A stretch of 64,000 nucleotides of DNA from the NCBI GenBank assembly GCA_043228905.1, contig JBHGNT010000015.1:18662001-18726000 (forward strand), read 5' to 3'. Origin of the DNA: Azolla caroliniana. Its lineage: Eukaryota; Plantae; Polypodiophyta. Position 1 is the stretch's first letter. Every line of letters begins with the position of its first letter. Shown in pieces: positions 1 to 64,000 of the stretch. The notes beneath the pieces are model-generated. The model was not told the DNA's origin. It saw only the letters and a program-made list of their open reading frames with translations, and made no database searches. Position numbers and translations under genes: made by a program.

Positions 1-201
1 TGACAACAATATTTATGCTCATTTTAAATTGGAACTACAATAGCACTAGATCAATCAAGTGTCTCAACCCTCCCGATGTTTAACAACAAAACATAAACTA
101 TAATATGTATTATCTTGTTAAATTGTATTGTCTCAATGACTTTGTTGGAAACATTGAATATTGCACAAAAAATGTATGTTCATTATCTATTTATAAGACT
201 T

Positions 202-498
202 TGTTGAGAATCAAGCTCAACTTGGTCTAGTGTGTGAACTCACCTTGAGAGTGAAGAGACACTCCAACGGTCAAGAGTCACCATTATGTCACCACTTTGT
301 ATTCTAACATTAAGTATGAGTCATAGAATCATATTCTATGACACATAACTTATGAGCTTTCACATTCCCCATGCTCCATGAGGCTTGTAGTTAATGAAGA
401 GAGAGGGTGACTACATAAAGCACCCTCCTCCCACCTTGTATAATGTTGCGTCTTTCTCCTTAAATGTCAATATATCTTTTACATTGCGTATTCCTTGA

Positions 499-536
<38 letters not shown>

Positions 537-592
537 CACACACAGTTCACACCTATTCCACTTCACAAGAATCCATCTCTTGATTCTTTACA
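202..592 (+). repeat. 5' LTR of Copia-1
   Basis: TG...CA termini, internal (CT)n tract, PBS immediately downstream. The left edge is inferred from TGTTG only. Confidence 0.7.
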
Positions 593-757
593 TGGCATCA
601 GAGTGATTTGGTAGCTCGATCTAGCCCATTCACCTCATCGTGATCATGTGTTGTGCTCCACGTCGACGACCAAGAACTGGCTCATCGCTATCGTAGTTTC
701 GCTACATAGCTCGCATTCAAAGAGAGAAGAACAAGAACAAGAACAAGAATCGACATA

Positions 758-3700
758 ATGAATACTCAAATGGGGAGCGCTCTCCCTACCGAGAAGTTGG
801 ATCGAAACAACTTCGCATCTTGGGAGTACAAGATGCACCAATACCTTGTCGGACAAGGCTATTGGAGTTACATCAAAGGAGCGCATGAAGACCGACCCGC
901 CGAAGCGGCTCCTGGATACGTGACATGGGAGCAAGCCGCAAGCCGCGTGATGTATTGTTTGGCGACATGTGTTCACAACCACATGCTCGGTTACATTCGA
1001 GAAGCCAAGACGCCGAAGGAAGCGTGGGAAACTCTACGAAAGATTTTCGCCGCCAACACGACCGCGAGGAAGCTTCAACTCCGCCAAGAGTTGAACAACA
1101 TTCAACAAAGGGATATGTCCATCACGACATACACCTTGAAGAGCAAGGAGCTTTGCGACTCGCTCGGCTCAATAAGCGTAAGTATAGATGATGATGAGAT
1201 GGTGCAAATATGCCTCGGCGGCCTCGCACCACGGTTCGGCGCGATGCGAACCGCCGTTCTAGCACGGGAGAAATCTCCCTCCTTCTTCGAGCTCCAATCA
1301 ATGCTATTGGTTGAAGAAAACCACGTGCGTACAAGGAGCAATGAGTCGGAAGGCCACATGCTCTACACGCACTCTAATGGAGGAAGAGGACGCGGACGAG
1401 CGAGAGGCGGATTCGGCCAAGGACAAGGCGGACGAGGACCGACCTACGACAACAACTCCCAATTTCGGCCGCAAAACGGAGGCCAACAATGAACCTTCAC
1501 AAGAAGGGGGAGCTTCCACTCCGGCCCGAGCCATCAAAACGCAACCGAATGCGGATATTGCGGAAAGCTCGGCCACCACGAAGAAGAGTGCCGAAAGAAG
1601 ATGCGTGAATCGGCTTCCACAAGCCGACAACTCACGAATTACGCGCACAATTCCGACTACGAAGAGTATAGCGGAATGTATGGGCACAACTCTGACTACG
1701 AGGATCGTGGCGGAATGTACGCATACAACTCCGACCGTGGCGGAATGTTCATGATGAAACATAGAGCAAAGTCTATGTCGGCCTCTACCTCAACTAGTGC
1801 CCTCAATCCGGAGGACGTATGGTTTGTTGACTCTGGAGCCTCAAACCATATGACATCCCACAAAGAATGGTTTCTCGAACTTCGAGAGCCGGAGCGACCC
1901 GGTTATGTTGAAACCAGAGATGACACTACGCACCCGATTCGGCACATCGGCAACGTTCCGTTCGGCGAAAGAGGTAAGCAAACATACATTAAAAATGTCT
2001 TGCATGTACCCACCATCACAAAGAATTTGGTCTCGGTCGGCCAAATGGTTGAGCAAGGGATGCAAGTACGATTCGACCAAGAAGGGTGCTTCATCGAAAA
2101 AGAAGGCCGAATCATCGCACGTGGAAGAAGAGAGGGCCGGATGTTCATTCTCGATTCTCACGAGATGAAATCCGCCATGTTCGCGAAAAGCACGAAAGCC
2201 GACTCCAACATAGAGCTATGGCATAAGCGAATCGGCCACATCAATCTCAACAAACTCAAAGCAATGAAATCGAAAGGAGTCGTCATCGGACTCCCGACAT
2301 TCAAAGAGAAAGAGATTGAAGGTGTATGCGAAGCGTGCCAATTCGGCAAGCAACACCGACACCCATTTCCGAAGGAGTGGAATGTGAGCAAAGGCGTACT
2401 CGACGTAATTCATTCCGATGTATAGGGTCCGGCTCAAACGGCGACATTCGGCGGATGCTGCTATTACGTGCTCTTCATCGACGACTTTTCTAGGCACACT
2501 TGGATCTACCCGATGCAGCACAAGAGCAAAGTGTTTGGACACTTCCAAAAGTTCAAGAATGAAGTCGAGAAAGCCATGGGCCGACATGTACGATGCCTTC
2601 GATTGGATGGCGGCAAGGAGTACTTCTCGAACGATTTCACGGCGTATCTCCGAAAGGAAGGAATTTGGCGAGAATTCACTTGCCGACACACTCCGCAACA
2701 AAACGGAGTATCCGAGTGCAAAAATCGGCACATCCTTGAAGTAGCACGGGCCATGATGAACGAGAAGCATATGCCCAAGTCATATTGGGCCGAAGCGGCA
2801 AATACGGTCGTCTACCTAATGAACCAGTGCACAACATCCGGCGTGCACGAGGTCACTCCGCACGAAAGATTCTTCGGAAAGAAGCCGAATCTATCACATG
2901 TTCGGATATTCGGCTCCATTGCATACGTCCACATCCCCGACGAGAAGCGCCAAAAGCTCGACCCGAAGTCGGAGAAATGTATCCTCGTAGGATACTCACT
3001 GGAGCAAAAGGGGTACAAGTGCTACAACCCCTCAACTCGAAAATCTCGAGTAAGTCGAGACATCGTCTTTGACGAGTCCGCATCCTGGTACGCACCAGAG
3101 ACAACTCCGACTCCGACTCCACTCGACCTAGAATCCGTTGAACAAGAGATAGAGGATGGAGATCATTCTACGGGCATGTTCGAAGAAAGTCTGATCACGA
3201 CCTTGACTGAGCAGACCACAAGAGCCTTTGAGCGATCAAAGCACATCACGGCCTAGCCCGAAGATGGACAAAGGCAAGGCGAAAATGACGGAATACGAAG
3301 ACGATCGCTTCACCGACGATGAGTCAACTCACTCACTCGACAATGAGTTCGACGGTTTCGAGGTACCAATCGGAGCAAAGAAAGCCCTCGTCTCTGCAAA
3401 TGAAAAGCTTCGCCGATCCACTCGTGAAAAGAACCCCATAAGTCGATTCGGCTACAACGATTACATGGTGTACCATTACGCCTTTATGATGAAGGTAGCG
3501 ACAGTACAGGAGCCGGAAACCTTTTCCGAAGCCGCAAAGGACCCGCGATAGATCGAAGCAATGAACAATGAGATGCAAGCACTACGAAAGAACGAGATAT
3601 GGGATCTCGTTCCCACCTCACCGCACAAAAAGGCGATCAGATGCAAATGGATCTACAAAGTGAAGTACAACGCAGACGGTTCTGTCAACCGCTACAAAGC

Positions 3701-4835
3701 TCGACTCGTAGCGAAAGGATACGCTCAGACACATGGCATCGACTACGAAAAAACCTTTGCCCCGGTGGCAAAGATGACGACGGTGCAGACCGTAATTGCG
3801 ATTGCTACGACGAAAGGGTGGCACCTCCATCAAATGGACGTCAAGAACGCCTTTCTACAAGGTGAATTAGAAGAGGAGGTGTACATAATCCAACCACCCG
3901 GCTTCAACTCGACCACCTATCCGAAAGCCATATGCCGACTCAAGAAGCCACTCTACGGCCTCAAGCAAGCACCGCGTGCTTGGCATTCGAAGATAACGCA
4001 ATATCTTCATCAAATCGGCTTCCGTATGTCAAAATCGGACAACTCCCTCTACATACGAAGCGATTCCTCAAGTCCGATCGTCATCATCTTATATGTGGAT
4101 GACCTAGTCATTGGAGGTGAGCATCTCGTCGAAATCAATAAAGTCAAATCCCTCCTTTCCGACAAGTTCGAGATGACGGACATGAAGGAGCTCCACTACT
4201 TCCTCGGCATCGAGGTAATTCGGACTCCGGCCGGAATCATGATCTCTCAACGGCACTACATCCTCAACTTGTTATACAAGTTCGGGATGGCTCAGTGCAA
4301 ATCCGTGGCAACCCCGCTCGATCATAATCTCAAACTAGATGCGAACTCCGGCACCAAAGCGTGTGAGCCGACTCAGTATCGGCAACTCATCGGGAGTCTC
4401 ATCTACCTCACGATCACACGACCTGATCTCAGTTATCCGGTCGGTCTCCTTAGCCAATTCATGCAAACACCGCGTGATACTCACTTGGATTGCGCTAGTC
4501 GAGTTCTACGATACGTGAGCGGCACAATGGATTGCGGCATCCTCTACAAGACCGCAATGCCAATACGACTCAAGGGGTACACAGACGCTAATTGGGCCGG
4601 CTACAAAGCCGATAGAAGATCAACCTCCGGATTTGTTTTCTCCCTCGGCAGCGGAGCAATATCTTGGAGTAGCAAGAAGCAGCCTACCGTCTCTCTTTCG
4701 AGTACAGAGGCGGAATACAGGGGCGTAGCCGTAGCTGCGTGTGAAGCCGTATGGCTCAAGAGGATTTTGAAGGATCTGGGCGTACCCATCAAGGATCCTA
4801 CTTCCCTTTACTGCGACAACATGAGCAGTATCCAT
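758..4835 (+). pseudogene. Copia-1 gag-pol, disrupted
   Basis: Gag, CCHC knuckle CGYCGKLGHHEEEC, protease WFVDSGAS, HHCC (WHKRIGH...CEAC), integrase RLDGGKEY, RT YVDD, RNase H TDANW. In-frame stops at 1490, 2423 and 3549, and a frameshift near 3210. Confidence 0.93.
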
Positions 4836-5544
4836 GAAATTTATGTGGTTGTGGAGTTATAATCATTCATGCCTATAAAGACCCAACCATTTTCTACAAC
4901 TCAAGCTTCAAGAGACCATGACGATGACAACCACAATGATATTGCCACAAGAATTTCTCTGAATATAGTATAAATTACATGAGCATTTTGGGTTCCCAGC
5001 ACTGGATTTTTAGAGCTTTAGAGAAATACCTACTTGCGTACAGAAAACAAGGGTATTGTAGAACAATGCAATTCTTGGCATTGTACTATTCACAAGTATT
5101 CAACATGAATCCATAACCAAATGCATTCTTCTTTCCCTCTCTTCTTTTGTTTGGAAAGAAAAGAATTATGCCCTTTTTTATAGAAAAAAGAGCATATGTG
5201 ATTGTCCAGCATAGTATAACTTATACGTGTGGTGGTCTCGAACAATTTCAAGAGCCATAGGCATAAAGACAAAACAAACCAGGATTATTGTCGAAAGATG
5301 TAATGCTTGACATTGCACTCATGGCTTCATATAGCATGTGTCATTATGGCATTCCCAATTAATGACACGTTTTAGCATCGATGACTGTGACATGACATTT
5401 ATGACATGTGCTTAGTTATTTTCTGGTGGATTAGTTACTGCACACTCCTAAGTCTGAAGGCTGTCCTTTTTCCTTTATTAACTTAGAGAATGCTTTGCAT
5501 CCATCCAAGAAGAAAGCAAATACAAATTTCTCCACTGTATGCAC

Positions 5545-8500
5545 TTATTTCCAAGTAACATACTTGAGCCTCATAGCTTCAACATTTTTGGCATCCTTTT
5601 GCATGCCAAAAGATACAAAAATGTTACCCATAAGAATATAAGCCGCACTGCAACCATTATCTACTTCAATGGCCCGGCTGAAAGCCAATCTTCCAATTCT
5701 TAGGTTTCCCCATTTTCTACAAGAACCCAATAGTGAGAGCCACATTGCAAGCTCATCATCACAAGAAGGCATCACATCAATCACTGACATTGCCTTATCA
5801 AAGTATCCCGCACATCCAAAAATCGACACCATGCAAGTATGATGCTCTAAGTTTGGAGAAATGTCATACTTCCTAGTCATAATTCCAAAAAGAAATTCAG
5901 ACAACTCCAACAGCCCAGAGTGGCTACACGACCGAAGAGCAGAGAGAAATGTAACCTCATTTGGAGAGAGACCTTCCTTTTGCATCTCTACCAAGCAATT
6001 TATAGCTTCATATCCTTGCCCTTGTTGGGCATATCCAGCAATAAGTGTATTCCACGATATCACATTTCGAATAGGAAGCAATTCAAGAACTTGTTTTGAT
6101 TTTGTAAGCACACCACACTTGGCATACATATCCACCAATACATTTCCGAGCATGATATCCTTGTCAAGCAAGCCCCGACATACAATCTCATTGTGGATGT
6201 CTTTACCTTTGTCTATAGCTCCTATACTTCCACAAGCTTTCAAGATGCAAATGAAGGTAACTTCATTTGGAGAGATGCCTTTTCCTAGCATCCATTCAAA
6301 ACAATTCAATGTTTTATGACCTTGTCCTCGTTGAGCATACCCAGCCATTAATGTAGACCAAGATATTACATCTGAAATCGAAAGACACTCAAGCACTTCA
6401 GCAGCTTTCATGTGGTGGTCACATTTAGTATACATATCTATCAAGGCATTTCCTAGTATAACATTCTTTGGATCCATCAAGCCCCTCCTCACAACCTCGT
6501 CATGAATTTGGTTGCCCTTGTCAATTGCTCCTATGCTGCCACAAGCCTTCAAAATGCAAACAAAGGTGATGGTATTTGGAGAGATACCCTCACTTTGCAT
6601 GTTCTCGAAACAGCTCAGTGCTTCATTGCCTAACCCTCCTTGAGCATATCCTGTGATTAGTGCATTCCAAGTGATGATATCTCGTGTAGACAGTTCATCA
6701 AACACCTCTTGTGCTTTTGTTAGCAACCCACATTTTGCATACATGTCAACTAAAGCATTACTGAGCACAATATTGTTCTCCAACATCCCATCATTAACAA
6801 TCTGGCCATGAATTTGTTTGCCCTTATCTATATCTCTCATGGCACCACAAGCTTTTAGGATGGAGAGGAAGGTAATAGCATCTGGATAGAAACCCTGCAT
6901 TTGCATCTTCACAAAGCAATTCAACGCTTCATGGCATTGCCCATGCTGAGTGTACCCTGCAATTAATGAATTCCACGAGACTGTATCTTGAATAACTAGC
7001 TCATTGAATGCCTCCTCTGCTCTTATAAACATGCCGGATTTCGCATACAAATCAATCAACACATTGCCAAGCACGATATCTTTCCCCAAGTAACCCCTAT
7101 TTAAAATCATATCATGAATTTGTTTACCCTTGTTAATATAACCTATGCCATTACACGCCTTCAAGATACAAATGAAAGTGACTAAATCTGGAGAGATGTC
7201 CTCGGTTTGCATCCATTCAAAACAATTTAATGCATTGGCATATTCTCCCTTTTGTACATACCCTGAGATTAGTACATTCCAAGAGACGGCATCTCGGGAC
7301 GGAAGCTCTCTGAATACCTTTTGTGCTATTTCTATTTCCCTGCATTTTACATACATATCAACTAAGGTATTGCCAAGCTCAATGTTCTTATCTAGCATAC
7401 CTATGCTTATAATCAGTGTATGCATTTCTTTGCCCTTATTTATAGCTCCTAGGCTGCCACAAGCTTTCAAAATGCATATAAATGTGACTGCATCCGGAGA
7501 CACACCTTCAGTTTGCATCCATTCAAAGCATTCTATTGCTTCATAGCATTGTTCTTGTTGAGAATACCCTCCGATAAGTGCATTCCAAGAGACAACATCT
7601 CGCACCCTAAGCTCTTGGAGCACTTTTCTGGCTTTTGGAAGTGCCCCACATTTGGCATACATATCTACCAAAGCATTTCCAAGCACAATATCCTTCACCA
7701 GCATACCCTTTCTCATGATCTCATCGTGGATTTCTTTCCCTTTGTCAATGTCTTTGACAATCCCACATGCCTTCAAGATACAAATGTATGTCACTGCATC
7801 TGGAGATATGCCCTCACATAGCATTTGTTCAAAACATCTCAATGCTTTATGAGATTGCCCATGTTGTACATACCCTGAAAGCAATGCTGACCAAGAGACT
7901 ACATTCCGAACGGGGAGTCCTTCGAGCACTTGGTATGCTCTCAAAAGCTCCCCGCATTTAGCATACATACCAACCAATGCAGTGCCAACAACAATATCCT
8001 TTTCCATGGTTCCACTATTCACAATCTTGACATGAAGATGTATGCCCTTATTTATTGTACCGATATTTATGCCCTTATTTATATCTTTGTCTATAGCACA
8101 CTTATCTATGATCTTAACTGTGCACTTATCTACTATACCCATATCTATGCTCTTATATAAACCATTACCTATACCCTGATCTATGTACTTATTTATTCTC
8201 TTATTTATGCCATCATGTATAGCACTCTTATCTATTTTCTTATCTATCTCGCTCTTGTCTGTGATATCATCTATTCTCTTATCTATCCCCTTATCCATTA
8301 CATTCTCTGCAAGACCCTTATCGATGCCTTTATCTGTAACACCCTTATCCATGGCCTCATCGACACTTCTATTTACTCTCTTACCAACTCTTTCATCCAT
8401 AACGCCCCTGGTACTACAAGCATTTAAGATGGAAATGAAAGTGACCACATCAGGTGAAATAGCTTCACTTTGCATCCTTTCAAAACAGCTAAGAGCTTCG

Positions 8501-9090
8501 TGTCCTTGCCCATTCTTTGCATACCCAGCAATGAGTGCATTCCAAGCAACCACATTTTGAATATGGAGCTCTTGAATCATTTCTTTCGCTTTATCAAGCT
8601 CACCACATTGCACATACATATCCACCAATCCAGTGCCAAGTATCACATCTTCTCTTAACAAACCACTACACACTATTTCCTCATGGATTTGCTTGCATTT
8701 GTGACGTAAACTTTTGATTTTTCCACATGCCTTTAAGATACAAGTAAAACTAACTGAATCCGGAGTGAACCCATCACGTTGCATGGCTTCAAGGCACTGC
8801 AAAGCTTCATGACCCTGACCTTGTTGAGCGTATAACGATAGTAATGCATTCCAAGAAGATGTGGTTCGGGTGGGAAGCTCCTCAAACACTTGTTGTGCTT
8901 TCGAGAACTCGCCACATTTAGCATACATGCTAATTAACGTGGTAGCTACATAAGGGCATTTTCCAAGCAACCCTTTCTTCACAATCTTCGCATGCAATTT
9001 AATGCCTTTCTGAATGTCTTTCTTCTTGCCACAAGCCTTGAGCAAAGACACAAAGCTAAAGGAACCTTCTATATTGTCCAATATCAACAT
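5545..9090 (-). CDS. PLS-class pentatricopeptide repeat protein with C-terminal E domain, no DYW (putative organellar RNA-editing factor)
   Basis: 1181-aa intronless ORF with about nine P-L-S triplets (VVSWNALIxGY / TFxCILKACG / LGNALVDMYAKCG). It ends with E-type motifs WLSLLGSCRKWGN and AAYILMGNIF. Confidence 0.93.
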   Translation of the reverse strand: MLILDNIEGSFSFVSLLKACGKKKDIQKGIKLHAKIVKKGLLGKCPYVATTLISMYAKCGEFSKAQQVFEELPTRTTSSWNALLSLYAQQGQGHEALQCLEAMQRDGFTPDSVSFTCILKACGKIKSLRHKCKQIHEEIVCSGLLREDVILGTGLVDMYVQCGELDKAKEMIQELHIQNVVAWNALIAGYAKNGQGHEALSCFERMQSEAISPDVVTFISILNACSTRGVMDERVGKRVNRSVDEAMDKGVTDKGIDKGLAENVMDKGIDKRIDDITDKSEIDKKIDKSAIHDGINKRINKYIDQGIGNGLYKSIDMGIVDKCTVKIIDKCAIDKDINKGINIGTINKGIHLHVKIVNSGTMEKDIVVGTALVGMYAKCGELLRAYQVLEGLPVRNVVSWSALLSGYVQHGQSHKALRCFEQMLCEGISPDAVTYICILKACGIVKDIDKGKEIHDEIMRKGMLVKDIVLGNALVDMYAKCGALPKARKVLQELRVRDVVSWNALIGGYSQQEQCYEAIECFEWMQTEGVSPDAVTFICILKACGSLGAINKGKEMHTLIISIGMLDKNIELGNTLVDMYVKCREIEIAQKVFRELPSRDAVSWNVLISGYVQKGEYANALNCFEWMQTEDISPDLVTFICILKACNGIGYINKGKQIHDMILNRGYLGKDIVLGNVLIDLYAKSGMFIRAEEAFNELVIQDTVSWNSLIAGYTQHGQCHEALNCFVKMQMQGFYPDAITFLSILKACGAMRDIDKGKQIHGQIVNDGMLENNIVLSNALVDMYAKCGLLTKAQEVFDELSTRDIITWNALITGYAQGGLGNEALSCFENMQSEGISPNTITFVCILKACGSIGAIDKGNQIHDEVVRRGLMDPKNVILGNALIDMYTKCDHHMKAAEVLECLSISDVISWSTLMAGYAQRGQGHKTLNCFEWMLGKGISPNEVTFICILKACGSIGAIDKGKDIHNEIVCRGLLDKDIMLGNVLVDMYAKCGVLTKSKQVLELLPIRNVISWNTLIAGYAQQGQGYEAINCLVEMQKEGLSPNEVTFLSALRSCSHSGLLELSEFLFGIMTRKYDISPNLEHHTCMVSIFGCAGYFDKAMSVIDVMPSCDDELAMWLSLLGSCRKWGNLRIGRLAFSRAIEVDNGCSAAYILMGNIFVSFGMQKDAKNVEAMRLKYVTWK

Positions 9091-9144
9091 CCTTCTCCAT
9101 TTATTTCCAAAACTTTCCCTGCAACAGTAGCAGGATTACTCTGT

Positions 9145-9191
9145 TTCTTCTTCCTTCTTCTTCTTCTTCTTCTTCTTCTTCTTCTTCTTCT
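9145..9191. repeat. (CTT)n microsatellite upstream of the PPR ORF
   Basis: Direct reading of the CTT run. Confidence 0.9.
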
Positions 9192-12049
9192 GATGCTGCT
9201 GCTGTGCCATTGGCCTCACTTTTCATTATTACCTGAAATGCCCCTCTCTTCACTCTCTTCAAATTTTGTTCTCTCTGAGTGAAAAAATGAGGGGCATTTG
9301 AGGAAACACCCCTTTTTATTATTGTAAATTTGTAATGTGGATGATGTTTTATCATAACATAAATATTTTTCCTTAAGCCAGTGTCTTGGGTTCGAATCAC
9401 ATGTTGCGCAAACAAGTAAAAAAGTTACTCTGCATGCAATATATTGTTCTCCGTTCTCCTATATTTCAAAAAATATCCTTGGCGATTTTAACCAAAAGAC
9501 AAGTCTTGCATTTACAACATATGTTTTTGCAGTTCTGATATATTATTTCCTTTAGATTTGTTATCCCGATCATAGAGAACTCTACGGTCATAGGGTTTGA
9601 ATGCACGACCTTCTAGCCTCTGGACAATGTTACAATAAATAGTTAGTCTTCCTTCATCGGTGATGATCGTACTATTTATTGGAACGCGTGATAACATGGT
9701 TTCAACTTTCCACCCAACGGTCATAAATTTAAGTGAAGATGGTACATAATCTTCGTGTTTGTAGCCAACATTATAATGGTTGCACTCTCCCAAATGTAAG
9801 ATGATCATATGGCTATAGGAGCAAATGACCTCTTAATTTCTACCCAACAATCATAGAATTAAGTGAAGAGTGTGTGAACTAGTACGCGAGGCAAGACATC
9901 TCTACTCTGTTACGTCGTCACGGGGATAGAAGAAATCTCTACTCTATGAGTTTGTTTTATCATCATGGCGAGAGAAGCTCGTAAAGCCCCGTAAAATGGC
10001 TTTCTCACGGTAATCTGTAACAACGGAGAAATTTGCACACTACCTTGTGTTAGCTAAGGAGTCTCTTATAGAACAAATATTGATACTTTCTTATACGTAG
10101 CCTTATGTCAAAGTGAAAGACAATAAGTGAATTTATTTAAGGAGTTTCATGGAGGCATACCACTCCCGAAAGCTATCTATCATGTCTATACATCGAGGGG
10201 AGAGAAGGAAAATTATGTAAACACCATATTGGTTGACTTATTAAAACTTGTTTGCTAACCAATCTTAGGCATTAATCATCCTTCACATCCAAGTCGCAAA
10301 TACCTATATCTTAATCAAATACCAAAATGCAATCAAATGTAGATACACGAGAAATGAAGGATAAGGGAGTCATACGAATTAGTGCATGCATGTTCATGTA
10401 TGGCAAGAGCATCTTAATGGTTAAAAGGGGGTTGCACATGAACGTTGCATACAAGACTCCCTTTGGTGAGGCACAATTCTTATGCAAAGCACAACTCTCC
10501 ATTCCCCCTTATTTCTCTCGCGCATTATGCGGTGATGGAGTACAAGTGGGCAAACATCACAATGTTGATAACATGGGCAAGAGTAGTGTCATGATGTTGT
10601 GTGTGTAAATGGAGGAAAATAAAAAAGGCAAGTGTGTAAAGGTGCGTGACTACGGTTGGAGTGGTCATTCTAAGAGAAGGGGGATGGATATATCAAGGGT
10701 TTTAACCCATTTTAACCCCTTTGAAGGGGAAAGTTGACCTATGATGCATAATTAACCATATAAAAGAATGTGGTAAAACTAAATGTTTGACATGCATTTT
10801 GTCATGGCTACCAGGCTAGGACTCGGGAGCCCATGCAGGGAGAAGGAGAAAGCACACAGAAAAAAAATAGTGGTGCATGTTAAACAAATTGAAATAATGT
10901 CTATTTGACAAAGAGCTCACAAGGGCTATATAATGAGCAAGATAACTTATTATCATATCACAAGTATTGAGAGTCAAAGGCTAAAGTTTAATCGGGATAA
11001 AGAATATTGGGGGCGTGCAGGAGGCCTACAATTTACAAATTTGCAATTATCAAAATACGTCCTTGTCAATCATAGACTCACCATTCCGAACCTTTTATTT
11101 CTTATATTATTTTCACCTACGCACACAAACTTAAATATTGGATAATCATGATTAGATTGGGATAATTTTGCTTGTAATTCACAATATTTATAACTTTCTC
11201 CTTAATTATCTACTGGAAATTTTGACCAATCATAGGATCATGTTTTTAGTCATTTACATAATTAAGCCAAATTCATTGTCCTTTGACTAATCCCTTTGTA
11301 AGGGCTCTCCATGAGAAGAAGTGCATTCTCTCTAGAAATTTATATCGTTATATCGCGAAGGATGAAGTGAGCTATTGGTTGAATTGCTACTAGAAACAAA
11401 ATGTCGAGTAACAATTCAACAAATACCTTGCTCCAGTCTCCAAGACATAGTTGCATTGCAATGGTTGAACATGATTGAAGTCTTACAATGGCTCTCTTGT
11501 GAGTTGAACTTGTATTACTATGTCAATGCGATTGTTTCATGTCCGCCATGGAAGCTACATTTGCAAATTGGTTTCTTAATTGCCTCCTTCACAAAGGGTT
11601 GACACCCTCACACTGACTCTCCGTGAGAGAACATGCTCATTCACTCACGAACCTTGCGACGTGGTTCTCTCATACAAGCTCAAGCGAGCCTCGTCAACAT
11701 TGAAACTACTTGCTTCCAAAACCTAGGCTAAACATTAAGCCTATAGGTCACATAGAAATGTTTAGCCTAGGTTCCATAAGTGGGTACAAATTCGTGCAAT
11801 TTGCTTGCATTCACTTGCTACATTCAAATTAGAGATAAAAAACAAGTTATCCCACATGCACTTTTGCACGTAGGACACATCCACAAAATAAATATCAAAA
11901 GTAGGATATACAATGTACACTTTATAGAGTTGACATTAAGTGCATATATATATACACAAAACTATCTCTCACACACAAACACTCGTATTCACATTTTCTT
12001 GATCGAGCACATACATTCTCAAGCACACTTTTCTCACCCCAATACTCAC

Positions 12050-12576
12050 TAAAACAAGAAAAATCGCACCCATGCACCCATCAAATGTATGATCTTATGG
12101 ACATAGTCCTAAGTGCTTCCATCATAGGTTTTGGGCACACGTATACATGCCATCTCAAACTTTAACCTTTGATAAACTCTAGAGGCAACATACCCAACAT
12201 GGTCTTTGAAGATTCAAGATCTTGGTGGAATTGCTAACATCTTTCACTCATACGCTCAAAATTTGCGGCGATAGTTGTCAATTGCACGTAAGAATAGCAA
12301 GGAATGAACCACTTCATTTATTGAGTCAACCTCTCACACTCACTCTTAACATTTTAAACATGTAACTTTATTTTTGTTTGTTGAGAAGACTTAACCTACT
12401 TTCTTATGGTTGAACCATGAAGTGTGTCTTTTTATATCTCCATGAAGCGAAGTTTGTCAACTTCCATCTTCATGACATGAGATGCATACAAAAGTTTACC
12501 AACATATTCATAAGCTTTTGAGTGCCTTTTGAAATATATGCAAAAAAAATTCTCATCTACACATGATAACAACATT
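12050..12576 (-). pseudogene. Degenerate RTE-like LINE RT, part left of the Copia-2 insertion
   Basis: The minus strand continues the RT across the Copia-2 TSD: EGIEEASIV|NVVIM...TQKLMNMLVNFC. The left boundary is approximate. Confidence 0.55.
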
Positions 12577-14464
12577 CACAATGTTGGCATAAAAGGCCGA
12601 CTCCTTCCACTTTGTATCTTAGTGTGAACACACCCAAATAGTTAGGGCTTAGAATATAAGCTCTAACCTAACATTGTAATATCATCTTCTTGTATCTCGA
12701 GTCTTTGAGAGAGTGTAAGAGTTATAGAATAACGAGAGCTTCGAACCATGTCTATGTTACCATCTATTTCTTCTGTCATATTCTCTGTGTTGTTTGTTGT
12801 GCAAATAACCTACAAGTCCTCGCGTACTTGCATACATATCAAACGCCAAAGCCAACAATTGGTATCAGAGCGACTTGTTATTCAACGGGAACAAAACAAC
12901 AAAGAAAGCTGAAAGAAAAGACATGGTTAGAAAAAAATCTCACTTAAAAAAAGAACATGGCTTCAACATCCAGTACAGGAGTTGAAATTCGCAAGTTCGA
13001 TGGCAAAAACTTTACCTTGTGGAAGGAGATGATGTAGGACGTGTTGATCATCAGAAGACAGGTCGAAGCCATTTGACATAGTGAAAAACCTACTTCGATG
13101 ACAACCGAGGAGTGGAGATCCAGACGAAATCACGAGCTCCACCATTCGAATGCATATGGCCGAAAACGTTTACTTTAGCATGGCCAAGGAGACGACACCA
13201 TTCTTGTTATGGGAGAAGTTGTAGGTTGTATACGAAAAGAAGTCCTCATCTTCGAAATTGGTACTGATCAGACAACTATTCAACATAAAGATGAGAGAAA
13301 CCGATCCAACCACCTCCCACCTCAACACCTTCAACTGAGTGTTGTATGAACTCTCCTCCGAAGGGATTAACTTCGAAGAAGAAGTGAAAGCCCTTGCCCT
13401 CCTATCGAGCTTGCCAGCGAGTTGGGAGGTATTCTACACGACATTTGCCAATAGCCGACCAAATCTAAATCTAGAGGAAATAGTCGGCCAAGTCCTCATA
13501 GAGGAAATTCGGCGAAAATCGATGGGACTCACCATCGATGAGTCGGCAAAAGCCCATCACTCAACCGAGTCGATCGAGAGAACAAGCTGAGAGAACCGGT
13601 CAAAATCATAGTTGATCAAGAACGAGGGGAGACCGACAATGGTTGAAGTCGAGAACGAGTCGATCAGGCGAATGTTGCACCACTGCAGAAAAGGCGGTCA
13701 CAAGATTTCCGACTGTTGGTTGATCAAGAGGAAAGAGAGTGGTCGGAGATCTGAGCAGAATTGAGGACGATCCGACTCGAACCACTCTCCAGTTGACAAC
13801 CAATTCAATGTTGTCGACAACCAATAGGGAGAAATCCTCTCCTTAGAGGACTCAATGATCGGAGAAGTCCTCTACAATGCACAAGATGCACATACGTGGT
13901 TGTTAGATTCCGGTGCCACATTCCACGTAACCCCTAACATCGAATGGTTTTCAAACTATTCGACCGACATCAACGACACAGTCCGACTAGGCAATGGGCA
14001 AAAGTGTAGGATTGCAGGAATTGGTGAAGTACCAATTTGACTGTCAAATGGCAATATGATCATCCTGCACCAAGTTCGGCATGTACTCGCACTAAAAAGG
14101 AGTCTGGTCTCCATCGACATGTTAGCCGAGGACAGGTACAGAACGACTATGAGTGAGTCGACATGGATGATCAGTCGTGGAAATATGAAAATAGGAAGCG
14201 GACGCAAGTTCAATAACTTGTATCCAATAATGGCAATCAATCCTGAAGAGGTCGTGAACATAGTTGAAACAACCAACCCGCACTTATAGCATGGCCAACT
14301 CAGCCATAGGTCTCAAGCTAAACTCGATCAACTGATGGTGGTTGTCTACATTCCGAAACTCCAAGCAAAGACGGACTTCTGCGAGCATTGTCGATATGGG
14401 AAACAGAGCCGAAGTCCGCACTCTCTCCATTATAAGACGGTACGACAACCCCTAGAGCTCGTGT

Positions 14465-14849
14465 TATCACAGACGAGTGTAATAGAGTATAACTGAGACA
14501 GGAGAGAGAAAAAGAACAAGAACTTGACTTATGATTCCGTAGAATCAAGGTGCACCTGAGTATTTATACAAAAAGGTAGAGATATGGAATGCATGAAGAT
14601 CCATGCAAGCTAGAAATAGAGAATGCATGTATGCAAGCTAGTAAAAGAGAATGCATGTAAGCAAGCAAGGAATAGAGAATGCATGCAAGCCAGGAACTTC
14701 CAATGTTTAATCTACCATACATGAAGTTGGATTTTAATACAAGGATGCATAAATGGATGTAGCTTAGTTAGTAGGGTTGCCCAATGGAAACCAGGAGGTT
14801 TTGGGTTCAATCTCTACCTTCCACCATGGTGTGGCAAATGTCTATGACA
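14465..14849 (-). mobile_element. Solo LTR of a Gypsy/chromovirus-like family inserted in the Copia-2 integrase
   Basis: Minus-strand termini TGTCA...TGATA, TSD CGTGT/CGTGC (14460-14464 / 14850-14854), TATAAATA on the minus strand. It has the same layout as the chromovirus LTRs at 17112 and 48701. Confidence 0.85.
14753..14825 (+). promoter_or_regulatory. tRNA-like sequence with Pol III A/B boxes in the solo LTR U3 (antisense to the element)
   Basis: TGGATG-TAGCTTAGTTAGTAGGGT...GGGTTCAATCTCTAC-CTTCCACCA. It matches canonical TAGCTCAGTTGGTAGAGC at 14/18 and keeps acceptor-like TGGATG/CTTCCA pairing. Confidence 0.7.
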
Positions 14850-17127
14850 CGTGCACACAGATATATGTGGGCCCATGCCTGAACGATCAGTAGGAGGCTC
14901 CCGGGATCTTAGACATCAAAAGATCGTTCCATATACACCCATACAGAATGGAATGGCCAAACGATCCAAGAGAGGGTGACAACAATGCTCCAGCAAACCG
15001 AACTAAAGTTGGACTTCTAGGCTGAACGATCCAAGAGAGGGTGACAACAATGCTCCAGCAAGCTGGACTTCTGGGCTGAAGCATTGCAGACAGTAGTATA
15101 CCTGATCAATCTATCACCGTTGAAAGTGATAAGGCTCGAAGTGCCACACGCACTATGGTCGAGCAAACAGTCAACCTATGATAGGCTCCGTATATTCGGA
15201 TGCAAAGCCTACACATTCATCCTCATAGAGGAAAAGGACCAAGTTGGCACCCCATGCAACTAAATGCATATTTCTTGGTTATGGAACCGATGGGGACTTC
15301 AGCTACCACTTATGGGACCCAGAGAACCGGAAACTAATCTGGAGCAGTGACGTAATCTTCAATGAAGACTCTATTCTCTCTAAGAGGAACTAGCAAAAAA
15401 TAGTTGGTAAAAAGGTATCATTTGAAGTTGACAAAGATGTCGTAGAAGGACTGACCCATCGGGCCGAATCAAAGATTTGACAAACAGTCGAACTCGACCA
15501 AGCCATCAATACACCTGCCAATTCAACCTGCCGACTCTGAATTGGCAAGAGGTCCACTAATTGAAATGGATTCGACGAAGAGATTGACAATATCAATACT
15601 AGCCAACAAAGGCAAAGTTGAACCGACAAGAGTTGAGACAGGCAAAGCCAAGAAGTGCCAAGCCGAAAAGACAGAGTCGATTCGGCTGACACACCAAAAA
15701 AGGCTAAGGGGAAAAGCCGACATGAGTCAGCTAAGACTCCTATCCTCAAGTCAATTGATCCCGAAGCAGGGGAGGATGGCGTAACACCCCTGAACTCCTA
15801 TTACAGGGGCGAGTCATCCAAAAGGACTCGTGACATAAGTGGTTCAACAAATGCCGATCGAACGAGAAAGCCGATTGAAGGATCCGAACCGATCAATACG
15901 ACACTCAGGAGATCCCGACGAGCTCGAAGGTTGACAAAGTTCTATCAATCGGGCCTCGACTACATCAACTACACAGATGCAAGTGAACCAAGCACATACA
16001 AAGAAGCCCCAACACATGGCTACAAGCCATGCAATCCGAGATGGACTCGATTCACTAGAACCAGACATGGGAGTTAATCGAACTACCAGCTGGAAGGAAG
16101 CCACTACCTTGGAAATGGTTCTTTCGGTACAAATATGTCTCTGATTCAGAAAAGCCCAAATACAAAGCTCGGCTCATCGCAAAAGGGTTAAAATGGGAAC
16201 ATGGGGTTGACTACGACAATATTTTCTCCCCAATAGTCAAGATGACCACCCTTTGACTCCTACACGGGGTCGTGGCGATAGAGGACCTAGAGCTTGAGTA
16301 GTTGGACACCAAGACGACATTCCTACACAGAGACTTGGAAGAGGACATTTACACGTCCCAATCGGCAGGCTTCACGACGACGGGGGAGGAAGGTCACCTC
16401 GTATGTTGACAGAAGAAAAGCCTTTATAGCTTAAAACAAGCACCGAGGATGTGGTACCAAAAGTTCAATTTCTACATCCGACAGCTTGGCTACAGTCGGT
16501 CCAACTCTGACCCATGTCTATATACTCGGCAACTGGCCGATGAGTCCCGGATCTATCTTACCCTATATGTCAACGACATGCTGATTGGAGGGAGCAATCA
16601 AGCCAAAATCGAAAAGCTAGAGCGGAGCCTTCACGAAAAGTTCGCGATGAAGGAATTCGGACTAGCCTGACACATATTGGGCATGAGGATCGAGCGAAAT
16701 CAGACAACGAAAACTCTCTGACTCTCCCAGTCCGACTACATCTGAGAGGTGTTGAGCACTTCAATATGAAGAACGCGAAGCTAGCACCAACACCGCTATC
16801 AACGCCGATTCAACTATCAGACATAGACTCTCTTTCAGCGAACGAGGAGAGAGAGCTCGATAGGATGATACCATACGCATCGGTCATAGGAAGTATCATG
16901 TATGTAATGGTGGCGGCCCAACTTGACCTTGCCAATGTCATAGGGGTCGTCAGTCGCTACTTGTCGAACCCAAGATGGAAGCATTGGGAGACTATTAAGG
17001 ACATCTTCAGGTAAGGTAGATGCACAACTAACTTTCGGATCGGCAAACCCGATCGAATTCGAACAATTAGAAGTCGACATCAGGATACATCTTCACCTTT
17101 GGCGATGGCGTTGTCATGATATGGCAA

Positions 17128-17181
17128 GACTCGAACCCATGACCTTAGGTTATATGGGTCGAGCTCTTGACCATTAGATCA
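17128..17181 (-). promoter_or_regulatory. tRNA-like A box / B box in the Gypsy-A 5' LTR (repeated in the 3' LTR)
   Basis: Minus strand A box TGATCTAATGG (17181-17171), 33-nt gap, B box GGTTCGAGTC (17137-17128). Confidence 0.7.
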
Positions 17182-17545
17182 TCTATTGTAATACGTAGGA
17201 TATTATTTTCATTTACATTTTATTATAGGAAATTAGTGTATATTCCAGATTTCTCTGGAACAAGAAGCTTCAGGATTACTCCTGAAAACACTATAAAAGA
17301 GGGCACTAGGCATTATGTTGAACCAAATTGGTTCAACGCTAGTCTTAAGCCTTTTAGCCACCATTATATATTCTCTTCATATAATACATATCTTTCTTAT
17401 CATCACACACACTCTCTCTCGATCTCTCTCTTTCTCTCTGTCTCGCTCACTTCTTCCTTCTCTCGAAGAAGTTCCACACCTCTCATAGTACTAATCCTTC
17501 GTTTAGTACTAATTCCTTCTCTGTCTCAATACTGTTCATGATAGT

Positions 17546-17557
17546 TTGAACCAATTT
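17546..17557 (+). other. Self-priming PBS of Gypsy-A
   Basis: TTGAACCAATTT lies 2 nt after the LTR and is the exact reverse complement of AAATTGGTTCAA (17325-17336), 33 nt downstream of TATAAAA (17292). Confidence 0.8.
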
Positions 17558-17617
17558 TCCCTACCTTCTGTCTCTCTCATTTCCTACTAATCTTTTATTC
17601 CTCTTTTCTTTCATCCC

Positions 17618-18769
17618 ATGGCCACTGTTAGTGCTGCAGAATATCAATCTATTTTCTCGGAATTTCAATGCTTGAAGGAGAAGTTCCATGCTTTGGAACA
17701 AGAAAACCAACGGTTGCTGGGGGATCTTCAACAAATCTCCTTAGAAAATCAGCAAACGCAACAACAACATGGGGAACTTGCGTTACGCGTGCAACAACTC
17801 GAAGCAACCATTGTAGCGATGCAACAACAAGGGCCTGGAACACAAGGGATTCATAAAGAACCCAAGATTGGCCTTCCCATGAAGTTCGATGGAACGCGAT
17901 CGCAGTTTAGAGGGTTCCTTAACCAGGTACGATTAGTTATTCAAATGCATCCTTCCCGATATCCCACCGATGCATCACGAGTGGGTTTAGTAGGCACTTT
18001 GTTAAGTGGCTCTACGTTGTCATGGTTCGCTCCACTATTAGAAAAGGAATCTCCGTTACTCAACAATTTTGAAGAGTTTCTAGGTGAGTTTAAAGCATGT
18101 TTCGGAGATACTGACAGCATCAGGACCGCAATCAACAAAATCCGGCGATTACGCCAAGGTGACCGTCCAGCCTCTACATACGCTACAGATTTTTGCCTAC
18201 TTGCCGTCGATATCCCTTGGGATGATCAAGCGTTGATGGAGCAATTCCGTTATGGTTTACGCAACGACGTCAAGGATTTACTATTGACCTTCCCCGAAGA
18301 GCCAAAGTCCTTAACAGAAGCAATCAGTCGCACGGTGAGATGTGACAACCGCCTCTTTGAGCGACGTTCGGAATGACAACTACAGATGCCGAGGGCAAGA
18401 TCAGAGCCCACCTACGCCTTAGTGGTAGCAAGACCTTTTCCAAGGGAGTCATATAATGCGCCTCCAGCGAATACTCCGACTCCGATGGAGATTGACACTA
18501 CACGTCGTCGAGGGCCATTATCCGAAGAAGAAAAGCAGCGACGTCGTACAAATCGACTATGTCTTTACTGCGGTGGACCAGGACATATCGCAATAAATTG
18601 GCCCCATAGGCCAAGAAGACAGGTAAACCAAATAGTCGCTAGTTCTAATTGTACTAAATCCGAGCCTATTTCAGTAGGGATATCTGATAGTCCTAATAGT
18701 ACTAATATCCCAGATCTAGCAAACAAATTTGATGTCCTTAGTCAGTTAGAAGAAGAGTTAAATGACTAA
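17618..18769 (+). pseudogene. Gypsy-A gag (one internal stop at 18374-18376)
   Basis: PEG10/sushi-like gag (PMKFDGTRSQFRGFLNQ, PMEID, LCLYCGGPGH). ORFs 17618-18376 and 18386-18769 are in the same frame. Confidence 0.9.
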
Positions 18770-21700
18770 GTCCAGCCAAAATAGGAGACGTTTGGTTGGA
18801 CAGCCCTAGATCTGTGCAACCCATTAGTGGTTCCATTCCCTCTAAGCAAGTTAGTGATGTGTTCGTAGCCCAAGTAATAGTTAGTACTAAAAGTACCCCT
18901 CCAGTACATGTCCTAGCACTCCTAGATTCCGGAGCTAACTCTTGCTTTTGGATAAGAAATTTGCTCAAGCTCATAAGATATCCCTAAGAAAACTCCAGTG
19001 TCCAACCTCTGTAGTAGTCATTGATGGACGTCCCATTGCTTCCGGAAATATCATAGAAGAGTCAGAGCCCATTAATATTGTCCTAGATAACTTAGCATGT
19101 GTAGTATCATTTAATATTATTAGTATCCCAGAACATCCTATAGTTTTAGGATTACCGTGGTTCGAGTTACATAACCCAGACATAGATTGGAGAACAAGAG
19201 AAATCCGGTGTCGACAAACCCAAGGGTCAACTCAGAAGATGGCAACCATTTCGCTACGTCAGTTGCGTAAAGAAGGGCGCAAGGAGGAAATGTTCCTCTT
19301 TGCAATATCAATAAACCCCTCCAGCACCACTAAAGAAGAATCCACCGTTCAACTTCCTGAGAAGTATCGTCATTACGCCGATGTGTTCGATAAAGTACAA
19401 GCCAACACACTTCCTCCTCATCGACCGTACGATTGCCCCATCGATTTACAACCGGGAAAAGAGCCGCCATGGGGACCGATCTACAATTTTTCACCAACCG
19501 AGCTGGAAGTCCTTCGGGCCTATATAGAGGAGAATTTGGAAAATGGTTTCATTCGGCATTCGAAATCTCCAGCCGGCGCGCCCATTTTCTTCGTAAAAAA
19601 AAAAGATGGATCGCTTCGTCTCGTTGTAGATTATCGTGGCTTGAATAAGGTTACAATCAGGAATAGGTATGTTCTTCCCCTTATCTCAAGTCTTTTAGAA
19701 CGGATCAATGGTGCCAGGTTCTTCATGAAGATCGACTTACGGGGAGCATATAACCTCGTACGGATCCGACCAAGAGACGAATGGAAGACCGCGTTTCGCA
19801 CCAAATATGGGCACTTCGAGTATACGGTCATGCCGTTCAGCCTCACTAATGCGCCGGCAGTCTTCCAGCACATGGCTAATGATATATTCCGAGATCTATT
19901 GGATGATTGTTTGATCATCTATTTGGATGATCTACTGGTTTATTCAAAGACCCAAGAAGAACATGATTCTCATGTACTATTAGTACTAAAACGACTTCGA
20001 GAACATGCTCTGTATGCAAAGCTGGAAAAATGTAGTTTCGGGTGCAACCAAGTGGAATTTCTCGGCTACATCATTTCGTCAGAAGGCATCTCCATGGACC
20101 CAGCTAAGGTCAAAATGGTGGTAGAATGGCAGACTCCGTGTTCGGTGCGGGATGTGCAATGCTTCTTAGGCTTTGCCAATTTTTACCGGAAGTTCATACA
20201 AGATTACTCAAAGATCCTTCTACATCTCACACAACTTACCAGGAAGGGACAACCGTTCATCTGGTCTGAAGAAACGGATATGGCTTTCGAGATTCTTAAA
20301 AAGGCATTTACATCGGCTCCAATTCTAGCTCATGTCGATCCGGAAAAACCATTCATTATCGAAGCTGACGCATCGGATTTTGCATTGGGGAGCATTCTGT
20401 CACAACAGGGGAATGATGAGAGGCTACATCCTGTGGCTTTTCACTCACGCAAGTTTGACACCGCCGAAATCAACTACGAAATTCATGATAAGGACCTATT
20501 GGCAATAATGGATTCTTTTATGCAATGGAGGCATTTTCTGGAGGGATCCTCTCATCCAGTCACCGTATTTAGTGACCACAAGAATCTTGCCTACTTTCAG
20601 GATGCTCGTGTGTTGAATCGACGTCAAGCTCGGTGGGCCCACTTCCTCACGCGTTTCGACTTCAAAATTACATATCGTCCGGGGAGGCACCAAGGGAAGG
20701 CAGATGCATTATCACGACGTTCGTATCTAGCACCCCGTCCCGGCGAGCTAGCTTTCGATAACAAAAAACAAGTCATATTGGGACTGGCACGACTACAAGC
20801 AACACAGATCTTTGACATGCCTATGGATTCCCGCGTTATCGATACCATACGTGAAGACTTGAAGACAGATGCGTTCGCCCAAGCTATACTAGCACAAATT
20901 GATCCCTCTCGAGCGTCGTGTTCACAGTCGCAACCACCAGGTACGGACTATCGGCAATTCAAATACCATGATGGATTACTCTTCTTTAAAGAACTTTTGT
21001 ATGTTCCTAATGGTTCTTGCCGCCTTCGAGTAGTACAAAACTGTGATGACACATATACAGTTGGGCATTTTGGTAGTACTAAAACATTACATTTAGTACA
21101 ACGAACATTCTGGTGGCCCTGTATGCGACAATTTGTCGAGGATTTTGTTCGGACTTGTAATACATGTTGCAGAGCGAAAATGCCAAGGCATCATCCATAT
21201 GGTTTATTAGAACCATTACCAATTCCAAGCAAGCCGTGGCAATCCATTGCTCTAGACTTCATCACAGATCTTCCAGTCTCTAAGGGGTTCAATGCGATTC
21301 TAACGGTGGTCGATCGATATACGAAGATGGCTCATTTCTTGCCATGTACTAAGGAGATCTCTAGTGAAGACATTGCCGAAATTGTCATGCGTGAAGTATG
21401 TCGGCATCATGGACTTCCCGATAGTATCATCAACGACCGTGGACCCCAGTTCGTGTCAAAATTCTGGAAGCACCTTTTTAACATGCTCAAGGTCACTTGT
21501 AACCTCTCCTCTGGCTACCACCCACAAACCGACGGCCAAGCTGAACGAACAAATCAATCGTTGGAGCAGTATCTGCGGTGCTTTCTCAACTATCATCAAG
21601 ATGACTAGGTAGATATTCTCCACTTTGCCGAATTTGTCTATAACAACTCTATCCACGCATCCACTAAAGTTATGCCATTTTATGCTTATACGGGATGTCA

Positions 21701-22277
21701 CCCCCAGTGGAGTGTACTTGAAACCCCAGAGGTGTCCACAAATCCGTGCGCGGAGGATCGTTTGGAGCAGTTACACAAGATACAAGCGGATTTATCTACT
21801 CACCTCCAACAAGCTCAACAAACACACAAGGTCTACGCGGATCGTCATCGACTTCCATCCAATTTTAATATTGGAGATCGGGTGTGGCTGCTACGACGAC
21901 ACATCAAGACTACTCGTCCATGTGAGAAGTTAGATTATCGGCGATTAGGTCCTTTCCATATTATTGGACAGATTAATGATGTCGCTTTTCGTCTCGATCT
22001 ACCTCCTCAACTTCGGATACATCCGGTGTTTCATAGTTCTCTCCTCGAACCCTACCACAAGAGCACCATCCCAGGACGTCTTATCCAACCTCCACCCCCG
22101 ATCGAGCTTGAAGATGGGCCGGAGTACGAGGTTGCCGCCATCCTTGATTCCAAGATTGTTCGCAACAAGCTCTACTATCTAGTCGATTGGCTAGGCTATA
22201 GCCCCATCGAACGTACTTGGGAACCGATCGAGAATGTGACCAATGCTCGTGCTCTTCTTGAAGACTTCCATTGTTAA
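18757..22277 (+). pseudogene. Gypsy-A pol (PR-RT-RH-INT-CHD), disrupted
   Basis: LLDSGA protease, YLDD RT, EADASD RNase H, INDRGPQF / HPQTDGQAER integrase, GPF motif, chromodomain EYEVAAILD...VDWLGY. Frameshift near 18950 and stop at 21606. Confidence 0.93.
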
Positions 22278-22639
22278 TATCCACACAAACCAGGTCCTCA
22301 ATCCAAGACGACTCGTGACACTCGTCGTTTTAAAGGGGGGATAGTGTCATGATATGGCAAGACTCGAACCCATGACCTTAGGTTATATGGGTCGAGCTCT
22401 TGACCATTAGATCATCTATTGTAATACGTAGGATATTATTTTCATTTACATTTTATTATAGGAAATTAGTGTATATTCCAGATTTCTCTAGAACATTCTA
22501 GAAGCTTCAGGATTACTCCTGAAAACACTATAAAAGAGGGCACTAGGCATTATGTTGAACCAAATTGGTTCAACGCTAGTCTTAAGCCTTTTAGCCACCA
22601 TTGTATATTCTCTTCATATAATACATATCTTTCTTATCA

Positions 22640-22764
<125 letters not shown>

Positions 22765-23769
22765 GCTCACTTCTTCCTTCTCTCGAAGAAGTTCCACACC
22801 TCTCATAGTACTAATCCTTCGTTTAGTACTAATTCCTTCTCTGTCTCAGTACTGTTCATGACAGGCGCCATATCATGGAGGTCAAAGCTGCAAGACTACA
22901 CAGCCTTGTCTACCACAAAGGCTTAGTACATAGCAACATTAGAGGCAACAAAGGAAGCAATCTGGTTGCACCAACTGTCAGCCGACTTCAACGACAAGTC
23001 AAATCGACCAACATCCAACGCTGACCAATTACTGCGATTCACAAAGCACAATACACATCATCAATAATCTTGTCTATCATGCAAAGACAAAGGATATTGA
23101 GGTGTGGTATCATCACATCCGGGAGCTAATAACAGAAAAGAAGCTCAAAGTCCGAAAGATCGACATCGAGGCGAACATTGTAGATTGCATGACGAAGCCA
23201 CTCCAAGAACAACGCTTTGAAGCACTAAGGACAAAGATGGGACTACGACAAGTGATCGAACCAAAGAGTGTCGAGCATGGAGCAGAAGGAAAGTCGATCC
23301 GAACGATTCCGACAAACCGAACCAAATGACCAACCGAATGAGGTTAGATACTGATCTCACCTTTGCCGACTTGGCCATATGCCGACTGACATGTAATTAC
23401 AACTTTAGATTTGCAATCTAGGTTTACGGGGGAGATAACCCCAAATAACTTGTATACGTAGGAAAGAGTAGTCCTTTTATGGGGGAGTTTGTTGGCATAA
23501 AAGGCTGACTCTTTCCACTTTGTATCTTAGTGTGAACACGTCCAAATAGTTAGGACTTAGTATATAAGCTTTAGCCTAACATTGTAACATCATCTTCTTG
23601 TATCTTGAGTCTCTAAGAGAGTGTAAGAGTTACAAAATAACGAGTGCTTCCATTAGAGCTTTGAATTGTGTCTATGTTTCCATCTATCTCTTTTGTCATA
23701 TTCTCTGTGCTGTTCTACAAGTCCTCACGTACTTCCGCATACATATTGAACGCCAAAGCCAACACACAA

Positions 23770-24255
23770 TGCTAGCTTCTTCAATGCCTTCTTGCTTCTT
23801 TATTAGAATACATCAATGCATAAACCAATAGTCAACATCATTGGCTAATGGTAGTGCTATTGAAAAACTTTGAAATCCCATCTCCCAAACACACATAACA
23901 TATCGACTTGGTACCTCGAGTTATTCTATGTATCTCCAAATATGGTCATAAGACGTCATATTAAAAGCTTTCATGAAGTGTACCAAACACCATAGCAATT
24001 TATCCTTCAAATGACTTTATTGTATCAACACTTAAGAATGACAAGTTGATCAATGGTGCTATGGTGTTTTTAAAAACTAGCTATTCGTAAGGCCTCTTAC
24101 CATTATTTTCAACCCAAGCACTTAATTTTGATTCTACATCCAATTAGCTTTGTCGTAAGAGAGCCAACCATGTTTTTTCAAAAGTTATACACATTATTTA
24201 TATCTCCCCCTTCATATAAAGGTTTGTGCCAATTTGTACTCCAATCACGGGGCAT
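23770..24255 (-). pseudogene. Degenerate RTE-like LINE reverse transcriptase (host of Copia-2)
   Basis: Minus-strand peptides PRDWSTNWHKPLYEGGDINN, MVGSLTTKLIGC, AWVENNGKRPY, HHSTIDQLV, CLVHFMKAFN...IWRYIE*LEVP and GLCID occur in non-LTR RT order. Confidence 0.75.
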
Positions 24256-27200
24256 GCAATGTCATAGTACATAATTAAACATGACACTTTAATATAAACA
24301 TGTGCTTCCTTTTAGAGAGAAAGAGTATAAACAAGATTAACAAAGATAACGTATTCAACAAAATGAGGGATAATCATAGAATAAGAAACAACTAAGTGTA
24401 AGCCAAAGGCGATTAACTCTGGAGATGAGACAAGGGCTTGGTACAAATAGAAAGTTCTATGTGTACCTCACTTTGAAATCTAAACTACTTGTATCTCTAC
24501 ACACGTAGAAATTGATGTGTACTTGACATGCATAGATGGGAGAGTAAGTGGGATATCTAAAGAATACACTCCGTTAAATATAAAGTAGACTTTACTAGCA
24601 CACTGTGAATGGGGTTGATGTTGATATCTTAGCATATATCTCACCATCTTATAAACTGATAAATTTTAGAACTTTTTTCTAGCCATTACATGCTCATGTT
24701 TTCGCGTTCCCTCTCAAATTCAAGTTGTCGTGTGCTGATTATTTCTCTCGAGTGCTGAGGTTGATATCTTAACATATATCTTGCCATTTTTTAAAAGAGA
24801 AAACTTTTTTTGTCCTTTCATGCTCAAGTTTTTTTGCTCCTATTCTCACTCTACTTTCCCTTTTGGATTCAAGTTGTCGCACGCTATTTATCCCTCTTGA
24901 AGACCCTTTTCACTAAGTTTTGCATATAGGTCTGTCCTTTCTCTTTTATATCAACTTTTTCTTCACACATCACATTAAATGTTTACTCAGACATCTCCTC
25001 TACTTGATTTCTCAATTCATTCTCTTTAACACACTCCCCCCTCCCTTTCGCATTTTTCACACCGACACAATATATTTCACCTTTCATGTATTTGCTTTAT
25101 GATTGCATTCATACTAGAGTCCCTTATATTTAACACATTCTAACATTACAAACTAACTTAGTGTTGCCATCTACATTTGTTAACATGTATACTTTACCCT
25201 TGAAACGAAGATTATAAGGCTCCTAATCTCGAGTTCTAAGGTTTCAACTAATAAATTTTGTAACAATGAAAACCTAGATTACTAATGTTAGTCGTTCCAC
25301 AAAGAACATGGAAAGTAGACATGTAATCTTATTAAAGTATAGGACAGATATGTAGGCACATTCAAAGGGGAACTTTTGGAAATAGTTATAAGTCTCCAAG
25401 TAAATGGGCATCTCGGGAAAAGACATTAGTTTTCTTTTTAACTATCACATTCAAAGAGACTATAAAGAAGTGTAAGGGCCATTTATGGACCGTTTAGGAG
25501 TAAAGAGGAAAAGGCATTCAATGTATCCTTTTCACTCCCTTCATCGATTGTATATAAACCCTTATTGACGAGCAAGTGGTTTGGGAACGTGTCCATTACT
25601 TTTTGTATTAGCTTAAGTCTTGAGAGGTAGTCATCAAGAGTAATTGGTACTCTCTTCCACTGTAATCATCTCTCTTGCCTTAATTGCATATTAAGATACT
25701 TGATAATAGAGTGCCATTATAGCTTATACTTCCTTGTTCCTCAGACTTAATGAAGTTTAATTAAATCATTACCTACTCCTTGCTTAGCCCCATGAATTTT
25801 AAATAGTGATCAAGTGTGTGTTTCTTAACTAGATTATTGGCTTCAGATGTTTGTTACCTCACCATTGGCTATTCTAACGACTATTTCGGGTGATTGCTTA
25901 CTTAAGTGTTGAGTTGACCTCAACATCCCTAATTAATAAACATTAATCCTTGTGTTGCATGAGTCCAAGTGACACTAGCCCTCTTCAAAGCTAAAATGTT
26001 GGTAGTTTGATCATTTCCTAACCATTTCTTTGCTTGTTATCAAAGGAGAGGAGGCAATCATCATCGTTGGAAATGTCCATCACGACCCAAGATCAACAAC
26101 TAAGTTCATCAATGGATATGGATTTCAAACAATTATTAGCTAAGTAGATTTTGGGAGCTATAACAAAGTAAAACCTATTATACAAAAAGAAAATCATTCA
26201 TGAAGCTCCACTGTATATATGGAGTTCAAACTTTTAACTAACACGTTCAAACAAATATAATGAACAACTATTAATAAATGTACATAAGAGTCTTGTCGCG
26301 TTTGTTTTGTGAATAGATGTGCAAAGCCATATAAAGTATTTCCAATATTATATGTAAGTTAGTCAGTGTGCTATAAATATATATCCAAGCATCAAGCCTT
26401 GTATTGCGTGTGAATTGATGTGTATGCGAGTTTATATACATATATAATGGGTGAATTATACAAGAATGCACGATATAACCTTATTATAATAGGTTAGCAT
26501 GTAAAATAACTATAAGAACAAAGTCATAGCCTTTGCATGCATATGTATGAGGGTGTGAATACAAGAAAAAACAACCTAGCCTTATTAAAGTGAGAGAGAA
26601 CCACACGTGGACAAAGCACCTATGAAGAGCACTCCCATGCATGACATTGGTAGGCATGACCCAATATAGATGACAACAATTATTGCAAGTGAGACAATAA
26701 CAACATTGTCATACAATAACATGATTGTATTTGGTTGGAGCCATTGGTTGATTCAACAAGGATGGTTTGTCGATCAATGTCAATGGTAAGAAGTTATGTT
26801 GAGATATTATTGTATTTTTCTTCACTCAAGTGGTACGAAACTCGTTGAGATGGGGGCGATTTACTTTTGGCAACAATTGCAATAGATTGGCATCGATTCT
26901 AACAAAATGGAAGATTAGTTGACGATTCAAAGAATCTAACTTTGACATTTTCATATTGTCATGGTTTTGTGTGTCTGACAATGGGAAGAAAGGAAAAAAC
27001 AACAAGATCATATAATAATCGAGTGTTCAATTCATATTGTTAAGGAAGCTACCGAAGACACTGGTTGCCTATGTTTCTATCATAACAAGTTCTTATAGTG
27101 CTAAAGCACATCCATTATGAAAATCACTTTGCGAGGGCTTGTCAAGTTACGTGACTAAATGAAAAGACATTATATTCGATACAATTGTTTGGCCAATTGT

Positions 27201-27690
27201 AAAGTGTTGGATCCAAGGAATCATTCGACAACTGTACCAGAAGTAATAGTTTCGATCAACTATTTGAGAACTACATTCAAATTGTTATTTGAAATACACA
27301 ATGTTCAATGACTTATTAGACAACTCATAAAAAAAAACCACAAGAAGCGTGTTGTTTGACGAATCAAGAATCGATAGTTATGAAACATCATTTGACAACC
27401 AATAAAAGAGAAACTCTATGTTAACTGGTGAAATTTAACGAGTTATTCCACAATTGATAGGAAAGCATCGAGATTCGATGAGTTAGTCGATAACAAATTA
27501 AAGGGCAAGAGCATTGGAGAGGTTATATTGACCAATTGAAAAAAGTGTTGGATTGATTAGGTAATATTTGTACTATCGGTTAAAACGCGACCGATGGGGA
27601 AAACTTGGGGAGAATCATCACTTTTGACAAAGTTATAAGGCCAATTGAAAAGCACAAAATCTAACAAGTTCGTCCAAAACACTTGCTCAA

Positions 27691-28349
27691 CAATTCATCG
27701 AAGAGCACCGAATATGACGAAATCATCTCACAGCTGATCGAAAGCCAAGCATAAGCAATCCATCGAAGAGTATAAAATCCGATGAAATCATCTCATAGTT
27801 GATCGGAAAGCCAAGCAGTAAAGCAAACAATCCATCGAAGAGCATCGAATCTTAACAAAATCCGTTTGATAGAACCAAAAGCAAGTCGGGCAATTTAAGA
27901 CAAACGGTCGAGGAGCAACGGGTGGGCGCGGTCGGTCCAGTCCAACCAACAATTATTATTCAAGCATGATGGCAGACCAGCAAAATTCATTCGACAGAAC
28001 CGAAAGGAAGCCGAACAATTTAAGACGATCGGTCAAGGAGCAACGGGTGGGTGTGGTCGGTTCAACCGACAATTATTATTCAAGCGTGATGGCATACCAA
28101 CAAAATTCGTTTGACAGAACCGAAAGGAAGCCGAGCAATTTAAGATTATCGGTCGAGGAGCAACGGGTGGGTGTGGTTGGGTTCAACCAACAATTATTAA
28201 TCAAGCATGATGGTAGACCAACAAAATCCGTTCGACAGAACTGAAAGGAAGGCCGAGCAAATTAAGATGAATGGTCGAGGAGCAACGACTGGGCTGGGTG
28301 CGGTCGGTCGAACCAACAATTATTATTCAAGCATGATTGCGGACCAACA
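27691..28349. repeat. Tandem repeats upstream of the PMT gene: ~65-72 bp x2.5, then ~120 bp x4
   Basis: CAATCCATCGAAGAG units at 27691-27855. The 120-bp units start at ~27856, 27981, 28101 and 28221. Confidence 0.9.
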
Positions 28350-28537
28350 ATAGACGGTAGAATGGGTTTGTCCGAGCGGATTTCAGGCCTTGGGGGGGGG
28401 GGGGAATGAGACGAGAAGAAGGAAAGGGTGGTGGTTATCTGGTGGCAACAAGAAGAGAGATTGGCCAGGAGGATGGGTCTCGTGGAACTGCCACCAGCAC
28501 GACCCATTTGAGGATGGACGGGCGAGGACGGCCTGTT

Positions 28538-28571
28538 GTCCATCTTTTGTCCGGCCGGACAAAAGATGGAC
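28538..28571. repeat. Perfect 34-bp palindrome
   Basis: GTCCATCTTTTGTCCGG|CCGGACAAAAGATGGAC. Confidence 0.95.
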
Positions 28572-29274
28572 GAGTGGCGGAGATTGGGCGGGGCCTACGA
28601 GCATCCCATCCATCCATTTCCATGGGACACCCACCCCCACCCACACGTGTGACCCCCCCTCCCCCCCAATCCATCCAAGCTTTCCATTGATTTGGCAGCC
28701 ATGGCGGTGGCTTTGCAGAGAAGATACCCTGTTCCTGTCTCTCCTTCTACTACTCAGACAAAAAAGATGAAGAAAGCGTATGGTGTGCCCACCATAGCTC
28801 AACTACCACTCCATTTCTCCCACTAATTGTTTCTTTTCCTCCTTCTCCTTCTTCTTCTCCTTCTTCTCCTCCTCCTCCTCCTCCTCCTCCTTCTTCTCCT
28901 TCTTCTAGCTTTCTGGAGAGGTCAATAAAGGGATCGATGCAGCACTAGGGTTCCGATCTGGCTTGCTAGGGTTAGCCTTTTGTTTCTAGGCTTTGCTCAC
29001 TGTCCTTTGATTCTCTGGTTACAAACCTGAATCTTTTGGGTTTGGTCAGGGTTTGCGTTAGTCCTTTATACCTGCTGCAAGCCTGTGGAGCTTGAGGTTT
29101 TGCTAGATGCTGTTTTTTCTGAGTTAGGGTTTCTTTAGGGTTAGGTCTTCCCTCTCATTTTTGGATTCGTTTTCCCTCCAATTTCAAATTTGTAGGGCTA
29201 GTGTTTTCTTGGTCAGAGATAGGTTTTTTTGTGTAGCATTGTTTTTTCCCATTCATTTGCAAAATTCAAAAGGC

Positions 29275-32200
29275 ATGGGATCTCCTAAGAAGTCAGCACA
29301 GTCCGATACTTCTTCGTCTTCCAAGTCATGGAGCACAACTTCTATACTCTTTGTAATGGCACTTTGCTTTCTCTGCTACATACTTGGAGCATGGCAGAAT
29401 TCTTCTCCTCCTCTAAAACCAGACGAAGAAGAAAATCGAGCTCTTGAAAGAGCTTCATCATCATCATCACCGTCATCATCGTCTTCTTCAAAGAATCCAA
29501 TAGATTGTTCATCATCGTCTTCATCAGGCTCCCTCAACTTTGAAGCTCGCCATAGCTCAGACGAGTCCGAAACTGGTGTCAGCGGACATATCGAATCATG
29601 TGGACCTGAGTTTGTGGATCTCACACCGTGCCAAGATCCCGTGCGTGCACACAAATTCCCACGTGAAAAGCTCATCTACAGAGAAAGACATTGTCCAAAA
29701 GAAGAAGAAGAAGACAAGATGAATCTCAATTGTCTTGTTCCTGCACCCCGTGGTTATAAAACACCGTTTGCATGGCCGAAGAGCCGAGACTTTGCTTGGT
29801 TTGCGAATGTACCTCATAAGGAGCTAACTGTAGAGAAAGCTATTCAAAATTGGATCCAATTTGAAGGGGATCGCTTCCGGTTCCCTGGTGGTGGTACGAT
29901 GTTTCCTCGTGGTGCTGGAGCTTATATTGATGATATTGGCGCTTTGATTCCTTTGTCAGATGGATCGATCCGAACAGCTCTCGACACTGGTTGTGGGGTT
30001 AGTTTATACTCTCTCTCTCTCATCTTACGCATTTTATTTTATTTTTTCTAATTATTTATACTCATTTGCTAGACTTTGATACAAGCCACTTGAATAGGTT
30101 TTCTAGAGTGAAGAGCTTAGATGCTAAAGAGCTATGATTCCATAGAGAATAGGATCTGAACCCATTAGAATATGTTAATGGGTTCATTCATGAAATATCC
30201 AAAGGAGTGTAGGAACCAGATCCTACAGAATATAGCTATGGATGTACACATTTGTAGATGTTTTTTTAATGTCTATGGAAGCCTAGAAATGTTCCATTCC
30301 AATAGCTTCGCTAGATGCTGAAAGCCCGCGATGAACTACGCCCAGTAATGGGTTTACAAATTTGTTGAAGGTTTATGTTATGTTTATTAGTCTAGATATG
30401 ATCCTCACTAATTGATTATGTGTTGTATTTGGAGAGAATTTGGTATTATCTAGAATCTGGTATTCAGTTAATTCATGTATGAGCCATGGAGAATGGTATA
30501 TATCCTTGTGGGTATTTTGTGGAAGTTTAGTACACCACAAACTATGAACTTAGATGTTGAAACAGTATAGCATATGATAATGGGCTCGCTTGTGAAAGAT
30601 CCATGGAGATTAGGAACTAGATCCACTAATAATGGGTTATTTTATGAAAGATCTATGGAGAGTAGGAACTTGATCTACTGAAATATGCTTTAATGGGATA
30701 GCTCATGAAAGATCCATGGAGAATAGTAACAAGATCCATTTTAATATGCTAACTGGGTTGATTCATGGAAGACATATGGGTAATGAGAACTACAAAGTGA
30801 GGTAACTTCGTGGGTGCTAAGATCTAGTATCAAATTTGTGGGATCCAGGCTTGTGAAGCTCAAAGTCTGCATAAGAAAAGTGAATGAAGTTATTTAAGGG
30901 ATATGTGCACACACCATACTTACATAACCTTAATAAGGAGTGAATAATGTTGCTTGAAAGACTCTGAACTGAGTTTTTGTGTTTGCTCATAACATATACC
31001 GTATTAATGTAATTAAAAAAATTGCTTTTTAATTGGTAATTGCAACATCAGTCTCTAAATTTCTGCATTATAGGTTGCAAGTTGGGGCGCCTATCTTCAG
31101 GATAGAGACATTTTAGCGATGTCATTTGCACCGAGGGATTCACACGAAGCTCAAGTGCAATTTGCATTAGAGAGAGGGGTTCCTGCCATGATCGGTATCA
31201 TGTCCACCGAACGCCTTCCTTACCCTGCACGTGCGTTCGATATGGCTCATTGTTCTCGTTGCTTAATACCATGGAGCCAATATGGTAATTTTCGAGAGCC
31301 TCTCTTGTTATATGTACATTTTGTTAGTATTATTTGAAATTTGAGTCTTTATTATACGAATTACCATTTGAAATTGAAACTTTATTTGAGCATATCACAC
31401 ACTTCATATTAAAAAATATACGTATGTGTGCTCGTGAACCATAAATGCTACCCAATGCAAGGAAAGCCCCATCTCACTCCAAAATTAGGAGGTAATTGAG
31501 ATGGATTGATGCTTCATTCCGTTTTCCGTATTTTATGATGTAAGGTATGTAAACGCGGCCTTTTATATGAGACCTCTAAGCATGTAATTATTGCCCTTAA
31601 TATAAAGTAACATCCTATTTACCTTCACCTGTTCTGATCAAATCTAAAGGATGTAAAAGTGTTTATCCATGCTCTCTATTAATGCTCGATATTGGTTCAC
31701 ATATATGATTATGACCATCCTGGTTCATTAGCATTTCCTTACATGCGTATAACAGAAAAATGGGCTATATTGATAGTACATGAATCACTGTCAATCCAAT
31801 GGGTGTAAATTGTACTTAATAATTCACACTGTCAAATATTTCAATGCTTGACATCTACATTTATTCATATATGTGTCTATGAGTACCAACATATTTTTAT
31901 ATTTGTCATGCAGATGGGCTATACTTGATCGAGGTGGATCGAGTCCTGAGGCCAGGAGGTTATTGGATTTTATCTGGTCCTCCTATAAATTGGAAGACTC
32001 ATTGGCAGAGTTGGCAGAGAACTCAAGAGGATCTGAAAGCTGAACAAGACTCTATCGAAGATCTAGCAAGGAGGCTTTGTTGGACAAAAGTAGCTGAAAA
32101 GAGTAACATTGCAATTTGGCAAAAACCTTTGAACCACAAGCTGTGTGCCGTATATCATAGTGGAGACTTGCTGCCCCGTATTTGCAAAGGCGAGAACGCT

Positions 32201-34381
32201 GACCTCGGATGGTCTCTCTCTCTTTCTCTCTCTTTCTCTCTCTGTGTCACATTAAATTTTGCCTTTCTTGTTTTGCATGACATTCATGTTTAGGTGATGC
32301 TTGGAATTTTAACTTTTGCATATGTTACTATCACATTTTATTTCATGATTAATTTACGTCTCACTACCTCCAATACATGCCATCATGCATCCACTCCGAG
32401 TTGTGGATGGAGCGAACCATATAGTTCCCATAGTGACATGTCATGCTTGTATATCACTTAGTGTATAGGATCACCATAATCATGATGGTTGCTCTGCATT
32501 ATTTTTCCTTTATTGTTTGCTGAGAGGATTCCTCTTCGTTTACTTCTGAATTGTTTCATAGGCCCAAACTTCATCTCTAGTAGCCCTCCATAACTCTCTC
32601 TATCTCTCTATCTCTCTATCTTGTTTTGGCCTCTTGTTTATAAAACTTACATGTTTAAAAGCTAAGACAACGCTGCTTTCTGAATGTTTTTCTATCTTTA
32701 TTTATAGGTACAGAAAGATGGAAACCTGTATCACTCCTCTTCCAGAGGTGGCAGAACAAAGCGAAGTCTCGGGTGGAAAGCTAGAACATTGGCCACAAAG
32801 AGTGTCGGTGGTTCCCCCGAGAATCAAGAGTGGCTCCTTGCCAAGTATAAATGCTGAAAGCTTCAATGCCGACACGAAATTGTGGTTGGAAAGAGTTTCT
32901 TATTACAAAAACCGTGTTATCCGCCCCCTTGGCAATGGAAGGTACCGGAACATTATGGACATGAATGCAGGCCTCGGTGGGTTTGCTGCTGCTTTGGCGA
33001 AGGATAAAGTTTGGGTTATGAATGTCGTTCCTTATGATGCCAAGGACAACACCCTTGGTGTCATTTATGAAAGAGGACTTATCGGAACCTATCAGAACTG
33101 GTATTATATTGCATATCCTAGTGGACTTGGGCCCTTATATGTTTAGTTGGAAACTAGAATTAGCTTTTACTTGGTTAGATAATTTTGTATAAATATCCAC
33201 CCACATGCGCTCAAGCCTTTAATGTTTAGTTAAAAGTTAGAACTAGTGTTTTCTTGGCTTGCTAACTTTGTATAAATATCCACCCACATGCTCTCAAGCC
33301 CTTTAATGTTTAGTTAGGAATTAGAACTAGCGTTTTCTTAGTTAGCTAACATTGTATAGACATCCACATGCTCTTACACCCTGCATTTAACAAACAAATT
33401 TACAAGGTCCATGCTTCAAATCCTTTATGTTTCTAGAACTAGGGCTAATGTGGCTAGCCAACGTTATTTTGGTTGCATGCTTTCAATCCCTTGATGTTGT
33501 TAGATAGACATTATTCTTGCCTTGCTAACATTATGCAAAGCTACAGGATCTTAAACCTTGAGAATGGTGTTTATTTAGAGTTTTCTTGGGCAGAGAATAT
33601 TATCCAAGGCCACATGCTCTTAAGCTCTTAAGTGGTTAAAACCTAGGTTTTCTTGGGTTTGCTAACATTAAATAAGACCCACGTGCGCATTAGTGGTTGA
33701 TTGTTAGCCCTAGGGTTTTCATTCCTAAGCTAACCTTTTATGTGATCTTTTAACCCTTGTTATGTAATATAGGATTTTCTTCGCGTAACTAGCAGAATTA
33801 TAAGATCCATACTTGTAAGATTGCGATATTGTTAAATGTAGGATTTTCTTTGTTTTTCTAATTGTGTATCCTTGTTTACATTCTCTTAAACCACTATATT
33901 ATTAGAATTTAGGGTTTTTCTTTTCTTAGCCAATTTTCTATAATGCCAGGTGTGAAGCATTCTCCACGTATCCTAGGACGTATGATCTCCTCCATGCAAC
34001 CTCACTGCTGAGCATGTATGAAGACAGGTAGTTCTTCAGTCTGACTTCATTGATGAGCTTGCCTTCTATGCTATTTTGAACTTTCATTGTTAACACACTA
34101 AAAAATATGCTCTTTTTATTTGTCACTTTCCTTTCTGCAGGTGTAACTTGGAGAAAATTCTTTTTGAAATGGACCGGATCCTTCGGCCAGATGGTGCCGT
34201 GATAATGCGTGATAATGTTGATGTTCTCAATAAAGCGAGACAGATTATGGGTAGAATGAGGTGGGAGAACAAGCTTGTTGATCATGAAAATGGTCCGTTT
34301 GTGGAGGAGAAGATACTGGTGGCTGTGAAGACGTACTGGGTGGATGATGGTGTATCAAAGAATGCAACCAAGGCAACATAA
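29275..34381 (+). CDS. Probable SAM-dependent methyltransferase, DUF248/Methyltransf_29 (PMT, putative pectin methyltransferase), ~647 aa
   Basis: Exons 29275-29997, 31074-31284, 31914-32211, 32708-33100, 33950-34027 and 34141-34381, all GT-AG and in frame (1944 nt). N-terminal TM anchor; motifs [57 protein letters not shown]. Confidence 0.95.
30110..30800. repeat. Degenerate ~58-bp minisatellite in PMT intron 1
   Basis: Recurring GAAAGATCCATGGAGA..AGGAACTAGATCC..AATGGG units. Confidence 0.7.
33130..33920. repeat. Degenerate ~60-80-bp repeats in PMT intron 4
   Basis: Recurring CCACATGCTCT..TTAATGTTTAGTT..TTTTCTTGG..GCTAAC units. Confidence 0.65.
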
Positions 34382-37300
34382 AGCCGCCCTTGAGCTTTGC
34401 GTTCTATGTGATGAGGTTTCAGGGTCACTATGATCACTTGATTGACAAGTGCTCTATTTCAGGTGAGCATTGAGGATTCAAAAGGCTACTTACCTGGGAG
34501 TGCAAGAACCCATCTTGAATACTAAACGAAGCAATACTTGTGCTCAACATATATGGTATAACCACTATCATTTGTAAGCCCATTTTTTTGATTTTACTAT
34601 ATAGTTAGCTACCTGAATGCTTGTATTTTTCACCATGAAGAGGATACACACACATTTACTCTTCTGGATCAAAAATATTTCTCAACCTCTTTTGTTACAT
34701 GGTGGGTTATGCATGGAAACCTTTCTTTTACAGTATACATGTTATTGCCCTTCTTAAGCTCAGGATTTTAGAACTTGCATTTTTGGTTATAATTAGCATT
34801 GGTACATGTGTTATAACACTCTTTGATCAACGAATAAATAGTTGCAGTTCCTCCATCTTAACTGTGGGAATAAAGTGTTAAGAAAAATAACCCTAGGGCA
34901 TGAATTAGTAAATTAGAATTAACAGTTAGATTTACAAGACATAATGAGTGATGTTATGCAAGCGTTAAGAGTGGTACCAAAACGTATGGAGGCACAAAAG
35001 CTTCGTTTATGACAAATATTAAAATGTCATGTAAAGCACTCAGACCTTTCTATGACAATATACTAGTAACTAATCTGTGCTGTTTCTTGGTAAATCTTTC
35101 ACCTGTCGAGAATCCAGATCTCGTTAGTTCTAATCGATTCATTGGTTATGTTGAATCTTGATGCGCACTATATGTACGCATGTTTCTCATGTTTCGTTAT
35201 TTGGACATCTAACAACCCCAAAGGTTCTGTAGGGAAAATCATGAATGTAGTGCACATTATTACTTGGGCTAAATATGAGAGTGAAAGTTTGATAGTCAAT
35301 AAGCACTAGGTAATCACACTAGGACAACAACAAAGCGTCTATTAGTATTTGAACCTAACCAGTTTTGGCAATGGAAATATGTAATTCTATTTTCATAGAA
35401 CACCCCTTCCCCCTCTTCAACAAGAGATAGTAAATGCTATGTTATTATCCATTTGTTGAATGACACAAAGGTCACCTATTAGTCAAATCTTAACATTAAA
35501 CAAGTGATTCATTGATCTTGCATGTGATGAAGAATGATCAATAACCATATCATTCAGAGGATTGAAAACCTCAACCTTGATTTTCAACTTGATCACATAA
35601 CCAAGCTTTGACAACTGACCAAACTAAAACTTTTAGGATTCAAACCAGTATGTTGTAAAACTTCGAATTTAATTGACAAGGAATTAAGATCTACATTGGG
35701 GCAATTACACAAAGCTTAAAGCATAATAACCTCACAAGACTTTATTAGTTTAAAAGCTATCCAATTATGGTAATGATAACATTGTAATAATTTAAGATGT
35801 TATGACTTTAATGATATTGGCAGTTAACTAAGAGCTAAGATTGTTCGAAGAAACATGTTAACTATAATCTACTGAGCTAGGAAACACATGAGAACATTTG
35901 CAAAAGTAAAGTCAAGATATGATGTTAGTATGCATGATCTATATTATAGGTATTCTAGTTTCTCTAAAAATGTCTAGAATTGAAGTGGACATCCTAAAAC
36001 AACAAAAAACATTCATCATGCTCTTCACAAAGGGTGAGAGGTGAGGTGTTCTAGTTTCGAATGTGTAGGTTTGTTAGTTCATAGATTTTTCATGTACATT
36101 TATTTTTCCGTTGGATCATGCATGGCCATCCAAGCCATGTATTGAGTCAATTGTCACACCAAGATGCATGCCTAACTTGTTAAGCTATTGTTATCTTGAT
36201 GCTCTCACATTTGTGTATTTATTTCATGTAAACTATAAAAATTGCTTGCATTGTTTGGCAAATTAATTTATTCAATGTAAGGATCATGGTGTAATGACTC
36301 ATTAGGTCTGTGGCCCTCTAAATTTGTAATGATGGTTTGCATGTGGCTCTCAAGCAAGTAATGTACTCAACATATTTAAGCATATAAAATCTCATTGTTG
36401 TTGATATCAATTCTTGAAATATTGGAGGACAAATCAAAATTTTCATATGGTTAATTGTATGGAGGTTAGGAGAGCCTTTGCTCATGCTATATTCTCTTCT
36501 TCCATCTCACAATTTGGAAGTTCTTAACACCACCGAGACTAACTTATAGCAAACATTGGATTTGTCTTAAATCCAAACACTAAGAATTCATTCCCAATCT
36601 ATAGATTAGTTCATACAAAGCTCCATAATTGTCACTCTTCATGATGAACACATTCAATCCATCCATACATTTACATTCTCATAAGGTATATATTATATGC
36701 ACACATTTCATAACATGACACGTAGATTCTCTGAATTAGAATTTAACAGATTTGATGGTTCAAGGGTGACAAAACCCTAGTTCTTTCAAACACTAGGTAG
36801 GGAAATCTCTAAATAACAAAGAAGAGTCCAAGTCAACCTTTCGTACTCACTACATCTACTCTCCATAGGATATCAAGTCTATTTGCTTGTTACTGTAAGT
36901 TTAGGTTGTACCTTCACGCTCAATGCTACTTGAGGTATGTCACCATTACCTATTGTTTGCAGATTTTTTAAAGGTCTGCACCTTGGGCTACTCCATGTGG
37001 GGGCTCACACAAAACTTATTCGATGCAAAAACACTGGCCCCCCATTCCCAATCCCAATTCCTTGTTCTCTAAACAAAAGATGTCCACCCTCATTTTCTAT
37101 ACAATTCCGCTGCTGCTTCCTCATTTACCCTATCTAATGCACCAATATCCATGCTCTTTTACCCTATATAGGTCACAAGATATTGTGGATAGATGATTAG
37201 AAAGAAGAGAATAAATAACGTCATATTCATCAGAAGGTTAATTCTTAAAAATGGACACTAGTGAGCCAAAACTTTGCCTTCTTGGCAGCAAATTATAGAT

Positions 37301-38334
37301 TTCCTTGTCGATTGCTAATGGTTTAACAAAACAAAACACTCCCTATGATCTCAGAAAGTTACACAAAGAAGCATATCTTAGCATAAATGAAAGAAATGGA
37401 ATGGAGCTACACTCGTTTAAGCCATCTGTTACTCAATTTAGGATCTCTGGCTTTTTACTTACATAAAGAAGACAATTCTTTTACAGCGTACTTTCATCGT
37501 TTCCTCAAATGCTCCCAAGCTTTCATTACTCCCTGAAACACCCTTGATCACCATTCCTTTCAAAATGTCCCCTTTTTCACTATTTGTGGGATTGACAAGG
37601 AACCTATTCATTATCCCTTTTTTACTCTTTGGATAATTGTATAGATTTAGAACTTTTATCGTCCATAAAGAGGCCAAATTTGACCTATGGAACCAGAGTA
37701 TACATGTGTTCTTGATATGTCTCCTTCCTAAAAAGGGGTATTCATAAAGGGGAAAATAAAGGAAGCCTAGGTGGTATTACCCACTTTTCTTATTATTCAA
37801 ATATAGCAAGATTTCTCTACATGGCAAAATGCTACACATCTCTACTCTTAATGAAAAGCCTAGATAGGCAAATAACACTTGGTTTCTTTTGCAAGTAGTT
37901 TTGCATATTTTTGATATAATAACAATTCAGCCCCCATCTGCTGACTTTCTACAATGCCTCGTACAAACAGAATCATGTCCATGTTTGCCCCAAAGGTCGG
38001 TAAAGTCTAAAAACCACCCAAAAGATAAATTGTATGGTTTGATGACATTCTCTAGATTCCAGAAAATTTTCATATTGCATCTCAATCACCACCAAACTCT
38101 TTAATAACAATCGACATGAGAGAATACTACAAGGTATACATCATTTTACTAAAGACATTTGTGATTTGTCTATTGGGCAAAAGGGTAAACCAACTTTGCA
38201 ATTAAAACAAACATCCAATTGACTTTGAATTGTTGGCATTGAACACAACGAGATGAAAAAAAATGCACCAAAAATCCACCTTGCATCAAAATTCACTTCC
38301 ACCCCTCTTACATGAATGCATGTTTGTTCATTGA

Positions 38335-41300
38335 TTATACAACTGCTTGCAAAGCTCTATCAAAGGCACTTTCGGCATCGCTAGCTCGTTTCAGAAGTCC
38401 ATGAGCTGGGTGAAACATTTTCAGCTGACTGGAAACAAAAATAATTAGACACGGGTTAATATGATGGTTTTTATCTATAAACAAAACATTTAAACCACCA
38501 TAAATAGCGACGACGATATCAAAAAATGACACAAACCTTAAATAGCGATTAGCTGGTTTGGAGAGGTGAAGGCTACAAACTATCAAATTTGCTAATGTAT
38601 CTGAATCCTTCGCATCCTGAAAAAACGTGAGCTCGTTCATCAGTTATTGTATAGTTTTTACCTGTTGAGCATTAAAAAATTCCTAATGTTGATGCAAAAT
38701 ACCTAAATTTTAGATTGGAAATGGTCTAGTTTCAAGCTGTGGAAACAAGCTAACTTTTATCATGGTGAACAAATGATCTACATCTTAGCATTGGGAACAA
38801 ACTGAAATAAACGACGTTACTAGAATTAGAAACAATCAATCTACCTGGTACCTTTGCAGCTCATTTCTGGTTGTTAATTATATCTATTTTTTCTTTGGAA
38901 AGAAACGATAAATGAACTAATTTCCAACCTTTGAAACAAATGATCTGATTTCTACCATAGGAACCAAACAATCCAACTTCTAGCATTCAAACCAGATGAT
39001 CTAACTTCTAGCATTTCAAACAAACAATTTGATTTCTAGCCTTGGAAATAAATCATATGATTTCTAGTATAGAACCAAAATGATGTGATTTCTAGCATTG
39101 GAAAACAAATGATCTACTTTCTAGCTTTGGAACAAAATTATCTAACATACTTTGTTTAGTGCTTCTAACAATGCTGTCTCAGCTTCATCAAATCGTCCCA
39201 TTTGCATGCAGCAAACAGCTTTTCCGTTAAGAAGTAAAGCTGTCTGAACATATTTATCACAGAAGTCTTGGAAAATGTAATAGGCTTCTTGTATTTTTGA
39301 ACCACCCTGCATATCACAAGAAAATAGAGACACAACTTGCATTACAGCATCAATGATATTGCCTATTTCACATATCACAACTCATACTTTAAAATACGTT
39401 ATAGCAACTCAAATCTGTACCAAAGATAGATTAAGCCAAGCATTAGCTAATTGAGTTAAAGTGTGGTCTTCATCAATCTGTTGCATGACCTTCAATTGCT
39501 TCTCAGCATGATCATTTCTGAACATTTTCAAGTATATTTGTACATTCAAAGCACATCTGCATCAAAAACATAAAATGTCTGCCTAATTATTTGTTGCTGC
39601 AGAATTTAAAACTGAGATTTCTAACTTTAGAAAGTACAAAATTTCAATTCAAAGCTTTAATTCAACCAAAAAAAAAGAAAACGTAAATACAAAGCTTACA
39701 ATTCCAGTGTTTGGCCACTATGAGTATACTTTAAAGCTTCATTATAATCTTGTTCATGAACATATATTGTTCCAGCAATAAGCTGCAAAGTTGGGTTATT
39801 TGAAAGGACTGGATCATCAAGCCACTCTTTGAGACTAGACAAAGTTTTTTCCTGAAAATGTTAAGGTAATCTTATAGTAAACCCCAAAAAGGTTATGAAA
39901 TCAAACACACAAGTTATGGTAGATGATTGAACAAAAAATTATGCAAAAGAGGTCATCACACATAAAAGCTTAATTATCTTGAAGGCTGAACAAGTAATCC
40001 AATTGATTCTCCACATGTAATCATACATATATACACAAGCACAATCATATATCTGCGGTTGAGAGAGAAATAGATGTATATACATTGTATACATACACAT
40101 TAGTATAGATCTAGATATTGCATTTGTCTGTGCATGAATGTACACATGTATGTATTTGTGTATGTGTATATGAATATGTGTGTGTACATTTAATGTGTGC
40201 ATGTGAGTGTTTGGTAATAAAATATGTATATAATTTACATTTATGACAATAAGAATGTCGATTACTTAAAAAGATTTTCATCCCTGATGGACATGAGAAA
40301 CCCCCAAATACCCCTAGGTTGTCGTTATTTGCCGAAATGTTTTTGGTCAACCTCTTCTTGAGCTGTGCTATTTTAGAACTTCTATCGTCAATTGATTTCC
40401 TTTTCATCTCTTTTGGGCTGATTGGAGATTTCCGGGACATTAACTCCAGGGCATTTGGGATTTTCTTTCTAGAAGAATTAAAATTTTAATTTGCAAATTT
40501 TGGTCTGAAACCAAAAAATATTGAGAACATATGAAGCAATATTGTTGACCGCCTCAGATGTAACAAGCATCTAGAGAAATCTTCTAAGTTCTACACTAAC
40601 CAGTAGATGTATTCCTATCCATATTTATTGTCTGCAATTATGATAGCAAATTATTATGCCGTCCTTTCTTTTTCAGCTAGGAATGATGGACATACAAGGT
40701 CATGTAAGGCATTGAATGTTCATGATTATGAGCATTTACCCCAATATGTGTAGAAATATGCAATCTTATATTAGCATGAGGATCATACAACTATATGAAG
40801 AGATCCAATGCCTAAACCTGAAAATCATACGTTTTTTGAAATGAAGTGGCTGGAGAATACGTTAGAAACAATGCCTGAATCTGGAAATGCTGCATTTTCC
40901 GTGAATTAAAAAAAGGCTCTACATTACATGCCAATATCAAATTCAAATACCTAAATCTGAAAATGATATGTTGTCTTGAAAAATCCTTAAATTACATGCC
41001 GAAATCTAAAAATGAAGAAGTCTTTAAAATTTTAAGAGGCTAGATTATAGGCCAAGATCTAACATCTAAATCTGGAATTAATGTGTGTTTTTTGGAAAAA
41101 AGAATGAAGATTACATGGCAAGATCCAACACCTAAATCTATAAGCGATAAATTTTTTATATTTAATTAAAGACTGCTAGGTTACATGCCAGAATCCAATG
41201 TTTACAACTCAATCAGTGAGATGATCATAACTTACTTTACTGTCAGGATCTGCAAGGTACAAAGCTAACATCTTCACTGCCTGCAGAGCTGTAGGTGCAG

Positions 41301-41961
41301 AATCATTGATTTCATTTATCACAATCTGCAAAAAAATATGGAATTTACACAAGATTATTATATGAGATCTAATACCTCACTTCAATGCAATGGCAAAGAG
41401 TGAGCTCGAATAAATCCAAAATATTGAACACGTTACATCAAAAACCTAAAAGATGAGGCAGATTCGAGTAATCTAGGAGTAAAACTTCATGTGATTCCAT
41501 GGAATTGTCAACCGCATGCTATAAAACAAGAACTAGTCCGATTTTATGCAGATCTAATGCAGATTCCATTTCATGAGAAGAAGATATATTGGATCTGGAA
41601 ATAGATCAGCGATCTACGATTTCAGGTCAAATCAAACAGAAGGAGAAAACGCAGGTGAAAGACAATATGAACAAGGAGAAAAAGTAGTAAATGAAGGAAG
41701 CTGAAAAGGAAGTAAGGGAAGGACGCAACAGAAGTAGAAATGGATAAGAAGAAGAAGAAGAAGAAGAAAGAGTACCTGATAACTGGCGAGAGATATATAG
41801 GATCGATAGAGGAGACAGTCACGTTCGATGGTGTTATATTCAGAGAGATCATGGAAAGATGAGGATGTAGTATCGTTGATGGCGGCTTGATAAGCTCCGA
41901 TGTAGAAGAGGTTCCTGATGGGGAAGAGAGGATCAGGACCACTGCTCACCTTTCCCTGCAT
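38335..41961 (-). CDS. COPE: Coatomer subunit epsilon (epsilon-COP), ~297 aa
   Basis: Exons (minus strand) 41961-41776, 41325-41236, 39851-39700, 39556-39421, 39306-39151, 38616-38537 and 38428-38335, GT-AG, 894 nt in frame. Motifs DPLFPIRNLFYIGAYQAAIN, MQQIDEDHTLTQLANAW, GGSKIQEAYYIFQD, DAKDSDTLANL. Confidence 0.95.
38720..39140. repeat. ~30-bp minisatellite in COPE intron 5
   Basis: Recurring AAATGATCT..TTCTAGCATTGGAAAC units. Confidence 0.7.
40780..41200. repeat. ~70-80-bp degenerate repeats in COPE intron 2
   Basis: Recurring TTACATGCC..ATCCAA..CCTAAATCTGAAAAT units. Confidence 0.6.
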
Positions 41962-41969
41962 CCTGTCTT

Positions 41970-42430
41970 CCCTCTTCTTTTTTCTTCTTTCTTCTTCTTT
42001 CTTCTTTCTTCTTCTTCTTCTTCTTCTTCTTCTTCTCTGTGACTTGCTTCGTCTATGCAGAAAACTGAAGCAGAAGAAGAGCTCTTTCACTCTCTACTTT
42101 GCATGCATACATACATACATAACATACACACATACATACATTATACATAACACACATACATACATAACATACATACATACGCACATACATACATACATGC
42201 ACAGTATGAAGCATACGCACCATACGTGCATTCACATTCAAGAATGTTTTAACATACACACATACACACATAACATACATACATACATACATGCATGCAT
42301 AGTATGAACCATACGCACCATACGTACATTCGCATTCGAGAATGTTTTGACAGCATTCGCATTCGTTTTCATTCGTATCAAAAAAGAATGTTTGCACATG
42401 CATTCGAGTATATTACATACTATGCATACA
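41970..42430. repeat. (CTT)n and (ATAC)n microsatellites upstream of COPE
   Basis: CTT run at ~41970-42036 and ATAC/ACAC-rich run at ~42100-42430. Confidence 0.9.
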
Positions 42431-44991
42431 TGTCTAACTGCTATCAAATCAATAAGAGGTGTGGCGAGGGAATCGTGGCCATGATGGTGCATGGTGCGTA
42501 GCCAAGGGCGTGTGCGATTTGCACCGTCCGATTTAGATAGAAAAAAAGCATGCCATAAAAATTTCACTTTATTGGGAGCCGGAGGAGCCCAGTCAGTCAA
42601 TTTGTAGGAGCTTGAGGAGCTCGACTTATTATTTTTGTCGACTAAAACCTTGATCCCTGTCTTTTATCTTCTTTTTTTGAAACAGATGACTAGGGTTTTA
42701 GGAGGGAAGAAGTTGCCTCCAACTACACCTGCCGTTGATCTGTACCCACATCTAATCAACAAAAACTGAGTGTCCATGTATGTATTTTAAATCTTTTTAC
42801 TTTTTTGTATTAAAAAATTGTTTGGGGAAACTTTCTGGTTGTAGGGTAAATGTTAAAATGTTCTTGAAAATGGTTTGCATACATTTGATGATTTCTAGAT
42901 ATGCTTGCATTGTGCATTTTGATAACTTGAATGCATTGGATGATGATTGTAGTAGGGTTGAGTTTAGGGTTTAGATCCTTGTGGTTTTTGAAGATCAAAA
43001 TTATTTTTATTCAAACTTTTTAATATAGATGGCCAATAGGGGTCCAAATGCTTCATGGACTTCGATGTTGATTGGGGTGAAACAATACCCAATGAAGGGA
43101 GGTATGGCCCGAATCATTTTTCAACTATGTATTCAATCTGACCATAGCGATGCATGTGTGCTAACAACAATGATGGTTTAGGGTTTTTGTTACAAGGGGT
43201 ACCAGAAGCAACATATCCAATGAGATGGAGGTTGAAAAACAACATTTTGGAAAAGAGTACGATAGAGAGAAATTAGACCCCATATCGGACTATGACCCAT
43301 AAGATTTGGATGCCAAACCAAATGGTGAGTTGACGTACATTCTTGCAATCATTCTTGAAGTATGTATATATTGGGTTATTCCATGGATGCTCAGAAGGTG
43401 ACCAACCCGATAGTCTTTGGCAATCCATTGAATAATCCTCTGACCATGAACTTGAAGACATTGGGTGATATGGTTGTACGACATATTTCAAGCGTGTTGC
43501 AAGACCATTGTATCATAAGCGATGGAAGACATCAAGTATTGCACATTCCGACACAACGCAATGGAACCGATTGTGGGTATTACGTGATGCAAACATTTCG
43601 GTTGCTAGTTAAGGAGTTCATTCTCTTGATTTTGTAAGTATGATTGAGGATTGAATATCAACATTGGTTCATGATAGGTAGTTAGTGATTGTGAAATATT
43701 GTGGTGTAGGGTAATGAGCATTGGTTTGGGTATGAAGATGTGGAGCTCCTTCGGAAGAATATGGCGAAATGGGCACGCCGGGTTTTGGGGTTCCCCATAT
43801 AGTAAATAGTTGGAACAATCATCCCATATTGTATTTTGTGATTTTTGTAATATCAAATATATACACTCGGTGTATTATCAAAATGTTCCATTTTTGTATT
43901 TTGGAACCATGGCTACAAGCCATTTTAGTGTATATCCAATCTGGTATATAAACCCATTTTTGTATTTTGGAATCGTGGCTACCCACCATTACATTTGTAT
44001 ATGGTATATTGAAATGAAGTGTATATGGTAACATCATTTGTATTTGTATATGGTATTTTGAATAGTTTCATGATATGGTATTTGGAATCGTTATTTGATA
44101 TGGTATTTCAAATCGTTATTTGTATATGGTATTCAATGTCTCAAGTAAGGTTAGGACCCTTCGACCATGTAGTTATTTTGGAATGTCTACAAACATTGGA
44201 AGATCTTACTAAGAAGGTGTATCACGCTGGTGCAGGTGTATCACGCTAGTGCACCGAAATCAACCAATGAAGAAGGTGGCATATCCATAAGTTGAAAGCA
44301 AGAAATTGGTGCGAAAAGAGGAGCAATGGTTGAGATTTCACAAGAACTTATTGGCAACTCCCCAAACACTTCCAAATCCCACACTGGAAAACTACAAAGA
44401 GGTGCAAGTGGGGCTAGGAGGTGATTGTCAATATGTGAAACTGAGAAGGTTCGGTGTCTACATTGCGATGGCTTGACCTTGACTTCAAGGGACTCAAATA
44501 TTACATGTTGCAAAAATTGTGGCTACATTTTGCTATCATCCCCACATGAGCCATAATCTCTAATTAGTTGTGTATTCATATTTCATTTTTAGGTTGTTTG
44601 ACTTGGACTCCGAAATCAATCTACATAGCTTGTGATGTTAAAAACATTGTGGTAGGAAATTTGTGCAATTTGAAGTTTTAAGCTTTAATGTAAGTGTAAT
44701 TTGAAGCGTTAAGTTTTAAGATGATTTGTTATTTGAAGCTTTAAGTTTTGAGTTTGTGTAATTTTTTATTTTTTATTTTTGATGTCAAATTTTTGTTTTA
44801 CATTGGGAATTTTTTGAAGTGTTTGATGTCAGTTTTTGAGTCAGGCTCCTAGTGATAGAGAACGTCGCCTTTTTTATATCCAGATCGGACGTTGCAAGTT
44901 ACACGCACATTTGGTTATCACGCAACATAATCTGTAGCCTCGATTCCCTCACCAAGTCTCTTAATGAGTTGGTACCAATAGGAAACGAGGC
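42431..44991. mobile_element. Long-TIR DNA transposon remnant (Mutator-like?) carrying a Ulp1-type protease fragment
   Basis: Degenerate ~160-bp inverted termini (42431-42605 vs ~44835-44991), e.g. GTGCGATTTGCACCGTCCGATTTAGATAGAAAAA vs TTTTTATATCCAGATCGGACGTTGCAAGTTACAC. No transposase recognised. Confidence 0.6.
43362..43637 (+). pseudogene. Ulp1/peptidase C48-like fragment
   Basis: IPTQRNGTDCGYYVM matches the Ulp1 catalytic-Cys motif PxQxNGxDCG. Confidence 0.65.
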
Positions 44992-45007
44992 ATACATACA
45001 TACATAC

Positions 45008-45190
45008 GCTTGTGTCTATTTGCTACCAAATAATAAAGAGACTTAGTGAGGGAATTGATTGCGGGCACGAATGTTGCAAGGTGCGTTTTTGAGGGTGCGT
45101 GCGATCTGCACCTTTAGATCTTTATTCGAATAAAGCACACCATCAAATAATTTGTTTTTTTGGAGCCCGAATAGCCTGACCGTTTGAATT
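45008..45190 (+). repeat. Third copy of the same TIR, back-to-back with the element end
   Basis: TGTCTATTTGCTACCAAATAATAAAGAG..GAGGGAAT aligns with 42431 onward. It is separated from the previous TIR by (ATAC)4. Confidence 0.65.
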
Positions 45191-45209
45191 TGAGTTACCC
45201 ATCTCTAAT

Positions 45210-45655
45210 TAGTAGCAACAACGGTTCGGTTTGAACCGAACCGAACCGAACCGAACCGAACCGAACCGAACCGTGAAACCACAACTTAACGGTGTAAACG
45301 GTTTGGTTCGGTTTCAACAAGTAGAAACCTCGGTTTAAATAGTTTAATGTTTTTTTTTTCAAAATTTTCAAAATTTGTTTTTAAACAATCTTTTCATTTC
45401 CAAGCCTTATTCTCACATTTTAGGAAATTTTTTAAAATAATGAAATATTTTAATTTAAAAAATGTAAAAATTAAAAATTTGAATTTTGACCATTTGAAAA
45501 CCGAAACCGAACTATGAAACCACGGTTTTAATGGTTTAATAACGGTTTGATTTTTTTAATGGTTTAGTTTAACGGTTTCGAGGTTCAGTTCAAGTTAAAT
45601 TTTTTTTAAGCGGTTTGGTTTTGACCCTCTCAAACCGAACCGAACTGTTGCCAAT
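45210..45655. mobile_element. hAT-like MITE with (GAACC)n subterminal motifs
   Basis: Inverted ends GCAACAACGGTTCGGTTTGA / TCAAACCGAACCGAACTGTTGC, many AACCG/CGGTT motifs, AT-rich core. TSD not resolved. Confidence 0.6.
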
Positions 45656-48600
45656 TGTTAACTATGAACTATATACTAACTGGGCTAGGGCAACTACCCT
45701 GTGACATATTTACATTGTCCTAAACCTAGACTATCCAAAGGGAAAGTGTGAATACGACCATTATACACCCGTGTTCGACACTCCCCCGTAATGGGCATAT
45801 ACACCAAAAAATCATGTAATTAAAGGCATGAGTAGAAAGTACAAGTTTATACAAAAGGTTGTCGGACAAGTTTGCTGGTGGCCGAATCGACAATTGTTGA
45901 AAAACAAAAGCTAGATCGGTTGTGCCGATTGTCGAGAAAGCCGAATTCCACAAGTGTAAAAGCCGGTTGTCAAAGTCATCCTTAGTGTTTGACTTAATCA
46001 GATAGAATTTTCCTGACTCCCATCTTGTGCTGCCGGAGTGACCAGAATCGGTCAGCCACGAGACACTTGGTCATCTCGTCTGATATGTTGTCGGCCGTGG
46101 AGATCTTCTCGAGGCCGAGCTTCCTTGAAGTTATATAGTCTCGAACGAAGTGGTATCGAACGTCGATGTGCTGCCGGAGTGACCAGAATCGGTCAGCCAC
46201 GAGACACTTGGTCATCTCGTCTGATATGTTGTCGGCCGTGGAGATCTTCTCGAGGCCGAGCTTCCTTGAAGTTATATAGTCTCGAACGAAGTGGTATCGA
46301 ACGTCGATGTGCTTGGAGGCGTTGTGATGAACTGGATTATTCGACAAAGCAACAACGTCTTGATTGTCGTTGTAGACGATTAGAGCCGAATTGGGATCGG
46401 CTTGTCAAAATGTACACGCCAGCCGACCAACCCATAGAGCCTCTTTTGCCACGCCAGACATGGCTACGTATTCGGCCTCGATTGTTGAAGTGGCTGTCCA
46501 TTCCTAAAGTTATATAGTCTCGAACAAAGTGGTATCGAACGTCGATGTGATGAACTGGATTATTCGACAAAGCAACAACGTCTTGATTGTCGTTGTAGAC
46601 GACTGGAGCCGAATTGGGATCGGCTTGTCAAAATGTACACGCTAGCCGACCAAGCCATAGAGCCTCTTTTGCCACGCCAGATGTGGCTACGTATTCGGCC
46701 TCAATTGTTGAGGTGGCTGTCCATTCCTAAAGTTTTGATGTCCACGAATTTTCTCCATTGTCAAATTTGAAGTAGTGTCCGGTTGTTGACTTTCGGCTGA
46801 CATACAGTCGACAAAGTCTGAGTGGGTGTAGCCTAGTATGCCTAGGTTCTCGTTTGGGCCGAAGAGGATGCCAAGGTTTTGTGTGCCCACTAGATATTTG
46901 AACACATGCTTGACTACGTTCCAGTGCGATCAACCAAGGCTGTGCATGAATCTGCTCACGAATCCTACGACATGAGCAATGTCAGGCCGTGTCATGACCA
47001 TCGTGTACATTAGGGAGTTGACTACTGGTGCATATGGTACTGACTTCATATCTTCCTCTCTGAACCGAACGTTGGGCAGTCTTGCTGAGATAGCCTAAGG
47101 GTAATGGGGAATGGGGTTGAGGTAGATTTAGTCGATTGCATGTTGAAGCGCACTAAGACACGTCTGATGTAGTCAGCTTGAGACAAAAACAATTGTCTCT
47201 GATTCCGGAGCCGACTAATCTTCATTTCGAGTATGTGTCGAGTAGGACCTAGGTACTTCAATGCGAACTTCAATCGCAGTTGCCAAACAAGATCGGCAAG
47301 CTCTCCGGCATGCCCGTTGGAGAAAAGTATGTTTTCCACGTAGAGGATCAGGAAGATGGGGGACCCATCTTATGCCGTTTTCGAGAAGAGGTAGTGGTCC
47401 TCATCACTCTTAGAGAAGCCAATTGATTGTACAAAATTGTTGAACTTCTTGTACCACTGTCGTGGAGCTTGCTTCAGGCCATCGAGACTCTTCTTGAGTT
47501 GACAAACTAGACGTTCTCAATCGGGTTCAACAAAGCCTTTCGATTATTCCATGTAGATTTCCTCCTCTAGGTCATCGTGGAGGAATGCCATCTTCACGTC
47601 TAGTTGGATAAGCTACAAGTCTTCGGCGGTCCCTATGCTGAGTAAGAATCGAAGGGTGTTCATTTTCGCCACTAGTGACTCGTCGAAGTCGACGCCATAT
47701 TGCTGTCGGAAACCCTTGAAGTTCGCGATTAATCTAGCCTTATACTTGGGACATGTAGTATCTGAAGTCTCTTTGAGTCGAATAGACCCATTTACATAGA
47801 AGAGCACGTCGATTCTTCGGTAGTTCGATTAGGTCCCATGTCTTATTGTGCTGGATGGAGTTCGACTAGATCGCTACTTGGGCCACTATCTGAGTCGGAT
47901 TGTCCTGTAGAGGCAGCTTGTCGTGTTGTTTCTCTAGTGTGTTGTGCTGGGTCGTCAAGGGGAGTCAAAGCATCCAAAAATGTGAGTCAACTAACTTCAA
48001 TCGGCTTGTTGACTGGCTTGTGCATTTCTGACTCGTTGAAAATGACGTCCAAACTTTGGATGACCTGTATGTTTTCCGGATCCCAGAGTTGGTAGCCAAA
48101 TTCGCCACCTGATCCATAACCAAGAAAAATGTGTTTCCCGGGATTGCGGCTCATGATTTCGGCTATCATCCTTTGGCACAGGGTGAATGGTTCGCACCCA
48201 AAAATCGGCAACTTCTCATAATTCGTACTATGACCGGTCCAAATCTCTTGAAGGATTTGAAGTCCTAGAGGCCTACTCGGCAACATGTTGATTATGTGCA
48301 CTGTAGTGAGTAGCGCATTGACCTAGAAACCATATGATAGTCCAACGTATTGCATCATGGCAACAATGTGTCCCGGAATTGTCCGATTCATTCGTTTGCA
48401 ATGCCATTTTGTTTTGGACTATATGGGGTTGTAAGCTCTTGTCTGTCGCGATGTCGGCAAAAAATGATGAATTCCTCTTATTTGAATTCTCCACCATTGT
48501 CCAATCGTAGGCATTTGAGCTTCTGGTCGGATTGGTTTTTGACCATTGCAAGTCATTCTAGAAAGATCGTGAATGTTCAATCTTTAGTTCTAATCGGGTA

Positions 48601-48700
48601 TGCCCACACCTTTCTTGTCGGGTCGTCAAAAAATGTGATGAAGTAGGAGGCGCTGCCGAGAGACTGATGTGGCATTGGGTCACACACGTCCGAATGGACC
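45656..48700 (-). mobile_element. Ty1/Copia remnant (Copia-3): integrase-RT-RNase H, PPT and short 3' LTR; cut at 48700 by Gypsy-B
   Basis: Minus strand VHSDVC, KYKARLIA, FALKYLG, KHIDVRYHFVRD. PPT GGGGGAG at 45781-45787, LTR ~45656-45780 (TG..CA). Confidence 0.85.
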
Positions 48701-48978
48701 TATCATGAAAACATGACCATTATGGCGTCACCTGAATTTGAACCTCGAACCTTGTAATCCATAATTGAAAACCTCAACCATTAAGATAACTTATTGTCAT
48801 ATGAGAGGATAAAAGCTACTTTTCATATTAGATTGATTATTGTAAAAACTCTAGATCATTCTAGAATGTCCTAGAACATTCTAGAAATCTCTAAGTTATT
48901 CTATAGGAACCTATAAATAAGGGCATACATGTATTCTCAAATCAATTCAAATCAACACCAATCTTTAGCTCTCATTAC

Positions 48979-49224
48979 ATATCTTGTATCCATTCTCTTT
49001 CTTTCTCTATCTTAATACACCTATTCTTCTCTTAGCATTTCGTTTCTTCTCGTGTTCCCTTATATCCTTCTTCCATCACTCTATCTTTCATTCTTGGTTT
49101 TATATCTTGTATCCATTCTCTTTCTTTCTCTATCTTAATACACCTATTCTTCTCTTAGCATTTCGTTTCTTCTCGTGTTCCCTTATATCCTTCTTCCATC
49201 ACTCTATCTTTCATTCTTGGTTTT
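48979..49224. repeat. Exact 123-bp tandem duplication in the Gypsy-B 5' LTR
   Basis: 48979-49101 = 49102-49224. Confidence 0.95.
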
Positions 49225-49230
49225 GATAGT

Positions 49231-49242
49231 TTGATTTGAATT
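49231..49242 (+). other. Self-priming PBS of Gypsy-B
   Basis: TTGATTTGAATT lies 2 nt after the LTR and is the exact reverse complement of AATTCAAATCAA (48944-48955), 32 nt downstream of TATAAATA (48912). Confidence 0.8.
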
Positions 49243-52217
49243 CCCGCCCCCCTTGTAACCATCACGAAACCATGGCCGCCATTAATTCAGAAGAATATCT
49301 CACCCTTGTTGCAGAAATGGAGAATCTTAAATCCTAGTTCACATCTGTTGAAGTAGAGAATCAACGTCTACTTGGGGATCTACAAAATGTTACTATACAG
49401 AAGCAACAACAACAAGAGGAGTTCATGTGATGGGTTCAACAGTTAGAGTCGACAATCGTAGTGTTACAACAACAAAGGGTCGAAGGTCATGGACTTATCA
49501 AGGAGCTAAATTTGATGGTTTGAGGGCGCATTTCCGAGGTTTCTTGAATCAAGTACAGTTGATTCAAATGCATCCCACATGTTATCTGACAGATGCATCG
49601 CGAGTCGAGTTAGTGGGTACCTTATTGATTGGCATAACATTGTCGTGGTTTGTTCCATTGCTAGAGACAAATTCTCCTCTACTTCAGAATAATTTAGAGG
49701 AATTTATCAAAGAATTTAAGGCTTGTTTTGGAGATACTGATGGGGCGAGAACAACTATCAACAAGATTCGTACACTTCGTCAAGATGATCACCCAACTTT
49801 GACATATGCAACCAATTTCCGTCTCATCGCAAGCGATATTCCTTGGGATGAACAAGCCCTAATGGAGCAATTCCGTTTAGGCCTTCGTATTGATGTCAAA
49901 GACTTACTTCTTACCTTCCCCGAGGATCCAAGGTCATTTACAAAAGCTATTGGTCGAGCAATATAGTGTGATAATCGCCTTTTTGAGCGTCGATGTGAGC
50001 AACAACAACAAATAACAAGATCAAGATTCACACCAACTTATGCATCAGTAACAGTGCAATCATCCCCAAGGCAAACATATAGCCCTGCTCCAACTCCAAG
50101 GCAAACACGTAGTCCAGTGCCAATGGATAGTCCTACACCCATGGAGATTGATATCACTCAACGACGAGGACTGTTGTCGGACAAAGAGAAGCAATGACGA
50201 CGAGCAAACCATCTGTGCTTATATTGCGGAGGTCCAAGACATATAGCCATTCATTGCTCCCGTAGGCCGAGACGTCAGGTAAATAAAATTCATTATGACA
50301 ATAAAAATGAGTCCAACAATTTAGAAGTAGTTAGTGAATCTAATATTATGAATAATCCACCCTTGTCCAATAAGTTTGAAGTCCTAAGCCAATTAGAAGA
50401 GGAGTCAAACGAATAAGTTCGGCCAAAATAGGAGCCATTTGGTTGGACAACCCTAGATATGTACAACCTAGTGTGGGTTCCATTTCTTCCAAGCATGTTA
50501 GTAGAGTCTTCTTAGCCCACGTACAAGTTAGGACACCGAGTTGTCAATTTCAAGTCCAAGCCCTCTTAGATACTAGAGCCAATTCTTGTTTCATGGATAG
50601 AGATTTTGCCCGAAAACACCAAATATCCTTGCATACACTTCCTTGTCCAGTTTCCGTAGTAGTGATTGATGGACATCCCATAGCTTTCGGGAAGATATTC
50701 GAAGAGTCTGCTCCAATACACACACTCTTAGGTGATTTAGGATGTGTAGTTTCATTTAACATAATCCGTAGTCCTGAGCATCCAATTGTCCTCGGTTTGC
50801 CATGGTTCGAGCTACATAACCCTAGAATCGATCGGAGGAAGTGAGAAATTTGGTGCCCTTCAGCAAAAAATATCATTGCCAAGGATCGAACTCAGGATTA
50901 TTCTCTTGAAGAATATAGTTCTACCAATGCACCATCTCCTTTCCATCAAATTTCAGCCATCACATTGCAATAATTGCACCAAGTGGGAGGCAAGGAGGAC
51001 CTTTTCTTATTTGCAGTACCAATGACACCTTCTAGTGCCATTCAAGGGAATTCAGACATCCAAATTCCCAAAAAATATCAAGACTGTGTTGATGTTTTCG
51101 CCAAAGTCAAAGCTAGTGTTCTTCCAAAGCATCGGTCGTACGACTATCATATTGATCTCCAACTAAGAAAAGAGCCACCGTGGGGTCTGATTTGCAATTT
51201 ATCACCCATTGAGCTTGAGGTTCTTCGAGAATACATCGAGGAAAATCTTGCACATGGGTTTATTCGACATTCAAAGTCTCCAGCTGGTGCCCCTATCTTT
51301 TTTGTGAAGAAAAAGGACTGCTCCCTTCGTTTGGTTGTGGACTATCGAGGCTTAAATAGAGTCACCATAAGGAATAGGTTTGCTCTACCTTTAATCTCCA
51401 GTCTCTTAGAACGCATTGGTGGGGCAAAGCATTTTACTAAAATTGATCTAAGGGGTGCATATAATCTTATTCGAATTTGACCGGGAGATGAGTGGAAAAT
51501 TGCATTTCGTACTCGGTATGGTCATTTCGAGTATACAGTCATGCCTTTCGGGCTCACAAATGCACCCGCAGTATTTCAACATATGGCAAATGACATTTTC
51601 CGGGATTTCTTGGATATCCTTCTCATCATCTACCTAGATGATCTATTGATTTACACTAAAACACAAGAGGAGCATGATATACATGTGCTGAAAGTACTTG
51701 AACGCCTAGAAAGTATTGTCTTTATGCCAAACTTGAGAAATGCAGTTTTGATTGCAAACAAGTCGAATTTTTGGGATACACTATTTCTGTTGAAAAACAG
51801 TGCTCGGCCACAACCGAGGAATGGGGTCAACTCACAGAAAAACAGGAAATAGAAAATGCACAAAACAATAGAGAGAAAGGTACACTGGATGTTTTACGTG
51901 GAAAACCCTAAATGGGAAAAACCACGGGAGTCCTCAACCTCCAACTATCACTATGAACAGGGATGTACAATGGTGAAGCTACAAGGCAACAACCTTGAGC
52001 TCACTGTCTTCGCCACAGGCGGCGGTAATACACAGAGGCAACGACCTCTTCGTCTCTCTCTCTCTCTCTCTCTCTCGGCTGTTCTCACTTCGCATACGAA
52101 TGAGCAACAACAGTAAAACTGTTTGCCCTAAGTCATATTTATACACATATGACTTTCGGGCTATTTACAAATATAGCCTCAAGGGCTCTTGGCAAACATA
52201 TTCACAAATATGTCCCC

Positions 52218-52620
52218 GCATCCGGATCTCTCTCCGGGTACATTCGTCATCCGTCTCCGTAACCGGGGTCTTCATCATCCGGATCCGTATCCGGGTACTC
52301 GTCATCCGGCTTCATGCCGGGTACTCTTCATCATCCGGATCCGCATCCGGGTACTCGTCATCCGGCTTCATGCCGGGTACTCTTCATCATCCGGATCCGT
52401 AGCCAGGGTCTTCGTCATCCGGCTCCGTAGCCAGGGTCTTCGTCATCCGGCTCCGTAACCGGGGTCTTCAGCATCCGGCTCCGTAGCCAGGGTCTTCGTC
52501 ATCCGGCTCCGTAACCGGGGTCTTCAGCATCCGGCTCCGTAGCCAGGGTCTTCGTCATCCGGCTCCATGCCGGGTACTCTTCATCATCCGGTTCCGTAAC
52601 CGCAACCGGGCTTGCCGTCA
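52218..52620. repeat. 27-28-bp tandem array in Copia-4 LTR U3 (also ~57212-57640)
   Basis: About 14 units of TCTTCGTCATCCGGCTCCGTAGCCAGGG and variants. Confidence 0.95.
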
Positions 52621-52673
52621 TTCATCTCCGGACATCCCATCCGGAGGGACCGTAATCCCAACAAACTCCCCCT

Positions 52674-55600
52674 TCACTTCGGCATGGGATGTCTCTCCAA
52701 TCCGATCCTCTTCCGGCATGCTTCCAGCTTGTCGGGTGTGAGCACCTTGGTCAGCATATCCGACCCGTTCTCGTCCGTGTGGACCTTCGTCAGCACGAAC
52801 TCCTTGTCTTCTATCCTTTCCCGGATCCAGTGGTATCTACACTGGATGTGCTTCGTCCGGGAGTGATAGGCCGCGTTCTTCGCAAGGTGGATGGCACTCT
52901 GACTGTCGCAGTAGAGTCGGTATTCCTCCTGCCGGATACCGAGCTCTCTAATGAAGTCCTTCATCCATATTATTTCCTTGCCGGCTTCAACAACCGCCAT
53001 GTACTCCGCCTCCGTGGTTGACAGCGCAACCGTCTTCTGCAGCCTCGACTGCCATGAAACAGCTCCCCCTGCATACGTCATCACATACCCTGATGTGGAC
53101 CGGCTGGTATCTGCATCAGCCGACATATCCGAATCGGTAAAGCCGTCGAGTTCGGGCTTTCCGGAGCCGAATCGGAGGCACACGTTTGTCGTGCCCTTCA
53201 GGTATCGGAGTATCCACTTGGCCGCGTTCCAATGCTCTTTGCCGGGATTGCTCATGTACCGGCTCACCACTCCGACTGCATATCCGATGTCCGGTCTCGT
53301 ACACACCATGGCGTACATCAAGCTCCCGACGGCTGAGGCATACGGCACTTTCATCATATCCTCCTTTTCAGCCTTTGTCTTGGGACTTTGCTTGCTGGAC
53401 AGCTTGCAGTTTGTCGGGAGGGTCGATCCGACCGGTCTTGCTTCCGACATGTTGAACCGTTTAAGCACCTTTGTCACGTACTTTTCCTGTGATAGCCACA
53501 ACTGCTTCTTGCTCCGGTTCCGGATGATGTGCATCCCTAGTATTTGTCTCGCCGGACCCAAGTCCTTCATTGAGAAGGTTCGGTGAAGAGCCTTCTTCAG
53601 CATCCGTATCTTGACCTGGTCCCGTCCGACGATCAACATGTCGTCCACGTACAGGAGGAGTATTAGAAAGTCTCCTCCTTCGAATTTCTTCACAAACACG
53701 CAGTGGTCAGACTGCGTTTTGAGGTACCCTTCGTCGGTCATGAAGGAGTCGAACTTCCGGTACCATTGCCGGGGAGCCTGCTTCAGTCCGTAAAGGCTCT
53801 TCTTCAACCGGCATACCAGGTGCTCCTTCCCTTTCTTCTCGAATCCTTCCGGTTGCTGCATGTAGATCTCTTCTTCGAGGTCACCGTGAAGGAATGCCGT
53901 CTTCACGTCCATCTGTTCTACCTCGAGGTCCATGCTTGCCGCTATGCTCAGCACCGTCCGGATGGAGGTCATCTTCACTACCGGGGCAAATATCTCGTCG
54001 AAGTCGACGCCCTTCTTCTGCTGGAACCCCTTCACCACGATCCTGGCTTTGTATCTCGGGGGGTTTCCGGCATCTCCCGGTTTCAGCTTGAACACCCACT
54101 TGTTTCGAAGTGCCCGCTTTCCTTTCGGCAACTCCACAAGTTCATATGTGTGGTTCTCATGCAGGGAATCCATCTCCTCCTGCATGGCACTTAACCACCT
54201 GCGGCTATGGGTGTCAAGCTTTGCTTCTTCAAAACTCTCCGGCTCCCCCTTGTCGGTTAGCAGCACGTGCTCTGGTTCCGGAAATCTCCGGGGGGCCCTT
54301 CTCTCTCTTAGAGGATATCTCCGTTCCGGAGCTTCGGTAACCGGCTCCTCCGTTTCCTCTTCATCCGAATCCATTTCGGGATCGGGGCCGGTTCCGGTAT
54401 CATTTTCATCTTCTTCTTCGGCCGGTTCTGTTTCTTCACCGTCTTCGGCCGGATCCTCGAGTGCTAACCGGTCCCTTGCCGGTCGGGACTGCTCCTCGTA
54501 GAGTTTATCCTCACCGGTCGACTTGGAGCTCTTCATCTTCTTCTCCGACTCCCAGTCGGCGAGTGTCTTGTCCTGCATGAAGATGATATCTCGACTCCTG
54601 AATATCTTCTTGTCGACCGGGTCCCATACTCGGTAGCCGAACTCGTCGTCACCGTAACCGAGGAATATGCATGGCCGGGTCTTTGGGTCTAGCTTTCCTC
54701 TCCGGTCCTTTGCCACATGCACATATGCGAGACACCCGAACACCTTCAGATGCCGGTAGGATACTTCCCTACCGGTCCACACTCTCTGCGGCGTGTCTCC
54801 GTCCAAAGGTACTGAGGGTGATCGGTTTATCACATATGTCGTCGTCGACATTGCCTCAGCCCAAAACCCCTTGGGTAATTTCGCATGCGCCAGCATACTC
54901 CGAACCCTCTCCATTATGGTCCGGTTCATCCTCTCGGCCAGCCCGTTCAGTTCCGGCGTCTTCGGCACAGTAAACTCGAGCCGGATTCCCTTCGAGCGAC
55001 AGTACTCCTGGAACTGCCCCCGGTATTCCCCTCCGTTATCCGCTCGTATCGCTTTCAGCTTCTTGCCGGATTCTCTTTCCACTCTCGCGTGGAGTTCTTT
55101 GAAGACGGACAACACTTGGTCCTTTGTCTTCAACGGTGCCGTCCACAGCTTCCGGCTGTGATCATCAATGAATGTCACGAAGTACTGGGCTCCGCCATGT
55201 GACTTCGTTTCTACCTGACACACATCAGTGTGTAACAACTCCAATGGTGCACTACGTCTCGTCGGTGGCCTTGAGTGGAAGGAGGTCCGGTTTTGCTTAC
55301 CGGCCAGGCAGTCGGTGCACTTCTCCAGGTGCACATGCTTCACTGGAATAAGGTTGTCTTCTGCAAGCCTCTTCATCCCCTTCTCACTCATGTGGCACAG
55401 TCTCTTGTGCCATAGCTCACCGGCAGTGTCAGCTGCCACGTTCAGCTCCTCCGGACATAGCCGGGAATTCATCAGGTACAGTGTGTTGACCTTCCGGGCC
55501 CGAGCCACTATCAGGCTCCCTTTGCTGAACTTCATGACACCGTTCCGGATGCTGCCCGTGTAGCCTTCATCGTCTAGCCTCCCGGCCGAGATCAGGTTCA

Positions 55601-56750
55601 ATCGGACCTCCGGAACGTGTCGAACATCCTTCAGCAGCATCTTGCATCCGGTTGATGTCATCAGCCACACGTCTCCTATGCCGGCAATCCGGCATGTACC
55701 TTCATTTCCCATCCGGACACAGCCATGCTCACCGGCTGTGTAGGATGAGAAGTATTTCTTCTCCGGGGTCAGGTGGAACGACGCTCCGGAATCGACCACC
55801 CAGGTCATCTCATCGCCGGCAAGGTTCAGCTCCCTCTCTTCGGTAATGAGCATGATTTCTTCCTCACTTGCCACGAGTGCCGTCGTTCCTTTCCGGTCCT
55901 GCCCTCGCCGATCCGGACCTCTCCGGTCCGTGGCTCCCCGGTATGCACCGTTTCTCTCCGGTGACTTCTTCGAATCGGTGTCGTCGGCTCCGTTGTCCTT
56001 TCGGTAATGCCGACAATTCTTCCGGAAGTGCCCCGGCTTCCCATAGTGGAAGCATGTGGGTCTTCCTCTTGACTGCGACCGGGTCCCCGACTTCTCCCGT
56101 CTTTGCGGACTCCGGTTCCATTGTCTTCCCCGTTCCGATTCGGTAAGCAGCGCCTTTGAGTCGGAGACCGGTTCTTTATCTCTCCGACGCGCTTCTTCGT
56201 TCAAAATACTTGTCTTTACCGTTTGTAGGGACAAGTTATCTTCCGTGCAGGAGGTGCTGAGAGTCACCACCAAGTTCTCCCAGCTTTCCGGCAATGTACA
56301 CATCAGGATGATGGCTTGCATTGCATCCTCCAACGGGAACTTGATCGCCGCAAGCTGGTTCACGAATCCCATGAATGTGCTTACGTGTTCCACCATACTC
56401 TCGCCGTCACGGTACTTGAGGTTCACTATCTTTCTCATCAGGGAGGTCCGGTTCAACGCATTCTTCCTCTCGTAGAGGCCTGACAGCTTCCTCCACATCT
56501 CATATGCGTTGGTGTCGTTCGCCACGTGTTGTAGAACGCTCACGTCGACGTATTGCCGAATGGTTGCAACGGCTTTCCGGTTCAGAAGCCTCCACTCCGT
56601 CTCAAGTACCCCCTTGGGTATTTCCGACCTGTCGATCGGTTCATACAGGTCCCGAACAATGAGCAGATCCTCCATCTTTATCTTCCAGTCGGCGTAGTTC
56701 TGCGCGTTCAGCACCATCATGCCCGGAGGCCCACTACCGCCGCCTTCCAT
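52674..56750 (-). CDS. Copia-4 gag-pol polyprotein, 1358 aa, uninterrupted
   Basis: First ATG after the PBS is at 56750. Gag, WVVDSGAS, WHKRLCH..CTDC, D-D-E integrase (HTDVC, RADNGGEY, NGLAER), YVDD, RNase H FTDSD. Confidence 0.95.
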   Translation of the reverse strand: MEGGGSGPPGMMVLNAQNYADWKIKMEDLLIVRDLYEPIDRSEIPKGVLETEWRLLNRKAVATIRQYVDVSVLQHVANDTNAYEMWRKLSGLYERKNALNRTSLMRKIVNLKYRDGESMVEHVSTFMGFVNQLAAIKFPLEDAMQAIILMCTLPESWENLVVTLSTSCTEDNLSLQTVKTSILNEEARRRDKEPVSDSKALLTESERGRQWNRSPQRREKSGTRSQSRGRPTCFHYGKPGHFRKNCRHYRKDNGADDTDSKKSPERNGAYRGATDRRGPDRRGQDRKGTTALVASEEEIMLITEERELNLAGDEMTWVVDSGASFHLTPEKKYFSSYTAGEHGCVRMGNEGTCRIAGIGDVWLMTSTGCKMLLKDVRHVPEVRLNLISAGRLDDEGYTGSIRNGVMKFSKGSLIVARARKVNTLYLMNSRLCPEELNVAADTAGELWHKRLCHMSEKGMKRLAEDNLIPVKHVHLEKCTDCLAGKQNRTSFHSRPPTRRSAPLELLHTDVCQVETKSHGGAQYFVTFIDDHSRKLWTAPLKTKDQVLSVFKELHARVERESGKKLKAIRADNGGEYRGQFQEYCRSKGIRLEFTVPKTPELNGLAERMNRTIMERVRSMLAHAKLPKGFWAEAMSTTTYVINRSPSVPLDGDTPQRVWTGREVSYRHLKVFGCLAYVHVAKDRRGKLDPKTRPCIFLGYGDDEFGYRVWDPVDKKIFRSRDIIFMQDKTLADWESEKKMKSSKSTGEDKLYEEQSRPARDRLALEDPAEDGEETEPAEEEDENDTGTGPDPEMDSDEEETEEPVTEAPERRYPLRERRAPRRFPEPEHVLLTDKGEPESFEEAKLDTHSRRWLSAMQEEMDSLHENHTYELVELPKGKRALRNKWVFKLKPGDAGNPPRYKARIVVKGFQQKKGVDFDEIFAPVVKMTSIRTVLSIAASMDLEVEQMDVKTAFLHGDLEEEIYMQQPEGFEKKGKEHLVCRLKKSLYGLKQAPRQWYRKFDSFMTDEGYLKTQSDHCVFVKKFEGGDFLILLLYVDDMLIVGRDQVKIRMLKKALHRTFSMKDLGPARQILGMHIIRNRSKKQLWLSQEKYVTKVLKRFNMSEARPVGSTLPTNCKLSSKQSPKTKAEKEDMMKVPYASAVGSLMYAMVCTRPDIGYAVGVVSRYMSNPGKEHWNAAKWILRYLKGTTNVCLRFGSGKPELDGFTDSDMSADADTSRSTSGYVMTYAGGAVSWQSRLQKTVALSTTEAEYMAVVEAGKEIIWMKDFIRELGIRQEEYRLYCDSQSAIHLAKNAAYHSRTKHIQCRYHWIRERIEDKEFVLTKVHTDENGSDMLTKVLTPDKLEACRKRIGLERHPMPK

Positions 56751-59700
56751 TTTCTGTGTTACCGTCGCTCTGATACCAATTTGTTGAAAAACAGTGCTCG
56801 GCCACAACCGAGGAATGGGGTCAACTCACAGAAAAACAGGAAATAGAAAATGCACAAAACAATAGAGAGAAAGGTACACTGGATGTTTTACGTGGAAAAC
56901 CCTAAATGGGAAAAACCACGGGAGTCCTCAACCTCCAACTATCACTATGAACAGGGATGTACAATGGTGAAGCTACAAGGCAACAACCTTGAGCTCACTG
57001 TCTTCGCCACAGGCGGCGGTAATACACAGAGGCAACGACCTCTTCGTCTCTCTCTCTCTCTCTCTCTCTCGGCTGTTCTCACTTCGCATACGAATGAGCA
57101 ACAACAGTAAAACTGTTTGCCCTAAGTCATATTTATACACATATGACTTTCGGGCTATTTACAAATATAGCCTCAAGGGCTCTTGGCAAACATATTCACA
57201 AATATGTCCCCGCATCCGGATCTCTCTCCGGGTACATTCGTCATCCGTCTCCGTAACCGGGGTCTTCATCATCCGGATCCGTATCCGGGTACTCGTCATC
57301 CGGCTTCATGCCGGGTACTCTTCATCATCCGGATCCGCATCCGGGTACTCGTCATCCGGCTTCATGCCGGGTACTCTTCATCATCCGGATCCGTAGCCAG
57401 GGTCTTCGTCATCCGGCTCCGTAGCCAGGGTCTTCGTCATCCGGCTCCGTAACCGGGGTCTTCAGCATCCGGCTCCGTAGCCAGGGTCTTCGTCATCCGG
57501 CTCCATGCCGGGGTCTTCGTCATCCGGCTCCGTAACCGGGGTCTTCAGCATCCGGCTCCGTAGCCAGGGTCTTCGTCATCCGGCTCCATGCCGGGTACTC
57601 TTCATCATCCGGTTCCGTAACCGCAACCGGGCTTGCCGTCATTCATCTCCGGACATCCCATCCGGAGGGACCGTAATCCCAACAATTTCATCCAAGGGTA
57701 TTTTCATGGATCTGGCAAAAGTCCAAACAATATTGGAATGGAAACCCCCATGCTCATTTCGGGACGTCTAGTGTTTCCTTGGATTTGCGAACTTCTATCG
57801 CAAATTCATACGTAATTATTCAAGCATTGTGTTGCCCCTCACCCAACTCACCAAGAAAAATCAAGCATTTTTTTGGAGTAACGAAGCGGACAAGGCTTTT
57901 ACTCAGCTGAAAGAGGCATTCACATAAGCACCTATCCTAGTGTGTATTGATTCTTAAAAGTCATTTACTATTGAGGCGGATGCGTCAGACTTTGCATTGG
58001 GGAGTATCCTATTGCAACCAGGCAAGGATGGGCAGACTCATCCAGTCGCGTTTCACTCGAGAAAATTTACTGTTTCGGAGATAAACTATGAGGTGCGGTC
58101 GACTCATTCGAGCAATGGCGTCATTTTCTAGAAGGATTGCCTCATCAGATTATCATTTATAGTGAGATTCACAAAAATCTCACATATTTTCAAACAACTC
58201 GAGTATTAAATAGAAGACAAGCTCGGTGGGCCCAATTTCTAACGCGTTTCGATTTCAAGATCATTTTTCTCCCTAGAAAACAACAAGGGAAAGTAGATGC
58301 TTTGTTTGGGCGTTCGTATCTAGCTCTTCGACCTAGAGATCTGGCCTTTGACAATCAAAAGCAGATTCTCCTCGGGCCATCAAAGCTATAGGCAACAACA
58401 ATTTATGCCACGCCACTTGATTCTAGCCTTCTTGACACTATTCGGCAACAACTTCACTCTGATGATTTCGCTAAGGATGGCTTAGCCCACATTGGTTCAA
58501 GTTGTCCATGTTGTTCCACATTGCAAGGGACATCTCAACATTATCAGGACTTCAAGTGGCAAGATGGCTTACTCGTCTACAAGAATCTCCTTTACGTCCC
58601 TGATGAATCACCCCAACTTCAAGTGTTAGAACATTGTCATGATGCCCCCATGGCTGGACATTTTGGTATTGCAAAGAACATTGAGCTGGTGAAACGTTCG
58701 TTTTGGTGGCCTCATGTGCAAAAATTTGTCGAAGATTTTGTTCGCACATGTGACACCTACTGCCGCGCCAAAATACCTAGGCATCATCCTTATGGCTTAT
58801 TACAACCATTACCACCTCCCAACAAGCCATGGCAGTCTATTTCTATGGATTTCATTACTGATCTACCACCTTCGAAAGGCTTTGATAGTATTTTAACAGT
58901 AGTGGATCGGTTCACAAAGATGGCACATTTTGTACCGTTGGTAAAGACCATTAGTAGTGAAGAAACTGCAAATCTCATTATGCGTGAGGTGTTTCACCAT
59001 CATGATCTCCCAAATGATATTATTAGCGACCGAGGTCCTCAATTTATCTCACACTTTTGGAAGCACCTATGGGTAGGCCTCAAAATCTCCTGCAAACTCT
59101 CTTCGGCTTATCATCCACAAACTAACAGACAAACAAAGCGCACAAATCAAACACTCGAGCAGTATCTTCTATGCTTCATCAGTTATCAACAAGATGATTG
59201 GAGCAATATTTTACATCTTGCCGAGTTTGCATACAACAACACGGTACACTCTTCTACCAAAGTTACACCTTTCTTTGCTTACACTAGCAACCACCCTCAA
59301 TGGTGTATCCTGGATCTCCTTGAGGTGTCACGAAACCCTAGAGAGGCACATCACCTCCACCAACTACAACAAATCCAGTTTGAGTTATCTTCACATCTTC
59401 AAAAAATGCAAGCATACCATAAGACCAATGTCGATCGGCCTCGTCTTAAGTCTCCTTTTAAGGTTGCTAACCGAGTATGGTTGCTTCGTCATCACATCAA
59501 GACTACCCGCACGTGTGCTAAGATCGATTATCAACGCTTAGGTCCTTTTGTCATCATAGCGCGGATTAATGATGCAACATTTCACCTTAACCTTCCTGCA
59601 CATATATGGCTTCACCCAGTCTTTCATAGCTCTCTTTTGGAACCTTGCTACACCTCTTTAATTCCTAATCGTGTCGTACCACCACCGCCTTTTGTCCAAC

Positions 59701-59949
59701 TGGTTGATGGCCCCGAATACGAGGTAGCTGCTATTCTCGACTCTAAGATTGTGTGCAATAAGCTTTATTATCTAGTTGATTGGCTTGGCTATCCTCTGAG
59801 TGATCGCACTTGGGAACCTGTCGATAACATTTGTAATGCTCAAGCTCTTGTCGACGACTTCCATCGCCACTATCCAAACAAACCTGGCCCTACAATGTTA
59901 AAACCAACTTTCACTCGGCATTCTCGAAGGAGGGATTATGGTGTCACCC

Positions 59950-60004
59950 GGACTTGAACCTCGAACCTTGTAATCTATAATTGAGAACCTCAACCATTAA
60001 GATA
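59950..60004 (-). promoter_or_regulatory. tRNA-like A box / B box in the Gypsy-B LTR (also ~48734-48788)
   Basis: Minus strand A box TATCTTAATGG (60004-59994), 33-nt gap, B box GGTTCAAGTCC (59960-59950). Confidence 0.7.
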
Positions 60005-61209
60005 GCTTATTGTTATATGAGAGGATAAAAAACACCAGGTCATTTGAAATAGGTAATATGTCGCATTCTCTTTTTCATATCTTAGTGAGATGTTAAAAAA
60101 TGCCTTATTTAAGCAGAATTTCAACAAGGCACGACGCATGTGTATGTGGTTTATGAAAACATAGCGAAAAAAAGAACTAACTAATATCACGTCAACAAAA
60201 TCATTCGACGTATATTCTATCTACCATGTTTTTGTCCAAATCTTAGACAAGGGTGTATTTGTCAACACAAGTATAATAGTAACACGGGTCCTTGTGCATA
60301 TTCTAAAAAGCATGCCCCATTGAATAAGTGACTTCTTCTAATTATGTGTGTATATTTAAATATAATACATCTTAAAGCAAATTGTGAACCTTGCAATTAA
60401 GAGATACTACTATGTCAAGAGAAAATTTCCATTGACACGTGATACATGACACTGTCGATGTATAAATAAACTAGTCTACAATAACATTCCAATCATACGA
60501 GTAAATGATAGAGTATAAACTTATCTCCGATATAACCCAAATGATAAAGGAGAATTTAGATAACATGCACACATACAAGTATACTTAATTTCAAAGTTCA
60601 ATGATTGTTACACGAAAATTATAAGTAAGCTCAACTTATATATTACGTCAAAATTTAACAATTCATATTGTTCAAAATTTACAATAAGCCATAACCATTC
60701 AATCGAATAATAAGTCTGGTAAAGCCGTCTACTCAGGATTAGCTCTTTCATCAGGATTGTCCTTATTGGCTTCGTCAGTACGCTAAGTTGAATTGTTAGT
60801 ATGTTCAGACTCTGAAACGTCTTCTAATTCAACAAGTTGCCCTGCGTCTTCATCTATAGTTCCACAAGTTTTCTAAAAGTCATCTGGAACATCAAAGTTT
60901 TATTGATATGCTTTGCCCCAACTTCTTGGTCTTGATCAGGACAACCCCAGATACCTTGGATCCTCATTTTGATGACATTAACTTGCTCAAGGTCCTTCTC
61001 TAATGCAACAGAGTTCCTGATAATCTTTAAGGCGTATGTTTTAGTAGTACATGACAGTAGAATGAAATTGCACAGGTAACATCAAACTGAAGAATAGAAT
61101 ATAACGTTAATCTAAATTGATGTAAGTTTTATATTATATACCTGTGTCAGAAAACTAATCTAAAACCCATTGAAAATTTGAAACAATAAAATTTGAAAAA
61201 ATAAAAAAT

Positions 61210-62045
61210 CTTGGATTTTTAATTGGAATCCAATGCGATGCACTAGATTTCAGTTGAAAATCCAAGTTTTTTTTTTTTTGTAATTTTTAAAATTTTTTCC
61301 ATTAAAAAATAAAAAATGGATTTTCAGCTAAAATACTATGCACTACATTATATTTTAGTATATATAGCTAGAATCTAATGCAATGCGTTGGATTAGAGTC
61401 GAAAATCCATTTTTCTTTTTTCTTTTTCCAATGTTATTTATTTATTTATTTTCCATATAAAAAAATAATAAACGGCTTTTCAACTGAAATCCGATACACT
61501 ACATCAGATCGTACTCTATACAGCTAGACATTGATGCATTGCATCAAATTTTAGCTGGCAATCCTCTTTCTTTTCAATTGTTTTTCATTTTTTCAAAAAA
61601 TAAATAAAAATATATTAAAAAAGTGGATTTCCAACTGAAATCTATGCACTACATCGAATTTCAATTAAAAATCCAAATTTCTTTTAGGTTTTTCATTTAA
61701 CAATGAGATAATAAAAAATATTACATTTTTAACAAAATCTGAACCATTGAGTCGGATTTCAATTGCAAATTAATGTTTTATGAAAAAACATAAGAAAAAT
61801 ATTGGACTTTCAACGGAAATCCGATGCACTGCATTGGATTTCCATTGAAAATCCAGTTGAAAATGATGTGTTTTCAACGGGAATCCGATGCAGTGCATCG
61901 GATTCCCGTTGAAAACACATCATTTTAAATGGAGAAAATCACAATTTGTTTATTTTTAACACTTTTTTAGAGAAAAATATAAACAAATAAGAAAATTTGT
62001 AAACAAACAAGAAAAAGTGGACTTTCAATGGAAATCCGATGCAAT
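61210..62045. repeat. Array of ~50-bp palindromic units separated by AT-rich spacers
   Basis: About 8-10 units of TGGATTTTCAACTGAAATCCGATGCANTGCATCGGATTTCAGTTGAAAATCCA, including a perfect 33-bp inverted repeat at 61860-61926. Confidence 0.85.
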
Positions 62046-62191
62046 GAATATGTTTCTAAGAGTCCATCTGGGCTATATTTGTAAATAGTTGAAAAGTCAT
62101 TTTAGTATAAATATGACTTAGGGCAAACTGTTGCATGTGTGAGAGTTGTTGTCATTTCTTGTTGGTGCAAGATTAGAGCGCAACAGTGTAC

Positions 62192-62222
<31 letters not shown>

Positions 62223-62473
62223 CGAAGAGGTCGTTGCCTCTGTTGTAACCGCCGCCTATGGCGAAGACAATGAACAAGAGGTCGTTGCCTCTATGTTCAT
62301 CTTTTGTATATTCTTACATAGTGATAGTTAGCAGTCAGTGGACTGCCGTGGTTTTTCCCATGTTTGGGTTTTGCACGTAAACATCCTGTGTACTCTTCTC
62401 TCACCTTTGTGTTGTGCATTCATTCCCCGTTTTCTATGTTTGATTCTAAGCTCGGTTGTGGCCGAGCATTGTT
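62045..62473 (+). repeat. LTR fragment (TATA/R/U5) related to Copia-4, opposite orientation
   Basis: Matches the reverse complement of 51788-52205 (GGCTATATTTGTAAATAG, ATAAATATGACTTAGGGCAAAC, CTCGGTTGTGGCCGAGCA). Confidence 0.85.
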
Positions 62474-62669
62474 CATAGGGAGCGTGTAGTTCCTATCATG
62501 GCACGCAAGGGGCGGAAACCGGAGTGCGATCGGAGAGATCCGGAGCGCATCCGGAGGACATACGAGGCGGACCAAGAGGGTGTACCTCGGGGCGAAGCGG
62601 CAACATCGGAGGTTGCGGAGGACATCGAAGACGAGAGCACCCACACGGATGTCGGGGAAGCAACGTACC

Positions 62670-64000
62670 TTTTCGAATCCTTCCGGTTGCTGCATGTAGA
62701 TCTCCTCTTCGAGGTCACCGTGAAGGAATGTCGTCTTCACGTCCAGCTGCTCTACCTCGAGGTCCATGCTTGCCGCTATACTCAACACTGTCCGGATGGA
62801 GGTCATCTTTACTACCAGGGCAAATATCTCATCGAAGTCCACGCCCTTCTTCTGCCTTCACCACGATCCTGGCTTTGTATCTCGGGGGGTTGCCGGCATC
62901 TCCCGGTTTCAACTTGTACACCCACTTATTTCGGATTTCCCGCTTTCCTTCTGGCAACTCCACCAATTCGTACGTATGGTTCTCATGCAGGGAATCCATC
63001 TCATCCTGCATGGTACTTAACCATTTTCGGTTGTGGGTGTCATCCGTCGCTTCTTTGAAGCTTTCTAGCTCCCCCTCATCGGTTAGCAGCACATGCTCTG
63101 CATCCGGAAATCTCTGGGGGGCCCTTCTCTCTCTGAGAGGATATCTACGTCTCTGGGCTTCGGTAACCGGCTCCTCCATTTGATCTTCATCCGAATCTGA
63201 TTCCGGTCTTGGCCGGTTCAGGTTTCAGCTTCCTCTACTTCTTCTTCTACCGGTTCGGTATCCTCACCGTAACCGGCTGGTTCCTCGAGTGCTAACCGGT
63301 CTCTTGCCGGTTGGGTCTGCTCATCATAGAATCGATCCTTACCGGTCGACTCGGAGTTCATTATCTTCTTCTCCGACTCCCAGTCGACGAGCTTCTTGTC
63401 CTCCATGAAGATAATATCTCGACTCCGGAATACCTTCTTGTCGACCAGGTCCCACACTCGGTAGCCGAACTCATCGTCGTTGTAACCGAGGAATATGCAT
63501 GGCCGGGTCTTTGGATCTAACTTTCCTCTCCGGTCCTTAGCAACATGCACGTACACGAGACACCTGAACACCTTTAGATGCCGATAGGACACTTCCTTAC
63601 CGGTCCATACTCTCTGCGGCGTGTCTCCGTCCAAGGGTACTGAGGGTGATCTATTCATCACATATGTCGCCATCGACAGTGCCTCAGCCCACAACTTCTT
63701 GGGTAGTTTTGCATGCGCCAATTCATCCTCTCTATTATGGTCCGGTTCATCCTCTCGGCCAGCCCGTTTAGTTCCGGCGTCTTCGGCACGGTAAATTCGA
63801 GCTGGATTCCCTTCGAGCGACAATACTCCTCGAACTGCCCCCGGTATTCACCTCCGTTATCTGCTCGAACCGCCTTCAGCTTCCAGCCAGTTTCTCTTTC
63901 CACTCTCACGTGGAGCTCTTTGAAGACGGATAACACTTGATCCTTCGTCTTCAACGGTGTGGCCCACAACTTCCGGTTGTAGTCATCTATGAACGTCACG
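62670..64000 (-). pseudogene. Copia-4-family integrase/RT fragment (Copia-5), frameshifted, runs off the window
   Basis: RADNGGEYRGQF, GKLDPKTRPCIFLGY, RYKARIVVK, LHGDLEEEIYMQQPEGF. Close to Copia-4 but with deletions. Confidence 0.9.

Follow-up and report, generated by a model that had tools for sequence, protein, structure and literature searches.

The closest described systems are TRIMs whose LTRs carry a Pol III promoter. Cassandra and Ajax hold such a promoter within the LTR, as do the elements analysed here, but differ from them in that it is 5S-derived and of type 1, in a non-autonomous element, and drives the element's own RNA (PMC10886601). The comparison with Cassandra made in the original prediction stands for the presence of a Pol III promoter in the LTR, whereas the closer match is the tRNA-type Helenus (PMC10886601): Helenus TRIMs and TRIMp3 have, like the elements here, tRNA-derived LTR sequence with conserved A and B boxes that is unlikely to be a functional tRNA. 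In its available part the same paper, Kojima 2024 (PMC10886601), mentions that among Repbase LTRs 'not a few' contain part of a tRNA, without describing them there, excludes LTRs longer than 1 kb, and anticipates no sharing of LTR sequence of this kind with autonomous partners. The Tcn1 clade of chromoviruses (Tf1/sushi group) shares with the elements reported here a caged chromodomain, self-priming, a PPT, a 5-bp TSD, a non-seed plant host and fungal relatives (PMC2864245, PMC6317226); self-priming has been predicted for Tcn1 itself (PMC6317226).

Three LTR families (solo, Gypsy-A and Gypsy-B) in the window, which is the whole stretch of Azolla caroliniana DNA that was analysed (64,000 nucleotides), carry close to their U3 tip a short tRNA-like sequence, here called the head, directed outward and antisense to the element (Table 1). 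The original prediction of antisense A and B boxes near the U3 tip of three families was confirmed in 5/5 LTR copies, and the distance from A-box start to B-box start was 44 nt in all five heads (gap 32-33 nt). The head of the Gypsy-A 5' LTR lies 16 nt from the LTR tip. The predicted copy in the 3' LTR of Gypsy-B is present, in an LTR whose true tip and most of whose body (beyond about 60030) have been deleted. The LTRs had been described as barely alignable, and indeed the three families were mutually unalignable except for one 16-nt match. The solo LTR, flanked by the TSD CGTGT/CGTGC, lies in a copia integrase gene and is related to two loci from the metagenome survey described below (blastn E 3.6e-14 against L065, 5e-12 against L066). 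It sits within one and the same copia element as Gypsy-A, whose gag and pol are broken by stops in the window copy; the host of Gypsy-B is a different copia. The three window insertions (3/3: solo LTR, Gypsy-A, Gypsy-B) are thus inside other retrotransposons, in copia coding DNA. Other features of the window were: a young copia (51788-57685, minus strand) that interrupts the RT of Gypsy-B, with an unbroken 1383-aa ORF, LTRs holding 28-bp tandem repeats and a relative at 62045-64000; nested inverted repeats, MITE-like, at 61194-61933; a 120-bp tandem array upstream of a methyltransferase gene (27815-28350); and a PPR protein of 1196 aa in a single frame, with an E motif (5545-9135, minus strand).

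Table 1 Heads, elements and promoter features in the window.
Feature	Positions	Strand	Details
Solo LTR, 385 bp	14465..14849	-	Tcn1-like family related to L065/L066
Solo LTR head, antisense to element	14753..14825	+	A box from 14760, AGGTT, B box from 14804
Gypsy-A chromovirus	17112..22863	+	gag, PR, RT, RH, INT, SH3, chromodomain
Gypsy-A LTRs	17112-17543 and 22345-22863	+	TSD GGCGT/GGCGC
Gypsy-A 5' LTR head	17128..17181	-	T8 at 17181, AGGTC 17145-17141, B box 17137-17128
Gypsy-A Pol II promoter	17292..17337	+	TATA 17292-17298, predicted start region holding self-primer 17325-17336
Gypsy-A self-priming PBS	17544..17557	+	12-nt complement of 17325-17336
Gypsy-A chromodomain	22125..22274	+	Pfam PF00385 and alignment; aromatic cage Y, W, Y
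Gypsy-A 3' LTR head	22361..22414	-	Identical to 5' copy
Gypsy-A heat-shock-element array	22491..22508	+	Four GAA/TTC units between head and TATA
Gypsy-B 5' LTR	48701..49228	+	Self-priming PBS next; insertion in copia integrase gene
Gypsy-B 5' LTR head	48734..48788	-	A box, AGGTT, B box; 34 nt from tip
Gypsy-B 3' LTR head	59950..60004	-	Box scan

The textbook consensus is TRGYNNARY(N)GG for the A box and GGTTCRANNCC for the B box. When the whole window was scanned on both strands with these boxes, allowing at most 2 mismatches, 7 matches were obtained: the five heads, a GGTTC microsatellite (45237) and one match in copia (14260); the copia LTRs of the window gave none. Programs that look for complete tRNAs gave far less. 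ARAGORN called 0 tRNAs over the window, its relaxed setting (-ps80) was discarded as noise (246 calls), and Rfam found no tRNA over the whole window; the tRNA model RF00005 matched positions 1-71 of the solo copy with 12.2 bits (E 8.1, threshold 29) and did not match the Gypsy-A head. Under this model the likeness to a tRNA is clearer in the solo LTR's family: matched along its full length, the model gave L066 27.8 bits (E 2.6e-4), under the same threshold. This family also retains the acceptor stem (5/7 pairs in the window copy, 7/7 in L066), an exception to the predicted pattern of conserved boxes and decayed stems, which otherwise held across the 25 distinct heads described below. The head as a functional tRNA gene was rejected (no intact cloverleaf, 0 ARAGORN calls, Rfam below 29, stems at chance). 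Since single copies are weak as tRNAs, the case for a tRNA rests on comparison across copies. A second antisense A/B-box-like stretch, with a spacing of 42, was observed at 50882-50934 (minus strand) and in L006 (2941-3010, minus strand), in the lengthened protease-RT linker of the Gypsy-B sublineage; the L006 copy was called a tRNA by relaxed ARAGORN (-ps90), and the stretch could be a chance match or a second capture.

Relatives were collected from metagenome loci matched via an alignment of the SH3-chromodomain region; they were picked for their protein, with no regard to the motif. The 77 loci come from the best 80 of 560 confirmed matches, are biased to Gypsy-A and belong mostly to one series of assemblies; no relatives were retrieved among viral contigs. 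Nine loci with less than 200 nt past the chromodomain were dropped, and the remaining 68 were scanned over the 330 nt that follow the chromodomain. The antisense A/B motif was found in 27/68 loci at up to 2 mismatches and in 36/68 at up to 3, compared with 0/68 and 3/68 on the sense strand of the same region, 0 and 0 (two strands, at most 2 mismatches) and 0 and 2 (at most 3) of 68 in coding DNA, and 0 and 0, and 0 and 3, of 53 further downstream. Dinucleotide shuffles, the control by which the prediction was to be judged, gave the motif in 1/2040 cases at up to 2 mismatches and in 1.5% at up to 3. The start-to-start spacing was 43-44 in 36/36 motif loci, so that the intronless-tRNA spacing originally noted (B box 32-33 nt after the A box) holds beyond the window as class-I spacing; the distance also fits a type 2 Pol III promoter, with boxes 30-60 bp apart. 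Among these relatives, 11-65 nt separate the end of the B box from the LTR tip. To judge from this comparison, the heads are derived from tRNA; the parent may have resembled tRNA-Arg for the large lineage and tRNA-Ala for the solo family. One locus, L073, lacks an A box but has kept AGGTT and a B box 12 nt from the tip, resembling a yeast ETC site. Two intact tRNA genes (Asn and Thr) were seen about 100 nt from a truncated chromovirus in L018 (552-627, plus strand; 831-906, minus strand); they were discarded as a sign of insertion targeting, the element that they flank being truncated, with no insertion end there.

The head is concentrated in two lineages. At up to 3 mismatches it was borne by 29/33 loci of the first, 7/14 of the second (36/47 combined) and 0/21 of the others, and AGGTY plus B box alone occurred in 27/33, 10/14 and 2/21, respectively. 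Within one lineage the head is absent from L042, L043 and L050; the remaining failures within the two lineages are, by eye, mostly decayed copies. A tree of 928 pol columns gave full support to each lineage and placed head-less rows between them; when outgroups were included, a chytrid protein also separated the two, and the AU test rejected their union with p 0.0004 (LG+G4, for a group defined after viewing the tree). When heads were compared between lineages, identity was 0.88 for box positions; the anticodon arm gave 0.28 and, like the acceptor arm, was at chance. With non-box identity between lineages at chance, the heads of the two lineages may equally be due to repeated capture, LTR exchange or an ancient origin followed by losses, whether by common origin or convergence. 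The most tRNA-like head (acceptor 7/7, 27.8 bits) belongs to a family formed by L065, L066, L035 (186, plus strand) and the solo LTR of the window. At non-box positions it is only 0.26 alike to the heads of the close pol relatives L059 and L064, and likely represents a replacement by a fresher tRNA piece.

To analyse what is conserved, 41 heads were assembled (36 that passed the scan, L070 and L074 added by hand, and 3 from the window); thinning them to less than 80% identity to each other (mean 46%) left 25. On the A-box side, T8 was found in 24, A14 in 23, G18 in 22 and G19 in 25 of these; on the B-box side, G53, T54, T55 and A58 in 25 each, C56 in 24 and C61 in 21, while position 59 is free (all four letters occur) and positions 49-50 vary. 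Conservation of the boxes is partly circular, since heads were chosen by their boxes. The non-circular evidence is provided by positions 44-47, CpG decay and the variants of the Gypsy-A family. Positions 44-48 played no part in choosing heads, and there we found A44 in 24/25, G45 in 23/25, G46 in 25/25, T47 in 25/25 and a pyrimidine at 48 in 25/25; in the yeast structure a winged helix of TFIIIC touches +47, and TFIIIC binding or transcription is affected when +44 to +47 are changed (PMC11724288). When heads were anchored on 44-54 only, the B-box CpG was CG in 12, CA in 7 and TG in 1 of 20 distinct heads (two chance matches in L042 removed), which is suggestive of decay to a tolerated CA, with about four independent CA origins. 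Among variants above 3% in four DNA runs of the Gypsy-A family, 0 of the 40 listed (of 48) fall in the B box or AGGTC; they hit instead positions 9-12 and the anticodon arm.

Pairing in the same 25 heads gave a different picture. Watson-Crick pairs were at chance in the acceptor stem (49/175, 28%, against 44.8 when permuted), the anticodon stem (33/125, 26%, against 37.3) and the T stem (50/125, 40%, against 47.2); the D stem had 43/100 against 33.9 (p 0.015, uncorrected for kinship), driven by pair 11-24, which is paired in 24/25 heads with T-A/C-G exchange, a hint of constraint at the RNA level. The prediction that the boxes are kept preferentially over the surrounding head was thus borne out, near-invariant boxes standing against acceptor and anticodon arms at chance. 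This pattern is, as read from the aligned heads, that of a DNA site recognised by protein rather than that of a folded RNA, and the head itself appears as a real, selected, lineage-wide feature.

The elements that carry it are, as predicted, autonomous and chromodomain-bearing (gag-pol with chromodomain). Gypsy-A has the Gypsy domain order and a C-terminal chromodomain with an aromatic cage, as in Tcn1-like chromoviruses, the three cage positions being assigned by homology with HP1; the RT-RH-INT tree was built without a named Tcn1 reference, and a chytrid protein nests among its rows. Priming is by the element itself: the PBS complement, about 33 nt below the TATA, is 10-12 nt long and covaries with the PBS in 15/17 cases, with heads present or absent, which ruled out the head as a tRNA primer site. 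The predicted RNA start region (17317-17337; also L022, L023 and L026) forms a near-perfect palindrome overlapping the self-primer and containing a sense B-box-like word; this palindrome could compete with PBS pairing. The order of U3 is: tip, outward head, AT-rich spacer, mostly a heat-shock-element (HSE) array, and TATA, the latter 113-207 nt inward of T8 in loci with a canonical TATA. The HSE pattern, made of GAA/TTC units, is a consensus. Its triplets were found in 28/43 loci of the two head-bearing lineages and 0/20 others, some families having G-box-like words in place of the HSE. In the Gypsy-A 5' LTR the array is damaged by a deletion; the 5' LTR of Gypsy-B has an HSE array at 48859-48886, a TATA near 48912 and an internal 123-bp duplication. 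The AT content upstream of the A box is 0.60-0.97. Around the heads, neither a Pol III terminator nor a CAA or TATA-like motif was conserved in position, and a T4 run is within reach in 15/25 heads at a varied distance (1-70 nt), which weakens the reading that a discrete RNA is made. Depth on the head was below 3 in polyA RNA of a related species (strandedness unverified), too low to be informative.

We give about an even chance to the proposal that this outward TFIIIC/TFIIIB site works as a portable chromatin barrier and as an open-chromatin seed for the element's own Pol II promoter. Host TFIIIC would bind the extended B box of the head, the retained A box would position TFIIIB on the AT-rich spacer within U3, and the TFIIIC/TFIIIB complex would bound or open the chromatin between the flank and the stress-responsive Pol II promoter. 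We infer that what is selected is the recognition of DNA by TFIIIC, and that this selection, being at the level of the family, benefits element replication. The A box adds little TFIIIC affinity, its role being the placing of tauA (PMC11724288), and its retention despite this small gain points to recruitment of TFIIIB; the location of the head between the flanking chromatin and the HSE/TATA block favours a barrier, as does the lodging of all three window insertions within other retrotransposons. Barriers made by tDNA are established in yeast, but those at TFIIIC sites are undescribed in plants according to the available part of a 2026 review (PMC13578239), and in Arabidopsis methylation silences clusters of tDNA (PMC7544208), both of which weaken the barrier reading. 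It is weakened as well by the amplification without a head of the 21/21 loci outside the two lineages and of L042, L043 and L050, and by the hint of RNA-level constraint at pair 11-24.

A broader and tentative proposal, which we hold to be possible rather than probable, is that chromoviruses which home to heterochromatin in non-seed plants took up tRNA promoters on two or more occasions and exchanged them on one or more. The captured promoter would be a built-in TFIIIC insulator that keeps a heat-inducible LTR promoter usable in silent chromatin, an anti-silencing device drawn from the Pol III machinery of the host; it would also be the first barrier of the tDNA type in plants, scattered in very many copies. 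If true, this proposal accounts for the expression of elements that read heterochromatin marks after landing there, autonomous LTRs recruit Pol III factors for a purpose besides making their own RNA, and such genomes contain many additional TFIIIC sites and false tRNA calls. The LTR families with and without the head, decayed and intact and in varied chromatin, constitute a natural high-copy test set for plant barriers.

Other explanations have to be weighed against a barrier. It is unlikely, in our judgement, that the head is a working Pol III promoter whose RNA product matters, with the 3' LTR reading antisense into the PPT and the end of pol (self-limiting small RNAs or interference) and the 5' LTR reading into the flank: the retained A box with exact class-I spacing, the AT-rich upstream sequence and the weak covariation at pair 11-24 agree with such a promoter, but the T4 terminator, CAA and TATA-like motif have no fixed place, the stems are at chance, and self-silencing would cost the element. 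The sense U3 copy in the genomic RNA might alternatively pair with the D and T arms of a tRNA and capture host tRNA for dimerisation or packaging. The antisense orientation in U3 is that of the Ty3 bipartite PBS, where U3 is likewise complementary to tRNA D and T arms; Ty3, however, is tRNA-primed and pairs with one tRNA, whereas the elements here self-prime and vary at the free B-box positions (PMC5371799). Self-priming in 15/17 cases, the four letters taken by position 59, the variation at 49-50 within the would-be duplex and the fact that pairing needs no fixed D-to-T spacing make tRNA capture quite improbable.

We find similarly little probability in a TFIIIC/TFIIIB site that serves integration or nuclear positioning, as a landing pad for elements that target tRNA genes or as a cDNA tether. 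Loose ends were not piled up upstream of the A box among 24 listed of 222, the Gypsy-B break 19 nt upstream is a deletion, and the three window insertions lie in copia coding DNA, away from tRNA genes. The poorest prospects are those of a chance motif or of a neutral relic left by some old insertion of a tRNA or SINE. Single copies scoring under the Rfam threshold and the loss of the head in some families are what a relic might look like, but this explanation is already largely refuted by the near-invariance of the boxes and of 44-47 across pol proteins that are 52-70% identical, with flanking head positions at chance, and by a motif enrichment specific to strand and place.

The expectation that such a head is not a described feature of autonomous plant chromoviruses agrees with the literature searched, which gave no description: no paper in which LTRs of autonomous chromoviruses bear an outward tRNA promoter was found by title and start of abstract, most subscription papers being outside reach. 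The head seems to be a variation on the design of a tRNA promoter in an LTR, whose antisense, U3-tip form in coding elements appears undescribed. Plant and fungal Helenus elements have the 5-bp TSD seen here, but they are non-coding, 311-1263 bp long and tRNA-primed, compared with a self-primed gag-pol element of 5.7 kb with a chromodomain; the tRNA part of Helenus-1_SMo and three bivalve LTRs is in sense and mid-LTR, whereas here it is antisense and at the U3 tip, and the Helenus promoter is proposed to make the genomic RNA, a task for which the elements here have a separate TATA promoter (PMC10886601). A tRNA-like U3 head is unmentioned in the available parts of the Tcn1 clade descriptions (PMC2864245, PMC6317226), and 21 related loci lack it. 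As for boundaries, yeast tDNA/TFIIIC barriers are likewise set by A and B boxes but are host genes (PMC13578239), and the mouse B2 SINE boundary is a mobile A/B-box element that acts via CTCF, outside autonomous LTRs (PMC8136502).
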